Virus record (IMG/VR): IMGVR_UViG_3300030333_002512
Location: 1 to 64,000 of that record
Reading direction: 5' to 3' (one strand)
Source: a virus
DNA: 64,000 bases
Shown here: one piece after another, positions 1 through 64,000 of the stretch
Position numbering within the stretch: position 1 is the stretch's first letter
How the letters are laid out: each line of letters opens with the position of its first letter
The notes under the pieces: generated by a model
Database searches by the model: none
Told to the model about the DNA's origin: nothing
The model's input: only the letters and a program-made list of their open reading frames with translations
Made by a program: the position numbers and the translations under genes

Positions 1-872
1 CTACCAACGTAATAGTTAGCATCGGCAATATCTGATTTCTCGTATGTCACTTCCAAAGCGAAGGAAGGCAGTGTGTCACCATTTGCCTCTTGAAAATTGT
101 ATGTCCAATATCCAGTATTGGATTCTGTTACCTGTTGCCTAGTATCATCCCATACGCTTGAACCATAAGTATCTGTTTTGTCTTGTGGTGGATATTCCTT
201 ACCACCTAGAATTCTAAGGATTTTATCATTAGTCAAATCCACGGCATAGCCATTTCCTGACGGCACTGCTCCAGCCGAGGCTAATGTGTGATTAGTATTT
301 GCTAGTGTGTAGTTGCCCAAGGCATAGTATAACCAAGACCCGTTGTTTACGGAGAAGTCTATTGAACCACCACTTACGGTTTCTGCTGCCTTGAATTGAT
401 ACTCTACATTCCTAGTTGCGGAACCTGCTAGATTCACTTGCTTGACTTCAACTTCCACGTTAGGAGGAGTAAGAGTAGTTACCAGTCCTAACCAGTTATC
501 TGCTAATAGAGTAGGCTTACCTGTGATTACAGGAGGTGCAGGACAAGGTGCGCCAAATCCGTAGATTGTGACATCTATTGCGTCTTCAGAGTTAGCCCCG
601 GCCACATCTTCTGCGAAGGTTATTGTGGTAGTGGTATTGCTCTTGATTAGATAGGTTCCTTTCTTAGTCGAGTTACCATCTATCTTAGCCATGCAACCAA
701 CATAGAGATTGGGAACTAAGTGTGTGACCGTGGAATCTGCTACGGTTACTGTCGTTAAATCAGAAGCGGCGATAGTGCAATTTTCCAAGTAAATGTCGCT
801 TTCCGGTATCATCGTTGCCGTTGATAATGCGCCTGTAAATACTTCATTTGCTAGAGTGTTTGTCGTTGCCAT
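1..872 (-). CDS. Major tail tube protein (3' end runs off the window)
   Basis: Hand-translated from ATG at 872 (MATTNTLANEVFTG...GGSIDFSVNNGSWLYYALG...YNFQEANGDTLPSFALEV). The G-x-x-x-F...WLYYALG...LPSFxLE pattern is typical of tail tube proteins. GGTGAG RBS upstream; lies just after the neck genes. Confidence 0.7.
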   Translation of the reverse strand, partial: MATTNTLANEVFTGALSTATMIPESDIYLENCTIAASDLTTVTVADSTVTHLVPNLYVGCMAKIDGNSTKKGTYLIKSNTTTTITFAEDVAGANSEDAIDVTIYGFGAPCPAPPVITGKPTLLADNWLGLVTTLTPPNVEVEVKQVNLAGSATRNVEYQFKAAETVSGGSIDFSVNNGSWLYYALGNYTLANTNHTLASAGAVPSGNGYAVDLTNDKILRILGGKEYPPQDKTDTYGSSVWDDTRQQVTESNTGYWTYNFQEANGDTLPSFALEVTYEKSDIADANYYVG

Positions 873-880
873 CTGCTCAC

Positions 881-1417
881 CTAAACGCTTCGTGCGAACC
901 GCTTCATCTCCACCGACAACTTGTAGCCCAATAAGCGTTTCTTTCGGTCATTGGCTTCGCTTCTACCAGTCAATTTGATTATATCTGCATCTTCCTCCAC
1001 TGTTCCGGAGGAGCCACCACCAACGTAAACCGTTGGCTTGAGAGAATTATTCTCCAATATGTATCGCACTATTCGATATAGGGATTGTAGCCTATCCCTA
1101 GCGGTTGTGTTGTTTGCGAAATCCCTACGAGCCAATACGCGGATATGAATTGTGAATGTGAAATCCTCATTCCTAACAGTATGGTCAATGGTCGGATAAT
1201 TGGTCGAACTGCTTTCCTCATAGATTATCACTATGGCACTATCTGAATCAGCATCAACTCTTCTTCCCTCATTTGGCTCTATTGAGCGAACATCAATTAT
1301 CTTAGGAAGACTGATGCTACTGTGTAGTTTACCTGCGCTATACAAGGTCGAAGCAGCAGAAGCCCAATTGTCACTCAAAAGGCGATTGATGAATGTCACT
1401 TCATCAAGTATTGCCAT
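881..1417 (-). CDS. Putative tail terminator / neck protein
   Basis: 178 aa directly upstream of the tail tube gene; position and size fit. Confidence 0.45.
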   Translation of the reverse strand: MAILDEVTFINRLLSDNWASAASTLYSAGKLHSSISLPKIIDVRSIEPNEGRRVDADSDSAIVIIYEESSSTNYPTIDHTVRNEDFTFTIHIRVLARRDFANNTTARDRLQSLYRIVRYILENNSLKPTVYVGGGSSGTVEEDADIIKLTGRSEANDRKKRLLGYKLSVEMKRFARSV

Positions 1418-1598
1418 CTCTAATCATCTCCACTACTTTTCCTAGAAACACCTTTTGGAATGTCAGTAATCCTTGGTTGAATGCCTCATCCTCTGATAAT
1501 GCGAATTCTGCATAGCCTGAATTCAAGAGTATTTCATTTCTCTCGATTTCTCTAGCAATCAATTCATCCTTCAATTTGTTTAGATTCTCAACTGTCAT
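1404..1598 (-). CDS. Hypothetical protein (neck region)
   Basis: 64-aa ORF tightly packed in the operon. Confidence 0.5.
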   Translation of the reverse strand: MTVENLNKLKDELIAREIERNEILLNSGYAEFALSEDEAFNQGLLTFQKVFLGKVVEMIRDGNT

Positions 1599-1602
1599 AC
1601 TA

Positions 1603-2709
1603 TCACGTTATGAAATGGACAATGTTCTTCTTGCCTTGAATTATCTTATTGGCCTCTTCAATGAGAATGTCATGCTTATCCTTTAGACTGATATTAGATT
1701 CTGTTTCTGCTATCAGGATAGAGTTATCATCATGCCTTATGATTTCAGCCGCTACCAATTTGGTTGCTGCTTCGTGAATGGGAGCAGGGACTCTTCCATC
1801 CCCTGCAACATAGGTGACTCTAATGGAGTTGTTCTGTAGGTATGGATACTCTTCATGGAAGAAAATCTTACCTTCATCACTAATCATCCAAAAATCATCT
1901 AATCTGCCTTGGTCTTCATGTGCGGTGAATCCGACAACAGAACCAACTGCGGCATTGCTATTATCAGTATCAACCGAAGTTATCGTGCAACTAGAGCCAT
2001 CGGTTCCTAGAAGCAATGAGGATATTACCACAGTCTTGCCATCTTCACTGTCTGTAGTAGCATAGAAGAAATCAGATATATTCACATTGGCATTGCCATT
2101 TGCAGTGACGGATTTAGCAGCAGTTTCCCCTGTAAACTTGGCAGTCTTAGTAGGGAACACTTCGTTTATTGCATCCACTAACTGGCTTGCTGTTGTCTTA
2201 GGCCCAAAGGTATCATAGAAATGTGTCCCTTCCACTAAGTCAAATGTGTATGTCCCTGCGGTTAATCTGATTCTCCAACTGACGCTACTACCAGTAGCCG
2301 AATCAGGTAGGGTAATCTTAGCAGTAGCAGAAGCCAAATCGGTGTAGGAATCTCCTTGCCACACTTCTAGTCTGACAACCTTCTGAACCTTTGGATATGA
2401 CAACTGGACAAACCCAACGTAGTCCTTCCAGACCTTAACAGGATAGAGACTCTTAGCCATGGCATCAAATGAGTGAAACTCATCCTTGTGAATAATAGGC
2501 CTGTAGGTTTGCTTAATGGAATCATCAATTTTCTCCTCAGCCCTCTTTATCAATTTTCCAACTTCTACTAGGTTAGGAGTAGTAGAAGCCGTGAAGTTTC
2601 CGATTTGCAATAGATTAGAGATGTCTTCTGCGCGAGTATAATGGCCATTACCTGATGCGTAATTCACATTTATCGTAGTGAAATCACTAGGGGAACTTAC
2701 CTTGCCCAT
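1603..2709 (-). CDS. Putative head-tail adaptor with beta-rich insertion
   Basis: N-terminal Y-T-x-x-E-D-I...LIKRAEEKID and C-terminal IRVTYVAG...VPAPIHEAATKLVA match the gp6/gp15-like adaptor pattern. Confidence 0.6.
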   Translation of the reverse strand: MGKVSSPSDFTTINVNYASGNGHYTRAEDISNLLQIGNFTASTTPNLVEVGKLIKRAEEKIDDSIKQTYRPIIHKDEFHSFDAMAKSLYPVKVWKDYVGFVQLSYPKVQKVVRLEVWQGDSYTDLASATAKITLPDSATGSSVSWRIRLTAGTYTFDLVEGTHFYDTFGPKTTASQLVDAINEVFPTKTAKFTGETAAKSVTANGNANVNISDFFYATTDSEDGKTVVISSLLLGTDGSSCTITSVDTDNSNAAVGSVVGFTAHEDQGRLDDFWMISDEGKIFFHEEYPYLQNNSIRVTYVAGDGRVPAPIHEAATKLVAAEIIRHDDNSILIAETESNISLKDKHDILIEEANKIIQGKKNIVHFIT

Positions 2710-5408
2710 CAGACCACACCCTCAACTATTTGTTTCAAATCCACATACTCCTCATAAACTGCAATTAAATCCATGGCATCTTGTCTTGCTTCATCTCTAT
2801 CTCGGTTGCCATATGCTTGCAACCTTCCATATTCATCTTTAACCTTCTTGTCTTCTTTACCGGGAATCTTTACAAGTTTCGTTTTGCCTGTGGGTATCCT
2901 TTCATCACCAAATCGAGTTCCTTCTCTATATGGATTTGACCCACCTTTTGCACTGCTCCTCCAAGGTTCAGAACGTATTGCTCTTGTGTCTATTTTCATC
3001 TTTTCTTTGATACCTGTAGAAGCAATCCAAATGAAAGGAATATCCAATGATTTACCCTTCTCTCCTAGTTCTGTTTCTGCTTCAGTGGCAATGTGTCTCC
3101 AACCGCCTTTTTCAGTAGTCATTAGCCAATCTTCAATCCACTCGGCTACTCCTTCTCTACCTTCATTTGTTTCTTCATACATTAAGTGATAATTAACCGA
3201 GCCTTTGTCAAGTGGTTTGATTTCCTTTACCTTCTTTTTTGTTGGCTTCTTCTTACCTTTTTCTTGGATTTCTATTTCCTTTGGTTTGGTGTCCTTACTT
3301 AGAGCATCCTCAAGTTTGTTTAGTCCACCAATAATCAAAGTTGAAATTCTTCTCAAATTCTTTCTGTATTTTTCAACTTCTGCTGGATTAGTTGGTAAAT
3401 CCCCTTTGATGTTCAAATATCTAGAGACACTTCGAACGGCTTCGAATTCATCACCTTCTTTGGTAGGTGCTAATTTTCTTCTAACATTCCCACCATAATC
3501 CATTTCTCCCCTATGCATGGCCTTTACACCTAATGACTTTCCATATTGTTTGGTGTTCTCATCATACTCAAACCAAATAGGTTCACCATTGGGGTCGGTG
3601 ACATATTTTGGGGCTGCGGAGTATCCTCCTTCTTGCACTTTGTTCAAGTCATCTTGTAGTTTGCTTCGTAGAACATCTATCTTCCCCAATGTGTCTCGTA
3701 TCTGCATTCTTGGTCTTCTCTCATCAGGTAATTTAGTGAATTCACCTGTATTAACAACGATGTCAAACTTACCAATTCCACTACCAAATAGAGAACCTAA
3801 CATTTTATCGAAGAAATCTTCTTCTTCTAATCCCTCAGTCAGTTCTTCTATGGTGATTTTAGCATTCTTAATGTCTTCAAATGCATCGAATACTCTTGTT
3901 GCATGTCTAATTAATTTATCTCTGTCTTTTTCAAAGTCTGTTTTTTTCTTTGGATTTTTCGAGGGTTCAAAGGGTTGTTCCCCCCAATTCTTATCTGACA
4001 TTAGAAACCTACTAAAATCCTCAAGACTCTCTAAATGCTTAGTATAGGCTCGTAGTTCAATTTCAACCATACCAACCTCAATTAGATTATTCTGTGGTTT
4101 CAATGCTCCTTTTACTTCTTCTTTCAATCTAGTCTTTTTATTGTCATCTAATTGATTCTCAACCATTCTAGACAGATATTTCTGACTGAAATTCTCCTCT
4201 AAGAAATCGTTCAATCCATCATAAAAGTCTTCTACACTTGAAAACATCTTCTTCTTGGAATTGTAGTCTTGAATATAGAAACGGTTATTTTGAGTTTTTC
4301 CTATAATCACTAATGCATCTTCAATCGCACTCTTGTTTTTCGAATCCTTGGGAATATTTGCTGCCTTTCTTAGCATCTTTTCTACATCTTCCTTGAACCA
4401 ATTAGGGTCTAGGTGATTTGCAAGCATTGTATATGTCACATTATCAGGTTTGATGTTTCTTCTCTTTCTTGCTACAGCATTTCTTTCATCATCCTCGTCA
4501 ACGTCTTCTTGGCTATAGAACCACTTTCTAGCCTCTTCTTCCATCTTTTGTTTTTTACCGCTTCTGAGTTCTGCTGCTACAGCATCTTCATGTTCTTTTG
4601 ATGAGTCTTTTGTCTCACCCGTATCATCTTCACTTGTATCTCGAACCCCAAAGTAAAATTCTTCAGGGTCATTGAAATCACCAAAACCATTCTTGATGAA
4701 TAGTTTTCTGAAATATTCTCTTGTGTCAATGCGAATGGTTCTACCTTTGTATGTAGATGTGTCATTAACGTCAATTGATATGTAGTCCTTTAGTAAATTC
4801 TCAACTATTATTGCATATCCTTTATCGAAGGCATCCATGAAGTCAGAACTTCTGGATGAGTATAGTTTTGCCTTCTCCGGCTCACTTTGTCTAGCCCTAC
4901 TACTTTCTCCTGTTGATGTAGCCTTCCCTGTTCCTTTTTCATATCTGTATCCAAGAAGATTGTGTCTGATATTTTGAGAAGCCAATTTTACAAAACTAAT
5001 CCTATCCTTTTGCATTTCTCTTCTCAGACTATTACTGAAGAACCTGTTTTTTCCCTTTCCACCTTTCTTGAGGAACCCCTGTTGCTCTAACGCGGGAAGT
5101 ATTTTCATGATAGGAGTCTTTTCTAGAGTCTTCAAATAATGTATTAAATGGTCTTCAAATTCATCCTCATTTCTAATTCCATCATCAGCATCCAATTGAA
5201 TGAAAGTATTCATTATGCGTTCTGCATTCTTCATTTTATTTGTTGGATTCTGAACTACACTATGAAATGGATATGCGCAAAAATACCTGAAGAAAACTTG
5301 GTTGGAAAATAAATTGTCAAAGTTTCTTCTCAAATCAGCGTCTTCTAGAGTTGGTGCATATTCTAGTTGTTCTAAGCCCTTGATATCTCTAGTAATCGTT
5401 ATGGGCAT
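2709..5408 (-). CDS. Large hypothetical charged protein (899 aa)
   Basis: Long ORF with RBS; K/E-rich; no motif recognised. Confidence 0.7.
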   Translation of the reverse strand: MPITITRDIKGLEQLEYAPTLEDADLRRNFDNLFSNQVFFRYFCAYPFHSVVQNPTNKMKNAERIMNTFIQLDADDGIRNEDEFEDHLIHYLKTLEKTPIMKILPALEQQGFLKKGGKGKNRFFSNSLRREMQKDRISFVKLASQNIRHNLLGYRYEKGTGKATSTGESSRARQSEPEKAKLYSSRSSDFMDAFDKGYAIIVENLLKDYISIDVNDTSTYKGRTIRIDTREYFRKLFIKNGFGDFNDPEEFYFGVRDTSEDDTGETKDSSKEHEDAVAAELRSGKKQKMEEEARKWFYSQEDVDEDDERNAVARKRRNIKPDNVTYTMLANHLDPNWFKEDVEKMLRKAANIPKDSKNKSAIEDALVIIGKTQNNRFYIQDYNSKKKMFSSVEDFYDGLNDFLEENFSQKYLSRMVENQLDDNKKTRLKEEVKGALKPQNNLIEVGMVEIELRAYTKHLESLEDFSRFLMSDKNWGEQPFEPSKNPKKKTDFEKDRDKLIRHATRVFDAFEDIKNAKITIEELTEGLEEEDFFDKMLGSLFGSGIGKFDIVVNTGEFTKLPDERRPRMQIRDTLGKIDVLRSKLQDDLNKVQEGGYSAAPKYVTDPNGEPIWFEYDENTKQYGKSLGVKAMHRGEMDYGGNVRRKLAPTKEGDEFEAVRSVSRYLNIKGDLPTNPAEVEKYRKNLRRISTLIIGGLNKLEDALSKDTKPKEIEIQEKGKKKPTKKKVKEIKPLDKGSVNYHLMYEETNEGREGVAEWIEDWLMTTEKGGWRHIATEAETELGEKGKSLDIPFIWIASTGIKEKMKIDTRAIRSEPWRSSAKGGSNPYREGTRFGDERIPTGKTKLVKIPGKEDKKVKDEYGRLQAYGNRDRDEARQDAMDLIAVYEEYVDLKQIVEGVV

Positions 5409-5423
5409 CCATCAACCCCCCTC

Positions 5424-6110
5424 CTAAGCAAGCCATTTAGCCCAAGCAACTCCCTTGGATATTGCTTGTCCTAATCCCAAACCACTTGATGGAGGTGTGT
5501 ATGTAGGCTGACCCGTCATTGGGTCAATCCAGTATGGATTATTCATATTATCATAACCTGAAGGGGGTATTGGATAACCCGACTGGTTGTTCATTGCCAT
5601 CATTTGTGTATTCATTTGGTTGTTCATACCTACTGCTGCATTGCTGCCTTGTATCTGTGATGGGTCTAGTCCACCCGCGTTAGCAACCTGTGGAGCCTGT
5701 GCAGCAGGTGCTTGGAACCCTTGTGCCTCAAGATACTGTTGTTTAGCCATTCTCCTTTGCATGATTACTTCACTGTTTATTGCAGAAGCAAGTAGATTCT
5801 GTAGGTCTAGTTGAATGTTCTCAGCAGTTATGGTAGCATATTCTGCCAAAGCATCAGAAGATACTTCCATATCCCCATTAGTATTGGTCACGAATTTCAT
5901 CTTAGGCAACATTTGTCCCAATACCTTTTGCGTGACATCTTCCATTAATTGTGCCAAAGCCGCTAGGAAAGTCTCACCATGATATTGAAAGAAGTCCTCT
6001 ACATGGTTTTCTTGTAGCGTCAGCAGGTTGTTTATTGCCTTAAACTGGCCTTGCTGATGCTGGTTCATCTGATTCATTAAAGTTGTATTGCTAGTTCCGA
6101 AAAGTCCCAT
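5424..6110 (-). CDS. Q/N/M-rich protein with C-terminal amphipathic helix
   Basis: Low-complexity QNMP tail ending GLGLGQAISKGVAWAKWLA; coupled to the upstream ORF. Confidence 0.65.
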   Translation of the reverse strand: MGLFGTSNTTLMNQMNQHQQGQFKAINNLLTLQENHVEDFFQYHGETFLAALAQLMEDVTQKVLGQMLPKMKFVTNTNGDMEVSSDALAEYATITAENIQLDLQNLLASAINSEVIMQRRMAKQQYLEAQGFQAPAAQAPQVANAGGLDPSQIQGSNAAVGMNNQMNTQMMAMNNQSGYPIPPSGYDNMNNPYWIDPMTGQPTYTPPSSGLGLGQAISKGVAWAKWLA

Positions 6111-6799
6111 TATGATTCCTCCGTTTCCGTAGTCGCATCTGCGTCTACATCTGTGACGACAACGCCTTCAGTCAATAATGCTTTCATTCTAGAACTATTT
6201 GCTTCGCTTTCAATTAGAAGTCTAAATAGTTCTTCTTCCTTACTTATCTCACTCATTTGTGGTGGTTTGATTGTCCATCCTAGAGCAGACAAAGATTGAA
6301 TGTCACCTTGTTTCAGAGTAGTCAATGGTGCAGAACTTACTAGGTTTACAGGATTCAAACTCTTAGCAGAAGGGATATACGCACTGAATGACAGACCATG
6401 TTCCTCTGCTAGTATCTGTTGCTCTAACATCTCATACTGTCTGTGTATAGCAGCATGTTTCTCACAGTAGGTTCCTCTCATTGGATATCCCTTGCGAACC
6501 TTGTGAAGTGGTAATGGTGGTCGCATAGCATCATTGCCATCCCAAATCTTGTGAGTTCCACAAACTACACATCTATCCTTGATGTTATACTTGAATTTGT
6601 ATGGGAACTTTAGGAAAGTTTTCATCTCCGGTTTGAGTATCTGTATTATCTCTTTCAATTGTTTCTTTGGCTTTATGTTTTTGAATTCATAAGCCATAAT
6701 TGCTCCGGCGGCTCTAGCCGAATCCATTCTATTGAGAAACGGGTTTGTGCCGTTAGCGTTCATTTCTATCAAGTTCGAAGGCTGATATTGCATTGACAT
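6110..6799 (-). CDS. Zn-binding hypothetical protein
   Basis: CVVC...YCEKH motif; directly downstream of the GTPase. Confidence 0.6.
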   Translation of the reverse strand: MSMQYQPSNLIEMNANGTNPFLNRMDSARAAGAIMAYEFKNIKPKKQLKEIIQILKPEMKTFLKFPYKFKYNIKDRCVVCGTHKIWDGNDAMRPPLPLHKVRKGYPMRGTYCEKHAAIHRQYEMLEQQILAEEHGLSFSAYIPSAKSLNPVNLVSSAPLTTLKQGDIQSLSALGWTIKPPQMSEISKEEELFRLLIESEANSSRMKALLTEGVVVTDVDADATTETEES

Positions 6800-6815
6800 C
6801 TAATTTACTCCTCGG

Positions 6816-7487
6816 TTAGTAGTCCTTTATCATTGTTAGGATTCCCCTATATACCATTTCCGAATCAGATTTGGCACTTACTATGTATTTGAAACACGGA
6901 ATTCCCTTATCATTCAATTTCTGCATTCCATTTCTAAATGATTCAAAAATAGGATGTTTTTCTATTGGCCCATCGTGTTCATATTTATCCTTCCATAAAT
7001 CATATTTGTTTGCCCAAATACCTACAGCAATGGGGAAATCATGGTCACGCTTCTTTTTCTTTTTGTTTCCTATATGCCAATGTGGGGCGCAAATTGAATC
7101 CACTAGAAAAGTCCAACACAATTGTTGTTCGATATCATAGTGCTTATCCATGTGTCTGTCGTCAATCATGAAAATAACATACTTCACATGACGGCTTCTC
7201 ATGTCCTCTAACCATTCTTGCCAATATATCGTTTCCCCACCAATATCAGCAGTCTTGACAGTATGTGCATCACCATCTAGTTTGACGTATTTCCTAGTGG
7301 CCCTATGTCTCCCTTCCGTTCTATTGAGAATAGTCGGGACTTCTCCTCTTGTTCGCAATTGGTGATGTAATGTCGTCTTACCAACCTTACTAGCACCATA
7401 TACACCGAAGTTAATTGCATGGAGCCTTTGGTATAGTTTGTTTAGGCCTTCGACAATTAGTATGGCGAACCCCGCCATAACTGACAT
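6816..7487 (-). CDS. Small Ras/Arf-superfamily GTPase
   Basis: All G boxes are visible: G1 GASKVGKTT, G2 T (RAT), G3 DIGG, G4 NKYD, G5 SAK; hydrophobic N-terminal helix. Confidence 0.85.
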   Translation of the reverse strand: MSVMAGFAILIVEGLNKLYQRLHAINFGVYGASKVGKTTLHHQLRTRGEVPTILNRTEGRHRATRKYVKLDGDAHTVKTADIGGETIYWQEWLEDMRSRHVKYVIFMIDDRHMDKHYDIEQQLCWTFLVDSICAPHWHIGNKKKKKRDHDFPIAVGIWANKYDLWKDKYEHDGPIEKHPIFESFRNGMQKLNDKGIPCFKYIVSAKSDSEMVYRGILTMIKDY

Positions 7488-7491
7488 TCAA

Positions 7492-7716
7492 TCACCACAA
7501 ATGATGCCAAAAGTCCACTAAGCCATTCCATGCCCATGCAAGGGTGTTTATTCCCATTATTGCCATTGCTTGTCCTACAATGAAACTACACAAACATGCG
7601 GCGGCTCCCCACAAGTAGAATCTAGTTCGTAGAAACCAAATATCAGCAGAATGCGCTCTTTGTAAGTCGTATGCGAGAGTGGATTCATCCATTCCAAATA
7701 GGATTTCTCCAACCAA
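7492..7716 (-). CDS. Small membrane protein
   Basis: Hydrophobic segment FYLWGAAACLCSFIVGQAMAIMGI followed by a Trp-rich amphipathic tail. Confidence 0.6.
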   Translation of the reverse strand: MVGEILFGMDESTLAYDLQRAHSADIWFLRTRFYLWGAAACLCSFIVGQAMAIMGINTLAWAWNGLVDFWHHLW

Positions 7717-7724
7717 TCTAACAC

Positions 7725-8162
7725 CTACTGATTATCTATAGGCGTTAAGAAAGTGGGACTCACTAGTTGTTGTTCCTCACCTACAACTGGTGGGGTAAAC
7801 GTTGGGAGGTTAGAGTCTCCGTAAACAGGTGGTGTTGGAATATTGAAATTCTGATTGAATTGTCTCATGGAATCCCTAACCCTCTTTCGGTTCTCTTCTT
7901 CTCTAGCCTTTCTACTCCAATAGGAATCTATTCTCCTTTGTAGTAGCCACTCCTCAATGTAGTCATTCATGAACAAGTCGAAGAATGCCTTGAGACACAT
8001 TATGCCCCCGACAGTTAGAATCCCAAAGAGAATGGCGTGTTCAATTGCACCATATGGGAAAGTAATTCCGTATTGTGAATACCAAAATATGTTAGAACCA
8101 CTTACTGCTCCAACGAAAAGGATAGTCATTACTAGCCTTGTATCTGTGTCAATGCTTGGCAT
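7725..8162 (-). CDS. Two-TM membrane protein
   Basis: Two hydrophobic helices then a charged tail; start re-set to ATG 8162 (TGATG overlap). Confidence 0.65.
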   Translation of the reverse strand: MPSIDTDTRLVMTILFVGAVSGSNIFWYSQYGITFPYGAIEHAILFGILTVGGIMCLKAFFDLFMNDYIEEWLLQRRIDSYWSRKAREEENRKRVRDSMRQFNQNFNIPTPPVYGDSNLPTFTPPVVGEEQQLVSPTFLTPIDNQ

Positions 8163-8443
8163 CACACCCACTCCAAGGAATAAGTTCCGGTTCCAGTGAC
8201 ATCAACATATAGACCCTCAGCACATATGCGACCATGCATATCATACTCTAGAGAGCCATTGGATGCTAGAACCATTCTAGCAATTTCCACTTTACCAGAA
8301 GTAGTTGCAGTTCCGGAATCCCATACTTGAACCGTAAAGGTGGAACCAGATGCATTTGTTGCGTGAATGCTTTTTAGGGCGCATCTTCCAACATATGCAA
8401 CTGCATCAGTTGATTTGACTCCACTCCCTACACAGTTTGCCAT
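8162..8443 (-). CDS. Small beta-rich virion-type protein
   Basis: 93 aa, G/S/T-rich, in the capsid operon. Confidence 0.5.
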   Translation of the reverse strand: MANCVGSGVKSTDAVAYVGRCALKSIHATNASGSTFTVQVWDSGTATTSGKVEIARMVLASNGSLEYDMHGRICAEGLYVDVTGTGTYSLEWV

Positions 8444-8926
8444 CTAAAGGCCACCCTTCCCTTCTGATAGCCTCTTGATGAGGTCTGCTTTTTTACCTTC
8501 CGTAGAACTTTTTCTTTCCTCTAGAAGTTTCTTGAGTTCCTTAACGGTCAAATCTTCTAGTTTAGGGGGGAGAGGCTCTAGTTCAGGCTCAACTACTTCT
8601 TCTTTAGGTTCAGGAGCCTTCACTTCCTTTGCTGCCTTTTTCTCCGCCTTTTTCTTTGCGGCTTTATCCTTATCTCGGAAAAGCCCACGGTCTAATGAAA
8701 GACCTTCGGGGAGCCTCAGAATCTTAGCATACTTATGCTGCTTGTCCGGACTCAAATCCTTCATGTCACGGCGGTCTTTATCAGTCCACTCGATTACGAC
8801 TCCCGAATCACCCACTAGTCTCCTAGCATATCTAAACGGGATTTCCGTGAAATGCGTTGTTATTTCGTATCTCCCATGCAAGATAACGGGTTCACTTTTC
8901 ATTCTTCTCAATCTTACCTTTGCCAT
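8444..8926 (-). CDS. SAP (HeH) domain protein
   Basis: C-terminal LEDLTVKELKKLLEERKSSTEGKKADLIKRL is a canonical SAP motif. Confidence 0.8.
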   Translation of the reverse strand: MAKVRLRRMKSEPVILHGRYEITTHFTEIPFRYARRLVGDSGVVIEWTDKDRRDMKDLSPDKQHKYAKILRLPEGLSLDRGLFRDKDKAAKKKAEKKAAKEVKAPEPKEEVVEPELEPLPPKLEDLTVKELKKLLEERKSSTEGKKADLIKRLSEGKGGL

Positions 8927-8954
8927 TCTTCATACCTCACGGTTTAGGGGGGTA

Positions 8955-8990
8955 ATACCCCCCTGCCCCAACAAATAGGGCAGGGAGGCA
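8955..8990 (-). terminator. Hairpin downstream of the capsid/decoration genes
   Basis: CCCTGCCC-caacaaata-GGGCAGGG inverted repeat in the 8927-9005 gap. Confidence 0.45.
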
Positions 8991-9005
8991 CTACTTTACG
9001 TTTGC

Positions 9006-9365
9006 TCAAAGGTTTCCGTATGCGCGTATTCTTACTGCGCCTGTGGTTCCGTCAGTTGCTCCAACGTTTCCACTAGCGGAAATAGTGCTAACCAGTTTGA
9101 AAGACGTATTGCTTTCGTATGCTCCGGTTTCGGCTGCTATCTTCACCACTACATCATTCAGGGTCTTATGGTTTGTATCAACTTCTCGCCCGGTAATCAA
9201 GACGCAGTTGATGAAACTAAGACCTAGTTCCGATGCAGTCACTACTTCTCCTTGTGCTGTGTATGCGCTGATGTCTATAGTAGCATCTACTACATACTCC
9301 TGTCCTTGCACCTTAGAGGCAGCAAGTCCCAAATGGTTCTTGTGAATGACGGTTGTGTGTGTCAT
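9006..9365 (-). CDS. Putative capsid decoration/minor head protein
   Basis: 119 aa, beta-rich, immediately after MCP. Confidence 0.5.
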   Translation of the reverse strand: MTHTTVIHKNHLGLAASKVQGQEYVVDATIDISAYTAQGEVVTASELGLSFINCVLITGREVDTNHKTLNDVVVKIAAETGAYESNTSFKLVSTISASGNVGATDGTTGAVRIRAYGNL

Positions 9366-9380
9366 TTAATCACCAACCAA

Positions 9381-10775
9381 TCAAGCACTCTTCAGGTTCG
9401 TTATCTTTCCTTGTCCCTTGAAGAAGGAGCAGCATGTCTCGCCCATTGTTCGATACATGCCTTGGTTCCCAAGAGTCCCGACACCGAATGGGTTTCCGCT
9501 AGTAATACCATCCTCAAAGTATTGGGTTGGCTTCATTACGGATAACCATAGGTGGTCAGTATCTAGCACCAAGATATCGCTTAGGGTATTTGTCGTGTTG
9601 CTGCTCGTTGTGGGCATATCCTTTGCAGGGATGATGGGTATGTCGTAGTAGGTCGCTACTCTGAAACCAACTTCTGCACCCTTCACACCACGGACTCCGT
9701 TATGGGTCGGCACGATTTCCTTCCTGTCCATGAACCTCTCTTGGCTCTGTAGCAGGTCAGATATGTGCTGAATGGTGTCGTATCCTGTTAGGATAACCTT
9801 CGGGTTTCCTCCATTCTGCCTGATTCTGCGAATCATGTCATTTAGGATGCTTAGGGTTAGAACCCTTGCATCTGCGGCAGTCTCGTAGGAGCCACCAAAG
9901 TCAACCTCAGCATCTAGGAAAGATGCAGTTCCGGTGTAGACGTATGCGCCGCTACTTCCGGTCTTGGTTACTGCCCTTGAAGAACCGAACAGGTTTGCAA
10001 CGTCAGCCGCAGGTGCGGTTGCGTCATCGTTCTGTCCAGCAGTTACTAGAAGGTCAGCCTCCATCATCTTCCCGATTTCCTGTGCAGATGAAACTATCTT
10101 CATGAGAGAAGTGTAGTTCCTGTCCATGTTGGTAATTCCAGTCTGGTCATACTGCTCAAGAGGCATTAGTAGCATCTTGCTCTGAACCTCAGCGTGGAGT
10201 TTACCCATGTCCTCACGGACAATTGAACGGATATCTCCAACACCGTCATCAATAGCAGCCATCTCCATACCAAGTTCCGAGAACTCAAATAGATGAGCAA
10301 TCGTCTTTGGGCTGACATGCAACTTCGTGTATTCGGGAGCCATTGCAGTAAAGGGAGCAGTCCCTAGTGCTGCATTTTCAGGCTGACCGCCAATTTGGTC
10401 AGGCTTTGGTGCTGCTGCCTGTGCCGAAGTCATTGTCTTGGTGACATCGTTAGAGCCTATTCCGAAAGCGGAACCGCTTCCACCCATAGGCCTTGCCTTC
10501 AAGACTCGCCAACCGCTAGATGTGTATGGCCTCTTCGCAATCATCGAGAGAGGGTTTACCTCTTGGTTTAGCATCGACCAAACTTTCTGCCCATAAAGCA
10601 GGTTGTATAGGTCACCAAGGTTAGCAGCCGCAGTGAAGGGGTTTGATGAAGCATCGTGAGGAGTTCCGAAACCCCCAACAACGCCACCAGCCTTCAGCAG
10701 TGCATTACCTGACTCTCCACGGAGGCCGTATGTAGCAGCCTCCAAATCTTTCATCGTTCGTATGTATCCACTCAT
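9381..10775 (-). CDS. Major capsid protein (HK97 fold)
   Basis: 464 aa directly after the prohead protease; sequence pattern (PKVILTGY...YYDIPIIP...ILVLDTDHL...GKITNL) fits HK97-type MCPs. Confidence 0.85.
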   Translation of the reverse strand: MSGYIRTMKDLEAATYGLRGESGNALLKAGGVVGGFGTPHDASSNPFTAAANLGDLYNLLYGQKVWSMLNQEVNPLSMIAKRPYTSSGWRVLKARPMGGSGSAFGIGSNDVTKTMTSAQAAAPKPDQIGGQPENAALGTAPFTAMAPEYTKLHVSPKTIAHLFEFSELGMEMAAIDDGVGDIRSIVREDMGKLHAEVQSKMLLMPLEQYDQTGITNMDRNYTSLMKIVSSAQEIGKMMEADLLVTAGQNDDATAPAADVANLFGSSRAVTKTGSSGAYVYTGTASFLDAEVDFGGSYETAADARVLTLSILNDMIRRIRQNGGNPKVILTGYDTIQHISDLLQSQERFMDRKEIVPTHNGVRGVKGAEVGFRVATYYDIPIIPAKDMPTTSSNTTNTLSDILVLDTDHLWLSVMKPTQYFEDGITSGNPFGVGTLGNQGMYRTMGETCCSFFKGQGKITNLKSA

Positions 10776-10777
10776 GT

Positions 10778-12025
10778 TTAATCACTCCTGTAGTTTCTTG
10801 CAAAGTTGTGTATGTCATCCCAACTTACCTCAGCCGCAGTTGCGGTATCTGTTGGGATTCCTTCTGGAAGTTCAAAAGCAACTTCCTTAGCCTTGCGAAT
10901 CTCATTGTCCTTCTCGGATAGGGACTTCCTTAGTTCTGCGAACTCCTTCTTGAGAGCAGAAACATCGTTGCGAGCATCATACTCTGCTCTTTCTGCTTCT
11001 GATTTCTTGAGGGCTAGTTCTTCCTCTAGGCGATTTGCGAAGGTCTTCTGAAGTTCATCAATAGCCCTCTTCTCCAACTGCTCTGCCTTGAACTGCTCAT
11101 ATGCCTTCTCGACATTCTCAGCAGACAGATTTAGTGTTGGGAAATCAGATGCCTCTAATCCCTTGTTCACATTTCCTAGAGCAGCAGGTGCAGAAGTTGG
11201 CTTACCGCCACTTACTACTTCCTCACCAGCCTCGAACTCTCTTGTTTCATCCTCATCAAGAGCCTTTGCTTCTGAATCCTCATCCACAGACTCGTCATCG
11301 TCAGATAGTTCAAGGTCTTCTGCCCCGCCCTCATCTTCCATGTCCAAGTCCATGTCTTCATCTTCAGAATCGGTGTCCATATACTCCGCTTCCTTTCTTA
11401 CGTCATCTTCCTTGCCGATGCCGTTGATTTGACTTACCAAATCATTCAACTCGCCAAGTGCTTTTTCCAGTTTTTCACTCATTTCTTTTTCCTCCATTTT
11501 TAAAATGTCGAATTTTGCTTCCGGGTTAATCCCTTTTTCACAGATGGTTACCTCATGTAGTTCTAACTTGTCTATTTCGTTATATTGTCCAAATTCAGAA
11601 TTGTTCTTTTGCTTCTTTGAAATTGCCTGTCCACCGATGCTGAAAGACCGAAGCGTTCCTTTTCTAATACCTCTTGAGATTTCCTTAGCCTTCTCGATGT
11701 CATCGCGCATCTTGATTACTACATAGAATCCAACGTCATCCACTTCTGTTTTGTGTAGATTTCCGTTTTTATCTCGGTATTTTTCTATTACCTCCCCGAC
11801 TTGAACATTTGAATGATTTGACATTACATTCCGGAACTTCTTTTCTTCCATGTATTTGACTACTGCTTCCTTAAGTGCTGCTAGTGTGATTAGGTCATTC
11901 TGCTTGTCCACGATTTCGATAGATGCATAACCACCAATGACTAGATTATCAGACTTTAGAATCTGAAAGTTACCGTTTTGTTCCTCCTGTATATGCTGTG
12001 TCTTTTGCAATAACACTTCTCTCAC
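10778..12025 (-). CDS. Prohead protease with C-terminal scaffold
   Basis: GYAS...DKQND, H in MSNHS, catalytic RSFSIGG, LHEVTIC...NPEA (HK97-type protease); acidic/coiled-coil C-terminal half. Confidence 0.9.
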   Translation of the reverse strand: MREVLLQKTQHIQEEQNGNFQILKSDNLVIGGYASIEIVDKQNDLITLAALKEAVVKYMEEKKFRNVMSNHSNVQVGEVIEKYRDKNGNLHKTEVDDVGFYVVIKMRDDIEKAKEISRGIRKGTLRSFSIGGQAISKKQKNNSEFGQYNEIDKLELHEVTICEKGINPEAKFDILKMEEKEMSEKLEKALGELNDLVSQINGIGKEDDVRKEAEYMDTDSEDEDMDLDMEDEGGAEDLELSDDDESVDEDSEAKALDEDETREFEAGEEVVSGGKPTSAPAALGNVNKGLEASDFPTLNLSAENVEKAYEQFKAEQLEKRAIDELQKTFANRLEEELALKKSEAERAEYDARNDVSALKKEFAELRKSLSEKDNEIRKAKEVAFELPEGIPTDTATAAEVSWDDIHNFARNYRSD

Positions 12026-12037
12026 CTTTTTTTCTTA

Positions 12038-14653
12038 CTATTTAGCGTCTTCGTCTTGAGTTGGAGGTAATTTAACATCTGCATATTTATCCTCAGTGAT
12101 GTTCCACACCCCTTCATCTGCCTTGCGGTCTAGCATTTCTTGTTTCTTTCCAGTCCATGCAACCCATCTCTTTTTCTCATTAAGTGGGACAATTCTTATG
12201 TGAAGCCTAGTTTGGAATTTATTCCCATCTAGTCGGTATTCGTGATAGCCATCTCTTTGAACACCTATCTCAACTTCACCACTATCAAGAGTCTTTTTCT
12301 CATCATTTATTTTATCCAATACTTGCGCAGGGAATTTACCGGACTTGCCAAATAAGTTGTATATGTCTTCCGTATCATCTATGTCAATTAACCAAGCCAT
12401 TCTCTTTTCACGATAATTAATTATGAAGTTTATGTTATTGTCTTTAGTGACCACAAGAGAAAACTCACCGAGATTGCTGGATTTGTCATCAAATTTTTCA
12501 GAAACTTCTGTTTTCTTTATTTCCACATCCTTTTCTAGAATATCCTTGACCGCATCGAATTTGTTAGGATGCAGATATTTCAAGTCCTCCTGTTGTTTCA
12601 ACCATGACATCAACCGACCATCATCAGAATCAAACAATTCATCATATGTCTTTGGATAGTGTTCAACTACGAATCTTTCTATCTTGTCCAAACTGAGAGG
12701 CTTCCCTCTCTCTATGATTTCATTTCTTATTCCTATTCTCAGGTCTGACCGCTTGGTCTTGAGAATCTTCTCCACTTGTCCTTTCCAACTCTCTAAGTCA
12801 ATTGCGGCATTCTTTTCCATGAGAGAATCCCCCTTCAATCCATAGACCGTGAATCCATCTAATTCTCCCTTTAGAATAACTTCCGCTACGCCGTGAACAT
12901 GGTCAGTAATGTGTAGGGTCTTCTCAAGTCCGGTTCCGGGTTTGAACAAATCTCCTATCTTATCACCAAATACATAGTGCAATCCCGAATCCAAGGATTT
13001 CTTTGTCTTCGTGGCTAATTCCTCAAGTGTCTCTATCGTATCTGTTGTGTCTACTTCTGGTAGTTCGATAACTTGTGCTGAAATTAACTTGAAGTCCTTC
13101 TTTCCTTTCTTGACTTCATCAACCTTAACCCTAACAATGTCTCCAACCTTGACTTTGACTTTGGTATTCAATGCCTTGCCTACAGGAAGATACGCCTTGC
13201 CATCTATTTCCTTGACTTTGTATTCCCTAGCATCTTTACCGCTAAGGGGGCCAATTCCCAATTCGTAGGAATGTAGATTGCTCTTGGTTTTCTTTACATT
13301 CAACACTGCTACATCCAAGTCAACGAACTTCTTCCATTTGACCCACTTAGGATTCTTCCTGTTTCCAATGTAATATGTGGATTCCATATCCTTGATTACA
13401 ACTCCTTCGGAAGTAGGCATCTCCATTATCTTCTTTGAGTATTCTTCGACTTCCTCAATTGAGTCTGCAAGCCTAGTATCTTTCTTTGAAGGAAATGCCA
13501 AGTCCTCAGAAGAGTGTTGACCATATTGATAGAATAGAACATTGATTCTTTCCTTCAATGGTTCATCCGTCACACTCTTTCCTTCATGGTTCATTATATC
13601 GAAAACGTGCGCTCTCAATCTATGCTTTGTTTCCTTCTTGAAAATGTGACTAACAGTTGCGGCTCGATGTAGTGCCTCATCACCATCGAACAACATCAAT
13701 TCGGCATCTAGTATACAATCACCAAATTGCTTCTTTTCCATATGAGAAACTTGCTTGGCACATTTGTCTGTAATGTCCTTTTCATTGTAGGAGTATATCT
13801 TCACATCCCCATCTTTCTTGTGTATCTGTATTCTCATACCATCATATTTCTCTTGAACAACCCATTCACCTGTAAAGCCCTTCAACTTCTTTAGGTCTGC
13901 AATCTCAAAGATTCTATACAGTGGTTTGTTTGGGACAATGAAATCTATCTCGGCCTTTTCGTCTTCGCTCTTCTCAGACTTCTGCAAATCCAATTCTACT
14001 AAGGCCTCCCAATCCTCTTCCTCGTATTGTCCCTGAAACACCTTTTCTAAAAGAGCATAGGCTTGCTTGAATTTAGTCTTGATTCTCCTACTATCTGTAT
14101 CGTCATCACCATAATGTTCTGTGATGTATAGTGGAATGTCGTCAACTTCTAAATCCAATCCCATGTATCCCTGAGTCAGTTTGTCTTCCGGCATCTTGTA
14201 TTTCTGCCAAGCCTTCTCCGGTAATGCATTGGAATGTGAACGCATTGCATAATGGATGAAACTAGCAAAGATGTGGTCTTTTTCCAATAGAGTAGGAATA
14301 ACGTCTTTTCCAAGTTGCTTGGCAAAGGGGTCACTAACCCCCTTGGATTCAAATCTCATTTCTTTAATGGAGTCATAGACTTCCTTTGCCTGTCTGGTAG
14401 TTGGGTCTTTAGCCTCATCAGAAAACAAAGTCTTCTCCTTTAGGTATTCTTTCAATTCCCTTGAGAAATCAGAGATGTCATCGAATTCTCCTTTGATGTC
14501 CTCAATCGCCTTCTCCCATTTCTTCCTGTATTCTTCAGGGTCTTCCTTTGCAGAAAGATAGGCGAAACGGACTCTTTCGAAAAAATCTAGAACACGCTTT
14601 GTCATTGCGTCTTCTTCTTTTTCAAATTCTATACCCGATTGAGGCATGGTCAC
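12038..14653 (-). CDS. ATP-dependent DNA ligase, extended (structural-module copy)
   Basis: Motifs EKYDG, ILDAEL, VFDIM, EGVVIK, WVKWK; long N- and C-terminal extensions, the latter resembling the LigD phosphoesterase fold. Confidence 0.85.
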   Translation of the reverse strand: MTMPQSGIEFEKEEDAMTKRVLDFFERVRFAYLSAKEDPEEYRKKWEKAIEDIKGEFDDISDFSRELKEYLKEKTLFSDEAKDPTTRQAKEVYDSIKEMRFESKGVSDPFAKQLGKDVIPTLLEKDHIFASFIHYAMRSHSNALPEKAWQKYKMPEDKLTQGYMGLDLEVDDIPLYITEHYGDDDTDSRRIKTKFKQAYALLEKVFQGQYEEEDWEALVELDLQKSEKSEDEKAEIDFIVPNKPLYRIFEIADLKKLKGFTGEWVVQEKYDGMRIQIHKKDGDVKIYSYNEKDITDKCAKQVSHMEKKQFGDCILDAELMLFDGDEALHRAATVSHIFKKETKHRLRAHVFDIMNHEGKSVTDEPLKERINVLFYQYGQHSSEDLAFPSKKDTRLADSIEEVEEYSKKIMEMPTSEGVVIKDMESTYYIGNRKNPKWVKWKKFVDLDVAVLNVKKTKSNLHSYELGIGPLSGKDAREYKVKEIDGKAYLPVGKALNTKVKVKVGDIVRVKVDEVKKGKKDFKLISAQVIELPEVDTTDTIETLEELATKTKKSLDSGLHYVFGDKIGDLFKPGTGLEKTLHITDHVHGVAEVILKGELDGFTVYGLKGDSLMEKNAAIDLESWKGQVEKILKTKRSDLRIGIRNEIIERGKPLSLDKIERFVVEHYPKTYDELFDSDDGRLMSWLKQQEDLKYLHPNKFDAVKDILEKDVEIKKTEVSEKFDDKSSNLGEFSLVVTKDNNINFIINYREKRMAWLIDIDDTEDIYNLFGKSGKFPAQVLDKINDEKKTLDSGEVEIGVQRDGYHEYRLDGNKFQTRLHIRIVPLNEKKRWVAWTGKKQEMLDRKADEGVWNITEDKYADVKLPPTQDEDAK

Positions 14654-14654
14654 C

Positions 14655-15236
14655 TCACGGTTGCTGTGCAGGTGTCGCTGCTGCTCCTTTTGTCCCTACT
14701 TTCAAATCTTGTAGAATATCTGCCATTTGCGCATGAAGGGCATTTACTGCTTCAATAGTTCCGGGTTCCATCGCATCACCTTCTTGTAATCTGTTTACTT
14801 CGGCAGTAATCTCATCTAGTGCTGAATTCATTTCTTCAATTGCGTCTTGAACCGCCCTTGGGGAATTTAAGTCAGGTCTGCTCTCTTGTTCCCAAACAGG
14901 ATTCGCATCATCTGATTGGGGGTCATATGGGGGCATGTCAGTTCCATACTCTTTGATGATTGAATCAGTAAGAATGTGTATAGCCTTCTGAAGCATCGAG
15001 ATTGACTTCTTCATCTTGCCATCATTCTCTTTCTTCTCCTTGCCTTCTATGTTGCTAGTCTTTGGAATTGGAACCTCAGAAGGATTCTTCTTTGGGCGTT
15101 TCACCTTGAAGTCTTCTCCTAGTGCTGGCTCATCCAACTCTATGATTCCTAGATGCTTGGCTTCTTGAATAACTTCCTTGGCCTTTAGTATGGCCATCTC
15201 TAATTGCTTTTCTTCTCTTGTTACTTTCTCCGGCAT
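14655..15236 (-). CDS. Hypothetical protein, probable head-internal
   Basis: 193 aa with several hydrophobic-x-K-[AS] sites. Confidence 0.6.
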   Translation of the reverse strand: MPEKVTREEKQLEMAILKAKEVIQEAKHLGIIELDEPALGEDFKVKRPKKNPSEVPIPKTSNIEGKEKKENDGKMKKSISMLQKAIHILTDSIIKEYGTDMPPYDPQSDDANPVWEQESRPDLNSPRAVQDAIEEMNSALDEITAEVNRLQEGDAMEPGTIEAVNALHAQMADILQDLKVGTKGAAATPAQQP

Positions 15237-15244
15237 AATATCAC

Positions 15245-15517
15245 CTATTGTTGTGGTTGTTGTGGTTGTTGATTAAGGCCACCTGTGCTAGTGCCTTGTT
15301 CTTGATGCATTTGTATTGCCTGTTGCTCTTCTGCAATTGCTTGTTCCAATGTTGAACCACCCTTTATGAAATCAGCAAGTCCTTGATACAGATTTTCGGG
15401 GGCTAAACCTTGTGCTTGAGTAAATTGTTGCTCTAGAGCATCTAATCCATATCTTGCAACAATGGCCTCCAATAGCACTTGTCTTCCTTGATTTTTTAGA
15501 ACGTTTTCCCATGTCAT
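15245..15517 (-). CDS. W-motif small protein (MTWENVLK)
   Basis: Shared N-terminal peptide; Q-rich. Confidence 0.65.
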   Translation of the reverse strand: MTWENVLKNQGRQVLLEAIVARYGLDALEQQFTQAQGLAPENLYQGLADFIKGGSTLEQAIAEEQQAIQMHQEQGTSTGGLNQQPQQPQQ

Positions 15518-15521
15518 AATA

Positions 15522-15719
15522 TCACGCTAGTATTCTCTTCAACTTCTCGATTGCAGATGACGCTTCTTGGAATAACCTGTCTGCTTCTCCACTCTTATCA
15601 GAAGGAACCTCATGTTCCAATTCCTGTAGTTGCATGACCATTGTTTCTAGAGCAGAAGCAACATCGCTCTCGCCCCTTCTGTGTATTCCGTAAATCTTTA
15701 CTGTATCTTCCCAACTCAT
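15522..15719 (-). CDS. W-motif small protein (MSWEDTVK)
   Basis: Shared N-terminal peptide. Confidence 0.65.
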   Translation of the reverse strand: MSWEDTVKIYGIHRRGESDVASALETMVMQLQELEHEVPSDKSGEADRLFQEASSAIEKLKRILA

Positions 15720-15940
15720 TGCATATCCCCCACAATCTTGTGAATGTCATCCCACTTCATATCTCCAACCATTGCACTTGCATCCATGCTTTTGTTGATG
15801 CTAGGTGTTGGAGTTTCTACTACGACATATCCCGATTTCATCAGCAAGTTATCTTGGTGATACACGGTTTGCTCTAATGCCTTCACCTTATCCACTAGGG
15901 TCTTTAGAAGAGAAACCATCTCGTCTTTTTCTTCGCTCAT
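15716..15940 (-). CDS. Small coiled-coil protein with C-terminal MKWDDIHK
   Basis: C-terminus nearly matches the scaffold C-terminus VSWDDIHN. Confidence 0.65.
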   Translation of the reverse strand: MSEEKDEMVSLLKTLVDKVKALEQTVYHQDNLLMKSGYVVVETPTPSINKSMDASAMVGDMKWDDIHKIVGDMQ

Positions 15941-16038
15941 GGTGTCGCCTCATCCTTTCCGTCTTTGTCATGCTTTATGATAATTTTGAAATCTTTCTTT
16001 AGTGCTTCCTTCAAACTCTCTTTCCAATTCAATGTCAT
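15937..16038 (-). CDS. 33-aa W-motif microprotein (MTLNWKESLK)
   Basis: Not in the ORF track; ATGA overlaps at both ends fill the gap exactly. Confidence 0.55.
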   Translation of the reverse strand: MTLNWKESLKEALKKDFKIIIKHDKDGKDEATP

Positions 16039-16379
16039 TCTTTTTCCACTCCTGTTTCTAAATCGCCCTTTTTCTTTGGATAAACCATTCCTCTTAATTG
16101 GCGATAAAGTGTTTCATAGTCCTTGCGAAGTTCAGCCGCAGCAGTTACCAATGATAGGTTTCTCTCATCAAACCCATCAAACTTCTTCTGTAGGTTTTTA
16201 TCTGATTTAACCAAATCTAGTTTTTTCATCTCCTTTATGAGATTGGTCAATTTAGTCATATCTTGTCCCATGTATTCTGTAGGTTGAGATGATTGGAGTA
16301 GTTTCTTGATTCGCTTCTTCTGCTTTGGTTTCACTTTAGAGAGTAAATCAGTTTCTTTGAGAATGTCTTGCCAACCCAT
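16035..16379 (-). CDS. W-motif protein (MGWQDILK)
   Basis: Shared N-terminal peptide; GAGGGAG RBS. Confidence 0.7.
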   Translation of the reverse strand: MGWQDILKETDLLSKVKPKQKKRIKKLLQSSQPTEYMGQDMTKLTNLIKEMKKLDLVKSDKNLQKKFDGFDERNLSLVTAAAELRKDYETLYRQLRGMVYPKKKGDLETGVEKE

Positions 16380-16388
16380 CTTACTCCC

Positions 16389-18284
16389 TCATGTGTCGTG
16401 TATCATTTCGTTCACAAGCCTAGTGGTTAATTTAAGTTGGTGCTTGAGTGCGTAAATCTTCTCTTCTGTTTCTCTCTTTCTGTATTTGTATTCATCCGGA
16501 TTATTTCTCTTCAACCTTTCAAGCATCTCTTCGTTGTTCTTTATGGTCTGTTTGATGTTAGGCATCTGAGTATTTAGCAATCTACTTAGATATCGCAACA
16601 ACTTGTCTTTCTGTGCTTGAGAGGTAGGCTCTTTGATTTCATTCATCTCAGACACTTTAGGTTTCAATGAATCAATTGTTCGATAGATGGCTGCAATTTC
16701 TTTTTCTCTAGCCTCGATTGTTTTCTTATTCTTACTTCGACTTAGCCTAGACTTAAGTTTCTCGATGTCATCTACTAGGCTATCCATGATTTCTTGCTTA
16801 TCAGTTCCCTTGGGGAATTTCTTCCCGCCAATTGTTATCTTCTTGGGTTCTTGCTCTTCGGGTTTGTAGTTATCCCAAGCAGCAATTAGTCTTGGGAATT
16901 TACTTGTTCCTTCTGTCACATCAATGGCATTGATGTCGAAGGTATCGAATTCTTCAGAACGAACGGTCTTGTCTCTCTTTCTATTGAAACTCCTAGTTCC
17001 GACCTTTCTTAGTTTTGTGACAACTTCTAGATTCTTCTTCTTGAGTTTATCAGAATTACCTGTGAGTTTGTTTACCGTCAGAAGAAACTCAAGAACTCTA
17101 AGAAGGCGATTTATTTCTCCTGTGTCCTGAGTTCTGTCTTTTTGTGTGAACCTTTGTTCTTCGTATCCTTCCATTGAATACTCTTCTTTCAAACGGTTAT
17201 AGAATTGATTTAATTTGGCAGAAATGCGATACACTCCGAATAACACATTATCCGCATAGTCCTCAGTGAATAGGAAGTGGAAGTCCTTTCCTTCCCCATC
17301 GAACATTATTTTTTCCATCTTCTCTACTGTGGAATCTACGTCTAAGGAGAAATACCCTTTCATTTTTTGTCGAATGGGCTTTCTTTCTGAAACATCAGTT
17401 CTACCAAGCCCCTCTCTCTCAAAGACTTCAAGCATCAAACTCTTACTTGTTTGGTCAGAATAATATCTGTATGCAGACCAATCCTTTTCATCTTCATCCC
17501 ATTTCGCTTGGGGTTCTACGAATAAAGCCTTGAATGATTTTGGTATTGATTTTCCATTATAGAGGAAATCTTGTATTTTCGACACGTTCTTTCTATTGAA
17601 AAATCCTGCCTGTCTTAGAGATTTAATGTGCTTCTGCGCAGATGGGTCGCCACCACCTGTCTTCCCAACAGTCGTCAATAGTTTCTTCAAGTCGGAAACA
17701 AGCCCTGTTGTTTTTGTTGCAGCAATTCTATTAGCAGAAAGTAATTTTTCTAATACGCCATAGTTTTTCTTGTCGGGCAAGTCTTCAGCAATAATTTCTA
17801 TCACTGTTTCAGCGCGTTGGTCTAATTCCACTCGTTGCTTCATCTTAATTTCAACATTGAAGAGTCTAGCCATAACTTCCTTGAACTCTTTCATACCTCG
17901 TATTTTCTCACCATAGTCTTCACTGGCATCTTCTTGTTCCTCTTGCTCACCCATCGCTGTTAGAGTTGAATACAAGTCCTCAACTTTCTTTGCATACTTC
18001 TCTACGTCAATCTGAAATTGTTCAACTGCTGCTTGTCCCTCTAACTGCTTACCCGAAAATATTGGTTCTCGGAAAACATTTGGTAATGAGACACCTTGCA
18101 CTATTTCCATAAAGGCTTGTAAGGCCTCATCTGCTTTCACAAGGCCTTCTTCCGTTACACCCTTCTCCTTTCTAGAATACCTGTCTAATAATTCGTAGAC
18201 ATCTGCATGTATATCTCCACCAATAGGAGGGGCTTCAGGTTCTTCCGCCTCCTCCTCCTTCCGAAGAATATCCACGAACGTCAT
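16389..18284 (-). CDS. Large hypothetical protein (MTFVDILRK)
   Basis: 631 aa with a variant of the N-terminal peptide. Confidence 0.7.
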   Translation of the reverse strand: MTFVDILRKEEEAEEPEAPPIGGDIHADVYELLDRYSRKEKGVTEEGLVKADEALQAFMEIVQGVSLPNVFREPIFSGKQLEGQAAVEQFQIDVEKYAKKVEDLYSTLTAMGEQEEQEDASEDYGEKIRGMKEFKEVMARLFNVEIKMKQRVELDQRAETVIEIIAEDLPDKKNYGVLEKLLSANRIAATKTTGLVSDLKKLLTTVGKTGGGDPSAQKHIKSLRQAGFFNRKNVSKIQDFLYNGKSIPKSFKALFVEPQAKWDEDEKDWSAYRYYSDQTSKSLMLEVFEREGLGRTDVSERKPIRQKMKGYFSLDVDSTVEKMEKIMFDGEGKDFHFLFTEDYADNVLFGVYRISAKLNQFYNRLKEEYSMEGYEEQRFTQKDRTQDTGEINRLLRVLEFLLTVNKLTGNSDKLKKKNLEVVTKLRKVGTRSFNRKRDKTVRSEEFDTFDINAIDVTEGTSKFPRLIAAWDNYKPEEQEPKKITIGGKKFPKGTDKQEIMDSLVDDIEKLKSRLSRSKNKKTIEAREKEIAAIYRTIDSLKPKVSEMNEIKEPTSQAQKDKLLRYLSRLLNTQMPNIKQTIKNNEEMLERLKRNNPDEYKYRKRETEEKIYALKHQLKLTTRLVNEMIHDT

Positions 18285-18293
18285 CTAATCATC

Positions 18294-18521
18294 TCAATAT
18301 GGTATATTTTCTGACTGGTTCTTGCGCTTCTTAGGCAAGAGAATTACATCAGGAATATCACTAGCACCGGGGGTTTTCTTCTCCACGGTAGTAGCCTTGT
18401 CAATACCACCAACTGAGTAATCTCTACTCTTGGTAGCATTCTTCCTCGCTTCCTGCCCTTCTCTTATTCTTGCAGCCTTCAACTCTCTTTCCAGTTGTCT
18501 TACACTTTTTTCTTCACTCAT
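18294..18521 (-). CDS. Hypothetical protein
   Basis: 75 aa, coupled in the operon. Confidence 0.6.
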   Translation of the reverse strand: MSEEKSVRQLERELKAARIREGQEARKNATKSRDYSVGGIDKATTVEKKTPGASDIPDVILLPKKRKNQSENIPY

Positions 18522-18625
18522 CTTTTCATCTCCTCCAAACTTTTTCTAATTCTTTCATCGGTTTCAGCATTTAATTTGTCAATCTCTTCTTTCCATTTTT
18601 TTACTATCTCAAGCAAATCTGTCAT
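18518..18625 (-). CDS. 35-aa microprotein (MTDLLEIVKK)
   Basis: Not in the ORF track; ATGA overlaps with the portal stop and the next start. Confidence 0.5.
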   Translation of the reverse strand: MTDLLEIVKKWKEEIDKLNAETDERIRKSLEEMKR

Positions 18626-20295
18626 GGAACTCTCCTTTCCGTTCTCTTATCTACGTTTTTATTTCCAACACCTTTGGGCATACCGCTAAATCTCTTGTCA
18701 GGGCCGACATTCATACTAGGCTTGTTTCTCTTTTTCCCACTGGGAGGTTCACCTTTCACTTCTTCCGGTTTTCCAGCAGCAGCCATGGATGGTTTAGTTC
18801 CGCTTTCCATCATTTGCCCTATGTGTTGTTGGTCAATGTTAGTTCCAGCGTATGGGTCTAATTCCACTTGTTCATCTTCGCCGCCTTGTTGTTCGGAACC
18901 ACCCGGAGGGGGGTCAGGTTTCTTGTATGAGAATCTGCCATCGTCATCCATGTCAACATCGAATCCTAGATTCTTTATTGCTGCTGCCACGTTTACCTCT
19001 ATCTCCCTCTTCCTGAGTTTCGCTATCTCATCTTCTTCTTCTGATGGTGGTAGTTTCAAAGTCCAATCAGTGATGCCGAACTCTTGAGTCATGAACGGGA
19101 AGACGTAATCATTCCAAATGGTCTGTGCCATTTCCACTGCTCTATTAGTGACAAGAACCTGCATACCCTCATTGTTCAACCCACCACTTGCAGAGTTATC
19201 TGCCATGAATATCTTGCTCACACCATAGAAGGCTGAGATTCTATCTCGCAGGTCATCTTTCACAGAGATGTAATCCATTTCCTTCAGGCTATCCATGAAC
19301 TTGACCCATTCAATGGAACCCTTTCCGTTATCGGATTCTATTCCCATTACAGGAATGAAGTGTGGGTCTTGTTCCATCTTCTCCTTGACACCACGCCAAA
19401 ATGACTTCATGGAATCCATGTTTCTAGTTTGAACTGCCAATAGTCCTCTTGGCATTCTTGCCTTTGTATATGATGAGTTCACATAATTCTCCATCGCTAT
19501 TAGTGTCGTGACATTGTTCCAAAGCGTGATGATGGGCGACAGACCATACAATCTAGATGGTGAGTATTTGCTGAAATGCAAAACTTCGCCCTTGATGAAA
19601 TACTGTTCTACTCCATTTACTCTATTGACATAATGAACTGGATGTAATTCCGATTTACATTCCTCACACAAATCCGTTGCAGTTTGAGATACCTTATCCC
19701 TGTGTTTCAAACAAGTGTATCCCTTGCTTCCTCTCTCTCCAATTTCATTCGAGTAGATGTGCATGGTAACAGGGTCACCCCTGTATATCTCCTTGATTCT
19801 ATGCATCTTGATGCTTGCATTGTTATCCATGAAGTATTCCTTGACGATAACGAGATATGCATCATCCATGATGTTCAAATCGTCTTCAAGTTCCTTGAGA
19901 ACATCAATGAAAAGTTGTTCGGACTTGTTTACATATCCCTCAAGGAATTTATGTGCATAGTCTAATTGCTTGGGGTCGGGTTTAATCAAATCAACAGAAC
20001 CACATTGCTTGCATTGCTTAACTGGTGAACTGTGTTCCTCCCCACAGGCTTTACACTTCGATACGAATTTCTCTTCCCAAGTATATCCGCGCCTAAATAT
20101 CTCTTGTTTCAATTGAGTTACGCACGTTCTCACAATTGTAGATTGTTGGGCAATGTGGTAGATAATCGGGGAAGTTAGTAGGTATGAGGTATCCTTCTCT
20201 TGAATCCCCGGATTGAATATTGTCCTATCTGCTGGTTTAGGAGTTGTTCTTCTGAACAAATTACCCACACTGAATCTGCGCTTTTCTTCTACCAT
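18622..20295 (-). CDS. Portal protein
   Basis: EVLHF...YGLSPI...PRGLL...ISAFYGVS is the HK97-family portal pattern; lies between terminase and protease. Confidence 0.88.
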   Translation of the reverse strand: MVEEKRRFSVGNLFRRTTPKPADRTIFNPGIQEKDTSYLLTSPIIYHIAQQSTIVRTCVTQLKQEIFRRGYTWEEKFVSKCKACGEEHSSPVKQCKQCGSVDLIKPDPKQLDYAHKFLEGYVNKSEQLFIDVLKELEDDLNIMDDAYLVIVKEYFMDNNASIKMHRIKEIYRGDPVTMHIYSNEIGERGSKGYTCLKHRDKVSQTATDLCEECKSELHPVHYVNRVNGVEQYFIKGEVLHFSKYSPSRLYGLSPIITLWNNVTTLIAMENYVNSSYTKARMPRGLLAVQTRNMDSMKSFWRGVKEKMEQDPHFIPVMGIESDNGKGSIEWVKFMDSLKEMDYISVKDDLRDRISAFYGVSKIFMADNSASGGLNNEGMQVLVTNRAVEMAQTIWNDYVFPFMTQEFGITDWTLKLPPSEEEDEIAKLRKREIEVNVAAAIKNLGFDVDMDDDGRFSYKKPDPPPGGSEQQGGEDEQVELDPYAGTNIDQQHIGQMMESGTKPSMAAAGKPEEVKGEPPSGKKRNKPSMNVGPDKRFSGMPKGVGNKNVDKRTERRVP

Positions 20296-20297
20296 AC

Positions 20298-20453
20298 CTA
20301 TTTCTCCTTCACCTTATGCTCGAATAAATAGTCAGAGGCATCATCAACAGAACTCCAATCATCTTCAGACAAATCGTGTTCTTCGACAATTTCCTCTAGG
20401 TCATCTATTGCCTTGTCCACAGGCTTCTTCTTCAAAACATCTTGCCACTTCAT
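20298..20453 (-). CDS. 51-aa W-motif microprotein (MKWQDVLKK)
   Basis: Hand-translated; ATGA overlap with the upstream stop; not in the ORF track. Confidence 0.6.
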   Translation of the reverse strand: MKWQDVLKKKPVDKAIDDLEEIVEEHDLSEDDWSSVDDASDYLFEHKVKEK

Positions 20454-21790
20454 GCTATCAATCCCTCTATCTTATCCATTTCAATCATCTTAGAATTACC
20501 GTATAGTTTGGTGATGTTATCCACATCAATCCCATCTTTGGTAAAATCATAACCCACATGGTCTTTGTGATTCTCCCATTTCATCAATTTGAATAGTTCA
20601 TCCCTTCTTTGTTTGAACCAAGATGCTTTCTTATGGGATTTCTTCATCCTCACTAATTCCAAAAGGATGTCAGCGTTGTTTCCTTTCATCTTGAAATGTG
20701 GGCGACACTTCGATAGAATCTCCCCAACGTCTTTCGCTGAATAGAAATTCAACCGATTTACAGGTCTAGTGCCTTGAGGAGACTTTTGGTCTAAGTGCAA
20801 TCTACCACAACCCAATGCCTTGTGCATCTCCATCATGAATGCCTTGCCCCTATCACCCGTAGCAACTAATCCCACTCTTGGGTTGAAGTTTCTATCCATG
20901 GTAATGTAGCCATCCGAATCAATGAATGCGGCAGTGTATGCATAGATGTCTTTCTTGATGTCATCTGAGAATTTGTAGAAAGCACCATTGACACTAGTTA
21001 CATTATTTCTAATTGCCATCTTGGAAATTATACTAGGAGTCGTTCTCTTGAATAGATGCTTAGGCAATCTCTCATGTATTTGTCTTGATGAAATTCCCGG
21101 TTCTTCACAGATTGATTTTAGAATGTGCTGGTTGATTATCTCCTTTGGTTTCACATTCACCATATGGCTCTTGATTAATTTCTTGAAATCCCTTTTGCTA
21201 CTTGACATCTCTTTGCTTAGGGAAGAATATTCTGCATTATATGGCATATCCTGTCTCTCTAACTTTGCTTCCCAATACTTGCATAAGGTGTCAACCATCT
21301 CCCTTCTAGTATTGACATCATTCACATATGACAATTTGATAAGGTCATCTTCAGAACAGGTCATGTCCTTCAGAACAGGCTTGTATTTCTTGAGCCAATA
21401 TATCTCATTGATGCTCTTGTCCAAATGGTCAGCGTAGGACACTATCAGATTATCAATGGCCTTGGTGACATTCTCCTTCTCAGCCCCCTTCAAAGTCCTA
21501 CGATATTCCTTTAGGTTCTTCACTAACGCCGGAACGTCTGTTCCTTCGACTTCATATTTCTTCAAATTGACATGAAGCATTTTCTTAGCCTCACTCAGAC
21601 TAAGATTGAAATTTTCAGCAAATTGTTTCTCTATGCTAAATTGGTCTTCAAGGGGAGAATCATTCAACCAAGCATGTTTCATCTCTTCTGTGAGTTGCTC
21701 CATTCTTTCTTCTACTGCTTCCTTTTCTCTTGCGACATTAGCGAGGCGGTCATACTTCTCACTATCTTTTTCTTCAACCATTACTCCCAC
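20450..21790 (-). CDS. LAGLIDADG endonuclease-domain protein with N-terminal helical/HTH region
   Basis: YAYTAAFIDSDGYI LAGLIDADG motif; wHTH-like EEPGISSRQIHERL upstream. Confidence 0.75.
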   Translation of the reverse strand: MGVMVEEKDSEKYDRLANVAREKEAVEERMEQLTEEMKHAWLNDSPLEDQFSIEKQFAENFNLSLSEAKKMLHVNLKKYEVEGTDVPALVKNLKEYRRTLKGAEKENVTKAIDNLIVSYADHLDKSINEIYWLKKYKPVLKDMTCSEDDLIKLSYVNDVNTRREMVDTLCKYWEAKLERQDMPYNAEYSSLSKEMSSSKRDFKKLIKSHMVNVKPKEIINQHILKSICEEPGISSRQIHERLPKHLFKRTTPSIISKMAIRNNVTSVNGAFYKFSDDIKKDIYAYTAAFIDSDGYITMDRNFNPRVGLVATGDRGKAFMMEMHKALGCGRLHLDQKSPQGTRPVNRLNFYSAKDVGEILSKCRPHFKMKGNNADILLELVRMKKSHKKASWFKQRRDELFKLMKWENHKDHVGYDFTKDGIDVDNITKLYGNSKMIEMDKIEGLIA

Positions 21791-21791
21791 C

Positions 21792-23225
21792 TCAGAAATT
21801 TAGCCCTAACATACCGCCTATAGAATTATTCACAGGTTTTGGGTCTTCAAATATGCCCATATCATCCAACATCAAGAACACATCATTTGGATTTTGAGAA
21901 GCAGCATTGGCAAGAGCAAGGCTCATCACAAGGTCATCGTGTGCGCCAACACCCTCAAACTTTCCGCTACTTGTGATGGCAAACATGGATAGTTCCTCAA
22001 TCAAAGAACCAGTCAATCTCCTACTAGCGTTATCCCCATAGGGAAATCTGATTTTCTGATTCTCGATGTTCATCTGTAGATTCAGAATTATCTCTTGCTT
22101 CTTCTTTCTAGTTGTATGGAAGTCTCTTACATTCAAATCGGATATATTGCGCAATTCTTGTGTGAATGCCTTAGCGAAGGTGTTTGTCTCATAGAGAATT
22201 TCTTCAGGTTGGAATATCTTTCCAATCAATCTAATCTTCTCTATGTTCTCCCTGAACTCTACGTTCTTTGCTCGGTCAACGTGAACGATTGTCTTATTCA
22301 TCTCATCATCGACTTCCAAGACGGTAATGACATTGTAGTCACCATCGGTTGAGATAGCAGGGTCAACACCAACATAGTATTTGTATCCCTTATCCTTCCT
22401 ATTGCCTAATTTGAGAACGTGGTCTTTGCTCTTGCATTTTTCGATATACTCAGGATTGAACAAAGCCGTTCCCGTAGAGATTGGGACACAAAGATACTCT
22501 CGCGTGAATTTCAATGAGCCTATCTCCGCCTTCCTTTGCATGAGAGCATCATAGTTCCATCGGTCTGCCCATAATGGTTCATTCATAGCATCCAAACACG
22601 GATACTTCGTGACAGTATACGCATCATTATCTTCTAACTGTGCGAAGATATCTGTGTAAGTGAAAGGGGTTCCAATCATTCTAAGATTAGATGAGTGGTG
22701 AAGCGTAGGTATCATGTCACCGAAGAACCAATCAGTCACTCTTTGAATAGCAGATAGGCTGAACTCCTTCAAAGGGTCGTCAATGATAATCTCCTGTGGG
22801 TGAAGTCCTCTAATCTGAGAACCAACTGAACGTTCTAGAATTGCATTTCCATTAGTGAGTTGAATGTTTCCAATTGCCCAACCCCTAGAAGGTTTGAACT
22901 TCTTTAGTGCTGGATGATTGAACATCCTATCTATCTCGCGCATGTGAACGAGAGTCTGCTTTTGGTTAGACGAGATGTATAGCATTTGAAATGGAGGCTC
23001 TTGGAAGATTAGGTTCCATACAACCCAACTGTGCATGAATACGGATTTTCCATGGTCACGCGCACAGATAATAACAGTCCTATCTGTTTTCTGCATTGTC
23101 TCTAGCCATTCTTGCATGTATTCGGGATACATCATACCGAGGACATTCTGGAAGAAGTAAGGAAAGGATGCCTTAGACAATTCCATATCCATAGAAGACA
23201 TGAAGTCCATGTTTTCTAATTCCAT
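21792..23225 (-). CDS. terL: Terminase large subunit
   Basis: Walker A ARDHGKS, Walker B IIIDD, coupling motif GTP, nuclease VGVDPA...DY...HDDLVMS. Confidence 0.92.
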   Translation of the reverse strand: MELENMDFMSSMDMELSKASFPYFFQNVLGMMYPEYMQEWLETMQKTDRTVIICARDHGKSVFMHSWVVWNLIFQEPPFQMLYISSNQKQTLVHMREIDRMFNHPALKKFKPSRGWAIGNIQLTNGNAILERSVGSQIRGLHPQEIIIDDPLKEFSLSAIQRVTDWFFGDMIPTLHHSSNLRMIGTPFTYTDIFAQLEDNDAYTVTKYPCLDAMNEPLWADRWNYDALMQRKAEIGSLKFTREYLCVPISTGTALFNPEYIEKCKSKDHVLKLGNRKDKGYKYYVGVDPAISTDGDYNVITVLEVDDEMNKTIVHVDRAKNVEFRENIEKIRLIGKIFQPEEILYETNTFAKAFTQELRNISDLNVRDFHTTRKKKQEIILNLQMNIENQKIRFPYGDNASRRLTGSLIEELSMFAITSSGKFEGVGAHDDLVMSLALANAASQNPNDVFLMLDDMGIFEDPKPVNNSIGGMLGLNF

Positions 23226-23227
23226 GT

Positions 23228-23776
23228 TTACTCACTCATACCCTTTTTCAACGTGTCAACCCATTGAGGCACATTATACATCATTGTCTTCTGCAATTGC
23301 TCAACGAGTTTTGGATGCTGACTTGCTTGAATCAATTCCCTCTTCATCTGTTCTGGTAAATCTTCAGGGAGATTCTCTAAATCTACATCATTAAATCCCA
23401 CACTTCGATAATAGTCTGCGGCTTTCCTACTAGCAAAATTAATGAATAATTTCGCATTACCCTTTTCTTGTAGTAATTTCTCCACAAGTATTGGCATTAA
23501 ACCAACGCCCCTACCTTCAGGCCTTCTTGTATGTATTCCAGCACCCATTGCGAATTTACCTAATGGGGCAAATCCAATTACACCAATAGGTTTGTTTTCA
23601 GGATTGAAGGCCATGAACATTCTAGCGGGTTCTGTATACCAAAGAGAATCATAAGGTAGAAATGTTCCTCGGTCTGAACGCTTCTCAAATTGAGTATAAC
23701 CGTCTTCCCTGAAAGTTTCTACAACTTGATGTTCGGGCATTTCTTGAAAACGAATGTCAGCACTTGTATATGTCAT
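23228..23776 (-). CDS. GNAT-family acetyltransferase
   Basis: PIGVIGF...EGRGVGL...AADYYRSVGF acetyl-CoA-binding motifs; C-terminal WVDTLKK. Confidence 0.7.
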   Translation of the reverse strand: MTYTSADIRFQEMPEHQVVETFREDGYTQFEKRSDRGTFLPYDSLWYTEPARMFMAFNPENKPIGVIGFAPLGKFAMGAGIHTRRPEGRGVGLMPILVEKLLQEKGNAKLFINFASRKAADYYRSVGFNDVDLENLPEDLPEQMKRELIQASQHPKLVEQLQKTMMYNVPQWVDTLKKGMSE

Positions 23777-23780
23777 CTAC

Positions 23781-26750
23781 TCACCTGAAGTTGGCCTTGA
23801 CGAAATACACACCCTCCGTTGGAATCCCATGTTTCTTTCCTATATCTGCCATGGAACCCATCTCTTCGACAATGCTTTCAATCTCAAAAGCCGAGACATT
23901 CACATTGTATTTCTCTTCTAGTTTCTTTATGGCAGCAGACACATGGTCGTAGTTATCCACCTTAGCGGTATTGTAGTAAACGGGTTTGTTCATCATCTTT
24001 CTAATTTCATCATGTGCTTGCAGAACAGTCAGTTGTTCCATGCTTCTAGTTAGTTTCATATCATCAATTGCATTGAAGAATCTTTGAACTAGAGTGTCTG
24101 CACCCCTTGCTTTCTTATCTTGGCCCTTGGCTTGAGTTCTTGGGTTTTGACTGTATGATTCTCTCTTTGTCTTTAGGTGATTCGAAATGAATACCACTGG
24201 CCAAACTGCATCCCCTGTTCTCACATAATCCTCATGCCATTCTTCCGGGGTCTTGCCCCAAGATGTTCCACTTGGGAAAACTTCATCATCAGGCCAACTC
24301 ATATCGTTGTCTTCCAAGATGGCATGTAGATGTGCGCCTAATTCAGTATAGACTTCTTTGCCTAACGGAGTTTTGCGAGGATTCAACTTGAGAATCCAAT
24401 TGACTGTCTTCCCCATCTCTTTGAATGCCTGTGTCAAACTGGGTAGGTCTTTCTGTTCTCCCGGTTTAGTGATGAATTCTAGGTTTGTCACCAATTCCTC
24501 AAGTTGTTTCTTGTTTATCAACAAAGCCCCCTTTCTTTGTTCCCTCATCAGTGCATGGAAGAAAACGGTATCTGGTGTCTTACCACCTGCAAGCATTTTG
24601 AAGTATCTAGGTGCGTTGCTATCCTTGAATTCAAATGGTATTGGGTCATCGAATGGTGCTTTATCCCCACTGAGAGGAATGATGAAGAAACTGATAACTT
24701 CGTCTAGTAATTCGTCAAATTCCTTTCTTGCGTCATTTATCTCCTCAAGTAGATTCTTCTCATTCAGCCTACCCAAGAATTGACTAGAAGTCCACGCGCC
24801 CCTTCCTAATTCGGGTTTATCCACTTTGGGTTGATTCTGTTGTGGGCCGGAAGAGGTGTCTTTTGTTTCTGATATACTAGGGGAAGCACTTCTGCTCAAA
24901 TCCTTGCCGGAATCTAGAATTTTGGATAATGTGTCTATAAATTCCCCAATTTTCTTCAATCTTTCATCAAGATGCTTTCCTTCTCCCCTATCGGAGTCAA
25001 TTACGTCTTCTATGGAGAAGTCCTTCTGCAAATCTACTATGAATTTCTTAGTAGTCTTCTGCAAAGGCAAGTGGAAGCCTCCTTTACGAGATTGTATTGC
25101 TGCATACTTCCTCAGTTCCTCAATGTAGTCTAGAATATCATCATCTAAATCCACGCCGTCAATTAATTCTCTCGCTGCCCCTGCACCTTCCATTGCTGCG
25201 CGAATATGTTCTAGTTCCCTAGCAAAAACAACAGTGTCCTTGAAAATAGCACCTTCTTGCTTGAATGCGTGATAGTATAATGGGTCTACTTCGACATTAT
25301 CCAAACCATCTATCATTATTCCCAAATCGGACAATTGTTGCAATTCATCGCTCATTCCACCACTGACTTTCTCTTTTCCCTTGGTTCCAATGCCAGTATC
25401 CATCGTGTCTGCCATATATTCTGTGGTTTTGCCTTCTTCTTCTTGTAAAGCGTCATCCCCACCAAAAACAGTAGCGGTTTGTTTCTCACGTTGGGTATTT
25501 TGTGATGAAATCTCTTCTGCTAACTGCTTGGCATCGAAATCATCGAAGAAACCAATCTCCTTTCCGAGTTTTTCGAAAAGTATCCAACCTTTATCTTCTG
25601 AAAAGTAAGTTTCTAGGCTTAAGGGTTTGAATTTCACAATATAATTAAGATTTCCAGCATCTATTTCTTTCTTGAAATCTAACAGTTTAAAGATAACTTC
25701 CCTAAACTCTTTTCCACCTTCATTATCTGGTTTCATCTCCAAATCGCCTATTGCCTCATGAAATTCTGCGAATGCATCTTTAAATCGCTTGTATTGTCTA
25801 GATTTATCTGCCCAATAATCGTAAAGTGCCTCTCTACGCTGTAATTTCTTCAGGTCATAACTTCCAATGAAGGCATCAGCCTCAAATTCAACAATCATCC
25901 CTTCATTTCGCAGATAAAACTGTAATAAATCCACAAGTGGGTCTAAAGTGTTCTGAATTCGCATATCATAGAGTTGAATTTCTCCAATTAACTCATTTAT
26001 CTTAGATTCTGTTGGAATTCTATACATTGCAGCAGTTTTTAGGTTGACTTCCTTTGGATTCCAGTCATTATCAAACACAGTAGCGAAAGTTAGCCTCTTT
26101 CCGTTAGAGCGAAGGTAAAAATTCCTCAAAATCGAAGACATTCTACCTTTGTCCATGCTTGCGCCTTTTTCTCTTTGCTGTTTTCTACCTAAAGTTCCCA
26201 AATGCTCCCTTGTTTCCCTAACAGTGCGCTTTTTTCCCTTAACATCTGTAGAAATTGCCTTCGAAAAGAGATATCTTACTTGTCTTTCCAAAACAGACTT
26301 AGGCAAACCTGCCAAAGCACGATATTTCTTCTGAATTCTGTTAATTATTTTCTTCTGGACAACATCTTGAGCCGTTGCGCCAGTAATTAAGTCGGGTAGG
26401 ACTCTTGCATAGTCATCACCTGCTGAAGAATCTGTATACAAAACAGAATCTTTACCCCTCTTGACCAAATCTTGAGTGCTTTCACCCTCATTTCTTTCAA
26501 TTGTCATATTATCATAGACGATATTGTAGAGTTCATCATCATCTAAACTGTTAAGCACATTTTTCAAACGGTCTTCTGCCATTTGTTCTAACTTTTCATC
26601 AATGTCATAATCTTGGCTATCGTCTTGTTCCTTTGCCTCGTATTCAGCCTTCAACTCATTGTAGATTTTCTCTTCCAGAGCGTCTTCGCCTTGTTCTAAA
26701 TAGACGGCAAGTGGACTGTATTCCTCATTTGTCTCTGATTCCATTGCCAT
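23781..26750 (-). CDS. Large hypothetical protein (989 aa)
   Basis: Long ORF; no motif recognised. Confidence 0.7.
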   Translation of the reverse strand: MAMESETNEEYSPLAVYLEQGEDALEEKIYNELKAEYEAKEQDDSQDYDIDEKLEQMAEDRLKNVLNSLDDDELYNIVYDNMTIERNEGESTQDLVKRGKDSVLYTDSSAGDDYARVLPDLITGATAQDVVQKKIINRIQKKYRALAGLPKSVLERQVRYLFSKAISTDVKGKKRTVRETREHLGTLGRKQQREKGASMDKGRMSSILRNFYLRSNGKRLTFATVFDNDWNPKEVNLKTAAMYRIPTESKINELIGEIQLYDMRIQNTLDPLVDLLQFYLRNEGMIVEFEADAFIGSYDLKKLQRREALYDYWADKSRQYKRFKDAFAEFHEAIGDLEMKPDNEGGKEFREVIFKLLDFKKEIDAGNLNYIVKFKPLSLETYFSEDKGWILFEKLGKEIGFFDDFDAKQLAEEISSQNTQREKQTATVFGGDDALQEEEGKTTEYMADTMDTGIGTKGKEKVSGGMSDELQQLSDLGIMIDGLDNVEVDPLYYHAFKQEGAIFKDTVVFARELEHIRAAMEGAGAARELIDGVDLDDDILDYIEELRKYAAIQSRKGGFHLPLQKTTKKFIVDLQKDFSIEDVIDSDRGEGKHLDERLKKIGEFIDTLSKILDSGKDLSRSASPSISETKDTSSGPQQNQPKVDKPELGRGAWTSSQFLGRLNEKNLLEEINDARKEFDELLDEVISFFIIPLSGDKAPFDDPIPFEFKDSNAPRYFKMLAGGKTPDTVFFHALMREQRKGALLINKKQLEELVTNLEFITKPGEQKDLPSLTQAFKEMGKTVNWILKLNPRKTPLGKEVYTELGAHLHAILEDNDMSWPDDEVFPSGTSWGKTPEEWHEDYVRTGDAVWPVVFISNHLKTKRESYSQNPRTQAKGQDKKARGADTLVQRFFNAIDDMKLTRSMEQLTVLQAHDEIRKMMNKPVYYNTAKVDNYDHVSAAIKKLEEKYNVNVSAFEIESIVEEMGSMADIGKKHGIPTEGVYFVKANFR

Positions 26751-28826
26751 TCAACCAACTCCCGTCAATTCTCTCAACCAATCTCTCGGTTGCGCGACAC
26801 CTTCCTTGTCAATAATGATTGGCTCCGATACTACCTCTGCCATCTTCTTCTTAGTGGCTTCAACTAACCCGTTTCTAATCTGTGGATAAACATCATTGAC
26901 AGCATCTTCGAATGCTTTCTCCAATTTACTCATTTCTTCAGGGGTTGGTGGAGTCCCTTCTTCCCATTGTCCGGTTTCATCGTTATAGACACGCTTGACT
27001 CTAGTAATTTTTCTAACTGCTTTGTTAATTTTATTACTTCCTAACATTTGTGCTTCAAGTCTATCCAAAACTCCAACTAGATAGTAAAAACTCAATTTGT
27101 TTGTGTCTTGACCTGCCTTCAATCTAACTCTAAAAGTGCCGCCCTGCTTCTGGTCAGCAGCAAATTGCTGTTTAAAATTCTCAATGGGATTATGGTCAAT
27201 GGCACTAAAGAGAAAAGATAGGAGTCTCTCTTCTGATTTGGATGAAGGAACTAGAATGGAATTATCTTGTTTGGAGGGTTTCATCTTCGATAATGCATCT
27301 TTAATCTGCTTAACTCTTTTCTCATCGTCTGGTTGTCCGGAGTCACCATACCTATGTTCACCGAATTTCATATTTCTAATACTACTTCTAGATGGAAGAG
27401 ATTCTTCGATAGATGGATATTGAATCTTCAGTTGTGGAACTTTACCCCATCCACCTACAGGGGGCTTTAGTAAGAAATCCCTCATTTCCACAGATATACC
27501 ACTAGGAATCAACGGGGTTTCTTTCTGCATTCTCTCATAAGCATCTTTAGTTTCTTGACTCTCCCCGCGCATAGCCAATTCAAATTTAGCAAAACCTCTA
27601 GCATCATCAGCCTTCACATATTTATTGAAAAGCCTCAATACAGATTCCTCACCCTCTCCCTTACTCAATTTACGATACACTGCATCTCTAGTGAGACTAC
27701 TTTTCGTTCTATTAGCCACAAAACCCGCACTAATATCGAGTTCTTTATGTTCAAATAAATATTCTAAAGCGGGTAATACTTTCCCCGTTCCTTTTTCTGA
27801 ACCAGTTTGAACACCAAATAGTATCTTGGCCGTTTCCTTTGCAGCACCCACACCTGAATCTCCTGTAGGTGAAAGAACAGGAATAAACGCACCTCGGTCA
27901 GCCCCACTAACTTTAGTTAGAACATGCTGCAAGTATCTCAAAGCGACATTATCATCTTGGAAAGACTCAGCCTTGATGTTCTTCATGCCACCTGCTATCT
28001 TCGTCTTAGAATACTTTGGCTGATTGAAAACCTTGGCAAAGAAATTCCTCACAATTGGTTTGTCGGGGTCACCACCTGAGAGTTTCTTTCCTTGTAGAAT
28101 TGTAATCCAATCAGGAAGGGAAACCAAAACTCCGTCTGCTTGTTCCTCTTGAGTCCATGCTTTAGGTATAATTCCAAAATTGAAATCATCAGGAAGAAGG
28201 AGTTTGACATCCTTCGTGTCGTATCCCATCAACTTAGACTTGTTAGCCTTCGCTGATTTCAAGGCCTTCACGAATCGGCTGTTGTTCTTCTCCCAAAGTC
28301 GTAGTTGCTTTATCTTAGTTTTCTTTGCCTCTTGACTGCCTTCGTTCAAGTAATCCACAAGTGGTTGAAAATTTCCTCCTAAGAATTCCTCATACAACTT
28401 CAGAACTTTCTTTGGAATTTTATCCTTGTAATTAGGATTCCTTTTTCCACCTGACATTTTTGCCGGAGCGTAGTCATCCAACTTCTCCTTCAATTTCTCA
28501 GCGTTCTCCATCATTCTCTTTGGGATTGGAACGTCTGTTGCAGTAGCAGCAAATGTAACATCCTCATATTGCTCCTTCATCTTCAGCCATTTATTTTCAG
28601 GAATGGTCTTGTCGTTTGCTTGCTCGTTTATTTGATTGAATAATCTGATTATCTTATTCAAAGAACTACGAACCCCACCTAGATTCAACTCTTCATTCTT
28701 AATGCTCTCAATAATCGAATTAACGTTACCACCATCAAGGGCCATTATGATTTTGAAGCCTACTCCACCACCTTTGATTTTCTGAGTATCAAAGGATGCC
28801 TTGTGAAGTGTGGCTTGCCATGACAT
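26751..28826 (-). CDS. Large W-motif protein (MSWQATLHK)
   Basis: 691 aa, K-rich, shared N-terminal peptide. Confidence 0.7.
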   Translation of the reverse strand: MSWQATLHKASFDTQKIKGGGVGFKIIMALDGGNVNSIIESIKNEELNLGGVRSSLNKIIRLFNQINEQANDKTIPENKWLKMKEQYEDVTFAATATDVPIPKRMMENAEKLKEKLDDYAPAKMSGGKRNPNYKDKIPKKVLKLYEEFLGGNFQPLVDYLNEGSQEAKKTKIKQLRLWEKNNSRFVKALKSAKANKSKLMGYDTKDVKLLLPDDFNFGIIPKAWTQEEQADGVLVSLPDWITILQGKKLSGGDPDKPIVRNFFAKVFNQPKYSKTKIAGGMKNIKAESFQDDNVALRYLQHVLTKVSGADRGAFIPVLSPTGDSGVGAAKETAKILFGVQTGSEKGTGKVLPALEYLFEHKELDISAGFVANRTKSSLTRDAVYRKLSKGEGEESVLRLFNKYVKADDARGFAKFELAMRGESQETKDAYERMQKETPLIPSGISVEMRDFLLKPPVGGWGKVPQLKIQYPSIEESLPSRSSIRNMKFGEHRYGDSGQPDDEKRVKQIKDALSKMKPSKQDNSILVPSSKSEERLLSFLFSAIDHNPIENFKQQFAADQKQGGTFRVRLKAGQDTNKLSFYYLVGVLDRLEAQMLGSNKINKAVRKITRVKRVYNDETGQWEEGTPPTPEEMSKLEKAFEDAVNDVYPQIRNGLVEATKKKMAEVVSEPIIIDKEGVAQPRDWLRELTGVG

Positions 28827-29374
28827 TACTCTCTATTCCCCTTTTGATTTTGCTTGGCTTTCCATTCTCCGTAAGTTCCTGATTCAGTTCCACTAAGCCA
28901 AATTGGTGCATTATCGGGAATATTGATGTTATTGTCTAAACAATATTGAACAGTTATCTTCCAAGGTATCATTGAGCCTCTTGGTCTTTCATAGGTTCGG
29001 GTCTTGCCACCATACTTTGACTTGTATCTATTCTGCTTGTAATGTGTCAACTTGCCTGTGAGGAATACGCCTAATCCATACTTGGTTAATTCCGGCTTGA
29101 CTATCTTCCCATTAATCCTCACTCTTCCCAAGGAACTCATCTCATCATTCTCATCATAATCAAAGGTCTTGTGGTCTTTCTGCCCATATCCTTTACCTGC
29201 GTAGTATCTCATATATTGATTGTCGAATTCTTCACCGGGTAATGGAGAAGCATCGTCAATGAAAACCATTGGGTTTTCCCTAGTTCCCCTTGCCTTTACT
29301 GAATCCGCATATGGTTCTTGCAAATCTTGCCATTGAATATACGGCATCTTCAAAATTTCTTGCCATGTTGTCAT
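28826..29374 (-). CDS. W-motif protein (MTTWQEILK)
   Basis: Shared N-terminal peptide. Confidence 0.7.
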   Translation of the reverse strand: MTTWQEILKMPYIQWQDLQEPYADSVKARGTRENPMVFIDDASPLPGEEFDNQYMRYYAGKGYGQKDHKTFDYDENDEMSSLGRVRINGKIVKPELTKYGLGVFLTGKLTHYKQNRYKSKYGGKTRTYERPRGSMIPWKITVQYCLDNNINIPDNAPIWLSGTESGTYGEWKAKQNQKGNRE

Positions 29375-29700
29375 TGTTTCACTTCCTTCTGTTCATCTCT
29401 CGTTTGTTTCATAGCCATGCTAGTTTTCCCATTCAAGGTTCTTAGCATGGTGTAAATGTTTTTTCTCATCTCACCCAATTCAGAAATGAAGGTTCTCTTA
29501 TCTGATTCCATCCTATCCCACCACTTCTCATACTGTTCCTCAGAAAGAAGTGACTTGACATTCTCAGAATTATTCTGATGTAGCATCTCCAAACTTTCTC
29601 CGGCAGCATCTAATGCCTGTATAGTAGCATACAGACCATCCAATTGCAAAGGCTCCTTCAAGTCTTGTTTGACTTTCTTGACAACATCTTCCCAACTCAT
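29371..29700 (-). CDS. W-motif protein (MSWEDVVKK)
   Basis: Shared N-terminal peptide. Confidence 0.7.
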   Translation of the reverse strand: MSWEDVVKKVKQDLKEPLQLDGLYATIQALDAAGESLEMLHQNNSENVKSLLSEEQYEKWWDRMESDKRTFISELGEMRKNIYTMLRTLNGKTSMAMKQTRDEQKEVKQ

Positions 29701-29951
29701 TCATTTGCCTCCTTTTGTTCTCGTAGAGTCCTAGTTGCCCTATCTATAAATGACTGTTGACCGCGAGTCCTTCCTTCCGGCAAATTATGCCAAGGCATGG
29801 ATTCTCCTTTTTCATACTGTGCGCAACCACCTTTTGGATTAATCGAGACATACTCCAAGGTGCATTTTCTATCTTCATTATGAGCGCAATCCGTTGCCTC
29901 ACATAGACCAACTTTGCATTCTGCAATTTTCAAAACCCTATTCCAAGTCAT
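29697..29951 (-). CDS. W-motif protein with Cys cluster (DUF1540-like)
   Basis: MTWNRVLK; C-x4-C-x-H-N-x4-C...C-x2-Y pattern. Confidence 0.6.
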   Translation of the reverse strand: MTWNRVLKIAECKVGLCEATDCAHNEDRKCTLEYVSINPKGGCAQYEKGESMPWHNLPEGRTRGQQSFIDRATRTLREQKEANE

Positions 29952-30193
29952 ATTTCTTCCCCCGCCGCATTGTAAAATTGATAATCATCAGGAGGCTTTT
30001 CTCTCTTCCCCAAACTATCTGAACACCATTGACATAAATCAGATGGCTTAGTAGATTTACCCGGCATCCTTGCGAAGATAGTATCCTCCGATACTGGTCG
30101 AATACAATTATTCACACACAGTAGTTCTCCTTCCTTGTTATATCTGTCAGGAGTCCACCTGATTAAATCCTTGATTATGTCTTTCCAACTCAT
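29948..30193 (-). CDS. W-motif Zn-finger protein (MSWKDIIK)
   Basis: CVNNC...CQWC. Confidence 0.65.
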   Translation of the reverse strand: MSWKDIIKDLIRWTPDRYNKEGELLCVNNCIRPVSEDTIFARMPGKSTKPSDLCQWCSDSLGKREKPPDDYQFYNAAGEEI

Positions 30194-30585
30194 CTATACT
30201 TCCTCCTAAATCTTCTTTGTCCTTCTTCATGTGGGTCGCGTCTGCCGAAGTCATCTGAGCGCATTGGCCTTCCTCCTTCCGGTGTGAAGAATTGCCTGTT
30301 CTGGTCACAACGCTTCTTGTAGTTCCTTATGCTCAAAACAATGTGATACCAAACCTTGTCTCTATTTGACTCTTGAAGTAGGTCTAATAGATAACTGTGA
30401 AACTGTTCGCAATCCATTGCCTTAACTTCATCGAGTGGTGCAAGCCCATCTCGATTCATGAATTGGGGTTCATATTCACAATACATCTTCATGGCCACCT
30501 TGCAACAATCATCCCTGCCTTCCTCACGCTCATCATAGTCTTTGATTTTAGCATATTGAACTTTTAGAACATCTTCCCAACTCAT
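30190..30585 (-). CDS. W-motif protein (MSWEDVLK)
   Basis: Shared N-terminal peptide; CC...C...C. Confidence 0.7.
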   Translation of the reverse strand: MSWEDVLKVQYAKIKDYDEREEGRDDCCKVAMKMYCEYEPQFMNRDGLAPLDEVKAMDCEQFHSYLLDLLQESNRDKVWYHIVLSIRNYKKRCDQNRQFFTPEGGRPMRSDDFGRRDPHEEGQRRFRRKYR

Positions 30586-30589
30586 TGCA

Positions 30590-31156
30590 TCATCTCCAAT
30601 CTATCTCTGTGTCAAAACCAAAACTATTTTTTAGATTCATGCCTTCTAATTTCTTTGCCGCATTATCTAACACTTCATTTATTTTCTTTGCCTTTGAAGT
30701 AGTTCTGAGGAATATCGTAGAAGGCCAAGGTGGGTTTTCTTTTGTTGGTGGATTCCCGTCTTTATCAGGGCCATCATGTGTTAATATTTCCATTTTAACA
30801 TACAAAGGGTTAGCGTTAGGTCTTGGCAATATATCCAAATTTCTATACCAAAGATTTGTTCTTTGATTCCACTTTGGGGAAACCATTGTCACTTTATCTC
30901 CATAAGCCGCTTTCAACTCATCAACAATTTCATCCCACACTTCTTCTGTTTCTTCTTTATGAGGAGGTTCTGTTCCGTATCTACTTTTAGGGTCTAACAT
31001 ACCTTCGGGGTTAAAGTGGTCACGATGACGAAACACATCCTTTCTTTTCCCGTATTCATCAAAACGAACATTACCTGCTTCATCATGAGAACTAAATATA
31101 GGGTCTGAAGTATCACCCCAACGCTCATCTTTTTTCAGTATGGCTTTCCAACTCAT
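30590..31156 (-). CDS. W-motif protein (MSWKAILKK)
   Basis: Start re-set to ATG 31156 (ATGA overlap, GGAGG RBS). Confidence 0.7.
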   Translation of the reverse strand: MSWKAILKKDERWGDTSDPIFSSHDEAGNVRFDEYGKRKDVFRHRDHFNPEGMLDPKSRYGTEPPHKEETEEVWDEIVDELKAAYGDKVTMVSPKWNQRTNLWYRNLDILPRPNANPLYVKMEILTHDGPDKDGNPPTKENPPWPSTIFLRTTSKAKKINEVLDNAAKKLEGMNLKNSFGFDTEIDWR

Positions 31157-31812
31157 TGCATCTTCTCCTCCATCTTCTTCCTGACATCCAACCATACATC
31201 AGGATGATTCTGCGCTAGAACCTCCTTGACGATTTGCATTTGGTGAACTATAATCGTGTCCTGTCTCTTGTGAACTAACTTGCCCTTGAACTCCATGACA
31301 TACTTCAGACTCTCCCTAATCTCCTTGGCCATCTTAGTTAGCGAGTCGATATACTTGGGATTACCAACTTCCTCCATGTCGAACAACTCGTCTATCTTCC
31401 CCTCAAGCCTTCTGATGTTCCTAGTTAGAGTCTCGACCTCATCCAATTCCCTAGCGGCAATCATCTGTGCGGCAGACTTCTGCACTAGAGGCTGAACGTG
31501 ATTTCGCATATGACGAACGACTTGCTCGACAGAACAATCTTCCATCTTCGCTGCCATCTCCGGAGTCATATCCCCATTGTATATGTTTACTTCAATATCC
31601 CCGCGCATCTCAGATGTGCATATGTTGCAGCGTGGATTCGATGAGTCCTCATAGTGACCCATGTGATTTCGCTGATGCTTTGATGCAGTGCCACTAGGCC
31701 AGTCCATATTCTTGTCAAGTTGGTCAGCAGTCATTTTGAGTCCTTCCAAATCTGCTTCCATATCTTCCCTATCAGGGTGATTGCAAAATGCACATCTCTT
31801 TCTAATAATCAT
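31153..31812 (-). CDS. Zn/HTH protein, candidate terminase small subunit
   Basis: Two CxxC...HTH...H-x3-H repeats followed by a coiled coil. Confidence 0.45.
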   Translation of the reverse strand: MIIRKRCAFCNHPDREDMEADLEGLKMTADQLDKNMDWPSGTASKHQRNHMGHYEDSSNPRCNICTSEMRGDIEVNIYNGDMTPEMAAKMEDCSVEQVVRHMRNHVQPLVQKSAAQMIAARELDEVETLTRNIRRLEGKIDELFDMEEVGNPKYIDSLTKMAKEIRESLKYVMEFKGKLVHKRQDTIIVHQMQIVKEVLAQNHPDVWLDVRKKMEEKMQ

Positions 31813-33092
31813 TCTACTCTACCTGTTTTTGGATTATATGCGATTCTGCTACGTTCAGCCTCATCTAGTCGGTCACTTCTTATTTTATCTCGCCAATTTT
31901 GCGGTGTCCCTTCTCTTTCCTTCTTCTTTCTAGCCAACCTTTCTCTTGCTTCCGCCGTTCTTTTTCTGTTCTCAATTGCAGACTGCGCTTCTTCGGGTTT
32001 GTAGTTGTCTCCCCATAGGAATCTTCCCACCTTTCCTCTCATTCCCTTTTCAGAACCAACTTTGCTTTGTAGAGTATCAGACCATTTTCCTTCTACTTCT
32101 TTGTATTTATCAGCAGCAGATTTACCCCTTATTTTCTTATTTGCTAACCACTTGTCGGCCCCCATAGCACCAGAAACAGCCTTCGAAGGAAGTTTCTTCG
32201 CTCCTCGATACATATCTCTAAGTGACACTTCTTCCGGAATCCCACGCTTTCCGCCTACTAATGGCACTTTGCGTTTTTTCTGCCACACTTCGGGGGCTTC
32301 AGCATCTTTCATCCTTTGTTTCTTTGCCTCTTTCGCTTTCTTTCGCGCAAGATATCCTTCCGGTAGATTCTCCTTCCAATTTGTGGAAGCCCTATCATCC
32401 TCATCAATGTCATCGGGCATTGGATTTACGAAAGCCTGTGACCCCGGTTCCGGCATGTCGTATTCTGATATGTTGCCAGCCGCTAGTTGCGCTTGCCAAT
32501 ATGCTGCTTGTTCATCTGCTGTATTATCAGCATGGGATGATTGTTCATATTTGGGTTGACCTTTTGAATTTAGAACTATTTGTCCAGTATCCACATTTCG
32601 AACTAAACCTTGGGCATCTCTTTCTTCATTGTTCAGGAGTCTTACTTTTTTTGGGTTCCCCTTGTCATCTTTTTCACCAGCAAGAAAACCATAGTTGGTG
32701 GAACTAGGAGATTGAAACACCGAACCTGTTCCAGCATGTAGTTTGTTTTCCCATTGGTCTTGTGTATAACGCTCTGGTTGCAAACCTTGTTGTCCACCAG
32801 TGAAAGCCGTCTGTAATTGTTGAGTCCAACCTGTAAAGCCTTCTTCCTCCTCACTATCAGACTTGCCAACTTCCTCCTCATCCTTCTCTTCTTCCTTTTC
32901 GGGGTCTACTGCAACAGTGTCCTGTTGCTCTCCCGGCTTGTCTTGAACGATTTTACCGGGAGGGTCAGGTGCATCCATTCCCATTCCCGGTAGGGGTGGC
33001 ATTCCTCCCATTGGTGGTGGAGCCATTGGTGGAGGAGGAGGTGGTGGTGGAGTAGGTTGCTTCAGCATATCCTCCCAAAGAACGTCACTCAT
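31809..33092 (-). CDS. W-motif protein with polyproline tract (MSDVLWEDMLK)
   Basis: Start re-set to 33092 behind the GGAGGTGA RBS. Confidence 0.65.
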   Translation of the reverse strand: MSDVLWEDMLKQPTPPPPPPPPMAPPPMGGMPPLPGMGMDAPDPPGKIVQDKPGEQQDTVAVDPEKEEEKDEEEVGKSDSEEEEGFTGWTQQLQTAFTGGQQGLQPERYTQDQWENKLHAGTGSVFQSPSSTNYGFLAGEKDDKGNPKKVRLLNNEERDAQGLVRNVDTGQIVLNSKGQPKYEQSSHADNTADEQAAYWQAQLAAGNISEYDMPEPGSQAFVNPMPDDIDEDDRASTNWKENLPEGYLARKKAKEAKKQRMKDAEAPEVWQKKRKVPLVGGKRGIPEEVSLRDMYRGAKKLPSKAVSGAMGADKWLANKKIRGKSAADKYKEVEGKWSDTLQSKVGSEKGMRGKVGRFLWGDNYKPEEAQSAIENRKRTAEARERLARKKKEREGTPQNWRDKIRSDRLDEAERSRIAYNPKTGRVE

Positions 33093-33174
33093 CTGTCTCA
33101 CCTCCATAGCAATACGGACAAAATGTCACACCTGCATTCATGACGGAGATTTTCATGTTGCAACACTTCAGCAT
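33085..33174 (-). CDS. 29-aa Cys-rich microprotein (MLKCC...CPYC)
   Basis: Hand-translated; fills the gap between neighbours. Confidence 0.35.
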   Translation of the reverse strand: MLKCCNMKISVMNAGVTFCPYCYGGETDE

Positions 33175-34331
33175 TTCACAATCATCCTCCAATCTGTTTC
33201 CACATCTAGGGATTTCTTCTCGGTATCGTCATTCTTAGGCTGCTCGGTTTCTTCGGGTTTGGGTTTCGCTTCAGGCTTCGGCTTCTTTCCTACTCGTAGG
33301 GCATCCTTACCTGCCGTAGTCCAATGCGCATTGTCACCAAGTAGTATCTTGGCCATGTTGTTGCACTGCCTCCAACTAATCTTTACCCATATCTCCTCAA
33401 TGTCTTGCTTCATTCCCCTAATACCTAGAATGGCCTTGACTGCATCGGCATCCCTGTTGCTCAAATCCATGGGGTTAGCCATCAAAGCGGTTCGACAAGA
33501 CTTCGCAGGGAAGGTCTTCTGTGGTTTTGACTTGGCCTGATTTACGAATGTCTGAACTATTGCCCTCACAGGTTTGATTGTCAACATCAACTTCGCAACT
33601 TGTGGGGTTCCCAATTGTCTTCTCGTTAAATCCAGTGGATTCTCCTTCGTGATTTCCAAAACCATCTCGTCAAAGTTCTTGAGTGCCTGTTTGACAACTT
33701 GATGTAGGCTCAAACCAGTAAATTTGTCATTCTCAGTCTTGTTCCCATACAGTGCTTGCCACATAGGAGGTTTTGCCTGTCCCATATTCTCGTTATACCA
33801 AGAATCCGGAACCGCAGGTCTGTCTCTACCTTTCACTTTCTGAGCATCCTCATACTCATCTGTTCGATAATGACCATAGATTTCTTTGGCTTCTGTTGTT
33901 CTTCCTTTCTCATCAAAATAAAGAGGGTTATCAAACCTAATATTAGCCGGATTCAACCTATGCTCGCTACCAGAATAGGTATCCATCATCTTATCCAACT
34001 GTTGTAGGAAGGATTCTTGCTCCGGGGAGAATTCCTTAGCGTTGAATATCTTCTCTAGTTCCTTGAAAATTTCAACTCCGCCTTTATTGGGCATCTTTGG
34101 GCCGCTTCCTCTAAGCCTTCCAGAGATTCCTTGATTTTTTATCAGTTGAAAGAGGGAAATGCCAGTTACGGAGCCAATAGTTTCGCCTTCCAAACCACTC
34201 GCTTCCTTCTCCCACGCATTATACATCTCGCGCAAGGACTTCTTGTCTAATGTGCCTGTGAATTCCTGTCCACCTGCTTTGAAAGGAACTCTATCTTCGT
34301 CTTTATCTATGTCCTTTCTTTTTCTTGGCAC
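33168..34331 (-). CDS. Hypothetical protein with C-terminal DWRMIVK
   Basis: 387 aa. Confidence 0.7.
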   Translation of the reverse strand: MPRKRKDIDKDEDRVPFKAGGQEFTGTLDKKSLREMYNAWEKEASGLEGETIGSVTGISLFQLIKNQGISGRLRGSGPKMPNKGGVEIFKELEKIFNAKEFSPEQESFLQQLDKMMDTYSGSEHRLNPANIRFDNPLYFDEKGRTTEAKEIYGHYRTDEYEDAQKVKGRDRPAVPDSWYNENMGQAKPPMWQALYGNKTENDKFTGLSLHQVVKQALKNFDEMVLEITKENPLDLTRRQLGTPQVAKLMLTIKPVRAIVQTFVNQAKSKPQKTFPAKSCRTALMANPMDLSNRDADAVKAILGIRGMKQDIEEIWVKISWRQCNNMAKILLGDNAHWTTAGKDALRVGKKPKPEAKPKPEETEQPKNDDTEKKSLDVETDWRMIVKC

Positions 34332-34614
34332 GTTTTCTCCCCCTTATCGCTTCGTTGTTAAACAGGGCCGATGTTCCCCCGCTTGCAGTAGTGACTGCGC
34401 CTCCCATCTTTAGTTGTTCTTGCCATTTTGGGCTATCTGCCTTTTGTTCTTGATTGCCCCATTTGTTATTTGCATGTTCTATACCCTTATCTGCTGCATA
34501 TTGGGCCGCACTTCCAATTACCTTCTTTCCAGTTGGGGTTTTGGCGGCGGCTAATGCTCCCCTACCGACTGCGGCGACTACAGGGGCTACTTTTTCCACT
34601 GATTCATCTGTCAT
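34303..34614 (-). CDS. Small basic protein, first gene of the late operon
   Basis: GGTGTGA RBS; internal KWQEQLK. Confidence 0.6.
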   Translation of the reverse strand: MTDESVEKVAPVVAAVGRGALAAAKTPTGKKVIGSAAQYAADKGIEHANNKWGNQEQKADSPKWQEQLKMGGAVTTASGGTSALFNNEAIRGRKRAKKKKGHR

Positions 34615-34723
34615 AACTTTTCACACCTTTTATTTTTCAAAAAATGGGCCGCGATTTGTTTGGCACTAGCGAAAAATTTTCACCCTCTATTAGCCTATAA
34701 CCAGAATAAGGAGCAATAGCCAT

Positions 34724-34987
34724 TTAATTCCCACCCCAATCATCTAGTGATGTCTGCTTGAATACCTTATTGCGGATATCAGATACGAGTTGTTTTGTAT
34801 CGCGTTTAATCTTGTTAAGTTGTTTGTTCAGGCGTGAATCTAACTTGCCCATAGCCTGAATATTGTTTATTTCCTCGTTAATGGAAGCAACGATTCTGTT
34901 TGCTTCTTTTAGTATGGCAAGTGTCGTTTCCTCATTAGCCATATGCGCGGCGAGTGGGCATAAGGCCATTAACTTGTCCGTGGGCAT
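34724..34987 (-). CDS. Hypothetical coiled-coil protein
   Basis: 87 aa. Confidence 0.45.
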   Translation of the reverse strand: MPTDKLMALCPLAAHMANEETTLAILKEANRIVASINEEINNIQAMGKLDSRLNKQLNKIKRDTKQLVSDIRNKVFKQTSLDDWGGN

Positions 34988-35012
34988 ATAGATTTGGAAA
35001 AAAATTTTGGAA

Positions 35013-35041
35013 GCAAAGCCATATGGTTGTAATTACTTTGT
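35013..35041. repeat. Nested palindrome copy 1 (left arm degenerate)
   Basis: GCAAAG-CCATATGG-TTGTAATT-ACTTTGT. Confidence 0.8.
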
Positions 35042-35087
35042 GCTATTGAAACCCCGATGGCCCCGAAGGGCGCAAAGGGGGAGGTGA

Positions 35088-35900
35088 TTAATCCCTAGCC
35101 GCTATTTTGGCTTCGCGCAACCGCCCGATGATGTCGGGAGCGCATTCGCTCCGGCTTTCTGTCTTCGCATCGAAGTGGCAGTCAATAACTGGCGCACTTG
35201 TATCGAAGCCCACTTCTTCCAGACACTCCTCGATTCTAGCCTGTATCCAAGCCATTGAATCAAGTGGGGTCGAAACAAGCCACTCCTCAATGTCTGACTT
35301 CTTCTGCGTCTTGTCGGCGGTTCGCCAAATAGTGAAGGCTAATCTTGCGTCACCATCTGAGCGGGATGGGTCTAACTTGACTCTCATCTTGGTGGAGTCA
35401 AGGGGGTCTTCTGCATCAAAGAAGTTGACGTAGTGTCCTTCAACATAACTCATTATCCAGTTGAGGTAACCACCACTTGGCCCCTCAATCATGTCGTTGG
35501 CTATTACGTTGTTACCTTTCCACTTGGGGAAACTTTTGCTTGTGGTAACTACCTTGGCTTCATCAAGGGTAACATCTCCCATGGTGTCCCAAAATTGGTC
35601 ACGAAGATGCCTGAGCATTGCTCTCATGCCCCTTCTCTCAGCACTATAATCGACCACGCCAAAGTCATGAATGAGTTCTTCATTCTCATCGCGCAACTTG
35701 AAAGTTCTCTCAGTCGTTGAGGACTCTTTCTCGTTGTAGTTCTCGAACTCCGGCTTGTCCGAATAGTTGCCCACCATGTATATGCCCATTAGGGCCAAGG
35801 CTCGTTGAAGTTTCTTCATCAACTTGGTGGATAACCTACCGTCTGCTCTTGGGTAGGTCACGTTCATCGTTCTTTCATATGTGACGGATGTGTCTGTCAT
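35088..35900 (-). CDS. Cassette gene, hypothetical (270 aa)
   Basis: Single ORF between palindromes 1 and 2; apparently leaderless. Confidence 0.7.
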   Translation of the reverse strand: MTDTSVTYERTMNVTYPRADGRLSTKLMKKLQRALALMGIYMVGNYSDKPEFENYNEKESSTTERTFKLRDENEELIHDFGVVDYSAERRGMRAMLRHLRDQFWDTMGDVTLDEAKVVTTSKSFPKWKGNNVIANDMIEGPSGGYLNWIMSYVEGHYVNFFDAEDPLDSTKMRVKLDPSRSDGDARLAFTIWRTADKTQKKSDIEEWLVSTPLDSMAWIQARIEECLEEVGFDTSAPVIDCHFDAKTESRSECAPDIIGRLREAKIAARD

Positions 35901-35939
35901 GCTAATGCTCCGAAACTGGGGTATGTGAGGTTACGAAGA

Positions 35940-35978
35940 CACAAAGTATCGAACCATATGGTTCATACTTACTTTGTG
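35940..35978. repeat. Nested palindrome copy 2
   Basis: CACAAAGT-ATC-GAACCATATGGTTC-ATACTT-ACTTTGTG. Confidence 0.9.
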
Positions 35979-36098
35979 AGAAGATGAACCCCGTTGATGG
36001 TGGGAGGAGAGAAGTGGCCAGTTTCTCTCCCCCCTAGCCCGAATGCTGCTCAGTGCGCCCCTCCCTATAGGGGGGCGGCGATGCACCCAACATCGGGG

Positions 36099-36482
36099 TC
36101 AGTAATTGCTAGGCATATCATACCAAAGCGCGTCTTGGATGGAATCAGATAGTCCATCCGCCCAATTCTCCCAATCAGTTGCAAGGTTTGCCCACTTGTC
36201 AACCTCCTCTGCAAGATTCATGAACATGATTTGCTGATGGGGAGTAAATTCTTCGAAATCCTCAATCTTCATACTCGATGATTCAATGCTCTCCATCAAC
36301 ACCGAGTAAACTTGGTCGAACCGATAATCCAAGTTCCTTCGGATTATGTCTAACTCAAGGTCGATGTGAACTTGAAGTTCATCATCTATTTCATCATATC
36401 CTGAAGAGTAGATGTTGGTCACTCTTTCAGTCTCTTTCTTCATTTGGGCTTCAATGTAGGTTGCTCTTAGGCTCTCTGACAT
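36099..36482 (-). CDS. Cassette gene, acidic hypothetical protein
   Basis: 127 aa, D/E-rich. Confidence 0.65.
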   Translation of the reverse strand: MSESLRATYIEAQMKKETERVTNIYSSGYDEIDDELQVHIDLELDIIRRNLDYRFDQVYSVLMESIESSSMKIEDFEEFTPHQQIMFMNLAEEVDKWANLATDWENWADGLSDSIQDALWYDMPSNY

Positions 36483-36521
36483 GTTAATACCCCGAAATAG
36501 GGGTATGTGAGGTAGCCGTTC

Positions 36522-36555
36522 ACAAAGTAGCCTACCATATGGTAATACACTTTGT
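36522..36555. repeat. Nested palindrome copy 3
   Basis: ACAAAGT-AGCC-TACCATATGGTA-ATAC-ACTTTGT. Confidence 0.9.
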
Positions 36556-36607
36556 CGTTAAACCCGATAGGACTTAAGTGATAGTTTCACTGCCTATTGA
36601 ATTATGA

Positions 36608-36820
36608 CTAACAGTCACAGTCCTCGCCATGCTCACAAGTCATTTTATTGAATGCTCGTAATGCTGCTTGAACTTCCTGTATCGCATTAGCCAAATCATC
36701 ACTTCGAACCTTTAGGCTCTTGATGATGATGACATGATTTGAACCACTCTTTGAGTGACCAACATCAATTTCATACTGATATACTTTCATTGCTTCATTT
36801 ACTATTTTTTCACTTTCCAT
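36608..36820 (-). CDS. Cassette gene, hypothetical
   Basis: 70 aa; AGGTGA RBS. Confidence 0.6.
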   Translation of the reverse strand: MESEKIVNEAMKVYQYEIDVGHSKSGSNHVIIIKSLKVRSDDLANAIQEVQAALRAFNKMTCEHGEDCDC

Positions 36821-36829
36821 TTTTTCACC

Positions 36830-37012
36830 TTATCTCATTACTACCTTTCCACGATATTGATTCATATAATTTTGAAATCTCGCACTATCAAAATTATAGT
36901 TAGTCCGAGAACATCGGTTAATCAATAACTCAGTCTGTCTTCTGTCTAATTCCGCATCAACTGCAAACTCTGCAAGCCATACGAAATGCCTTCTTTGTAG
37001 GTTTATTGCCAT
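36830..37012 (-). CDS. Cassette gene, small phage-type protein
   Basis: RRHF...N.NFD..RF pattern seen in small early phage proteins. Confidence 0.6.
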   Translation of the reverse strand: MAINLQRRHFVWLAEFAVDAELDRRQTELLINRCSRTNYNFDSARFQNYMNQYRGKVVMR

Positions 37013-37048
37013 ACCTACGTTTCGGAATTAGGCTACTTGTGGTCTGTC

Positions 37049-37088
37049 TGACAAAGTAGCATACCATATGGTTGTCATTACTTTGTCA
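37049..37088. repeat. Nested palindrome copy 4
   Basis: TGACAAAGT-AGCAT-ACCATATGGT-TGTCATT-ACTTTGTCA. Confidence 0.9.
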
Positions 37089-37133
37089 TAAGATAACCCC
37101 GAAGGGTTCGGTTGTCCGTGGAGAGACTACCGA

Positions 37134-37736
37134 TTATTGCTCCTCCTTTGCGGAGGCCTTCTTTGCTGCTGCTGCGGCTTTCAGCGCGGGGATGTTGTTA
37201 ATTAGAGGGGTAGCCGTTCCCTTCCAATGATAATCGGCTTTCGGACTGTCGGGATTATTCTGATAGTCGTTGTAGTAAGTGCCGAGGTTCTGCCTGAGTG
37301 AAGTGTCAATGCGATAATCTGCAAACTCTTCGGCGGAAGTGAATACTCCTCCTCCACCTCTCTTCGATTTAACTTCGAAATTCTGTGCTTGCTTGCATCC
37401 TTTCCAGTAGGCAATCAGTGCTTTCCTCATTTCCTTCAATTCTGAAGTCCTCGTTTCTTCTACCTTGTCGGGTAGGCTTGAAGTTGCACCTGCTGCGAAT
37501 GGATTGTCCGGAACTTCATCAGTCACGAAGCACGTTCGAATAGCCGTAGCGATTCGGGTGCGCTTTTCGGGTTTCTTCTTCCCTCTCTTGATTAGAGAAG
37601 GAATACTCATCAAACCCTCAAACTCTTCTGTCCAGTTCGGATTGTCCTTAACCCAGTTCTTCCACTTGGTTTCGTAAGACTTCCACTTTTCGTCACTCAT
37701 TGGTTCTGCCTTTTGTCTCGTATTCTTTTCTGTCAT
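37134..37736 (-). CDS. Cassette gene, basic protein (paralog of 37921-38388)
   Basis: Shares I.RG....K..R..TAIR...D.P, SLPD and W.G with the next gene. Confidence 0.7.
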   Translation of the reverse strand: MTEKNTRQKAEPMSDEKWKSYETKWKNWVKDNPNWTEEFEGLMSIPSLIKRGKKKPEKRTRIATAIRTCFVTDEVPDNPFAAGATSSLPDKVEETRTSELKEMRKALIAYWKGCKQAQNFEVKSKRGGGGVFTSAEEFADYRIDTSLRQNLGTYYNDYQNNPDSPKADYHWKGTATPLINNIPALKAAAAAKKASAKEEQ

Positions 37737-37816
37737 TGTATTATCTCCTTACCTTGTTCGGTAATGCCCTCCACGGACAGTTAATGTTCTAGGTATGTGG
37801 TATGTGGGGTGCGCAA

Positions 37817-37852
37817 GACAAAGTAACTTACCATATGGTAATGCACTTTGTC
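37817..37852. repeat. Nested palindrome copy 5
   Basis: GACAAAGT-AAC-TTACCATATGGTAA-TGC-ACTTTGTC. Confidence 0.9.
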
Positions 37853-37920
37853 GCTAAATTCCCCATAAGGGCCGAAGCCCAAAATGGAGGTGCTAGGGAG
37901 GGAAGGCAAAATCAACTACT

Positions 37921-38388
37921 TCAGTTGCCCTCCGTTACGATGGTGGCAACTAGGCTCTTCTCAGAGCCATCCCATGTCTTGTCCTCAAATAGAGAACGTG
38001 CCGTGTCGTTCATGTGGCCAACAAGGACACTTGCCCATGCTGCGCCATCTTCGTAGTGAGAAGCCTTGCTCCTTCCATGAGGAAGAAGTAGAGCCTGAAT
38101 AACTGGGTCACTGTCAAAAGTGGCAGCCATAGACTCAACAGCCTCAATTGCTCCCTTAATGACAGCCGAAGCCGCATCAGGAAGTGAGAAACCCCTTTGG
38201 TTAGTGGGGCTATCGCTGTAGTCACCAAGTATCAGCCTAATGGCCGTGGTGCAGCGAGCCTGTTTCTTCTCGTTTGCATTCCCTCTCTCAATCATCCTTA
38301 GAACAGTGGTCTTGTCATCTGTGTCTATCTCAGATTTCTTGTCGTTCGCATATGTGGTTACTAATCCGCTAAATTCATTCCAATCCAT
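37921..38388 (-). CDS. Cassette gene (paralog of 37134-37736)
   Basis: 155 aa; AGGAG RBS. Confidence 0.7.
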   Translation of the reverse strand: MDWNEFSGLVTTYANDKKSEIDTDDKTTVLRMIERGNANEKKQARCTTAIRLILGDYSDSPTNQRGFSLPDAASAVIKGAIEAVESMAATFDSDPVIQALLLPHGRSKASHYEDGAAWASVLVGHMNDTARSLFEDKTWDGSEKSLVATIVTEGN

Positions 38389-38468
38389 ATTATCAATCTC
38401 CTGTAAGGTTGTCTACCAACCCTCCTTAGCAATAGAATCTTGGAAAAATAGGTATTTGGGGGCTGACC

Positions 38469-38505
38469 GACAAAGTGTTCCTACCATATGGTTGCTATTT
38501 TTGGT
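38469..38505. repeat. Nested palindrome copy 6 (right arm degenerate)
   Basis: GACAAAGT-GTTCCT-ACCATATGGT-TGCT-ATTTTTGGT. Confidence 0.8.
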
Positions 38506-38795
38506 AGCAGGTAAATGATTCAGGGTAGGGGTAAGTGTCGCCCCGCCCCCATATACCCCCTGCCGAGGATATTTACTGAGGAAATCCATTCCCTTTGAGT
38601 GCATGTCGAATCAATCATACATATCAACATGCACTACGACATGGAGTGAAATTTCACCACCGATATATCCCATGTGGCGAGGCAGTCTAAACTACCTCCC
38701 ATATACTATACTATATTGGTAATAATATTCGTATGAGTATGAGTATCTAGTAAATGGTATGTATAAGATAATCCTTCATGATTGGTTCTCTCACG

Positions 38796-39047
38796 ATATT
38801 CTCATGGATATGAGAGAACTACCCTGCCTGAAAGGGCAGTAGAAGCGATTTAGAGTAATATTATCAATATTCTCATTATTAACATACATTACACACAACA
38901 ACATACTCTTGACCATTCATTATATCTCTCACACAGGCGATGTGTGTGAGAATATTGAGAATATTGAGAATATTCAAGAAAACCGAGGTTAGCCCCACTC
39001 AAACGGCATTTCGGTTCTCTCATCCTCATGTTAGAAACATGAGAATA
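38796..39047. repeat. Iteron-like TGAGAATAT repeats, candidate replication origin
   Basis: Three tandem TGAGAATAT at 38947-38973, inverted ATATTCTCA at 38796 and 38867, a partial copy at 39040; located at the strand switch. Confidence 0.5.
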
Positions 39048-39069
39048 ACAACTCGACACATTGTGGTGA

Positions 39070-39660
39070 CCATTGAATCTTAGCGGAGGAAATGCACAGT
39101 CGGGGCTTAGGGTTTGAGTGTTAAAGAAAGAAGAAGATACAAGGGTTGTCCATCATCCCTGAGAGAGAAGGAAACTTGTTTCCCGATTTTTCTTTGGTGA
39201 GCGGAGTTACTTAGGTTAAGCGAGCATGTTTAACCTACTGTCCGGTATAAGAAGCGTAAGCAGCAGTAGTCGGTATTACAGTAAACAAAATCATTGCACC
39301 TAGTCACGGTGTAATATGCACCCCTGCGCTCAATGGCATAGCACAGTCTTTCTCCCCTAAGCATCCCATTCGATATGTCCGGAACCCCCATATTATTCCG
39401 GATAACTGTAAGGTAGTAATACCAACCTATCGGACTAGGTTTGAGACATCAGTAATTGTTGGTTTTTGTCTTTGGTTTCCAACACCCTAGTTCGTAACAA
39501 CTCACAATGGCCCAGTCAGAACCGCAGTAATGCGGGGTTCATTGTGTGGAATAAAAGGTTCTAGATTGAATTGCACTGTAGGCTCGCATTCGCCTGTTTG
39601 GGGTTCGTCTAGGTAATTAGAAGTAAATAGTGCTGATACTTCTTTCCATTATTTCACATG
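39070..39660 (+). ncRNA. Putative large structured non-coding RNA
   Basis: ORF-free; many hairpins including GUAA tetraloops (GGTA-GTAA-TACC, CCGCA-GTAA-TGCGG) and G-U pairs favouring the plus strand. Boundaries approximate. Confidence 0.4.
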
Positions 39661-39728
39661 ATTAACGACTTGGTTATGCCACTATAAATACCCTCATAAG
39701 CAATGTAATAGTAAAGGAGAATGAAAAT

Positions 39729-40637
39729 ATGTCATTTGGATTGAATAGAAAATGCAACCATGTAATGGAAGATGGCTTCCGTTGCAACAGACCTTTCAGA
39801 GTGAACACAGGTTTGTCTAATGCTGGAATTACTAAGTGTGAAGAACACAGAGTAAAGGTCAACAAAAGCGGTCTTGTAAGAGACAGTCGTGGTTCAGGTA
39901 ACAGACATGTCAAGGCCATTAATCAGAAGGCCATGCATGACTTCGTAGTTGAACAGATGGAAAAGCAAGCCGAAACTCAAAGGCTCTTTGATAGAGTCAA
40001 GCAACTAGAGAGGATGTTCTTCCATAGTGAGGAGAATGAGTCTGAACCTAGACTAAAGAGTCGCGGTGTTTCAGAAGAATCACTTGAGAATCTTCAACAG
40101 GGCAGACCAGAACTTGCGGTGGAGAAGGAGTTCACTTACATGACATTGAACAGTTCTAGATTCAACAAGAAGATGGAGGAGGCTCTGAAGTTCAAGATAA
40201 CTAGTATGTTTGATGCTCATGAACATCCCTTCATGAAGAACCTAGCAACAGTCAACAGTCGTGTGAATTCCGGTATGGAAAACATCGAGACTTTTCGAAA
40301 GTCTACCAAGCCTCTCATCAATAAGATGGCTGAGAAGGCTGACAAACTAGAGGCCAAGTTAGAAAACATGGAAAAGAGGTATGAGATTCTAATGAATTTC
40401 CTGTATGAGTTACTACAACTGAACCCCGAAGTGGAAGGAATAACCTTCGCTCAATTTCTTGCAGCAAGTGGCATTTCCCCTGCTGTCAAAGTAGACGAAG
40501 ACGGTAGGAATGCAGTGGCCCTTACAATAGCGAAGCCTCTTAGGGGTATGCAGCAGATAATAGAGGCTCAAAAAGAAAACGAAAAATTAGTGCGTGAAAA
40601 GTCACGCAAAAATGAACGAAACGAGGAGGAGGAATAA
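39729..40637 (+). CDS. Zn-finger/coiled-coil protein
   Basis: N-terminal C-x8-C...C-x2-H; AAGGAG RBS. Confidence 0.7.
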   Translation: MSFGLNRKCNHVMEDGFRCNRPFRVNTGLSNAGITKCEEHRVKVNKSGLVRDSRGSGNRHVKAINQKAMHDFVVEQMEKQAETQRLFDRVKQLERMFFHSEENESEPRLKSRGVSEESLENLQQGRPELAVEKEFTYMTLNSSRFNKKMEEALKFKITSMFDAHEHPFMKNLATVNSRVNSGMENIETFRKSTKPLINKMAEKADKLEAKLENMEKRYEILMNFLYELLQLNPEVEGITFAQFLAASGISPAVKVDEDGRNAVALTIAKPLRGMQQIIEAQKENEKLVREKSRKNERNEEEE

Positions 40638-40639
40638 TT

Positions 40640-40701
40640 TGTCTTGTTTGCTACGTTAAATATTGGATGTTAGCGTAGCAAATAAGACACCAAATTTTTT
40701 T
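40640..40701 (+). terminator. Long hairpin plus T-run
   Basis: TGTCTTGTTTGCTACGTTAA / TTAGCGTAGCAAATAAGACA followed by a poly-T run. Confidence 0.6.
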
Positions 40702-40871
40702 ACGATTTTAACAGTAGATATTTTATTTCAAAATAAATATAAAATTGTAATTCAAGATATAGATAGTCGAGAAGAAGACGAGAATCTTTGTCCAGAGTTT
40801 TTGCACAAAACGTGTGAAACTTTGAGGGAGGTTTGTCGTTTTCTTTTTTGAAATTAAAAGGAGAAAAAATA

Positions 40872-42314
40872 ATGATAGTAGGAACAGAACAACAAGAAGC
40901 AATATGGAACGAGATGGAGAATGGCAACAGTCACATCATCGTGGATGCCAAGGCCGGAACAGGTAAGACATTCACGATTGTTGAGGGTGCGAATCGCATA
41001 CCTAATCAGACGAAGTTATTCTTGGCTTTCAATAAGTCAATAGCAACTGAGATTGGTGGCAAACTACCATTGGACTGTGAGGCCAAGACCTTTCATGCCC
41101 TTGGTATGGGTGCGCTAAAGAGGGAATTCCCAAATGCCAAGATGGAATTCAAGAAGGATGACAACATAGTGAAGGCAGTAATGGGTAAGGACTACAAGTC
41201 TAAGCCACAATTGAAGAAACTCATATCACTGATGAAGTCAACAATGGGTGATTGGAGTGACCAAGAATTCATCAAACTACTCATAGACCATTACGGGATA
41301 GAGTTTGATGGTGTTCGTGAGAAGAACAATGCAATACTCAAGATGCCCAAGATGTTTGACATGAGTGTTGATGTGAACATCTTCAACTTTGATGATATGA
41401 TATGGCTACCACTTGTATTGGATTTGTCTCTAAAGCACTACGATGTGGTGTTTGTAGATGAGGCTCAAGATTTCAATGAGGCTCAAAGGAGACTAATACT
41501 CAAAACTTGCAATGGTGGTAGGATGATAATTGTCGGTGACCCAAAACAAGCAATCTATGGATTTAGAGGAGCAGACTCAAGAAGCATGTCTTTGTTTGAG
41601 GATGCAATTTCAACCCATCAAAGGGGAACCAAGACTTTCCCGCTTACTGTATCTTGGAGATGCCCAATCGCAGTAGTTGAAGAGGCTAACAGATTCGTTG
41701 AGGATTTCCAAGCAGCACCTAATGCCATTGAAGGAGAGGTGAATGTCGATGTGAGACTTACCCCGAAGGTTGGAGATTTGGTTCTTTGTAGAGTCAATGC
41801 TCCATTAGTCAGCCATTGCTTTAGACTGATAACTCAAGGTGTTGCAGCATATGTTCTAGGTAGGGACATAGGGCAATCACTACAGGCATTAATCAAGAAG
41901 GCAACCAAGGACTTCTCAATGGACATTGCTTCTTTCAAGGTAGCACTGACTAAGTATGTTGATGCTCAAGTTGACCTACTAATGTCACAAGACAAAGAGG
42001 CTATGGTTTATGCCATCCAAGACAGGAGAGATTGTCTCTTTGCTCTAATGTCTAACGATGTTAGAACCGTGAAGGGTTTGTCTGATAATGTCAAGGCTAT
42101 CTTTGATGATGGTAAGAAAGCAGGTGTTGTCTTCTCTACTATTCACAAGGCCAAGGGACTTGAAGCAGATAACGTGTGGATTCTATCTCCGGATAAGATG
42201 CCACATCCAATGGCCAAGACTGAAGAAGGTGTAGAGCAAGAATACAATCTATGCTACGTTGCCGTAACTAGAGCGAAAAAGGTTCTGAATTACTGTGGGA
42301 GGCGAGTAGGTTGA
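40872..42314 (+). CDS. UvrD/Rep-like SF1 helicase
   Basis: AKAGTGKT, LAFNK, VDEAQD, VGDPKQAIYGFRGA, STIHKAKGLE, YVAVTRAK; start re-set behind the AAGGAG RBS. Confidence 0.92.
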   Translation: MIVGTEQQEAIWNEMENGNSHIIVDAKAGTGKTFTIVEGANRIPNQTKLFLAFNKSIATEIGGKLPLDCEAKTFHALGMGALKREFPNAKMEFKKDDNIVKAVMGKDYKSKPQLKKLISLMKSTMGDWSDQEFIKLLIDHYGIEFDGVREKNNAILKMPKMFDMSVDVNIFNFDDMIWLPLVLDLSLKHYDVVFVDEAQDFNEAQRRLILKTCNGGRMIIVGDPKQAIYGFRGADSRSMSLFEDAISTHQRGTKTFPLTVSWRCPIAVVEEANRFVEDFQAAPNAIEGEVNVDVRLTPKVGDLVLCRVNAPLVSHCFRLITQGVAAYVLGRDIGQSLQALIKKATKDFSMDIASFKVALTKYVDAQVDLLMSQDKEAMVYAIQDRRDCLFALMSNDVRTVKGLSDNVKAIFDDGKKAGVVFSTIHKAKGLEADNVWILSPDKMPHPMAKTEEGVEQEYNLCYVAVTRAKKVLNYCGRRVG

Positions 42315-42694
42315 GTCCGAAGACTGGTGATGACAACAATCCTGAAACTTGGTTTCCAAATAAGAAAGAGGGAATCAAGACCTACATGCTGGCACAATCG
42401 CTGGACAAGTCTCAGTTTATGTTCTTCAACTTGAGAAACATAGCAACAATCACATTCAGCATTTGTTGGGATGAGTCTTCCATTTGGAAGAACTACCTGC
42501 AAAGGTGTCAGGTGTTTGGTTGGGAACCTGCAACTAAAGGTATCCTGATGAGAATATCACATCCGAATGGTAAGGAGGATAGGCTGCTGATAAGCAGAAA
42601 GAAACAACGAGAGATTATCAAGAAGTTGAAGGAATTGATGACTCTTGATTTTAATGAGAATGAAACGGAATTACAATGGGGAGAAGAGGAATGA
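42311..42694 (+). CDS. Hypothetical protein
   Basis: Coupled ORF. Confidence 0.5.
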   Translation: MSPKTGDDNNPETWFPNKKEGIKTYMLAQSLDKSQFMFFNLRNIATITFSICWDESSIWKNYLQRCQVFGWEPATKGILMRISHPNGKEDRLLISRKKQREIIKKLKELMTLDFNENETELQWGEEE

Positions 42695-42888
42695 ATATAG
42701 AAATGAAGGAATGTGATATCTGTGGTGGCCCCATTGATATTCACTACAAAGAAGATGGAACACCTTATTGGACAGAAGGACATAACGCCCAACCTGTTGT
42801 AGATGGAAGGTGTTGTGATAAGTGTCAGAATGAGGTTGTCTTACCTACTAGATTGGCTGCAATTTTTAGGAGATATGAAGATGAGTGA
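42691..42888 (+). CDS. Small Zn-finger protein
   Basis: CDIC...GHNAQP...GRCCDKC. Confidence 0.6.
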   Translation: MNIEMKECDICGGPIDIHYKEDGTPYWTEGHNAQPVVDGRCCDKCQNEVVLPTRLAAIFRRYEDE

Positions 42889-43039
42889 GTGTAAGATGTG
42901 TAATGGTAGTGGAACCATTTTAGTTAGATGTCATTATCATGGTGATATCAGTCATGCAGAACCATGTATCTGTCACTATGAAAACTACTTCATGCAAATA
43001 CATGCGATTAATGATGACACAGTAATGGAGGAAGAATAA
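42881..43039 (+). CDS. Small Zn-finger protein (DnaJ-type CxxCxGxG)
   Basis: CKMCNGSG...PCIC. Confidence 0.5.
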   Translation: MSECKMCNGSGTILVRCHYHGDISHAEPCICHYENYFMQIHAINDDTVMEEE

Positions 43040-43383
43040 TGAGAATGTGGATGATAGACCCAAAGATGATGTGTAACCAACACTTGTTAGGAGAACATGG
43101 AGAACTGCATAAGTTCATTCCTAGTTTCCATAAGAAGTATAGTGTTACCAAGAGAATAGAACCTGTGGTTCAAATAGAACTCTCCTCTTATCAGGAGAGA
43201 CATGATGAACTAGCAGAAGAGATGTTGCGTAGAGGTATGAACCATAAGTCACCTTTACCAACATTACCAGATTTTTCGTATCTGCCTGATGAGCATTACA
43301 ATGCCAAGGTGGATATTGAGAACAGTATTGAGGATTTGAAAAATAGATGTCCTCAATGCAAAATTAAATTGGAGGCAGAATAA
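43039..43383 (+). CDS. Pyrimidine dimer DNA glycosylase / endonuclease V-like
   Basis: MRMWMIDP...QHLLGEHGELH...RHDELAEEMLRRG.NH.SP family signature. Confidence 0.8.
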   Translation: MRMWMIDPKMMCNQHLLGEHGELHKFIPSFHKKYSVTKRIEPVVQIELSSYQERHDELAEEMLRRGMNHKSPLPTLPDFSYLPDEHYNAKVDIENSIEDLKNRCPQCKIKLEAE

Positions 43384-43607
43384 TGGAGAAAGCACCGGGA
43401 ACAGGAAACAGTCAGATAGAATTGGACTTTGATAACAAGTATGACAACGAGCCTCCTATTAGGGAATGGCTAGTTGTTAAGATAGTTGAATCAACTAAGG
43501 TAATTGAAGCAGTAACAGAAGAAGAAGCAAAGGAGATAGCAAGTATGACAGACGATGAAGAGTTTGAAGTTGAGGGACATCGCTTTGAAGTGATGGAGGA
43601 ATACTGA
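43383..43607 (+). CDS. Acidic hypothetical protein
   Basis: IEAVTEEEAKEIA, a common small phage protein pattern. Confidence 0.55.
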   Translation: MEKAPGTGNSQIELDFDNKYDNEPPIREWLVVKIVESTKVIEAVTEEEAKEIASMTDDEEFEVEGHRFEVMEEY

Positions 43608-43877
43608 TGTTAGACAGGATATTTATTTGGTGTATAGTCATAGTTTTCTGCCCACTTCTGATACCGATACTACTGCTTGTTGATGACGATGCTAGAACAG
43701 GGTCAACAGGAGGATACAACTGGATGAAGGGAGATGGTAGCGAATGAGTGATGAGATAGAAAAATGGAGCGAGAAGCATTTTGGTGAACTCGCTTTTTGG
43801 AGGACAATCGCGGCAGGTGTGAATATCATCCTGTCAACGATAGTAATAGCCAAGTTATTTGGCTGGATATAGGAGAG

Positions 43878-44123
43878 ATGAAAATGGAAGAACAAGAAAC
43901 AAATGTAGAATTTAGGTTAGTTCAAGATGAAGAACTACCGCCAATAGTAATAACGCAGAACGATAATGATGAAGTGAAGGTCGTGGTGAATACACACCAC
44001 AAGATATGGCTTTCACTACATAGGAAAACGATAGGAGGAATATCGAAGCCACTATTCGAAAAGTTGGATATAGTGCTAACTTCCATCCTTCGTGAGCAAA
44101 GGAGGGATGAACTCTTTGAATGA
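43878..44123 (+). CDS. Hypothetical protein
   Basis: Start placed behind the AGGAG RBS. Confidence 0.5.
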   Translation: MKMEEQETNVEFRLVQDEELPPIVITQNDNDEVKVVVNTHHKIWLSLHRKTIGGISKPLFEKLDIVLTSILREQRRDELFE

Positions 44124-44727
44124 TGAATTTGATGATTTCAGCGACCATGATGATGAGAACCCTGAATGGAATTCTGATATGCTCATGCTTCCCAAGGAAG
44201 ACGTTGAGAGGATGACAGACTTCATCTCAAAGTTGGGAGGTTCTAAGAAGATACTCACTCAGATGAGAGAAACGAATGTAGAGATGGCACAAGTCTTCCT
44301 TGACGAGATTAAGAAGAAGGAATTGACGATTGCACAACTACAATTCGCGTTTGAGCATGTGTTGAGATTGTTGATTCTGTCTAAGAGACAAGGCTCTCAG
44401 ATAAACATCAAGAAAAAAGAAATCGTCAAAATGATTGACAATGATATGCATTTGGGCGATTTCAGAGTGGGTGGTGAATTTATCTTCATCCCTTCGGCTT
44501 TATCTGATAGTAGTGATTTAACATATAAACAACACACAGGTAAAGACATTAAATGGGATATTGATAATTCAGCAGAAGATGAAATAGTGACAACGGAAAT
44601 TGTAAAGTTTCTGTTGAACATCACTACTCAAGTGATAAGTCAAAACGATGAGGATAGAAGCACATTCAAAGATAGGATGATTGCGAAATTAGATAAAATA
44701 GCAAAAGGTGAAAAGAATGGAAATTGA
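44092..44727 (+). CDS. Hypothetical protein
   Basis: About 200 aa; start uncertain. Confidence 0.55.
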   Translation: MSKGGMNSLNDEFDDFSDHDDENPEWNSDMLMLPKEDVERMTDFISKLGGSKKILTQMRETNVEMAQVFLDEIKKKELTIAQLQFAFEHVLRLLILSKRQGSQINIKKKEIVKMIDNDMHLGDFRVGGEFIFIPSALSDSSDLTYKQHTGKDIKWDIDNSAEDEIVTTEIVKFLLNITTQVISQNDEDRSTFKDRMIAKLDKIAKGEKNGN

Positions 44728-45826
44728 AGAAGGAAATAATTACCCTAGATTAACGTCTAGGTTATTGGAGTTGTCTCATGCAGATGACTATGAAGAAGCA
44801 AAATTGGAATGGAGAATAACAGGAAGGGTTTGGAGAGACACTGCTTATGGGGCAACTCATGAGTTAGTAGTTAATCACCCATCGGGACATGCAGGTGCTT
44901 GTCTTTGTGGACACCCGATTGTATATCATTTTGAGATAGAGAATACTGTGACAGATGTTAGAGAGATTGTAGGTTCAACCTGCATTAACAACTGGATGGT
45001 TCTTCGGCATATGAATGAGGTATTGAAGATACCAAAGGATGCTATCACAGAAGAGAAGATAGAGGAGTGGAAGAAGATGACAGTTGAGGGTCTTATTCGA
45101 AATGCCTTTTGGGATTCTGATGAAGGACAAGACTTCAAGGAAACCTTTGAGGAATTGAAGGAGTATGACCTACGACTAAATGTTAGGGTGACAGATAAGA
45201 CCTACTTCGATGAGAAGGTTGCAGAAGTTAGACCACTAACTGTTCTTCGTAAGTCAGGTTCCGGTAAGTTTGGTTCTCCTGATTATCAGATGGCTTCTAT
45301 CGTATGGAGATGGAATCATCCTGAGAATCCTAGAAACCAACAGACGACAAGAGGCTATCCTAATGATAGGCTTTGTAATGACTTGATGTTATTCGATGCT
45401 CTAATTGATGAGCATCTTCCTAAACTAGAAGCGGAGGATGAATACATCGAGAGTCGAACAGAATTCCTTGCGGGACTAACACAAGATAATCTCACAAGAC
45501 TTCGTGAGGAATTTGCTGAGTCTGCTGAGAATGTGAAATTCATGGAGGCCTGTAATTACTATGGGTTCCCAATATGGAAAGCAACAGATGGGAATAACAT
45601 GTGGGAGAAGTCTTTCCTCAGTGATATGAGAAAGAGATTCATCAATGGGAAGGAGCCTACCGAAAGGCAGTGCAACAGGTTGATAACCATCCTCTTTCCT
45701 CAAGAGATTGCGGCAACTGAGAGGCAAGTGACTTATCTGAAAGACCTTGGATACGAAGGTGACCCATCCACATTGAGTAAGAAAGACGCTTCCAAACAAA
45801 TTGATGAATTGTTGAAAAGGAGATGA
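44717..45826 (+). CDS. Zn-binding hypothetical protein
   Basis: CLCGHPI...GSTCI; C-terminal ATERQ..YL..LG...ASKQID helical motif. Confidence 0.7.
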   Translation: MEIEEGNNYPRLTSRLLELSHADDYEEAKLEWRITGRVWRDTAYGATHELVVNHPSGHAGACLCGHPIVYHFEIENTVTDVREIVGSTCINNWMVLRHMNEVLKIPKDAITEEKIEEWKKMTVEGLIRNAFWDSDEGQDFKETFEELKEYDLRLNVRVTDKTYFDEKVAEVRPLTVLRKSGSGKFGSPDYQMASIVWRWNHPENPRNQQTTRGYPNDRLCNDLMLFDALIDEHLPKLEAEDEYIESRTEFLAGLTQDNLTRLREEFAESAENVKFMEACNYYGFPIWKATDGNNMWEKSFLSDMRKRFINGKEPTERQCNRLITILFPQEIAATERQVTYLKDLGYEGDPSTLSKKDASKQIDELLKRR

Positions 45827-46089
45827 AAAGAATGGCAAAGAAGAAAGAAGAAGCAAAAACGAATGACGAGGGTAATGATGCCTTGTTGCAGAACATAGAC
45901 GTTCTGACTGCAAATAACAATCAGTTGCAGCAGACTGCTCAAAGTGCAATAACGCAACTGCAAAGTTACATGGGACTTTGTTCTCAATACGAGAAGACTA
46001 TTCAGTTAATGGGGGGTCGAATCGAGGAGATGAAGTTGCAGGTAGCGCAGTTGCAGCAACAGATGCAGCAAATGCAGTCGCAAGGCTAA
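45823..46089 (+). CDS. Q-rich coiled-coil protein
   Basis: 88 aa with heptad pattern. Confidence 0.6.
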   Translation: MKRMAKKKEEAKTNDEGNDALLQNIDVLTANNNQLQQTAQSAITQLQSYMGLCSQYEKTIQLMGGRIEEMKLQVAQLQQQMQQMQSQG

Positions 46090-46113
46090 TCATTCAAAAT
46101 AAAAATAGGAGGT

Positions 46114-46329
46114 ATGTGTTTGAGATTGAGAATAATGAACGACACTGGCCACACCACGTTGGAAGAGGTATCTGCAACCGAAATGGTTGAGCAGATAACA
46201 GACCACCCTACCCATTGGGTATATGTTGATGGAGAAATGGTAACGAGAGAAGCCATTCAGAACAACGAGATAGATTGGGCAACGGTCAACGATGTCAACT
46301 TGGTTCAGGCTATAGTCGGTGGATGCTAG
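46114..46329 (+). CDS. Ubiquitin-like (beta-grasp, ThiS/SAMP-like) protein ending GG-C
   Basis: 71 aa; WVYVDGE...VNLVQAIVGGC matches the ThiS/MoaD/SAMP C-terminal pattern with one residue after GG; AGGAGG RBS. Confidence 0.75.
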   Translation: MCLRLRIMNDTGHTTLEEVSATEMVEQITDHPTHWVYVDGEMVTREAIQNNEIDWATVNDVNLVQAIVGGC

Positions 46330-46490
46330 AACATTCCCCGATGCCGGAATAAACGTAACCCGCTAATGGGGTATATCTTTGTTAGCGGTAACTTCTAAGT
46401 AGTATCTATTCTACGCTTAGAGTCCTAAACATGGGTTAAATGTCAATTGGGTGAAAGGCCCAAAACTAAATCAAAAAAGGAGAGAAAAAT

Positions 46491-48377
46491 ATGTTATTAG
46501 AACAAGAAATATTGTCAGAATGTGTTGTAAACAATAAGTATGCAAAACACAATTCTGAAAAGAAAAGAAGAGAAACATGGAACGAAATATGTAACCGAAA
46601 TATGCAGATGCATTTAGACAAATTCGAACACCTTGGGCCTAAATTCGCTAAGAAGATTAAGAAGGTCTATAGGGAATTTGTGAAGACTAGGCTTATTGTT
46701 CCTTCAATGCGGTCATTCCAATTTGCAGGTAAGCCAATTTTACTATCACCAAATAGAATTTACAACTGTGCATATATGCCGATTGATGATACGGCTGCAT
46801 TCTCAGAAGCGATGTTCCTACTACTAGGAGGAACGGGTGTAGGTTATTCTGTTCAGAAGCATCACATCAATCAACTTCCGGAGATAAGGCAACCATCTGA
46901 GAGAACATACAGATATCTAATTGAGGATTCAATTAAGGGATGGGCAGAAGCAATCAGGATTCTATTCGATTCTTACACAGGAAAGAGAAAGACCACACCT
47001 AAGTTTGACTTCACTGAGATTAGACCATTAGGTGCGCCATTGAAGACTACAGGTGGAACGGCCCCCGGCCCTGACCCATTGGATAAGTGCCTCCATACTA
47101 TTCACAGTATGTTGAGGGGTATGCATGACGGTCACAAGATTAAGCCAATAGAAGCACACGATATGCTATGTCACATTGCTGATTCTGTATTAGCAGGTGG
47201 AATAAGGAGGGCTGCTATGATTAGCCTATTCAGTGCTGATGATGATGAGATGCTAATGGCAAAGAGTGGCACTTGGTATGAGTTGAACCCACAGAGAGGT
47301 AGGGCAAACAACTCTGTTGTCTTACTACGTCACAAGATAAAGCGAGACTTCTTCATGGATATATGGAAGAAGATTGAGATGAACAAGACCGGAGAACCGG
47401 GATTCTTCTTTACTAACGATAAGGATTGGGGAACCAACCCCTGTGCAGAAATAGCACTTAGGCCATTTCAGATGTGTAACTTGTGTTCCGTGAATGCTTC
47501 GACTGTTAAAGACCAACAGGACTTGAACGATAGAGTATCTGCTGCTTCGTTCTTAGGAACATTACAAGCAGCCTATACTGACTTCCATTATCTTAGAGAG
47601 ATATGGCAAGAGAATTGTGAAAGGGATGCTTTGCTAGGTGTTTCTCTAACAGGCATTGCAAGTAACAGGCTCAAGGATTTAGATATGAAGCAAGCAGCAG
47701 ATGTTGTTATTCAAACTAATATTGATACTGTCAACGAGATGAACGAGCAAGGATTTGAAATCAACTATTCTGCTAGGTTGACTTGTATCAAACCCGAAGG
47801 AACAACGAGTTGTGTATTGGGAACATCTAGTGGCATACACGCTTGGCATAATGATTACTACATTAGGAGAATTGAAGTTGGTCATAATGAGAAGATTCAT
47901 GATTATCTAGCCAAGAAGTTTCCTGACTTGATGGAGGAATCTAAGAGCGTAGCCAATTCGTCTTGTTTCTGCGTTCCTCAAAAAGCACCTTCAGGAGCAA
48001 TACTGAGAAACCAAGAAACCGCTTTGGATTTGCTTGAGAGAATCAAGCACTATCATGAGACTTGGGTTGTTCCCGGTCACATTGATGGGAACAATATGCA
48101 TAACATATCAGCAACGGTTAGTGTTAGAGATGATGAGTGGAAGGTAGTAGGAGATTGGCTATGGAAGAACAGGAGTTCTTACACAGGGATAACAATCATT
48201 CCTTACTTCGGTGGGACTCATCCTCAACTACCGTTTGAGGACATTAGTAAATACAAGTATGATAAGATGGTGAAGTCTCTATCTAAGATTGACTTGTCAA
48301 GAGTAAGAGAAGAGACAGACACAACAGACTTGCAGGGTGAAGTAGCATGTGGGGGTGGAAGTTGCGACATCATTTAG
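46491..48377 (+). CDS. nrdJ: Class II (B12-dependent) ribonucleotide reductase
   Basis: YNC, GGTGVG, GGIRRAA, TNPCAEI, CNL, IKPEGT, C-terminal CGGGSC; no class I beta subunit nearby. Confidence 0.88.
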   Translation: MLLEQEILSECVVNNKYAKHNSEKKRRETWNEICNRNMQMHLDKFEHLGPKFAKKIKKVYREFVKTRLIVPSMRSFQFAGKPILLSPNRIYNCAYMPIDDTAAFSEAMFLLLGGTGVGYSVQKHHINQLPEIRQPSERTYRYLIEDSIKGWAEAIRILFDSYTGKRKTTPKFDFTEIRPLGAPLKTTGGTAPGPDPLDKCLHTIHSMLRGMHDGHKIKPIEAHDMLCHIADSVLAGGIRRAAMISLFSADDDEMLMAKSGTWYELNPQRGRANNSVVLLRHKIKRDFFMDIWKKIEMNKTGEPGFFFTNDKDWGTNPCAEIALRPFQMCNLCSVNASTVKDQQDLNDRVSAASFLGTLQAAYTDFHYLREIWQENCERDALLGVSLTGIASNRLKDLDMKQAADVVIQTNIDTVNEMNEQGFEINYSARLTCIKPEGTTSCVLGTSSGIHAWHNDYYIRRIEVGHNEKIHDYLAKKFPDLMEESKSVANSSCFCVPQKAPSGAILRNQETALDLLERIKHYHETWVVPGHIDGNNMHNISATVSVRDDEWKVVGDWLWKNRSSYTGITIIPYFGGTHPQLPFEDISKYKYDKMVKSLSKIDLSRVREETDTTDLQGEVACGGGSCDII

Positions 48378-48416
48378 TGCCAAGACCATTGGTGCAACAC
48401 AACGGAGGAATTGGGG

Positions 48417-48775
48417 TGAGTAAAAGAAAACCTACCGAATCCTCCAAAGAAGACTTCATGTTCATAGAGAAAGAATTGTTGCTCTCAACTCATCCGGGTT
48501 GGAGAGATGACCTTTCCTTTCACTTTGAACTACTAAGAGAAGGGGATTGCAGTTATCCCTATCTCTATAGATTTGTCCACTTCCTAGTATTGAGTGGTTA
48601 TTCGACATTCAATACTATGGAAGATTTGTATGATGAAGTGGAAAAGAAGAGATACTACACAGAACATCCCTTCGAATCTACTGGATACAAATATAATTTT
48701 ACTGCATTCGAATTTACAAATAAATGGAATAGTGATGAAAATGAAAATAAAATATTACATACCGCAAACAAATGA
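48417..48775 (+). CDS. Hypothetical protein
   Basis: ORF between RNR and the next gene; start uncertain. Confidence 0.45.
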
Positions 48776-50051
48776 CACAAAAAGGAACGTATCAACTAGT
48801 TTTTTGTTTCAGTCTTCAAGGAAGAATATCTTCCATAGGCTTTACACCGCAAGAACTTCAACAGGACAGGTTGAATGGATATCGAAGAACGTAAACCAAT
48901 TTGGTGAGACACCAATAACAGTTGAAAGGGCTAATATCAGAACAGTCAGACAAGTGAAAGATGACCCTATGTTGGGTCTTGTTACTGAGTCCGTTAAATC
49001 TGTTCTATTTCCCGATAGAAGTAATACCGACAGGTATCTGAATCAGATTACTTTCAAGTATCCTGATGGCGAAGCCGAACTTTGGTATGGAAAAGCAGGG
49101 AATGATTCTAAGGTTTCTCTGTATGGTGGTGACCATTGGGAACCCATTAAATTCAACAAGGGAGATGCACAGAAAACTATAGCCAAGATTATTCTACGGA
49201 GTGTTTTGACTAGAAGTGCAGAAGTGATGAACGAGTATATCACTCGTTGTCTGCAAATACCGCCTAATGTTTGGTATGCTCTTGAGAACAGAAGTCCATT
49301 TCACTTCTTTCACATGGGCAACAAGCAAGACGTTCTGATTAACACTAGATTGATTGGTCAGAACATGGCTGCGTTGGAAATCTCAGAAGGAATTTGGGGG
49401 CCAATTAGTATAACTGATTTGAACACGTTCTTGAATTACCATAAGAATAACCAAGCCAAGACTAAGTTATGGAAGGTCACAGTTTCCCAACTGTGGGAGA
49501 GGTTGTTTGGTGAACCGCCAAGTGAGGGTGAAGAGAAGTTATCCATTGCATGGCTGATGCAGAACAGGACTCAAGATATGGTTGAGAACCAAGCAACTAG
49601 GTTGTTGTTCCAACTTGATAGGGAGTATGAAAGAATTGAGTTTGTTCAATTCAAGAACCCAAGCAACAGAGCCTTGTTCGTTAGAGGAAAGGTATTCGAT
49701 TGGGTAATTGCCGATGAAGGTGGTGGAATGAAGAGAGGTCACCAAGCAGTGAACACCTACAGGATTTCAGGTAAAGGTGATACATGGAAGGATTGTAGTC
49801 TGACAGGGCCAATCTGCATTGATAACCTACATGACAATGCCAGTATTGGTGACCAACTCAGTGCTAGGGCGTTGATTCTGATGAATGATGATATGGCAGG
49901 GCCATTAATCTATACAATCAGGCAGACTATTGAGGCTCAAAAGAAGACTGGTGCAGAAGGACATCGCCTAGATGTTAGGAAGTTGAACAAGTGGTCTGAG
50001 AAGGCTGCTATTAAGTGGGCGCAGAAACAAGCGGCGGCGGTGGCCAAGTAA
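48741..50051 (+). CDS. Hypothetical protein with possible C-terminal E2/UBC-like domain
   Basis: GHQAVN...GPICIDNL...DQLSARALILMND resembles the UBC HPN...GxICLDxL...helix; confidence reflects the E2 call. Confidence 0.45.
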   Translation: MKIKYYIPQTNDTKRNVSTSFLFQSSRKNIFHRLYTARTSTGQVEWISKNVNQFGETPITVERANIRTVRQVKDDPMLGLVTESVKSVLFPDRSNTDRYLNQITFKYPDGEAELWYGKAGNDSKVSLYGGDHWEPIKFNKGDAQKTIAKIILRSVLTRSAEVMNEYITRCLQIPPNVWYALENRSPFHFFHMGNKQDVLINTRLIGQNMAALEISEGIWGPISITDLNTFLNYHKNNQAKTKLWKVTVSQLWERLFGEPPSEGEEKLSIAWLMQNRTQDMVENQATRLLFQLDREYERIEFVQFKNPSNRALFVRGKVFDWVIADEGGGMKRGHQAVNTYRISGKGDTWKDCSLTGPICIDNLHDNASIGDQLSARALILMNDDMAGPLIYTIRQTIEAQKKTGAEGHRLDVRKLNKWSEKAAIKWAQKQAAAVAK

Positions 50052-50983
50052 TGAAGTGTAGAGAATGTGGTTGTCATGAAACCACTATTCATTTTGACAG
50101 ACACGAAGTTGTCTGCAATGGATGTGGGCATGTCAAATCAGTATTAATGGATAAGTGGACAAAGAACGAGGATGACGGTAAGAACACGACACCCGATACT
50201 TGGAACGCCTATTCCGATGCGTTAGGTTCACATATCTTTTCAATGGAAGCAAGAAGAACCAAGAGTGCTACAGGGCAGATGAATAGGATGAGAAACATAC
50301 ACAGAAGAAAACGTAGAACCCGCAGGTCAATGGACAAGTTTCAGACTGAGATTGCTATGGTTCTTTCTAGATATTCAACATATCAATCAAAAGACACGAA
50401 GTTATTGCAGGTATCCTTGGATAATTACAAGAGATTGCAAGAGCATCACAAGTTAGATGGTATATCCCTAGAGCAAAGAGCCGCAGCATTGTCTTACTAT
50501 GTCCTAAAGGAATTAGGATATGATGTGAATCTTAGACATCATTCTAAGATAACCCTTGTAGAAGCAGGGACAATATCTAGGATATCAAAAAGGATTGCTA
50601 AGTTTTTTCGCAACCCACAGGTATTCGCACAAAATGATGCGGTGAATAACGCAAAGACGATTCTGGAAAAACTGCTTGGTGTAGAGCCATCTGAATTTAG
50701 AGAATCGTGTATCTCATTTGTTGCTTATGTAGAGAGACTACTTGATGCAGTTGATGAGAGAATGACTAACAATCTTCTAGTTGCTACGGTGTGGATAGCA
50801 AGTAGATTAGAGAAACAAAAATTCACACAAGAAGAAATTTGCTCCCTTTGGCCATCCTCTATATATGGCATGAGAAAAGGAGCGACCTATCTATGTGAGA
50901 AACTAGGAATAGATAGAAAGGAACTTGCAACCATAGGGCATGGTTACGAGATGAACAAAATAATAGGAGGAATAAGAATATGA
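50051..50983 (+). CDS. tfb: TFIIB/TFB-like transcription factor
   Basis: N-terminal Zn ribbon CRECG...VVCNGCG followed by two cyclin-like repeats (AAALSYY..., LVATVWIAS...FTQEEI). Confidence 0.8.
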   Translation: MKCRECGCHETTIHFDRHEVVCNGCGHVKSVLMDKWTKNEDDGKNTTPDTWNAYSDALGSHIFSMEARRTKSATGQMNRMRNIHRRKRRTRRSMDKFQTEIAMVLSRYSTYQSKDTKLLQVSLDNYKRLQEHHKLDGISLEQRAAALSYYVLKELGYDVNLRHHSKITLVEAGTISRISKRIAKFFRNPQVFAQNDAVNNAKTILEKLLGVEPSEFRESCISFVAYVERLLDAVDERMTNNLLVATVWIASRLEKQKFTQEEICSLWPSSIYGMRKGATYLCEKLGIDRKELATIGHGYEMNKIIGGIRI

Positions 50984-51192
50984 AAAGAATGAGTGTAAGA
51001 ACAACAAGTGGACAAACAATGATGGATTTGGATAAGGTTAGTGCCTTTACCATAAATAAGAAAGAGAAGCCAATGTTAGGTAATCCTGTATGGGAAATAG
51101 ATATCCATATGGATAACGGGACTATCTTTACTGCAACTCTTACTGAGACTGAGAAGATAATCTTCGAAAGCAAGTGGAGTGGTGAAGAATGA
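50980..51192 (+). CDS. Small beta-rich hypothetical protein
   Basis: 70 aa, coupled. Confidence 0.6.
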   Translation: MKRMSVRTTSGQTMMDLDKVSAFTINKKEKPMLGNPVWEIDIHMDNGTIFTATLTETEKIIFESKWSGEE

Positions 51193-51779
51193 GAAAGGTG
51201 ATGCTAATTGGAGCAGGTGGTATTGGGAGTTACTTAGCAGACTTCTTGTCAAGAATAAACCATGCCAAGACAGGTAAGTTGTATTCCTTGACAGTGTTTG
51301 ATGATGATAAGATAGAAACAAAGAATCTATCCTATCAGAACTTTCACCCCGATGAAGTGGGTAAACATAAGGTGATGTCATTATATGACAAGTTCGAATG
51401 TGATGCTGAACCCTATCCTGTATTGGTCAAGGAGCAACTAAAGGGATATGACTTGGTTGTTTGTTGTGCTGATAACCTAGCAGTGAGGAGACTACTGTAT
51501 CGTCAAGGATATGGGGAAGAAGCCGAGATTAAGTGGTTAGACCTTAGAGCGCAAGCAAGAAACGCTGCATTAATATCATACAAGACAGATGCAAATTTAG
51601 TTGATACATTCCTAAGTGGCCCCGAAGGTTCCTTCTCTTGTCAAGGAGGAGATTGGGATGGCTCAGGAAAAGACATCAATACAATGCACATGGCCATAGC
51701 AGGTATTGCTACACAGTGGATACAAAGATGGTTCGTGGATAATGATGATGTAGCCGATAAGATGGTGATAAACGTATGA
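51189..51779 (+). CDS. E1/ThiF-family adenylyltransferase
   Basis: IGAGGIGS, FDDDKIETKNLSYQ, GKHK, CADN..VR, putative catalytic Cys in GSFSCQ. Confidence 0.9.
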   Translation: MRKVMLIGAGGIGSYLADFLSRINHAKTGKLYSLTVFDDDKIETKNLSYQNFHPDEVGKHKVMSLYDKFECDAEPYPVLVKEQLKGYDLVVCCADNLAVRRLLYRQGYGEEAEIKWLDLRAQARNAALISYKTDANLVDTFLSGPEGSFSCQGGDWDGSGKDINTMHMAIAGIATQWIQRWFVDNDDVADKMVINV

Positions 51780-52018
51780 GTAAGGAAGACGCAGATATAG
51801 ATGACCTAACAGAAGAAGACTTGGAGAAAGTGATGAACATTATCTCCACTGATGGATATTATATCCAAGCCGAGATAGTGCAAGTGACCTGTCCGGTTTG
51901 TGGAGAGGAGTTCTTAGGAACGAAAAGACATGCAGGTGGTTTCATTGCGGGACACGAAGCATATCATGAATTTATCAACAAGCAGGATTTGATAATGGTA
52001 AATTTAGGAGGACAATAA
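51776..52018 (+). CDS. C2H2 Zn-finger protein
   Basis: CPVC...HEAYH; acidic N-terminus. Confidence 0.65.
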   Translation: MSKEDADIDDLTEEDLEKVMNIISTDGYYIQAEIVQVTCPVCGEEFLGTKRHAGGFIAGHEAYHEFINKQDLIMVNLGGQ

Positions 52019-52019
52019 A

Positions 52020-52652
52020 ATGGGAAGAATGAGTGACAAATATATTGAGGAGATGGAAAAGATGAACGGAAGAGAAGAAGATGGATATGAAGAATGGAGA
52101 GTAGATGAGGCCTATGAGAAATCAGCAGGTGCTAAGATACCGGAGTGGAAGGCCAACATTAGAGAGGCTTTCCATACAGTAGGATACAAGCCACCACATA
52201 TCGTAAAGGATGTATTGGTGAATAGCAGATTCATGGAGTATTTGTATCCCGATAACGCGGGTGAATACTTCTTTACCACTATTTGGGACATGTCAATGAA
52301 TGCCTTTAACACACCTAGAGAGGTTCAAGTTGTAGTGGATGATGAATACAATCTATTCATCAGTGCGGGAACAACGAGTTTCGTATCATTTGACGATGAT
52401 GAGGAACAGTTGGCTGGAATGAAGTTGCCTATTCGATGTTGGATACACACGCATCCAATGGGTAAGGCCTTCTTCAGTGGCACTGATTGGAGGACAATTA
52501 ATACATGGAGGCCGATTATGAAATCGGCTGTAGTCTTAGGAGACAATCAATACCTAGCATATGATTGCAAAACAGAAATTTGCAAGCATGTGTTTTATGG
52601 TATTTATGAACAACCGAATGCAAAGAAAATAGGAGGAAATGAAGATGAATGA
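52020..52652 (+). CDS. JAB/MPN+ metallo-isopeptidase
   Basis: E (REVQVVV)...WIHTHP...FSGTD gives E-xn-HxH-x7-S-x2-D. Confidence 0.88.
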   Translation: MGRMSDKYIEEMEKMNGREEDGYEEWRVDEAYEKSAGAKIPEWKANIREAFHTVGYKPPHIVKDVLVNSRFMEYLYPDNAGEYFFTTIWDMSMNAFNTPREVQVVVDDEYNLFISAGTTSFVSFDDDEEQLAGMKLPIRCWIHTHPMGKAFFSGTDWRTINTWRPIMKSAVVLGDNQYLAYDCKTEICKHVFYGIYEQPNAKKIGGNEDE

Positions 52653-52935
52653 AAATGGAAAAATGAACGCGAAAGAAGCAGAAACTTCGGCTAAGGATTT
52701 AGCCAAGTGGGTGAAGGAAGAGGCCAAGAAGAGTAAGGAATATCTCGATTTGGTTTGTTATCTTAGGGCATTGCTAGACAAATGCACCTATGGTAATGGT
52801 GACCAAATTGACTTCGACCACAAGAAACTCATTAGGTCTAACGACATAATGATGGAAGTCCAACATGAGAAGGACATGGCTAAGGAGAAGAGGATGCAAG
52901 AGAAAGAACAGACAACCCTAGAAGGTGGATGGTAG
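52645..52935 (+). CDS. Hypothetical protein
   Basis: AGGAGG RBS. Confidence 0.55.
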   Translation: MNENGKMNAKEAETSAKDLAKWVKEEAKKSKEYLDLVCYLRALLDKCTYGNGDQIDFDHKKLIRSNDIMMEVQHEKDMAKEKRMQEKEQTTLEGGW

Positions 52936-53214
52936 ATGGATAAGGTGAATCAATATAGGACAACTATCCGTTGCCAATGTCCGGGTCGCCCTAGTGGGGT
53001 TCCGGATACCAACGAGAGGATAAAGTGCGAGAGAGTTGTAGATGTTGAAGTGAAGGAGTATCATCCTAAGAAGCAACAACTAGAACTACAAGCAGCACTT
53101 CAAAAGGAAAGTTGGAAGAGGCTTCGAACTTTGGGTGTCTATCAACGTCTATGTCCATCATGCTCTAACTTTGTGTTAGACCAAAGGGCAGCAGCAAAAC
53201 TGAAGTGGGGTTGA
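52936..53214 (+). CDS. Zn-finger protein
   Basis: CQC...C...CPSC. Confidence 0.55.
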   Translation: MDKVNQYRTTIRCQCPGRPSGVPDTNERIKCERVVDVEVKEYHPKKQQLELQAALQKESWKRLRTLGVYQRLCPSCSNFVLDQRAAAKLKWG

Positions 53215-53451
53215 ATAATGAGACAAACACTGTTAGAGGAGTTTGGATTTACTTTCAAGTATCCGCCAACGGAGGAAGTTTAGATGGATTGGAGTGTTAG
53301 AAATCATCCTAGTTCCAAAACCTACAATGCATACGAGGCGAAGGTAGTTAGGAAACTGGATAAGATTCAGAGAGAAATGGAAACCATAAACCGAATCCTT
53401 GCAAAATATGATAAAATGATTATGCAGGGATTAGACATGGAGGAAGAGTAA

Positions 53452-53769
53452 ATGAGTAGATGGCTAGTAGGAATGAGTGGAGACAAAGATGCTATGATAA
53501 GACATCTTGAGAAGTGCGAGAAGCGGAAGTTAGAGCAGTTCGCAGAGATAAAGGAGATAGCAGGTAGTGCAATACAACCAACTCCTCCATCGTTTACGGT
53601 TATGCAAGATGCAATGCACAGGATAATAGAACTATGCGATGTATTTGTTGACAAGCGTAGTGACAAGCAGAAGTTAGAAGACCAACTATATGAGATGCGT
53701 ATGGAAACGTCTATCTTACAAGAGAGGATTGAGAAAATGGAAGGTGATTCAGAATGCGGTTGTTGCTAG
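53452..53769 (+). CDS. Hypothetical coiled-coil protein
   Basis: 105 aa. Confidence 0.55.
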   Translation: MSRWLVGMSGDKDAMIRHLEKCEKRKLEQFAEIKEIAGSAIQPTPPSFTVMQDAMHRIIELCDVFVDKRSDKQKLEDQLYEMRMETSILQERIEKMEGDSECGCC

Positions 53770-54137
53770 TGTTACTACTAATCAGCCCTGCATTAGCAGG
53801 TTGTGCCGAGATGATACCCGACCCACCAATTGAGGGCAATGACCCCATTTGGATTACGGAGTATCACAACTTCACATATGAGGATACCAACAATAGCACA
53901 TTGCCTGTAATTACATTCGGTGACAACACTACTCTTGTAGAGATATACTCAGCAAGTGTAATCATGTATAATGAGACTGTTAATCTAACAGTTGATATGC
54001 AACCCCACTTCATGGTGCATGACACATTGTTCAAGCAACAATATGCGCCTTCAATGGGTGAAGTCACTTTACAACTGATAGGAATAAAGGGATATGATTA
54101 CAATTGCACAGTCGTTTATCGAGTGTGGAATCTATGA
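53754..54137 (+). CDS. Secreted lipoprotein
   Basis: Signal peptide with lipobox LAGC; several N-x-T/S sequons. Confidence 0.65.
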   Translation: MRLLLVLLLISPALAGCAEMIPDPPIEGNDPIWITEYHNFTYEDTNNSTLPVITFGDNTTLVEIYSASVIMYNETVNLTVDMQPHFMVHDTLFKQQYAPSMGEVTLQLIGIKGYDYNCTVVYRVWNL

Positions 54138-54529
54138 AGAAGATAGTAACTGTTAGGTTTCCGGCCCCATTACCTGCCGCACTTACTTGTCCCATTTGTG
54201 AGGGAAACAAGTGCCATGTATGTGATATGACGGGTAAGATAAATGTTGAAGTGGATGCTAAAGTTCCTATTCAACGTGACTTAATAGTTCAGTATGTTGC
54301 TGAGAACCTTGAGGAGATTGCCAAGGATTTGACCAAGGCATATGGTTTGGTTCCTGATGTGGACACTGTGGATATGGTGGACATAGAAGGTAAGCAATAT
54401 GAGATTGTGAAAGTTAGTAGCATAGGAGGAGTATTGTGGATAGCCAACAGGCTTGATGCATTTGAATCACCACGATACTTCAAATCATGGAAGTCCTATG
54501 TGCAATTCAAAGGTGGGTTAGATGATTAA
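54134..54529 (+). CDS. Zn-finger protein
   Basis: CPIC...CHVC. Confidence 0.6.
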   Translation: MKKIVTVRFPAPLPAALTCPICEGNKCHVCDMTGKINVEVDAKVPIQRDLIVQYVAENLEEIAKDLTKAYGLVPDVDTVDMVDIEGKQYEIVKVSSIGGVLWIANRLDAFESPRYFKSWKSYVQFKGGLDD

Positions 54530-54618
54530 CTCAGATTTGTATTGGTCAATGCACACTAGACTGAACAGTGTGGTCAACACTAAACAGTTACAAAAACAAT
54601 TAGAGGAGGAAGAGTAGA

Positions 54619-54849
54619 ATGGAAGATGATTGGAAAACGATAGCAAGAATAACTCGAAACGCAACTTCGGATTGTGTCATCTCAGCAGGGACATATTGGA
54701 AGATACCTGTTGTTGATATTAGATGGCACTCCGATGGGAAGCCAACGAGGAAGGGTGTTAGAGTGAACATGGAAGAGTTGCCTGTATTGATTAAGGCACT
54801 TCAAAAGATTGAGAATAAGAATAAGGTGAATGAGGATGACACTAGTTAG
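54619..54849 (+). CDS. PC4/Sub1-like ssDNA-binding protein
   Basis: VVDIRW...KPTRKGVRV...EL is the PC4 signature. Confidence 0.8.
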   Translation: MEDDWKTIARITRNATSDCVISAGTYWKIPVVDIRWHSDGKPTRKGVRVNMEELPVLIKALQKIENKNKVNEDDTS

Positions 54850-56365
54850 ATTTGCAAGGATGTGTGAAGCACTAGAACAAGCCAACGGTTCAAACAGAAA
54901 GATAGAGATACTCCGTGAATCTCTTCGGGCGTTTTCTAACCCGGAGTTAGTATTGAGGATTCTCTCGGATGAGTTGGAGCCTAACAATATTGGAAAGGAT
55001 AGGGTATTAACTTGGCTTGCTCAAATGTTTGAGGTATTTGAAGATGAAATACAATCTCAAATAGATACTTGGGGAGACATAGGAGAAGGAATGTTAGAAT
55101 TTCTTTGTGGAAGGAAGGAAATGGATGGACAACTTTCGATTTTCTCCCTATTTAGACTGTTAAATATTGATTGTAGTTCGATTCAGAATAATTCTTTTAC
55201 TCTCATTAAAGATGAACTCACAAATTGTTCTGCTTTAGAAGTTAAATGGTTCATTCGTTATTGGATTAGGACTCCAAGGAATGGAGTTTCACATTCAACT
55301 GTCATTAAGATGTTGAATAAGGAGTATCCCGATAAAGAAGTTAATCGGTATGCTAATTATGCAACAATAGAAGAGTTGTATAATTGGTGTGAGAATGATG
55401 TGCCTATAAGCATGACAAATATGATTGGTCGTTTCATTAAGCCAATGCTGGCTAAGACATTTAAGGATAATTTGCCTGATGAATATGTGATTGACCTGAA
55501 ATATGATGGTAACAGGTATCAGATACACCACTCTCCAGATACTACTATGATATTCAACAGAGCAGGTAAGTTAGTTACTGAACAGTATCCAGATGTAGTT
55601 AGTATATTGGAAGACTGTGAAGATACCTTCATTGTTGACGCGGAGATTTATCCAGTCAACCATGATGGCTCTCCCGCAGAACACAAGAAACTAGGAACGA
55701 GAGTGCATTCTAAAGATAAGGCTCAAGCCGTAGCAGATTGCCCAGTAAAACTGGCCGTCTTTGACATGATGTATGATGGGTTTGAGTCTCTTCTTGATAT
55801 GCCATATAGAACACGACTAGAGCAACTAGAGAAATTTGTTGTTCTAAGGCCACACAATGCAATGCTCCTATCGCCGGACATTGTTACTTCCTACAACTAC
55901 GCAATCAATGAAGGATACGAAGGTATCATGATTAAGGATTTGAATGCGCCATACGAATCTAAGAGAAGTAAGGCTTTATTGAAACACAAACCACCGTTGA
56001 TAGAATTAGATGTGGTAATTACATCAGCCAAGTATGGAGATGGTAAGCGAAGCAATGTATTCGGAACCTTTGGTATTTCTGTTAGAGATGATAATGGTGA
56101 CTATGTTAGAATCGGTTCTATTGGAACAGGGTTTAGTGACGATGACTTGTCCCTGCTGACAACAAGGTTGAAGCAACTCACTGAGAAATATGAGAAGGAT
56201 GAATGGTTCTTCTTACCCCGTATTGTATTGGAAGTGAATGCAGATTTAGTCTCACAGGATTCTGATGGAAACTATGGTCTTAGATTCCCTAGAGTCAAGA
56301 GGATTCGTGATGACAAATATGCAGCAGATGTCAATACGATTGATGATGTAATTGCACTGTCATAA
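54830..56365 (+). CDS. lig: ATP-dependent DNA ligase (replicative, archaeal type)
   Basis: KPMLA, KYDG, IVDAE, VFD, EGIMIK, LLKHK, LRFPR...RDDK. Confidence 0.93.
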   Translation: MRMTLVRFARMCEALEQANGSNRKIEILRESLRAFSNPELVLRILSDELEPNNIGKDRVLTWLAQMFEVFEDEIQSQIDTWGDIGEGMLEFLCGRKEMDGQLSIFSLFRLLNIDCSSIQNNSFTLIKDELTNCSALEVKWFIRYWIRTPRNGVSHSTVIKMLNKEYPDKEVNRYANYATIEELYNWCENDVPISMTNMIGRFIKPMLAKTFKDNLPDEYVIDLKYDGNRYQIHHSPDTTMIFNRAGKLVTEQYPDVVSILEDCEDTFIVDAEIYPVNHDGSPAEHKKLGTRVHSKDKAQAVADCPVKLAVFDMMYDGFESLLDMPYRTRLEQLEKFVVLRPHNAMLLSPDIVTSYNYAINEGYEGIMIKDLNAPYESKRSKALLKHKPPLIELDVVITSAKYGDGKRSNVFGTFGISVRDDNGDYVRIGSIGTGFSDDDLSLLTTRLKQLTEKYEKDEWFFLPRIVLEVNADLVSQDSDGNYGLRFPRVKRIRDDKYAADVNTIDDVIALS

Positions 56366-56396
56366 CATTTATTGACTGTAAATACTAGCCAAAATT

Positions 56397-56825
56397 ATGT
56401 ATGAAGACTTGGATGAATCCATGCGAATCTATGCAAATAGCATAGTGAATGATTCGTATTTGCGTGGTGCAATGTCATTTGGTGCTAAACCGACAATCAG
56501 CATCACGAAGGATAGTAGTCTGAATGTTGGGTATCGTGTGAGGCTTGAGATAAAGTTGAGACATAACATAGAGGATGTCTTGAAAGTAATACAAAGAAAG
56601 TTGCTTCAACTTGAGATTGAATCAACTGTCAAGGAAAGGGAGAGTAGTCATAGGCCAAGGCCTATATTGATAATTAGAGGAATAGACAATTTGGATAAGA
56701 CGATAACTTTCTTGGATGCCACTTGGATACACCAATTCAGTTATTGTCTTGAGGTAGTAAAGTCAGGTGAACATTTGACCCAATCGGGTCTAGACGAAAT
56801 CCTAAGAGAAAAGGAGATGTTGTAA
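56397..56825 (+). CDS. Degenerate LAGLIDADG-like protein
   Basis: GYRVRLEI...GIDNL...GEHLTQSGLDEI resembles single-domain LAGLIDADG proteins. Confidence 0.55.
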   Translation: MYEDLDESMRIYANSIVNDSYLRGAMSFGAKPTISITKDSSLNVGYRVRLEIKLRHNIEDVLKVIQRKLLQLEIESTVKERESSHRPRPILIIRGIDNLDKTITFLDATWIHQFSYCLEVVKSGEHLTQSGLDEILREKEML

Positions 56826-57154
56826 TGCTATGTTCAAGATGCAATAGAAGAGAAGTGCCTCTTACCCTACAAGGTGCTTCTTTGTGTCAAGTATGCAATG
56901 TTGAGGTTGCTCTCTTGAAGAAAGGAGAGACACTAACAGATGAAGAAATTTTAGAATATCATTTGACTGAGGTTTTAGTCAAGGGTTGTAGGGAATGTGG
57001 GGATATGGAATTCGGTTATGAGGCCGGAGTTCAAGAAGAGAATGGATTGAAGTGGTTCGTGATGAAAGTGCATTGCGGAGCATGTAATGAATATTATGAG
57101 GAAATATTGGAAGTGAAAATAGATGAGTCTTTCAAAGGCAGCGAAGAAGAATAG
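56825..57154 (+). CDS. Double Zn-finger protein
   Basis: CSRC, CQVC, CREC, CGAC. Confidence 0.65.
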   Translation: MLCSRCNRREVPLTLQGASLCQVCNVEVALLKKGETLTDEEILEYHLTEVLVKGCRECGDMEFGYEAGVQEENGLKWFVMKVHCGACNEYYEEILEVKIDESFKGSEEE

Positions 57155-57965
57155 AGCAATAATAGTAGTAGGAAAATCAGACAAGGACAAGATGGTCAAG
57201 GCATTGACATTTGTATCCGATGACCCAATTGTTCGTTATGCGAATGAGTATGACATCGAAGACAATTACAGTATCCCTGTCGATAGAGGAATAGTGATTC
57301 AAGAATGCCACTACAAAGCGAAGACAGATAGAATAAAGCAAACCATACTACAGTATGGAGGCCAAGTCGTATTGACATCCGACAATCAGAAGGATGTTCC
57401 AAAGACGTTGTTCTCTTTGTGCGATTTGAAGAGGGCGACCCAAGGCTTGGGTTCTGTTGTTGAAGCACCGAACGCATCACAGATAGAGACATATGAGCAA
57501 GATGTGTTTTCCTTAGTTAAAACATACTTGAAAGAAACACAAAGAGATGAAGTCAGAAAGGTGTTGTGTGTGTCAAAACCACCAGACACACAATTACTTT
57601 CTTGGTTGGTCATGAATATCCATCCTAACAAGTTAGCATTTATTGACGCTAGTGTAAAACGTAGATGGTCTAGTGATTACTTCTATGAATTACTAGCATA
57701 TGTTCATGATGGTAGATTAGCCGGAAGAATCCAAATGCCTAAGCGTGGAAACTATAGTCCGATAACAGGCATATGTAGAAAATTAGGTTTGAGAGAAGAT
57801 AGTTGTCATCTTCTCAAAGACCTTCTTCAAGATGAGAAGTTTAAAGAAGCGGCTAAGAAGAAACTTAACAATGCGGAATGTAGGTTTCTCAAGATTGGAG
57901 AAAAGAGAAGAAGAAAGAAAACAACGCCAATGGAGCCACAGGTTCCCCTAAGTAGGTGGCTCTAA
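57123..57965 (+). CDS. Degenerate clamp-loader (RFC large subunit-like)
   Basis: AAA+-like layout with a decayed P-loop (IVVGKSDKDK); near the RFC small subunit. Confidence 0.45.
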   Translation: MSLSKAAKKNRAIIVVGKSDKDKMVKALTFVSDDPIVRYANEYDIEDNYSIPVDRGIVIQECHYKAKTDRIKQTILQYGGQVVLTSDNQKDVPKTLFSLCDLKRATQGLGSVVEAPNASQIETYEQDVFSLVKTYLKETQRDEVRKVLCVSKPPDTQLLSWLVMNIHPNKLAFIDASVKRRWSSDYFYELLAYVHDGRLAGRIQMPKRGNYSPITGICRKLGLREDSCHLLKDLLQDEKFKEAAKKKLNNAECRFLKIGEKRRRKKTTPMEPQVPLSRWL

Positions 57966-58231
57966 TGGCGGGAAAAAAGAAGAATTATTTTCGAAAGAAA
58001 GTAATGGAAGAGTGGGGAAGAGAAAGGAAGAATCAACCATTCGTAATGAGAGAGTTGAAAAGACACATGAATACCTATCTCAATACTAGTGGTAGAAGAC
58101 ATAGGTTCACTCAAGTTGCAAGCCATACCTTGACGAACCTACTTGCTGCACATCCAAGATTTATGATGGTTGGTTATGAGGCAGATAATGATAGCAGTTT
58201 ATGGCAATATATAGGAGATGAAGAAGAATGA
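57965..58231 (+). CDS. Small basic wHTH-like protein
   Basis: About 88 aa. Confidence 0.5.
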   Translation: MAGKKKNYFRKKVMEEWGRERKNQPFVMRELKRHMNTYLNTSGRRHRFTQVASHTLTNLLAAHPRFMMVGYEADNDSSLWQYIGDEEE

Positions 58232-58443
58232 GTAAGATAGAAGATGAAGTATGTAAGAAAATACAAGATAGAGCAATAATTGGGAAAGCGAAATATGGAG
58301 TAACTATGGAAAGAGAAGACCTAACCTTAGTTGAGTGGTTAAAACATCTACAAGAAGAATTGATGGATGCGGTTGTATATGTTGAGAGAGTGCTAGACAT
58401 CATTGATGTAGATGTAGATGCTCCTGAACCGGAGGATGATTGA
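58228..58443 (+). CDS. MazG-like nucleotide pyrophosphatase-type small protein
   Basis: G..KYG.TM.R.D....WL.H.QEE..D..VY all-alpha motif. Confidence 0.55.
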   Translation: MSKIEDEVCKKIQDRAIIGKAKYGVTMEREDLTLVEWLKHLQEELMDAVVYVERVLDIIDVDVDAPEPEDD

Positions 58444-58740
58444 ATGAAAATTTGGACAAGAAATAATTGTGTTCCATGTGTTAGATTGAAGCAATGGTTG
58501 GCAGAAGCGAAGAGGGATAACAAATACAAATCTGATATCCACACGTTTCTCCATTCAGTTGAGTTCATCAATATAGACGAGGTTCCGGAGGAGATAGGGA
58601 AAGACTACTTGGTTGGGTTAGGCATCAAATCCGTTCCTTGTTTGATTATAGAGTATATGGGTGATACTTACCCACATATTGGATATGAGCCAATAATAGA
58701 AGTCTTAGAAAGAAGCATCTCTCAAAGAGGAGGAATATAA
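58444..58740 (+). CDS. Glutaredoxin/NrdH-like redoxin
   Basis: CVPC, SVP (cis-Pro), IGY. Confidence 0.75.
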   Translation: MKIWTRNNCVPCVRLKQWLAEAKRDNKYKSDIHTFLHSVEFINIDEVPEEIGKDYLVGLGIKSVPCLIIEYMGDTYPHIGYEPIIEVLERSISQRGGI

Positions 58741-58742
58741 AT

Positions 58743-59651
58743 ATGCTATGGACAGAAAAATATAGACCAAATAAATTGAACGATATAGTAGGACAACCAA
58801 GTTTTACGACAGATGCTATTACTTGGGTCAAGAAAGGAAATATGCCCAATGTTATGTTAGGTGGTGTTGCAGGTGTAGGTAAGACCGCTAGTGCTATTGC
58901 TCTAGCAAATGATATGCTTGCAGATGATAAGGAGAATAACTTCTTTGAAATCAATGCATCAGATGATAGGAAACTAGAAACTGTTAGGACAAGAATCAAG
59001 GAGATTGCTTCTACTAGTAAGATAGGCGATGTTCCATTCAAGATTATTTTATTGGATGAAATGGATGGTATGACTAAAGATGCACAGAATGCACTCAAGA
59101 GGATAATGGAAAGGTATGCAGATAATTGTCGATTCATCATTACTGCTAACGATACTTGGAAAATTATCTCTCCTTTGTTGTCAAGGTGTGCAGTTTATTA
59201 CTTCAACAAGATTGATGATGAAACGATGAAGATTGTATTGTCAACTATCCTTGAAAATGAGGGTGTAGTGGTTCCCGAAACCTCCTTAGAAACCTTCATA
59301 TCCTACCTTCAGGGTGATTTGAGGCGAGGCATCACCGAATTACAGGCATCGGTAGCAAGCGGGAGAAATCTAGAAACTGTCATAGACAATCACCTTGAGC
59401 CTTACACCCGAATATTACAATTGATTGCCGATAATGACTATACTAATGCGCTTAATGGGGTTCATAATTTGATTCACAAGTCTACTGATATGAGAACTGT
59501 ATGCAATAATTTGCATGATGTTATTCTCAAAACAGATATGGCGGGAAGCAATAAATTCAAACTGCTTCGTATTGTCGGAGAAGCCGAGTGGAGGAGCAGT
59601 AATATGACTCCAAAGGTATTGGCTTCTTGGATGATAGGACAGATGGTGTAG
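58743..59651 (+). CDS. rfcS: Replication factor C small subunit
   Basis: WTEKYRP, GVAGVGKT, INASDDR, LLDEMD, SRC, GDLR. Confidence 0.93.
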   Translation: MLWTEKYRPNKLNDIVGQPSFTTDAITWVKKGNMPNVMLGGVAGVGKTASAIALANDMLADDKENNFFEINASDDRKLETVRTRIKEIASTSKIGDVPFKIILLDEMDGMTKDAQNALKRIMERYADNCRFIITANDTWKIISPLLSRCAVYYFNKIDDETMKIVLSTILENEGVVVPETSLETFISYLQGDLRRGITELQASVASGRNLETVIDNHLEPYTRILQLIADNDYTNALNGVHNLIHKSTDMRTVCNNLHDVILKTDMAGSNKFKLLRIVGEAEWRSSNMTPKVLASWMIGQMV

Positions 59652-59733
59652 ATGGGTGGAGCAGAAATATTGGTGATTTTTGTGATATGGAGATTAGTGT
59701 ATAAGATGATGGATAATACAAGGAGATTTTGAA

Positions 59734-59934
59734 ATGGTAGAGAAATTTATTGATATTTGCATATTCTGTGAGTCAGAAGCGGATTCTGACCCTGCAATGT
59801 GCTACAACTGTAAAGACTATGATGGAATAATTAAAGTCAAAGAAGAAGATTGGAATAACGAAGAATTAACACTTCAACAAATAATAGATAGAAATGGTGA
59901 TATGAATGGTGAGGAAAATATTAGACTACAATGA
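59734..59934 (+). CDS. Small Zn-finger protein
   Basis: CIFC...CYNC. Confidence 0.5.
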   Translation: MVEKFIDICIFCESEADSDPAMCYNCKDYDGIIKVKEEDWNNEELTLQQIIDRNGDMNGEENIRLQ

Positions 59935-60169
59935 TGATGGACAGATAGACGCTAAGGATTTTAGAGATATAATTCTACGCTATCAGTATAATATCATACT
60001 ATTCGGGGGCTTGCTCCTGATAATACTTCCAGTGTTGAATATGCTGGAATACATAAAATTAGACTCCGACCTATTCTGGATTTTGGCAGGTGTTGTCATA
60101 TGTGCAGAAGTGGTTTTGGAGCAACAAAAAGAAAAAGGAAGGAATGAAAATGAAGAAAGAAATGAATGA
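59906..60169 (+). CDS. Membrane protein with EF-hand-like Ca-binding loop
   Basis: DYNDDGQIDAKD plus two TM helices. Confidence 0.6.
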   Translation: MVRKILDYNDDGQIDAKDFRDIILRYQYNIILFGGLLLIILPVLNMLEYIKLDSDLFWILAGVVICAEVVLEQQKEKGRNENEERNE

Positions 60170-61391
60170 TGAGATTGTGAAAGCAGCAGAAAAACTTGGT
60201 ATGTCTGAAGAAGACGCACTTGCTAAGTATCAGGAAATATGTGATAAGAATGGATTAAGCCCCGATTCTGATGACGATTACCTGTTAGCAAGGGGTCTTT
60301 GGAGAACATACTTCTCTAACACGATGAATGTTAGGAAGAGAAACAACCCCACACCGGAAGATGGGGATAACGGTGGAGGCTCGTTCTTTAAGCAAGCCTC
60401 CGGCTTTTTCTGTTCGTTAGAGGAGGCTAGAGATATGATGGCCCTTCAGCGAGACAGAATAGTTGCTGAGTATAATAGGGATAGTGACAACACTTTCGCC
60501 TATGGAAAGGTAGCACTGTTCTCTTCGATAGATGACGGCAAGTTTGAAGGAAGGCTGATGAAGAATGGTGAGGAGGTTCTACATGTATTTGAGAAACTTC
60601 CTGATAATCATGTTGAGATGGATGACGGTCAGTATCTAGTGCCATTAGACACTAACGATGCTGATTGGAATAAGGCTCGATATGGTAAGCCACTTCCGAA
60701 GTCAGAATGGAGAAGGAGTGGTGTCTTTATTGGAACCGTTAATGGTAACATGGGCAAATACTTCTTCGACTACAAAGGGGTAGCAGCAAAGGACTTCCAA
60801 CCGGAAACCTTTGAGTTTGTTCACTTCACTTGTATCCTGAACAGTAATGATGGGTCAAGGATTCACGGTGCGAAGATGCGAACCCTAGAGAGTCTGTTGA
60901 TTAATTCAGAACTAGAGGATGACCATGCTTCAAAGATTGATACATCTGAGATTAACATGATGGATGCAATGGCTGAGTATTCCGAGGCTAACATGTGTCC
61001 ACTTATCGAGTTGGAAAGATACCACAACGAGGTTGAGGGTCGCGGCTATAACGATAAGTTCGTGTTTACAGATGGTGTTGTCACAACCTTGAACATGAAT
61101 AAGACAAAGAACGGAAACAGGATTCTAGTATTAGATGACCTAGAGACAGACTTCGCATATGGAGATGGCCCTAGCGGAATCACATGCTGGATACCTGAGA
61201 GAGTGAACATTGAGTTTGGCATTGGGTCAAGCGTTGTTGTAGTAGGAAGAACCGCACAGTCCACAGATGATGAGGGCGAACTTCAACCTATCACTATCAA
61301 CGTGAGTGGTCTTCTAACCCTAAAGGCTAGAGGCGGCGCACCTGATGACATTGACCACAATGAGGAAGAATCCGAGTGGTTCTTTGATTGA
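60150..61391 (+). CDS. RPA-like OB-fold ssDNA-binding protein
   Basis: C-terminal OB-fold (GVV...ILVLDD...ITCW...GSSVVVVG) and acidic-aromatic tail EESEWFFD. Confidence 0.6.
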   Translation: MKKEMNDEIVKAAEKLGMSEEDALAKYQEICDKNGLSPDSDDDYLLARGLWRTYFSNTMNVRKRNNPTPEDGDNGGGSFFKQASGFFCSLEEARDMMALQRDRIVAEYNRDSDNTFAYGKVALFSSIDDGKFEGRLMKNGEEVLHVFEKLPDNHVEMDDGQYLVPLDTNDADWNKARYGKPLPKSEWRRSGVFIGTVNGNMGKYFFDYKGVAAKDFQPETFEFVHFTCILNSNDGSRIHGAKMRTLESLLINSELEDDHASKIDTSEINMMDAMAEYSEANMCPLIELERYHNEVEGRGYNDKFVFTDGVVTTLNMNKTKNGNRILVLDDLETDFAYGDGPSGITCWIPERVNIEFGIGSSVVVVGRTAQSTDDEGELQPITINVSGLLTLKARGGAPDDIDHNEEESEWFFD

Positions 61392-61400
61392 GGGGATACT

Positions 61401-61673
61401 GTGTCTAAAGGATACTACAATTCCTTTAGGGTAAGTCAGGATGTCATTCATGGTGGCAGTTATGCCATAAGATTCTCCAATGTGGATTTTATCACTTGGA
61501 AAAAGAATTTTGAAACTGGTGAATATTGGGTCAAACTCCATACCATGTCCGGTAAGGAGATTAGACTCAAGGTGAATCATCAGGGCTTGAATGACATCTT
61601 GACAACATGGGGCAACCCTTCGGTTGAATATTATGAAGATATGAGGAATGAAAATGAGTTGGAATACGAATAA
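61401..61673 (+). CDS. Hypothetical protein
   Basis: GTG start with GAGGGG RBS. Confidence 0.55.
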   Translation: MSKGYYNSFRVSQDVIHGGSYAIRFSNVDFITWKKNFETGEYWVKLHTMSGKEIRLKVNHQGLNDILTTWGNPSVEYYEDMRNENELEYE

Positions 61674-62556
61674 GAAAGAAGAAAAAAAGCGAATGTCTTT
61701 TGAGGAAAGAAAGAAGTTGATGCTGAAATTAGCAGAAGAACGCTACAAGCGAGACATTTCTTACATCCTATGTGGGATTTATGCCCACCCAAAAGAATGT
61801 AAATCGGGGTCGGCAATTGATTGTCGCACCGATGAGGAGATAGAAAAAGGAATGGAAGTCCACATACTAGATTTGGATGATGGTTGCACACCAACCGTCA
61901 AGGCAAATTGGCCGGATGACCCTAATATCCATATTCATATGCCTAACGTATGGAGGGCAAATGGAACTCCTGATTGGGAGGAGACTTTTGAAAACTGTCT
62001 TGCTGCAATCAGCATCATCCAAGATGCAGTTGCTACAGGTAATGTAAAGGCAGTAATCTTTGATGGTGTAGATAAACTGCTTGAGGGTTCAAGCACTATA
62101 CTGAGGGAGTCACTTGTCAACATGAATCAGGATAGGATAAAGGTGCAACAGGCTACTGCTAATCTGAAGGTTAAGGGTCTGCAATGGAAGATTAGGAATG
62201 ACATCTATGATATGGTTTTGAATCCTATCATAGCATTGGATTGTCATAGGTTCATTATTACCCACCTAAAGGCTGACTATGACGGTATAGGAGTTCCTAT
62301 TGCAGTAGGCTATTCTCCGGATTGGTATAAGACAACGCCACATAAGTTATTGCAAATGGTTGGTCTGAGAAAAGAGAAGAGAGGTAGGGATATCTATTAC
62401 ATCGCTACACTAGAATCTTGTAAGGAAAATCCGAAAGCAGTTGGTAAGGAGTGGGTTGTCTTTATTGATAAGCATGAAGGCGAGAATGAATGGTTTGGAA
62501 TCCAAGATTTCAAAGACGGAAGATTCTCTTCCCCTGATGAAGAGGGAGGGAATTGA
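61654..62556 (+). CDS. RecA/AAA_24-like (Sak4/RadA-type) ATPase
   Basis: Variant Walker A (AHPKECKS), ILDLDDG, VIFDG, IITH. Confidence 0.6.
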   Translation: MSWNTNKKEEKKRMSFEERKKLMLKLAEERYKRDISYILCGIYAHPKECKSGSAIDCRTDEEIEKGMEVHILDLDDGCTPTVKANWPDDPNIHIHMPNVWRANGTPDWEETFENCLAAISIIQDAVATGNVKAVIFDGVDKLLEGSSTILRESLVNMNQDRIKVQQATANLKVKGLQWKIRNDIYDMVLNPIIALDCHRFIITHLKADYDGIGVPIAVGYSPDWYKTTPHKLLQMVGLRKEKRGRDIYYIATLESCKENPKAVGKEWVVFIDKHEGENEWFGIQDFKDGRFSSPDEEGGN

Positions 62557-62831
62557 TAGTGGTATCAAGGGGGCCAAATTCTGACCCCTTGATACCCTAC
62601 ATCAAAAGGGATTTCAAGGGTCAATTCCGTTCTCCTAAATGTCCTAGATGTGGGGAGAGAATGCAATTCATTAGGGATGGAGGTTCTATTCCTATGTGGA
62701 AATGTGATGAGGACAAACTAGTATTGAGTTGCTCGCATCATTTGAACAACGCATTAACAGGTGCTTGGAAGAAACTACACATTTCTAATGAAGGTGAAAC
62801 CTCAGTAGTTGATGGGGCAGGTTGGTTGTAA
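62553..62831 (+). CDS. Zn-ribbon protein
   Basis: CPRCG...WKC. Confidence 0.5.
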   Translation: MIVVSRGPNSDPLIPYIKRDFKGQFRSPKCPRCGERMQFIRDGGSIPMWKCDEDKLVLSCSHHLNNALTGAWKKLHISNEGETSVVDGAGWL

Positions 62832-63265
62832 TGGTTGAACGTGATATCAATGAAGCAATAGATAGGCAATATCTGAGTGCAGCAGATAGAAGGTATGCAC
62901 AAAAGATGCTAAGGGAATCTATGCGACATAGAAGGGGTAAGCAAGAAGAACCTGATATCATGGCAGAATTCGAAAAAGGAATCGAGGATGGAACAATACT
63001 CCCTGATGTTAAATTCAGGGATTTCGTAAAAAGAAGGAAAGAAGAAATCAAGGCTGGCATTAATGTCGATAGTGTGACATGTGCCGCTTGTGAGACAAAA
63101 GATGCTAAGTTCATAGTTGAAGACTTAGCAGTAGGAACAAGGGGTTTTTGTTCGGAAGAACACTACGCCCTATTTGTTGGATTACCTAGAAAGCCGGAAG
63201 GCTATTATGGGTTCATAAAAATTGGTGAAGAAAATGAGAATAACAATAGAGAAGAAGCAAATTAG
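62831..63265 (+). CDS. Hypothetical protein with C-terminal Zn finger
   Basis: CAAC...FCSEEH. Confidence 0.55.
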   Translation: MVERDINEAIDRQYLSAADRRYAQKMLRESMRHRRGKQEEPDIMAEFEKGIEDGTILPDVKFRDFVKRRKEEIKAGINVDSVTCAACETKDAKFIVEDLAVGTRGFCSEEHYALFVGLPRKPEGYYGFIKIGEENENNNREEAN

Positions 63266-64000
63266 TGAAATGTTGGAAGCAGTTGCTCTTAAGGGCAAAT
63301 ACTACGATGGCGATTCTGCAAAGAATAGTAGCCTATCGAACTATGCGTATATTACATACAACGAACCGTATCTGTTAGTCTATAACGCAGATGCCTCAAC
63401 AGTATGTGCCTATAGGCATAGGTTAGATGCTGAGGCTACAGACGTTGATGGTGTAGTCCTTGAGATTGATAGAACCGTGAAATACCTCAAGGGGTTTAGT
63501 GGTGAAGTAGACATAGAGTTTGGTGACTACATTAGCATCAAGAGCGATACGTCTAATGCTAATCTACCAAAGATAGTGTCTCATCCAAGTCAGGCGATGA
63601 TAGACAAGTTTAGGCAATTCCTAGCAGACAATGCTGAGAATTTCCAAAACAATGTGATACCGAAGTTTGGGGATAAGTCCTTTGAGACTAAGGTGACAGT
63701 TTTGGCAGATGACTTGTTGAAGGCTACCAAAGGCTGCGATGCCTTGAATCTAGCAAGATACAAGTTCAACATCTTCATTGCAGGTAACCCCATAGATGAT
63801 AGGGATGGGCCTCTTACAGAAGAGAACGCCTTTACTATGAGTAGCGACAATGGATTGGCAAATCAGTTCCATACCTTTGTTGAGTGCATAGACATAGAGG
63901 GGGAAGAAAGCACTGTAGAATTCACAGGGCAGTTTGCTCAATTTTTGAGTGGCCCTGTGGAAATCTATCTTAGAGATGATTTCCCTATCTTTTGGAAGAC
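63234..64000 (+). CDS. PCNA-like sliding clamp (truncated by the window end)
   Basis: Hand-translated MRITIEKKQISEMLEAV...EIYLRDDFPIFWK; over 255 aa, two alpha/beta repeats, C-terminal Y-x3-D-x-P clamp pattern; GGTGA RBS; RFC nearby. Confidence 0.65.
   Translation, partial: MRITIEKKQISEMLEAVALKGKYYDGDSAKNSSLSNYAYITYNEPYLLVYNADASTVCAYRHRLDAEATDVDGVVLEIDRTVKYLKGFSGEVDIEFGDYISIKSDTSNANLPKIVSHPSQAMIDKFRQFLADNAENFQNNVIPKFGDKSFETKVTVLADDLLKATKGCDALNLARYKFNIFIAGNPIDDRDGPLTEENAFTMSSDNGLANQFHTFVECIDIEGEESTVEFTGQFAQFLSGPVEIYLRDDFPIFWK

Follow-up and report, generated by a model that had tools for sequence, protein, structure and literature searches.

According to a 2024 review, the egress players of tailed archaeal viruses are completely uncharacterized (PMC10791045). 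The locus described here raises the question of what a small GTPase and a set of membrane proteins do among the virion genes of such a virus and whether they may take part in particle release. The window, a stretch of 64,000 nucleotides, contains five minus-strand genes at positions 5424 to 8162 that encode a 2-TM protein, a 1-TM protein, a small GTPase of 223 amino acids, a Cys/His protein, and a Q/N-rich protein (genes 1 to 5, respectively). As had been claimed in the original prediction, these genes are tightly coupled; the minus strand does contain all five ORFs, and the spacings from the upstream neighbor through gene 5 are -1, 8, 4, 16, and -1 nt. The virus is a magrovirus, i.e., a tailed virus of Marine Group II archaea. 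Its MCP, protease, portal, and TerL are all recognizable, and the cassette shares its strand with these genes and is contiguous with them. Related loci sit on marine contigs of ~100 kb. Marine Group II archaea are abundant in the ocean, and the host of this virus is uncultured. Magroviruses belong to the most abundant viruses in surface ocean waters and encode a near-complete replisome (PMC5434244).

The stop codon of the upstream neighbor (93 amino acids, 8162 to 8443, minus strand) overlaps the start of gene 1. This neighbor was found in 75 of the 80 close loci with a median identity of 41%, and it does not belong to the cassette in the other clades. The downstream neighbor, a hypervariable gene for a protein of 899 amino acids (2709 to 5408, minus strand), forms the 3' boundary; it was detected in only 25 of the 80 loci and shows 45% identity even where the GTPase is 92% identical. 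The cassette had been placed between head and neck genes. This placement was not confirmed on the downstream side, where the genes at 2709 to 5408, 1603 to 2709, and 881 to 1417 matched no known family, and it could apply to this clade at most. One marine metatranscriptome run contained identical contigs over positions 7906 to 8281 and over the MCP and protease genes; such contigs, although they come from an RNA library, are no proof of transcription, and cassette parts without cover carry no information.

A lack of synteny in relatives had been named beforehand as one of the results that would refute the prediction, and the cassette withstood this test. The gene order was kept in all 80 close loci, and a matching architecture was present in two further clades, termed clade B and clade 3, the GTPases of which are only ~30% identical to the one studied here. 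Three deeply diverged magrovirus clades have therefore retained the cassette as a unit. The GTPase gene is always located directly behind one or two genes for small integral membrane proteins and directly before the genes for the Cys/His and Q/N-rich proteins. Three of the products, namely, the GTPase, the Cys/His protein, and the Q/N-rich protein, proved to be homologous between this clade and clade B. Since the cassette lies ~6 kb upstream of TerL in clade B and directly behind the MCP gene here, it has moved as a block. In a ranking over 78 loci, which were picked by GTPase similarity, the GTPase was the best-conserved gene of the virion region in 66 loci, with a median identity of 82% versus 76% for the MCP. 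None of the papers searched describes the cassette, and the magrovirus papers among them made no mention of a GTPase.

Gene 3 (6816 to 7487, minus strand) encodes a real, very divergent Arf-type small GTPase. A number of observations characterize this protein. (i) The five predicted G boxes are intact and in order (G1 to G5); the motifs GxxxxGKT (G31 to T38), T57, D81xGG (D81 to G84), N160KxD (N160 to D163), and S204AK (S204 to K206) were invariant in 25 homologues, and the G motifs are retained in relatives of ~30% identity. (ii) The protein has the six-stranded G-domain fold, and its nearest structural neighbors are Arf, Arl, or Sar proteins. (iii) The individual sequence from the window did not match Pfam Arf (PF00025) at an E value of ≤1 and reached no Pfam cut-off, and a phmmer search against PDB sequences returned nothing at an E value of ≤1. 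Its best single-sequence Pfam match was SRPRB (E value of 3.7e-4; 20.4 bits at a cut-off of 25 bits). Within the viral family, 11 of 21 members matched Pfam Arf at an E value of ≤0.1 (best, 4.2e-9), and Arf was the top-scoring family. (iv) The family is virus specific. A profile search over 1.84 billion proteins yielded 83 family matches, a homologue search with a broad alignment returned the viral family alone and no cellular relatives, and tblastn found no such GTPase in 50,697 GenBank phage records. HCTV-1 gp117, a protein of equal length (223 amino acids), is unrelated to it.

A hydrophobic helix at the N terminus and a polybasic insert, both predicted to mediate membrane binding, are kept across the GTPase family. 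The hydrophobic N-terminal helix noted at the outset was predicted for residues 2 to 22 and comprises a 12-residue hydrophobic core followed by an amphipathic stretch. The core is kept in 118 close homologues, with a median KD12 of 2.35, and distant relatives possess full N-terminal TM segments with KD19 values of up to 2.3. In the window protein, the N-terminal KD19 of 1.33 is under the TM threshold of 1.6, so that membrane binding is a prediction only. The polybasic insert is a hairpin at about residues 136 to 147, between helix 3 and strand 5; 115 of the 118 close homologues have 5 to 9 Lys/Arg residues within 12 positions between G3 and G4. Compared with the Arf family (Arf1, Arf6, and Arl1/2/3/6/8, as well as Asgard ArfR1; PDB 8OUM and 8OUK), the viral protein shares the DxGG[Q/E] form of G3, the conserved Trp 11 residues after the G3 Asp, and, by prediction, a helix N-terminal to the G domain. 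It differs from that family by the polybasic hairpin, by the lack of a Gly2 for myristoylation (its sequence begins with MSV), and by a Glu in place of the catalytic Gln. In the window protein, G3 reads DIGGE; among the close homologues, the position of the catalytic Gln is occupied by Glu in 80 and by Gln in 38; other sequences have His, Ala, or Asp there. A further difference is that the viral gene comes from a virus of non-Asgard archaea and belongs to a fixed cassette with membrane proteins.

The two proteins that open the cassette had been described as TM proteins, and hydrophobicity analysis agrees with this. Gene 1 (7725 to 8162, minus strand) encodes a small integral membrane protein of ~145 amino acids with a strong hydrophobic segment at about residues 41 to 64 (KD19 of 2.09) and a marginal one at about residues 13 to 31 (KD19 of 1.56). 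The second TM segment is followed by a charged K/R/E segment, and the protein has a conserved charged juxtamembrane helix and a Pro/Gln-rich tail. Translation probably begins with the ATG at 8162, which shares bases with the TGA that ends the upstream gene; an alternative GTG is located at 8171, and homologues start with MPSIDTDTR. A dual-start (holin/antiholin) reading of the GTG at 8171 and the ATG at 8162 was set aside, since the upstream in-frame codons vary among homologues. Gene 1 was found in 77 of the 80 close loci (median identity of 65%). It shares topology and position with a clade-B protein, and the profile similarity is weak (hhalign, 28%; E value of 6e-4); the clade 3 counterpart matches that of clade B at E values of 1e-7 to 3e-13. 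Gene 2 (7492 to 7716, minus strand; TTG start) encodes a single-pass membrane protein of 74 amino acids with a TM segment at residues 35 to 57 (KD19 of 1.95). Its ~30 soluble N-terminal residues are nearly invariant within this clade, whereas the TM segment is variable. The gene was found in 79 of the 80 loci. Clade B has at this position a protein of 73 to 80 amino acids with one TM segment, for which no sequence similarity to gene 2 was detectable (hhalign probability of 0.7%). A hydrophobicity scan of the whole 77-kb contig predicted only four membrane proteins on the coding strands, and two of these are the products of genes 1 and 2. Between clades, the two TM proteins lack demonstrable homology, an observation that counts against a role in egress.

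None of the four non-GTPase cassette proteins matched a Pfam family at an E value of ≤1 in hmmscan. The product of gene 4 (6110 to 6799, minus strand; 229 amino acids) had been called a Zn-binding protein. Alignments confirmed a conserved Cys-Cys...Cys-His cluster (C77, C80, C112, and H115), which is probably a metal site. C77 and C112 are present in 21 of 21 sequences, H115 in 20, and C80 in 17; the four homologues without C80 have their second Cys a few residues further on. Further features of the protein are a basic segment and an acidic helix at the C terminus, and it is homologous to a clade-B protein of ~300 amino acids (hhalign, 96%; E value of 3e-9) and to a clade 3 protein (BLASTP, 9e-6). 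No relative was found in Pfam, PHROG, or PDB, where the profile search gave chance-level rows. The AF2 model is poor (pLDDT of 57) and had no Foldseek match at an E value of ≤0.001. The predicted complex with the GTPase scored 0.00, a value that, given the uncertain fold of the partner, has no bearing on binding. An ArfGAP signature was not detected, since there was no Pfam ArfGap match and the ligands are Cys-Cys-Cys-His instead of Cys4. An ArfGAP-like reading of C112-x2-H115-x3-H-R120, in which R120 stands at what we take to be an ArfGAP-like spacing from the Cys/His ligands, was rejected as a feature of the family because R120 occurs in 9 of 21 sequences, all of this clade. That this candidate Arg finger is not kept outside the clade also speaks against the egress reading.

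Gene 5 (5424 to 6110, minus strand) encodes a protein of 228 amino acids, 47 of which are Gln or Asn (21%). Behind the conserved MGLFG N terminus come a helical core, a stretch of low complexity (Q/N/M/P), and a hydrophobic C terminus rich in Gly and Trp. The Q/N richness is as originally described, whereas the amphipathicity claimed for the C terminus is only moderate (muH of about 0.28 to 0.36 over the C-terminal 18 residues). The protein is homologous to a clade-B protein (hhalign, 92.5%; E value of 4.7e-7), and the clade 3 counterpart starts with MKMGLFGN. No Pfam or PDB relative was found, and the PDB profile search gave chance-level rows. The MGLFG start presumably resembles ESCRT-III N termini; a search for ESCRT-III (Snf7) found no Pfam family at an E value of ≤1 and no ESCRT-III match among PDB sequences. 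ESM Atlas look-ups with the Cys/His and Q/N-rich proteins returned only leads below 0.9.

Three cellular or viral systems invite comparison. In Haloferax volcanii and other Euryarchaeota, the ArvA-ArvB-ArvC (OapABC) operon resembles the cassette in that the gene for a membrane-acting small GTPase precedes those for a Zn-type protein and one more small protein; ArvA is a small GTPase that drives vesicle formation in Euryarchaeota, and its releasable hydrophobic helix can be likened to that of the viral GTPase (PMC10927574). The Arv operon differs from the cassette in lacking the two integral membrane proteins. The analogy with ArvA, drawn from the outset, found no backing in the sequences of the partner proteins. 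ArvC (PF09845, OapC) had no match at an E value of ≤1 in a six-frame search of the 77-kb record, in which a Haloferax control matched, and ArvB (DUF2073) had none at this value among the four partner proteins (hmmscan). The signal recognition particle receptor subunit SR-beta is likewise an Arf-related GTPase with a hydrophobic N-terminal segment, which in SR-beta is the membrane anchor. In contrast to SR-beta, the viral cassette has no SR-alpha-like partner, and the N-terminal segment found in this clade falls short of the length of a TM helix. The subthreshold SRPRB and KD19 values given above speak against an SR-beta identity of the window GTPase.

Phage holin cassettes, as the third system, share with the viral cassette small membrane proteins with a charged C-terminal tail and a location in a late transcription unit. 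In lambda, the lysis genes lie just upstream of the terminase block, as does the clade-B cassette. The viral cassette differs from holin cassettes by the absence of an endolysin or a recognized holin family; its host has no murein wall. We know of no described holin system with a GTPase, a Cys/His protein, and a Q/N-rich protein. A generic holin is small, with TM segments and a charged hydrophilic C terminus (PMC10791045), a description that the 2-TM protein fits and that is not diagnostic. The claim that the window contains no holin or lysin was borne out for 30 of its larger minus-strand proteins, all compared with Pfam and 20 of them also with PHROGs, in addition to the hydrophobicity scan of the contig. 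No lysin, S-layer-degrading enzyme, or holin family was recognized in or beside the cassette using Pfam and PHROG; the 899-amino-acid neighbor had an insignificant PHROG endolysin match (E value of 0.021), with no stretch passing.

The cassette is a candidate for an egress system, and this reading is plausible. We consider it a serious possibility, though somewhat short of an even chance, that the virus encodes in this cassette a GTP switch that acts on membranes, is expressed together with the late (virion) genes, and has as its most likely output a timed breach or remodeling of the host membrane that releases the particles. In its GTP state, the GTPase would expose the N-terminal helix, as Arf and Sar1 do, and dock on the host membrane from the cytoplasmic side. 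At this site it might come into contact with the 1-TM protein through the soluble, highly conserved N-terminal segment of the latter and with the 2-TM protein through its charged juxtamembrane helix. A regulator or effector of the GTPase could be the Cys/His protein, and the Q/N-rich protein, hydrophobic at both ends, may self-associate at the membrane. The GTPase would thus be the gate or timer, and the membrane proteins would be holin-like executors of release. In favor of this reading are the identity of the GTPase, the predicted membrane determinants of its family, the constraint on its gene, the unit character and translocation of the cassette, the late context, and the holin-like features of the 2-TM protein. 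Further points against it are the subthreshold N-terminal helix of the window protein, the varying residue at the catalytic Gln position, and the lack of a recognized lysin, S-layer-degrading enzyme, or holin family in or beside the cassette. More tentatively, the cassette may possibly be the release machinery of tailed archaeal viruses, with an Arf-like switch acting on two holin-like proteins, a Cys/His regulator, and a self-associating Q/N protein in a GTP-gated rupture or remodeling of the membrane.

The position in the virion gene block suits a role in the virion or its assembly equally well, which is a point against egress. The GTPase and its partners could instead be a membrane-tethered organizer that marks a membrane patch, or builds vesicles or a condensate, for prohead, packaging, or tail assembly and that takes no direct part in release. 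As a rule, Arf-type GTPases bring coats or effectors to membranes; moreover, the cassette of this clade is embedded amid head genes, and that of clade B adjoins the terminase block. The low-complexity Q/N protein, with its conserved MGLFG and Gly-rich hydrophobic ends, would then be a self-associating matrix with FG-type ends, and a virus with a near-complete replisome might profit from compartmentation (PMC5434244). We nevertheless judge such an organizer unlikely, as the searches revealed neither a coat-like or scaffold domain nor any known assembly domain and related haloarchaeal tailed viruses build the same capsid type without such a GTPase (no tblastn match in the GenBank phage records mentioned above). 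Still less probable is that the two membrane proteins and the Q/N-rich protein are packaged into the virion and form a DNA conduit through the envelope during entry, with the GTPase and the Cys/His protein as assembly chaperones or injected effectors. Ejection proteins of tailed phages are often membrane active and encoded among structural genes; the cassette also occupies the slot that, between the MCP and the tail genes, holds small genes in the related virus HCTV-1, and the hypervariable 899-amino-acid gene resembles a host-recognition or tail protein. However, clades B and 3 do not have the cassette beside the capsid genes, entry proteins usually evolve fast whereas the GTPase is very strongly conserved, and we know of no precedent for a P-loop switch GTPase as a virion or ejection component.

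A further explanation leaves the particle aside and directs the GTPase toward the host, either as an SR-beta-like, membrane-attached factor for the insertion of the viral membrane proteins or as a switch by which host division, vesiculation, or superinfection is disturbed. Superinfection exclusion genes are normally found outside late structural operons, and the cassette is part of the virion gene block. SRPRB as the best Pfam match of the window protein and the true N-terminal TM anchors of distant family members are in accordance with this explanation, as is the vesicle-forming activity of cellular ArvA (PMC10927574). The SRPRB score, however, is under the curated cut-off, and no SRX/longin, ArvB, or ArvC partner was found. 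We regard a role in host takeover or protein targeting as quite improbable.

Because it combines an Arf-type switch with membrane proteins, the cassette is a concrete and testable candidate for egress. It is strongly constrained and specific to magroviruses, and if the egress reading is true, it would be the first egress system controlled by a small GTPase in any virus of prokaryotes. Arf-like membrane GTPases are usually discussed for eukaryotes and Asgard archaea; whatever the function of the cassette, viruses of Marine Group II archaea have recruited such GTPases and retained them.

The window spans positions 1 to 64,000 of a linear IMG/VR record with a length of 77,125 bp, a CheckV completeness of 82%, and a GC content of ~40%, and the minus strand codes the first 38.4 kb of the window. 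Family matches on this strand identified the terminase large subunit (TerL; 21792-23225), the portal (18622-20295), the prohead protease (10778-12025), and a major capsid protein of the HK97 type (MCP; 9381-10775). Identity between this MCP and those of HVTV-1 and HCTV-1, two tailed viruses of haloarchaea, is 24%. The head gene block also encodes a protein of 871 aa (12038-14653, minus strand) in which Pfam recognizes a domain of ATP-dependent DNA ligases (5.8e-30). A second ligase in the structural block is a signature of magrovirus groups A and B (Philosof et al., PMC5434244), and the ligase-domain gene of the window matches it. Homologues of the GTPase studied here were retrieved from marine samples, those of Tara included, with contigs reaching ~104 kb. 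On the basis of the head genes, the MCP kinship, the marine GTPase homologues, and the structural-block ligase, we interpret this virus as a magrovirus, which would make it a tailed virus infecting Marine Group II (Poseidoniales) archaea.

The five tightly packed genes originally predicted at 5424-8162 are all present on the minus strand, with spacings (overlap/gap) of -1, 8, 4, 16, and -1 nt. (i) For gene 1 (7725-8162), the most probable start is the ATG at 8162, since homologues of its product begin with MPSIDTDTR; this ATG lies one base within the upstream gene's stop codon and agrees with the end coordinate of the prediction. The gene 1 protein has a strong and a marginal hydrophobic segment, with a charged helix after them. 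(ii) Gene 2 (7492-7716) encodes a single-pass protein of 74 aa, the nearly invariant soluble N-terminal segment of which looks like a docking site. (iii) Gene 3 (6816-7487) encodes the GTPase. (iv) Gene 4 (6110-6799) encodes a Cys/His protein with a likely metal site: among 21 sequences from three clades, C77 and C112 are conserved in all, H115 in 20, and C80 in 17, and the four sequences without C80 carry a second Cys a few residues downstream. An ArfGAP-like reading of gene 4 was rejected at the family level, since the candidate Arg occurs only in the clade of the window. (v) Gene 5 (5424-6110) encodes a protein with an invariant MGLFG start that is Q/N-rich, as predicted (21% Gln/Asn); the amphipathic character claimed for its C terminus is only moderate, the end being hydrophobic and Gly/Trp-rich.

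Between the MCP gene and the cassette, a 160-aa protein (8444-8926, minus strand) carries a SAP domain (Pfam 1.1e-7) at its C terminus, after a Lys/Glu/Pro-rich linker, and was found in just 35 of 80 close loci. Immediately downstream of the cassette, the gene for an 899-aa protein (2709-5408, minus strand) is hypervariable, with 45% identity where the GTPase reaches 92% and the MCP 94%, and was undetectable in 55 of these 80 loci. Such variation would be typical of a tail or host-recognition protein that evolves under diversifying selection.

All five G boxes of the GTPase were borne out, as GxxxxGKT, T57, D81xGG, N160KxD, and S204AK are invariant in 25 homologues. An AF2 model (pLDDT 75, pTM 0.76) matched small GTPases and G-alpha, and nothing else, in Foldseek. 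At the sequence level, the protein is very remote: it scored under every Pfam cutoff (best SRPRB, 20.4 versus 25 bits), and phmmer against PDB sequences gave no match at an E value of ≤1. When 21 members of the wider viral family were compared with Pfam, the top-scoring family was Arf (11 members, lowest E value of 4.2e-9). Two features are kept throughout this family, namely, an extension of ~30 residues ahead of G1 with a 12-residue hydrophobic core, which exceeds the transmembrane (TM) threshold in the most distant relatives, and a Lys/Arg-rich insert between G3 and G4. The position of the Arf catalytic Gln is occupied by Glu in the window protein, by E or Q in close relatives, and by H, A, or D elsewhere in the family.

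When 1.84 billion representative proteins were searched with a profile of the GTPase, just 83 hits were obtained (E ≤ 1e-3), and tblastn against 50,697 GenBank phage records gave no match. Among 185,579 species genomes, matches were confined to two contigs of one MAG labeled Maricaulis sp. (NZMJ01000101.1 and NZMJ01000024.1). Both have the full magrovirus order of ligase, protease, MCP, and cassette at a GC content of 35 to 37% and are most likely viral contigs misbinned into a bacterial MAG. With these contigs taken as viral, the searches indicate that the family is virus specific. Some homologues are labeled "GTPase SAR1 family protein" by JGI automatic annotation. The term "GTPase" is not mentioned in the main texts of the magrovirus papers searched or in the supplements searched for one of them, and a full-text literature search returned no account of a small GTPase encoded by an archaeal virus.

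We then compared the closest 80 of more than 507 matching IMG/VR loci. The module was syntenic, none of the 80 deviating from the order ligase, protease, MCP, small genes, 2-TM, 1-TM, GTPase, Cys/His, Q/N, and variable large gene (short loci end at the contig edge). In 66 of 78 loci of this clade, the GTPase gene was more highly conserved than any other in the region (median of 82% versus 76% for the MCP), a figure biased upward because loci were picked by GTPase similarity. A second virus clade, clade B (more than 257 contigs of ~100 kb), has a GTPase of ~241 aa with 25 to 31% identity to that of the window, together with 2-TM (143 to 188 aa), 1-TM (73 to 80 aa), Cys/His (~300 aa), and Q/N-rich (~215 aa) proteins and an additional TM protein of ~85 aa. 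Profile comparisons between the two clades revealed homology of the Cys/His (96%, E value of 3e-9) and Q/N (92.5%, 4.7e-7) proteins, weak similarity of the 2-TM proteins, and no detectable homology of the 1-TM proteins. The same pattern recurs in a rarer third clade. Whereas the block lies 1.2 kb behind the MCP gene in the window, in clade B it is located ~6 kb upstream of TerL and ~20 kb from the MCP gene, adjoining a homologue of window gene 31153-31812. This difference in position indicates that the whole block relocated together and makes the strongest case for joint action of the five products.

The adjoining gene (31153-31812, minus strand, in the window; 11850-12542 in the clade B locus L105) encodes a protein of ~220 to 236 aa with two CxxC motifs and 27 to 35% identity between clades. 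It is the constant downstream neighbor of the cassette in clade B and lies 8 kb upstream of TerL in the window. In several clade B genomes, including L085, L087, and L094, the first cassette gene follows 0.5 to 1.5 kb that contains nothing but very small ORFs (about 1 to 1.5 kb upstream); this stretch could be a promoter or small-gene region opening a late transcription unit.

Sequence and model data support a late, membrane-directed GTP switch: the GTPase combines an Arf-like fold with a hydrophobic helix and a basic patch, the coding strands of the 77-kb contig have only four predicted membrane proteins, two of which are encoded immediately upstream of the GTPase, the 1-TM protein offers a putative docking site, and the cassette is co-oriented with the late genes. 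The other two membrane proteins are a 127-aa protein with an N-terminal anchor (53754-54137, plus strand) and a 72-aa protein with a single long hydrophobic stretch (contig positions 73316-73534, plus strand), the latter being an alternative holin-like candidate. The original analogy with ArvA of the ArvA-ArvB-ArvC vesiculation operon (PMC10927574) is one of architecture only. The virus lacks PF09845 (OapC), and the cassette partners match no Pfam family.

As to the output of this switch, these data also agree with a function in assembly, entry, or host manipulation, and Pfam and PHROG scans of the cassette genes and their neighbors found no lysin or holin family, which counts against release. 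Particle release would nevertheless be the most attractive option. The components through which tailed archaeal viruses leave their hosts are uncharacterized (PMC10791045), and the sequence features of the 2-TM protein fit the generic description of a holin.

Follow-up and report, generated by a model that had tools for sequence, protein, structure and literature searches.

The window analysed here, i.e., the whole stretch of 64,000 nucleotides from virus record IMGVR_UViG_3300030333_002512, raises the question of why many otherwise unrelated proteins encoded around its head-assembly genes should carry the same short peptide at one of their ends. An earlier note had quoted 18 such termini and had read them as a modular tag for loading a variable protein payload into the viral head. 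All 18 peptides were indeed found on the minus strand where the note had placed them. As genes, most of them stood: 12 start with a W-type tag, another begins with the Phe variant, and in four proteins the motif lies near the C-terminus, while MTLNWKESLK was found only on a doubtful 33-aa ORF. The genes concerned, together with the core head genes, are the following:

9381-10775, minus strand: major capsid protein (MCP), candidate receptor (Pfam SU10_MCP 3e-10; PHROG major head protein 3e-21)
10778-12025, minus strand: prohead protease with scaffold-like domain, C-terminal VSWDDIHN at 10805-10828 (Pfam Peptidase_S78 6e-10; PHROG head maturation protease)
15245-15517, minus strand: tagged gene, 90 aa, MTWENVLK
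15522-15719, minus strand: tagged gene, 65 aa, MSWEDTVK
15716-15940, minus strand: p74, conserved head-module protein of 74 aa, C-terminal MKWDDIHK at 15737-15760
15937-16038, minus strand: doubtful gene (33-aa ORF) with start MTLNWKESLK
16035-16379, minus strand: tagged gene, 114 aa, MGWQDILK, of a core tagged family
16389-18284, minus strand: 631-aa protein with Phe variant MTFVDILRK
18622-20295, minus strand: portal protein (PHROG portal 7e-68), its closest named relatives being from haloarchaeal tailed viruses at ~28% identity
20298-20453, minus strand: tagged gene, 51 aa, MKWQDVLK, directly upstream of the portal gene
21792-23225, minus strand: large terminase TerL (PHROG TerL 1.5e-53)
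23228-23776, minus strand: p182, encoded upstream of TerL, with PQWVDTLK near its C-terminus (23246-23269)
26751-28826, minus strand: tagged gene, 691 aa, MSWQATLHK, of a conserved large tagged family
28826-29374, minus strand: tagged gene, 182 aa, MTTWQEILK
29371-29700, minus strand: tagged gene, 109 aa, MSWEDVVK
29697-29951, minus strand: tagged gene, 84 aa, MTWNRVLK, of a family with 7 of 7 members tagged
29948-30193, minus strand: tagged gene, 81 aa, MSWKDIIK
30190-30585, minus strand: tagged gene, 131 aa, MSWEDVLK
30590-31156, minus strand: tagged gene, 188 aa, MSWKAILK, with its ATG start at 31156 and the ORF open up to 31195
31809-33092, minus strand: tagged gene, 427 aa, MSDVLWEDMLK, with its ATG start at 33092
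33168-34331, minus strand: p387, TDWRMIVK at its extreme C-terminus (33174-33197)

The W-type tag (M-[STN]-W-x-[DNE]-[IV]-[LIV]-K) forms the start of 12 of the 28 head-region genes, a count that includes the hand-corrected start at 31156 (11 of 28 by the automatic gene call alone), and of none of the 60 other genes (Fisher p = 1.5e-7). The possibility raised in the earlier note, i.e., that the motif might be just as frequent in non-structural genes, is not borne out by this comparison. By the automatic gene call, tagged genes were likewise absent from the tail region (0/13), the cassette (0/10) and the replication arm (0/39), the last in line with what the note had seen. Shuffled proteomes yielded 0.21 N-terminal matches, and a strict six-frame scan of the window yielded 17 matches, 11 of which were at real N-termini. 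The tagged genes are interleaved with the portal, protease and MCP genes, and overlapping stops and starts couple them. BLAST found no matches between the bodies of the tagged window proteins, so that the bodies following the peptide are unrelated, as had been claimed.

The same picture was obtained from 60 related contigs, in which the tag starts 293 of 1,415 same-strand ORFs vs. none of the 1,591 opposite-strand ORFs. BLAST clustering divided 304 tagged bodies into 113 clusters, and at least 50% of the members were tagged in 117 of 273 families that were clustered by body only and were therefore not selected on the tag. Tagging per family was near all-or-none, with core head proteins at 0%. 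In the families of the 114-aa and 691-aa proteins, 46 of 61 and 17 of 24 members were tagged, respectively, and orthologues of the 631-aa protein start with MSFMDILK or MSFMDILRK (in 13/17 and 6/6). The window gene at 34303-34614 has lost its tag, which 16 of its 17 relatives have kept. Descent from one paralogous family or common ancestor was considered as the origin of the tag and rejected, given the more than 100 unrelated body clusters.

The tagged proteins are fast-changing and mutually unrelated, and nearly all of the 117 tagged families are without known domains. Pfam matched none of the 10 largest and gave six weak single matches among 103, a PHROG search of the tagged proteins returned nothing useful, and the 691-aa protein had neither a Pfam nor a PHROG match, its Atlas model moreover being poor (pLDDT 0.40). 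For the 114-aa protein, AF2 predicted a helical-bundle body (pLDDT >85) from which the tag (residues 1-10, pLDDT 58) is detached, and Foldseek returned only generic helical hairpins for this model. Charge and pI did not differ between tagged and untagged small proteins.

The consensus of the tag is M-S-W-x-D-I-L-K, i.e., eight residues. Synonymous variation was present at all tag positions except codon 2, with all six codons being used for Leu7 and with mixed codons for Ile and Val, and the DNA upstream of and flanking the tag contained no conserved sequence and no information content. With codon choice this variable and no conservation in the DNA around the tag, it is the peptide that is under selection. 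Of 143 Ser cases at codon 2, 139 were AGT, and ~92% of tags had an A as the +4 nucleotide. Position 8 was a Lys in 368 of 398 cases, and all 12 cases with R8 have K9; the Lys is thus obligatory, and Arg alone never substitutes for it. No preference was seen for the residue following this Lys, and an acidic residue was present at K+2 in only ~1/3 of tags. Furthermore, the K-variant of the motif occurred 226 times N-terminally, six times C-terminally and 36 times internally (the internal cases being mostly mis-called starts), vs. 0.3, 0.5 and 7.7 expected, respectively, while the H-variant occurred 62 times C-terminally, once internally and never N-terminally.

Tags are borne by 15 complete or near-complete genomes (61-100%), which belong to the E1-bearing clades A, B and D or are unclassified relatives, and the strict pattern gave 8-18 tags per genome in the 12 of those 15 genomes that were counted. 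The tags form two islands that flank TerL, portal, protease and MCP. Of the 63 codon-pattern matches in five complete genomes of clade A, 61 are on the head strand and all of these fall within ~20 kb, vs. one match for the reversed control; the location in clades B and D is as in clade A. L331, an unclassified contig of 36 kb, has its tagged genes after giant fibre-like proteins rather than after head genes. The tag is near identical in clades A, B and D, where the head proteins are only 45-70% identical, and p74, the family of the 114-aa protein and p387 were found in these three clades only. Sister clade C has no N-terminal tags and retains the protease motif, so that possession of this motif is not by itself a sign of a cargo system. 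The tag-bearing viruses among the matches listed all belong to one broad lineage; the cultured halovirus HVTV-1 has neither such a tag nor such a protease end, and no paper describing the tag was found in the literature. The protease family itself is large, with 3,499 matches at E <= 1e-5 among 8,000 candidates scored.

The motif at the C-terminus of the protease-scaffold protein (Phi-[ST]-W-x-[DE]-[IV]-H) was present in every relative listed among 50 matches and is kept in homologues down to ~30% identity, often without a Lys. In the AF2 model of this protein, a protease domain (residues 29-175) is joined by an acidic, disordered linker to a helical hairpin (302-383); a terminal helix (402-414) follows and is predicted to begin at the motif Trp, after a hinge. 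Similarly, p74 (57 relatives; no Pfam or PHROG match) ends with M-x-W-x-[DE]-I-[HNS]-[KN/x] in all matches listed, mostly with I-H-K. Two orthologues of p182 likewise end W..[VT]LK, and four listed orthologues of p387 end [SD]-W-[RK]-x-I-[VLM]-[KE] plus 1-3 residues (with K in three and E in one). The C-terminal tags stop 1-3 residues past the Lys, and a cut after that Lys would take off only those residues. At the level of sequence, the N-terminal tag thus resembles the conserved terminal helix of the protease-scaffold protein and p74 over the first six residues of that helix.

The tag and the protease end do not co-vary across clades: H gives way to N at the protease end, with the tag staying essentially unchanged through clades A, B and D. 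A Phi-Phi-K signature near the N-terminus of core head proteins was robust in p74 (44/44), partial in the protease (17/38) and not found in MCP, portal or TerL; a general cleavage signature of this kind on core head proteins was rejected, being robust only in p74. No other head protein is as conserved between clades as the protease domain (72-75%).

Together, these data establish a modular peptide tag that is selected at the protein level and confined to the head module, and the corresponding claim of the earlier note is upheld by the unrelated bodies, the restriction to the head-assembly region, the protein-level selection and the likeness to the protease-scaffold end, a combination that would be expected of a capsid-loading signal of the T4 or P1 kind. 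As to what the tag does, we favor a docking peptide that mimics the scaffold and so brings accessory proteins into the prohead, a reading to which we give about an even chance of being right. The tag would then combine a helix-starting box (Ser/Thr/Asn-Trp-acidic), a hydrophobic face (Trp, Ile/Val and Leu) and the obligatory Lys, and the virus would put it on a large number of mutually unrelated accessory proteins from the head-assembly operon, at their free end. By copying the first six residues of the terminal helix of the protease-scaffold protein and p74, it would let the tagged proteins dock on a shared prohead site, i.e., the inner face of the MCP or the scaffold core, and become enclosed there. 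The protease may afterwards trim the tag at its Lys, and delivery of the tagged proteins into the host may follow. Counted against capsid loading are the absence of co-variation between tag and protease end, the absence of a general Phi-Phi-K signature, the gene context in L331, the retention of the protease motif in tag-less clade C and the mere 1-3 residues that a cut after the Lys would remove from C-terminal tags. A further point against it is that L-K closes the N-terminal tags but H-x the motifs of the protease and p74, so that both classes may have separate receptors.

The tag might alternatively dock on another common partner than the capsid interior, such as a conserved host protein (a chaperone, clamp or proteasome activator) or a different viral hub (the portal, terminase or p74), which we consider possible but unlikely. 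The near identity of the tag across clades, despite the much lower identity of their head proteins, means that the receptor surface must be very conserved and would suit such a partner, and host-takeover genes, too, typically encode small proteins that are hypervariable and highly charged. However, the tagged genes are interleaved and stop/start-coupled with the portal, protease and MCP genes, it is not obvious why a host-factor motif should sit on the protease-scaffold end, and no candidate partner was identified. The tag could also mainly be a recognition and cleavage propeptide for a Lys-directed prohead protease (e.g., keeping proteins inactive until cut) instead of a loading signal. Although the obligatory Lys, the strong conservation of the protease domain and the fact that the protease site lies within T4-type tags (PMC7411985) are in line with this, we judge it quite improbable: the C-terminal tags end too soon after the Lys (1-3 residues), no residue is preferred after it, and a shared Phi-Phi-K site is missing from the MCP and most core proteins. 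Prohead proteases moreover normally work inside proheads, so that this reading mostly merges with capsid loading. Finally, a nucleic-acid or translation-initiation feature (ATGA coupling or a recombination linker), or the remnant of a single family, is barely credible as the source of the motif. The AGT bias at codon 2 and the +4 A are consistent with ATGA stop-start overlap, and the by-product of ATGA coupling envisaged in the earlier note probably contributes to this Ser codon bias. For the motif core, however, a DNA repeat or ATGA by-product is largely refuted by the synonymous codons used at all remaining positions and the unconserved flanks, and neither the same peptide at C-termini nor its occurrence on >100 unrelated body clusters fits such an origin.

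A different reader of the tag could be a viral ubiquitin-like (Ubl) system, with W-x-x-[IV] as the interaction core and the Lys, five residues on, as the Ubl acceptor via E1; proteins with a tag would thereby be singled out for modification, and the modification might in turn serve as a route into the particle. We regard this as clearly unlikely, and as highly improbable the version in which the tag is a recognition motif plus acceptor lysine for viral Ubl, E1, E2-like and JAB proteins and Ubl attachment or binding sorts proteins into or onto the particle. The strict selectivity for Lys and not Arg does suggest chemistry on an epsilon-amine, and W-x-x-[IV] with acidic x resembles Atg8/UFM1-interacting motifs (WEDL, WEEL and WQAI) at their core. 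E1 (Pfam ThiF 6e-14) is moreover present in all 15 complete or near-complete tag-bearing genomes and absent from all five tag-less clade-C genomes (0/5), and the Ubl was tested in, and found in, 8 of those 15. Nevertheless, this correlation is confounded by ancestry: since the same presence/absence pattern is shown by 13 genes of the window, p74 and replication genes among them, and since the tag-bearing viruses among the matches listed form one broad lineage, the co-occurrence of E1 and tag is not discriminating. The Ubl genes also lie in the replication arm, away from the tags, the Ubl has no Pfam match and the JAB match is below threshold, while the frequent lack of a Lys in the protease-end variant and the low share of tags with an acidic K+2 residue likewise argue against this reading. 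LIR-type motifs bind as extended strands, whereas the Ser-Trp-x-Asp/Glu box and the AF2 models favor a helix.

The tag-bearing lineage consists of widespread ocean archaeal tailed viruses, which are among the most abundant archaeal viruses of the ocean and most of whose genes have no known function. One 8-residue label would give a shared destination to ~1/6 of the genes near the head module, from >100 families, and would make of 'dark matter' genes a well-delimited group whose products are candidates for being carried in the virion. Should the tag load capsids, as we favor, it would be the largest known capsid-targeting system and the first in archaeal viruses; its origin would be explained as a copy of the scaffold/protease docking helix, and foreign proteins could be put into HK97-type shells with it as a compact handle. 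If it is read by the Ubl, the virus would encode a Ubl pathway whose substrates are marked by a defined consensus tag. The strict Lys and the co-occurring Ubl and E1 genes yield two clear, separable hypotheses.

Among known systems, LIR/AIM motifs ([WFY]-x-x-[LIV]) share the W-x-x-[IV] core and the acidic residues of the tag, and E1 was present in every tag-bearing genome tested; these motifs, however, form beta strands on Atg8-type Ubls with extra helices, whereas the viral Ubl here is a minimal protein of 71 aa with no recognisable family. Encapsulins offer a different likeness, and their cargo peptides can be located at either terminus. These cargo-loading peptides are short, sit at the ends of unrelated cargo proteins and bind to an HK97-fold shell on its inner face (PMC6387247), and an HK97-fold shell protein is encoded here as well (the SU10_MCP-type major head protein). 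Their consensus is nevertheless a different, G-S-L-type one that is extended, whereas the M-S-W-x-D-I-L-K tag looks helical, and encapsulins lack the portal, protease and DNA packaging of a virus, in contrast to the portal, TerL and tail genes present here.

The HK97 gp4 protease was reportedly described by Duda et al. in 2013 as having a C-terminal targeting end. SPN3US gp245 is a further case (PMC7411985), and the C-terminal propeptide of such a protease has been proposed to target it into proheads (PMC7411985). The end of the protease-scaffold protein here is a conserved helix that follows a flexible hinge, in keeping with an end that binds the capsid. In those systems, however, the signal is found on the protease/scaffold only, whereas here its first six residues recur at the opposite terminus of unrelated proteins. 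In phage P1, the 30 N-terminal residues of DarB send a reporter into capsids (PMC9024508), and this signal is similar in being N-terminal, sufficient for capsid targeting and used by a phage with an HK97-like protease (PMC9024508); it is longer than nine residues and without a consensus across Dar proteins, unlike the 8-residue consensus that is common to all tags here.

The closest parallel in layout is the capsid-targeting sequence (CTS) of T4, which binds the prohead core and is then removed by the prohead protease (PMC7411985). As in the tag, a short N-terminal peptide is carried by unrelated, variable proteins encoded with head genes (IPI-III and Alt). The T4 peptide (MKTYQEFIAE) has no sequence similarity to the tag, its L-x-E site contrasts with the Lys here, where there is no Glu site, and its protease is gp21 instead of the HK97-type S78 protease. 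Finally, T4 tags a handful of proteins, whereas here the tag marks 8-18 or more genes per genome from >100 families and, unlike the T4 CTS, also occurs at C-termini and in viruses of an archaeal host.

An earlier note had quoted 18 similar peptides from unrelated proteins, and all of them (18/18) were found at the places given. Twelve genes at 15.2–33.1 kb begin with M-[STGK]-W-x-x-[IVT]-[LVI]-K (the tag, an 8-residue N-terminal peptide), two of them after 1–4 additional residues. One further gene has Phe in place of Trp, one quoted peptide starts just a 33-aa ORF, and four window proteins carry the motif near their C-terminus. The tag was present in 12 of 28 head-region genes vs. 0 of 60 other genes (p = 1.5e-7), being absent from all tail, cassette and replication-region genes of the window, and only 0.2 matches were expected from shuffled proteomes. 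The shared peptide was thus borne out and extended. The gene at 34303–34614 (minus strand; 103-aa protein) lacks the tag, while 16 of 17 relatives of its family begin with it; it is a natural example of tag loss.

The window contains two divergent arms. The plus-strand arm (39.7–64 kb) encodes a UvrD-type helicase, a class II ribonucleotide reductase, a three-domain ATP-dependent DNA ligase and an RFC-like clamp loader, and the minus-strand arm reads, in transcription order:

1st: cluster of small genes
2nd: 691-aa protein and 989-aa protein (p989)
3rd: 21792–23225, minus strand, large terminase (TerL)
4th: minus strand, HNH-like 446-aa protein
5th: 18622–20295, minus strand, portal
6th: minus strand, further small genes
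7th: 12038–14653, minus strand, 871-aa protein with a ligase domain (lig871)
8th: 10778–12025, minus strand, S78 prohead protease with a fused scaffold-like region
9th: 9381–10775, minus strand, SU10-type major capsid protein (MCP), followed by tail genes

The nearest named portals, those of haloarchaeal tailed viruses and of a Methanomassiliicoccales virus, show ~28% identity, and the window is thus from an archaeal-type tailed virus; its parent record spans 77 kb, compared with 86–103 kb for complete relatives. In a cultured relative, Halovirus HVTV-1 (L322, NC_020158.1 64229–72563), the portal-to-protease interval holds a 1,048-aa, a "head assembly" and a 1,313-aa "zeta toxin" protein in place of many small tagged genes.

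Across 60 IMG/VR loci found via the portal (66–90% identity in all except L051, at 57%), 293 of 1,415 ORFs on the head strand were tagged vs. 0 of 1,591 on the opposite strand, and the bodies of the tagged proteins formed 113 BLAST clusters with essentially no known domains. When all genes were then clustered by body alone, so as not to select on the tag, families proved nearly all-or-none: portal, TerL, lig871, p75, p74 (a 74-aa head-module protein), protease, p989 and MCP were 0% tagged, accessory families were 70–100% tagged, and 117 of 273 families were at least half tagged. The tagged genes sit in two variable islands:

Island 1: upstream of the conserved T~600 / p989 / ~180-aa / TerL block
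Island 2: flanked by the portal and the lig871 / protease / MCP block

In five complete genomes of the window's own clade (clade A), the head strand holds 61 of 63 strict codon-pattern matches, all 61 inside ~20 kb, with 1 match for the reversed-pattern control. One relative, L350:1091–13921 (plus strand; record G018, 95.6 kb), has the tag on 20 of 25 consecutive genes. In seven of these, the tag is continued by a common second-level extension (…LKNIQISSQRTSS…), suggestive of a sub-family or of a composite leader of greater length. At L331:8888–10726 (minus strand as read), on an unclassified contig of 36 kb that is only 40% complete, the four tagged genes come after two giant, probably fibre proteins (1,702 and 775 aa) instead of after head genes. 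In six relatives lig871, whose gene separates the tagged genes from that of the protease, contains a tag-like internal W-K-K-I-[IV]-K close to residue 43.

The consensus drawn from 215 non-identical instances is M-[S>T,N]-W-[E,Q,F,K]-[D,N,E]-[I>V]-[L>I,V]-K, with no conservation beyond residue 8. Selection acts on the peptide and not on the DNA: all six codons are in use for Leu7, the Ile/Val and Lys codons vary, and the 30 bases upstream carry nearly no information, save a weak ribosome-site-like signal. Codon 2 is the exception (AGT in 139 of 143 Ser cases; A at +4 in ~92%), which fits an ATGA stop-start overlap. Moreover, the classic helix N-cap residues Ser, Thr, Asn and Asp form a capping box with Asp/Glu three residues later, so that residue 2 may be doubly constrained.

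When the Lys was left out of the pattern (M-x-W-x-x-[IVLMT]-[LIVM], n = 398), position 8 was still K in 368 N-termini and R in another 12; all 12 R8 cases, and most other exceptions, had K at position 9. Arg never replaces the tag Lys, against a background K/R ratio of 1.4. This indicates either chemistry specific to Lys (cleavage, conjugation, cross-linking) or a pocket of high selectivity. A common Phi-Phi-K site, sought on the core head proteins, was robust in p74 only, so that cleavage is conjectural.

The motif is bound to protein ends. The K-variant (W-x-x-[IV]-[LIV]-K) occurred 226 times N-terminally, 6 times C-terminally and 36 times internally (expected 0.3, 0.5 and 7.7), most "internal" cases being upstream-extended ORF calls; the C-terminal ones belong to the p387 and p182 families, with 1–3 residues from Lys to the protein end. 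The H-variant (W-x-[DE]-[IV]-H), carried by the protease-scaffold protein and p74, was C-terminal 62 times, N-terminal never and internal once. The tag is therefore an end signal, of which there are two variants. In all matches listed (of 50), the C-terminus of the protease-scaffold is Phi-[ST]-W-x-[DE]-[IV]-H-x-[LIF]-[VA] followed by a few residues, and p74 ends likewise in all matches listed (of 57). Among 1.8 billion representative proteins, distant homologues down to ~30% identity kept this ending (e.g., KMDWNDINAL, ELSWEEVNEL, NMSWEEVHQL and KMSWQELEAF). In an alignment of 29 sequences its Trp is conserved to at least 90%. The AF2 model of the protease-scaffold comprises a protease domain (29–175), a disordered acidic linker (204–292), a long helical hairpin (302–383), a hinge and a terminal helix (402–414) that starts at the Trp. 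In the model of the tagged 114-aa protein, a confident helical bundle forms the body, and residues 1–10 have a pLDDT of 58, with one helical turn at W3–D5 and a linker after the tag. Given the conserved protease endings and both models, the accessory tag has M-S-W-x-[DE]-[IV] in common with the terminal helix of the head protease-scaffold, which is old and conserved.

Besides its protease-like C-terminal motif, p74 (15716–15940, minus strand) has an invariant [ML]-L-[LM]-K near its N-terminus (44/44); being confined to tag-bearing clades, it could be an adaptor or small scaffold. The MCP N-terminus (M-S-G-Y-I-R-T-M-K-D-L-E-A) shows a weak aromatic-x-x-T-M-K likeness, but is probably not a tag, since its Lys varies among relatives (K, R, A or T).

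Clades were set by protease similarity to the window (A; B, 46% identity; D, ~50%; C, 40%). Genomes of clades A, B and D carry 8–18 strict-pattern tags each, whereas five clade-C genomes (80–100% complete) carry zero, despite a protease that retains NMSWEEVHQL; lig871 is kept in all clades, including C (26–29% identity). A candidate ubiquitin-like system follows the same division: clades A, B and D retain the genes at 46114–52652 (plus strand; a 71-aa Ubl-like gene, a 485-aa E2-like gene, an E1 of ThiF type and a weak match to JAB), which clade C lacks. The only solid Pfam match is that of E1 (6e-14); the 71-aa protein, initially read as a Ubl, has none. E1 was present in 15 of 15 complete or near-complete (61–100%) tag-bearing genomes vs. 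0 of 5 clade-C genomes, and Ubl in all 8 tag-bearing genomes examined for it. Atg8-type interaction motifs have the same core, W-x-x-[IV] in which x is acidic, so that a Ubl-based reader of the tag is conceivable. We nevertheless regard it as unlikely: the correlation is unspecific, because 13 window genes, p74 and several replication genes among them, follow the same pattern; the matches listed in a collection-wide tag scan came only from viruses of this same E1-bearing lineage; and the helix-type sequence and models are mildly contrary to a strand-type Ubl interaction. Record G021 (184.7 kb; locus L343), with about twice the usual length and two E1 copies, is likely a concatemer or chimeric assembly.

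The evidence supports well a tag that is modular, lies at protein ends, is selected at the peptide level and is tied to head assembly, which is the part of the earlier zip-code interpretation that stood; that the tag would load its proteins into the capsid, be trimmed and precede their injection is the conjectural part. One precedent for such capsid targeting is the C-terminal targeting of HK97 gp4, reportedly described by Duda et al. in 2013. A capsid-targeting mechanism for the tag is also supported by other published precedents: the T4 CTS is bound to the prohead core and then removed by the protease, the SPN3US protease C-terminal propeptide is proposed to target the protease into proheads (both PMC7411985), and the first 30 residues of P1 DarB bring a reporter into capsids (PMC9024508). 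No description of the tag itself was found in the open-access papers searched. In its way of working the tag would resemble the capsid-targeting sequences of T4 and P1 as well as encapsulin cargo peptides, but it lies outside these families, from which it differs in sequence, protease type and cleavage residue.

Follow-up and report, generated by a model that had tools for sequence, protein, structure and literature searches.

Nested palindromes upstream of predicted promoters join the exchangeable gene cassettes of a magrovirus

The palindrome array and its setting

The stretch of DNA analysed here, referred to as the window, comprises the first 64,000 nucleotides of the virus record IMGVR_UViG_3300030333_002512, the full record being 77,125 bp long and 82% complete. 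A series of minus-strand genes in the window was found to be separated by six copies of a nested palindrome, 34-37 bp long with an invariant 10-bp centre. Four copies, starting at 35941, 36522, 37051 and 37818, matched ACAAAGT-n5-ACCATATGGT-n5..8-ACTTTGT exactly and the remaining two were half-degenerate. In the direction of transcription, the copies were:

38470..38505, unstranded, palindrome copy 1 (the first), promoter-side ACAAAGT arm and core intact, far arm degenerate
37818..37851, unstranded, palindrome copy 2, exact, spacers 5/5
37051..37086, unstranded, palindrome copy 3, exact, spacers 5/7
36522..36555, unstranded, palindrome copy 4, exact, spacers 5/5
35941..35977, unstranded, palindrome copy 5, exact, spacers 5/8
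35012..35041, unstranded, palindrome copy 6 (the last), core with one mismatch, far arm intact

In copy 6, the core GCCATATGGT at 35018 had a good outer ACTTTGT arm only on the right side of the plus strand, and the promoter-side arm had shrunk to TTTGC, which abutted the core. The 8-10 bp centre, which is its own reverse complement, was the sole stretch identical at all junctions. Shuffled sequences gave no matches to the exact palindrome, so that none was expected by chance. A first-pass annotation of the window had reported a nested palindrome at each junction, with fixed arms and core, variable spacers and two half-formed end copies; the junction alignment and the shuffles confirmed this description, the exact copies lying 1-2 nt from the positions assigned to them earlier. 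Its observation that the motif occurred nowhere else held for the entire record, in which no core with an arm was found outside the array. Cores with one mismatch were present elsewhere at 8049 and 21159, a number at chance level (1.96 expected).

The array adjoined both the point at which gene direction switches and the minimum of the cumulative GC skew. Outside the array, the genome had an operon-like gene organisation with ribosome-binding sites, and the rightward arm began at a canonical CTATAAATA box without a palindrome. The portal was nearest to those of haloarchaeal and Methanomassiliicoccales viruses. The virus encodes an RFC-type clamp loader and has an ATP-dependent ligase in each of its structural and replicative arms, and the ligase pair and clamp loader match a hallmark of magroviruses (PMC5434244). 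Together with the halovirus-like structural module and the archaeal-type replication suite, these genes indicate that the source is a magrovirus, an uncultured archaeal tailed virus of marine Poseidoniales. Magroviruses rank among the most abundant surface-ocean viruses and, to our knowledge, neither they nor their Poseidoniales hosts have been cultured so far. The words promoter and palindrome were absent from the magrovirus literature searched, in which the sole 'motif' was a protein helix-turn-helix.

Layout of the junctions

Read on the minus strand, the alignment of the six junctions gave the same order at every one: a GC hairpin at the end of the previous gene, the palindrome, 11-13 nt, a TATA-like box and the gene, the hairpin-gene-promoter layout that the first-pass annotation had described. 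The consensus of the TATA-like box in the window was CCYCAMATACC. The distance from box to ATG was 29 nt at three junctions, where the genes appear leaderless, and 72 nt at two, where a leader with a ribosome-binding site intervenes. The boxes and representative hairpins were:

38451..38460, minus strand, TATA-like box CCCAAATACC, ATG of the 155-aa gene 72 nt downstream, GGAGG in the 5' leader
37869..37880, minus strand, GC hairpin with a UUCG-type loop, ends cassette 1 directly before palindrome 2
37799..37808, minus strand, TATA-like box CCCACATACC, ATG of the 200-aa gene 72 nt downstream, AAGGAG in the leader
37099..37111, minus strand, GC hairpin CCGAACCCTTCGG, ends cassette 2 directly before palindrome 3
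37032..37041, minus strand, TATA-like box CACAAGTAGC, leaderless gene, ATG 29 nt downstream
36502..36511, minus strand, TATA-like box CTCACATACC, leaderless gene, ATG 29 nt downstream
35920..35929, minus strand, TATA-like box CTCACATACC, leaderless gene, ATG 29 nt downstream
34985..34994, minus strand, TATA-like box TCTATATG, contains the first ATG of the listed 87-aa open reading frame

A separate TATA-like box, fixed in its spacing to the ATG, and a terminal hairpin were present in every cassette. The boxes of the window were poor TATA matches. On this geometry, from which the start sites and the terminator role of the hairpins are predicted, the centre of the palindrome lies near -58 of the predicted archaeal promoter. 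The site would span about -42 to -75, directly upstream of BRE/TATA, the position of symmetric archaeal upstream activating sites.

Cassette genes

The genes of the six cassettes were:

37921..38388, minus strand, cassette 1 gene, 155 aa, largest motif-led family, paralogue of the 200-aa gene
37134..37736, minus strand, cassette 2 gene, 200 aa, family of the 155-aa gene, in a different slot in the nearest relative
36830..37012, minus strand, cassette 3 first gene, 60 aa, three-helix bundle predicted with pLDDT 90
36608..36820, minus strand, cassette 3 second gene, 70 aa, predicted beta-hairpin plus helix
36099..36482, minus strand, cassette 4 gene, 127 aa
35088..35900, minus strand, cassette 5 gene, 270 aa, ~35 related loci
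34724..34987, minus strand, cassette 6 gene, 87 aa as listed, coiled-coil-like, probably ~81 aa

Since the first ATG of cassette 6 lies inside its box, the real start is probably the next ATG, ~20 nt downstream. No Pfam or PHROG matches were obtained for the cassette genes. The 70-aa protein was the best conserved of the cassette proteins (92% to the nearest relative). The 60-aa protein, whose family occurred at ~10 of the 118 loci described below, has an N-terminal zinc ribbon in some relatives, and its fold matches were mostly homeodomain or helix-turn-helix DNA binders, all of them weak (E > 4). None of the cassette proteins tested had a significant fold or family match, and no candidate binding factor was found among them.

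Recurrence in related viruses

The same architecture was present in more than 118 viral contigs, and family-wide statistics were compiled from 465 unique copies at 118 loci. In this set, the distance from core to ATG peaked at 40-60 nt, and a TATA-like box, ACCYYATA, lay 27-30 nt before the ATG. The box was 19-23 nt from the end of the core, and the ATG of leaderless genes 50-52 nt from it. The promoter-side arm was present in 88% of the copies and the far arm in 73%. Some copies served divergent gene pairs, and many other lineages had good TATA boxes. The core was invariant among viruses with proteins only 50-65% identical.

In five of five relatives (four complete), with genomes of roughly 96 kb, all of the 5-13 cores were inside a single 3-5 kb cluster. 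Moreover, when loci with at least 7 kb upstream were retrieved through a neighbouring conserved gene and not through the motif, the same core was present there in all ten. The palindrome was therefore concentrated, one cluster per genome, in a hyperplastic region that precedes small genes without a known function. The motif-led proteins of the family, 385 in number, fell into 173 clusters, 129 of them singletons. In cellular genomes, the full palindrome did not occur beyond chance.

Cassette order and breakpoints

The window and its nearest relative differed in the place of a single transposed cassette, and every junction fell at a core. For 39 discordant core pairs, identity at the first base reached 0.87 on the homologous side, against 0.41 on the opposite side and a baseline of 0.37. 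In one pair of arrays, 90-95% identical, eight abutting junctions, inversions included, were all in CCATATGG with chimeric flanking bases, the chimeric centres being T-CCATATGG-A from T..T and A..A parents. A second inversion was seen in another pair, and, compared with random positions, alignment ends were four times more frequent at 15 nt or less from a core. Gain, loss and reordering of cassettes thus have their ends exactly at the site, as is characteristic of both integrons and PeSLs. The first-pass annotation had described units joined at the core and had proposed gene order among relatives as the check; the order was not invariant and the breakpoints were inside CCATATGG, so the description holds.

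Four contigs from different samples, 98.5-100% alike, had identical cassette order, which argues, in this small sample, that shuffling is not frequent. Other repeats were also present in the arrays of the best pair, ~13 reaching 10 bp or more and ~60 reaching 8 bp or more. However, with 10-17 copies per array the core by far exceeds every other short repeat in the number of pairs it can form, and genes stay intact in junction recombinants alone. Consequently, the placement of all eight junctions at cores discriminates weakly.

Recombinase and att site analysis

No recombinase had been visible at first pass, and this was borne out for the tyrosine and serine types. The tyrosine recombinase family (PF00589) had no match in the 77-kb record, which is 82% complete, or in any of four complete relatives, whereas 14 of 14 control genomes scored, and no serine recombinase (PF00239) was found in the same set. 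The spacers were unequal in 80% of the 218 two-armed copies and their complementarity (0.35) was no greater than that of shuffled partners (0.43), which argues for a site that a protein binds as double-stranded DNA, as opposed to an att site recognised in folded form. The hairpins that the palindrome could form were weak (-4.6 to -6.7 kcal/mol), and there were no Rfam family matches.

The array resembles integron attC/attI sites and shufflons in that gene-sized units lie between repeated imperfect palindromes, with reordering and inversion at the repeat. The integron-like system with a new att-type site that had been suggested earlier was nevertheless not supported. Integron attC sites are folded single strands that keep their structure while sequence and length vary, whereas the magrovirus site is invariant in sequence. 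Integron cassettes are promoterless and share one common promoter, whereas each magrovirus cassette has its own box and predicted promoter, and no IntI-type tyrosine recombinase was found in the record or in the four complete relatives. A shufflon, in which a dedicated recombinase carries out frequent programmed inversion and mixed orders arise in a population, was likewise set aside, given the lack of tyrosine and serine recombinase matches and the stable order among the near-identical strains of the small sample.

Comparison with known systems

The promoter-early stem-loop (PeSL) elements of T4-type phages are mobile regulatory cassettes (Arbiol et al. 2010, PMC2839356; Comeau et al. 2014, PMC4122927), and the best reading of the magrovirus units is that they are the archaeal counterpart. 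Several likenesses suggest this, 1) a repeated intergenic module with a host-type promoter and terminator stem-loop, an anatomy that the magrovirus junctions appear to share, 2) the crowding of the modules in a hyperplastic region ahead of small genes of unknown function, and 3) insertions, deletions and replacements between close relatives that end in the motif. The host here is archaeal, so the promoter is of the TATA type and often leaderless rather than sigma-70, and the conserved part is a separate palindrome upstream of the promoter, not the promoter hexamers. In addition, the self-reverse-complementary magrovirus site also supports inversion and all copies are in one cluster per genome. 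PeSLs give excised mini-circles through exchange between neighbouring motifs; the magrovirus arrays are known from assembled contigs alone.

An archaeal tailed virus, halovirus HGTV-1, is summarised as having, in its left part, a motif of TATA box plus inverted repeat before most ORFs (Sencilo et al. 2013, in PMC3950731), and hence a TATA-like region and inverted repeat ahead of many small ORFs as in the magroviruses. According to that summary, its authors likened the motif to PeSLs and put forward both regulation and shuffling as its roles (PMC3950731). The sequence differs, only four scattered CCATATGG 8-mers occurring in 144 kb, which is chance level, and shuffling was, in the summary, merely suggested, whereas the magrovirus breakpoints were mapped to the palindrome centre. 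Halovirus HF2 has intergenic repeats bearing promoters (PMC8707807). In SIRV2 and Sulfolobus viruses, early anti-defence genes have a common regulatory sequence and an Aca8 regulator, a small DNA-binding protein proposed to control the class (Bhoobalan-Chitty et al. 2024, PMC11065993). There, as here, many small, fast-evolving, mostly single-gene units with unrelated coding sequences share one regulatory sequence. However, the Sulfolobus sequence is a conserved strong BRE plus TATA, in contrast to a palindrome upstream of a variable, often weak box. Moreover, hosts and viruses are unrelated, and early, anti-defence status is established for the Sulfolobus set only.

The symmetric site directly upstream of BRE/TATA is also where archaeal activators such as Ptr2, TFB-RF1 and Sta1 recruit TBP or TFB. 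Ptr2 and TFB-RF1 are archaeal activators with upstream activating sites. The magrovirus palindrome, which we take to be unrelated in sequence to the sites of all three, is unusual for its nested three-part symmetry with a flexible outer arm. Sta1 is described as acting on rudivirus promoters (PMC1635249).

Proposed function and alternatives

The palindrome is probably the upstream half of a modular archaeal promoter, within a PeSL-like regulatory cassette, and its centre doubles as a crossover point. The anatomy, the family-wide conservation, the single cluster per genome and the breakpoints at the centre were observed directly; we infer protein binding, the direction of regulation and early timing. 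A symmetric dimer or tetramer would bind the palindrome as double-stranded DNA, directly upstream of where TFB and TBP bind, and would co-regulate one class of small accessory, probably early, genes near the divergence of the two genome arms. Among the functions considered at first pass, that of an operator through which a dimeric or tetrameric protein activates early genes best fits the fixed position upstream of the TATA-like box. Recombination between copies of the centre, presumably by short homology and not directed by an enzyme, would exchange, move, delete or invert entire promoter-gene-terminator units, which would account for orders that differ between relatives exactly at the centre. 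Since every junction has the same, self-reverse-complementary centre, recombined units would all stay functional. For RadA-type homologous recombination, 8-10 bp is a short stretch of identity, which weighs against this explanation.

Activation, through recruitment of TBP/TFB to weak TATA boxes, is somewhat likelier than repression by an Aca-like protein. An activator of the very first genes would have to be host-encoded or carried in the virion, an idea strained by the cellular genomes, in which the full palindrome was not above chance, and the good TATA boxes of other lineages weaken the argument that a weak promoter needs an activator. A repressor operator, possible but doubtful, would let the promoters fire at once with host factors before a small cassette-encoded DNA-binding protein silenced the class. 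It would suit a virus-specific motif, good TATA boxes and earliest genes unable to wait for a viral activator. However, the site is upstream of BRE/TATA, as are the binding sites of known archaeal activators, whereas repressors in archaea usually occupy BRE/TATA itself or the start site. The poor boxes of the window also argue against repression. The 60-aa predicted three-helix bundle, with its helix-turn-helix and homeodomain matches and the zinc ribbon of its relatives, might be such a protein, and SIRV2 offers a precedent, as its wHTH protein Aca8 is proposed to repress small early anti-defence genes (PMC11065993), but the fold matches are non-significant and presence at so few loci means that this family is not the universal factor.

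It is unlikely that an unrecognised recombinase, or a nuclease that cuts the palindrome at its centre, whether viral or host, exchanges, excises and inverts DNA at ACCATATGGT, an att-like site then lying merely beside the promoters. Homology that breaks within the 8-bp centre, chimeric centres, inversions and the invariance of the core despite divergent proteins are all consistent with such an enzyme, and magroviruses encode several nucleases, a LAGLIDADG enzyme among them (PMC5434244). The eight of eight clean junctions at cores, despite other 8-12 bp repeats, leave room for it, weakly as they discriminate. An att role, however, leaves the fixed distance of the core to the TATA box and ATG unexplained, and the recombinase searches and the constant order of the near-identical contigs also speak against it. 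Roles as replication-origin iterons, or as signals for DNA packaging or staged entry, are far less credible. The switch of gene direction and the GC skew minimum beside the array, and a cluster of identical palindromes of protein-binding type, would be in keeping with them. However, hundreds of copies occur one per gene at a fixed distance from a TATA-like box and start codon, some serve divergent gene pairs, and whole genes lie between copies, with no grouping around an AT-rich unwinding element. The palindromes presumably bear no resemblance to archaeal origin recognition boxes, and nothing supported the nick/stop signals for staged entry that had been suggested earlier.

Implications

If the centre were nevertheless the target of an enzyme, magroviruses would have site-specific cassette exchange, integron- or shufflon-like yet without a tyrosine or serine recombinase, the site doubling as a promoter element, and this would be a new recombination system. 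With the palindrome as promoter half and crossover point, the arrays exemplify an unusually clean modular evolution, in which units of predicted promoter, gene and terminator are exchanged, moved and flipped at an 8-10 bp palindrome; a symmetric site may have been favoured because a cassette stays functional in either orientation. The PeSL idea would thereby be extended from T4-type phages to archaeal viruses. Motif-led small genes of other archaeal viruses proved to be anti-defence genes (PMC11065993). In the magroviruses, what appears to be one co-regulated gene class can be defined by sequence alone in more than 100 genomes, the element marking probable transcription starts and flagging the genes likeliest to act first on the host.

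Genome context of the array

Gene direction diverges within the window: leftward genes begin at about 38.4 kb and rightward ones at 39.7 kb. The left arm carries the portal, protease, capsid protein and terminase genes, while the right arm encodes a UvrD-type helicase, ribonucleotide reductase, an ATP-dependent ligase and an RFC-type clamp loader. The nearest cultured relatives of the portal were haloarchaeal tailed viruses and a Methanomassiliicoccales virus. A second ligase domain lies within the structural arm, an arrangement that Philosof et al. singled out as noteworthy in magroviruses, which infect marine group II archaea (PMC5434244). On the combined basis of the gene content of the arms, the relatives of the portal and the second ligase, the virus was treated as a magrovirus.

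Two genes of the replicative arm deserve separate mention. One, at 43039-43383, encodes a small pyrimidine-dimer DNA glycosylase (Pfam Pyr_excise, E 4e-12), and UV repair of this kind would be of use to a virus of the surface ocean. The other is the replicative-arm ligase (54830-56365). In a one-genome-per-species GTDB search, its nearest relatives, at about 27% identity, were marine Alphaproteobacteria represented by MAGs and single-cell genomes of Pelagibacter-like organisms; no archaea, including the Poseidoniales that were sought, were among them.

The array opens the leftward arm and adjoins the divergence zone. Beyond it the genome is tightly packed and most genes are preceded by ribosome-binding sites. 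In the stretch 39640-39728, ahead of the first gene of the rightward arm, a canonical TATA box, CTATAAATA, lies about 45 nt upstream of the start codon and is accompanied by AAGGAG, and no palindrome was found there; judged by these elements, the promoter of this gene is of a different class from those of the array.

Palindromes and promoters

The nested palindrome ACAAAGT-n-ACCATATGGT-n-ACTTTGT occurred as four exact copies in the window, at 35941, 36522, 37051 and 37818, and in none of 100 shuffled sequences. The first-pass annotation had described this pattern correctly, with coordinates that were one or two bases off, and inspection of the copies bore out its claim that both end copies are half formed. 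Inside the array, the 10-bp centre ACCATATGGT was present in five exact copies and one with a single mismatch, while the two one-mismatch centres beyond the array correspond to the chance expectation. The check for the motif elsewhere in the genome, suggested in the same annotation, gave no occurrence in the remaining 13 kb of the 77,125-bp IMG/VR record, of which the window makes up bases 1-64000, and a nucleotide search of a phage collection gave no match.

The six junctions aligned alike on the minus strand, which is the gene strand. Past the stop codon of the preceding gene comes a GC-rich hairpin, followed by the palindrome, 11-13 nt, a box of the CCYCAMATACC type and the gene. In three cassettes the box started 29 nt ahead of the ATG, leaving no space for a leader; in two it started 72 nt ahead, and these have leaders with GGAGG or AAGGAG. 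In archaea the TATA box typically lies about 27 nt upstream of the site where transcription begins, and leaderless mRNAs are frequent; with this spacing, the palindrome would span about -42 to -75. One box overlapped a listed reading frame:

34985-34994, minus strand: TATA-like box TCTATATG, containing the first ATG of the listed 87-aa ORF (34724-34987)

Translation of this ORF probably begins at the following in-frame ATG, 18 nt downstream, and its mRNA would then be leaderless as well.

Bacterial promoters did not account for the element. A scan for sigma-70 promoters gave no more sites than shuffled sequences. The Bacteroidota -33/-7 promoter, considered because one multi-copy match lay in a Flavobacteriaceae MAG, was rejected since the spacing of about 8-10 nt from CTTTG to the TATA-like box does not fit.

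Distribution in related viruses

A scan of IMG/VR with a pattern of one arm plus the centre identified at least 118 stretches, many on contigs of 70-97 kb and commonly with several copies. Among the matches listed, there were 474 unique centres (208 two-armed, 194 one-armed and 72 armless), the distance from the centre to the next start codon peaked at 40-60 nt, and the aligned copies read ACCATATGGT, 4-8 nt, (A)CTTTG(T), 6-10 nt, ACCYYATA, about 22 nt and ATG. In the 120 clearly oriented copies of that set, the arm facing the downstream gene was present in 88%, with a narrow spacer, and the far arm in 73%, with a wider one; where the box pattern matched, the box mostly started 27-30 nt before the ATG.

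The whole records of five relatives, including four complete genomes of about 96 kb, had all of their 5-13 centres in one cluster of 3-5 kb and none outside it. Loci were also collected independently of the motif by means of a neighbouring conserved gene, which is only 51-67% identical across loci, and in all 10 of the loci that extend 7 kb or more upstream of this gene the same centre was present there.

In 185,579 prokaryote genomes, 36 stretches matched the two-armed pattern, approximately the chance expectation and with no archaeal match, so that a host regulon was rejected on the basis of this pattern. The sole multi-copy match (L153, NZ_NZTP01000027.1) was a 14.7-kb contig in an 'Altibacter sp.' (Flavobacteriaceae) MAG, with five two-armed copies; it shares 81% nucleotide identity with the viral contig L086. 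Most likely, magrovirus-like DNA was mis-binned here.

In one sub-group of relatives (L115:400-5000, L070:8300-11000 and L027:4600-7165), which is also the most rearranged, the centres are merely 100-150 nt apart, leaving no room for ordinary genes, and ACGCTAAGT or ACGCTTAGT replaces the CTTTG arm about 12 nt after many centres. These closely spaced units may represent small RNAs, micro-ORFs or a further promoter class.

Cassette exchange at the centre

The test set in the first-pass annotation, whether cassette order differs among relatives with breakpoints at the palindrome, came out positive. The nearest relative has the same cassettes as the window, with proteins 51-92% identical, and its 200-aa cassette lies two slots further on. 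Nucleotide alignments of the two begin and end at centres, and the upstream and downstream flanks of each centre match different partners. In a pair of loci that is 88% identical, cassettes were replaced or added, and similarity turns on and off at the centre.

Among all loci of the matches listed, 39 pairs of centres had one homologous and one unrelated flank, and the identity at the first base by the centre was 0.87 on the homologous side and 0.41 on the other (baseline 0.37). Of the alignment ends, 19% fell no more than 15 nt from a centre, compared with 5% of random array positions. The best pair is 90-95% identical, and in it all eight abutting junctions, one-mismatch centres included, lay within CCATATGG; several were inversions, and one chimeric centre, T-CCATATGG-A, had parents with T..T and A..A. 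Another pair differed by a 320-bp inversion flanked by two centres.

A single metagenome scan, whose matches came only from the lineage of the nearest relative, revealed no near-identical strains with another cassette order. Because four contigs of this lineage, 98.5-100% alike and from different samples, all had one order, the exchange appears to be an evolutionary-scale process, not a fast programmed switch.

Mechanism of exchange and nature of the site

The integron-like system with a new att-type site that was first suggested was not supported. Neither this record nor any of four complete relatives yielded a tyrosine or serine recombinase, and the element is conserved in sequence, not structure. 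Among the matches listed, spacer lengths were unequal in 80% of the two-armed copies, and spacers of equal length were no more complementary than shuffled partners (0.35 versus 0.43). As single strands the copies in the window fold at only -4.6 to -6.7 kcal/mol, and no Rfam match was obtained; with weak hairpins and no compensatory spacers, a folded RNA or DNA element was rejected. Conservation of this kind speaks for a putative symmetric binding protein acting on double-stranded DNA; it tells against hairpin promoters and against folded sites of the attC type. Since both flanks of some copies carry an arm, a box and a start codon, one centre can presumably serve two divergent genes.

The gene set of magroviruses includes a RadA-like ATPase, a single-stranded DNA-binding protein and several nucleases, a LAGLIDADG enzyme among them (PMC5434244). 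Since the centre is the sole stretch identical at all junctions and is the same on both strands, short-homology recombination between its copies would give the deletions, transpositions and inversions observed, and selection would retain only recombinants with intact units. Eight to ten bp is short for such recombination. An unrecognised enzyme that targets the site was considered an improbable alternative. Other short repeats in the arrays were also counted, and the centre far outnumbers each of them, so the comparison discriminates weakly between microhomology and site-specific exchange.

Regulatory role and candidate factors

The site may well act in activation. This role was favoured because known archaeal activators bind directly upstream of BRE/TATA, the position that the palindrome occupies, and because the boxes of the window are poor TATA matches. 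The same two observations stand against repression, which was regarded as a tentative possibility; in its favour, the motif is virus-specific, a viral activator would come too late for the earliest genes, and in the closest archaeal-virus precedent a small Aca protein was proposed as the repressor (PMC11065993).

The cassette proteins gave no significant matches in Pfam, PHROGs, a PDB profile search, the ESM Atlas or, for two AlphaFold models, Foldseek. The 60-aa protein, present in few loci, is confidently predicted to form a three-helix bundle, with insignificant HTH-like matches. Members of its family in two relatives (L119:3385-3702 and L124:10332-10631) have an N-terminal CxxC...CxC zinc ribbon, which would fit a nucleic-acid-binding role. 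The 70-aa protein is well conserved, with a predicted beta-hairpin plus helix and no matches. The 155-aa (37921-38388) and 200-aa (37134-37736) proteins, both on the minus strand, are paralogues in the largest motif-led family, which among the matches listed has 92 members spread over 65 loci, with several often sharing an array. Trp3 is invariant in this family and Gly36, Pro61, Trp139 and Gly141 are nearly so; neither Pfam, the PDB nor the Atlas provided a lead.

Relation to known systems

Among known systems, the PeSL of T4-type phages comes closest: it combines a promoter with a stem-loop and precedes small genes of unknown function in hyperplastic regions, with exchanges occurring between PeSLs (PMC2839356). 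In halovirus HGTV-1, a TATA-plus-inverted-repeat motif precedes many ORFs and has been compared to PeSLs before (PMC3950731); its sequence differs from that of the present motif, so the two are not identical. In halovirus HF2, promoters are carried by intergenic repeats (PMC8707807). The magrovirus literature, as far as it was searched, makes no mention of promoters. New here are the element as such, from a virus group that is abundant and uncultured, its nested palindromic form upstream of the core promoter, its confinement to one cluster per genome, and the mapping of breakpoints, inversions included, to the 8-10 bp centre.
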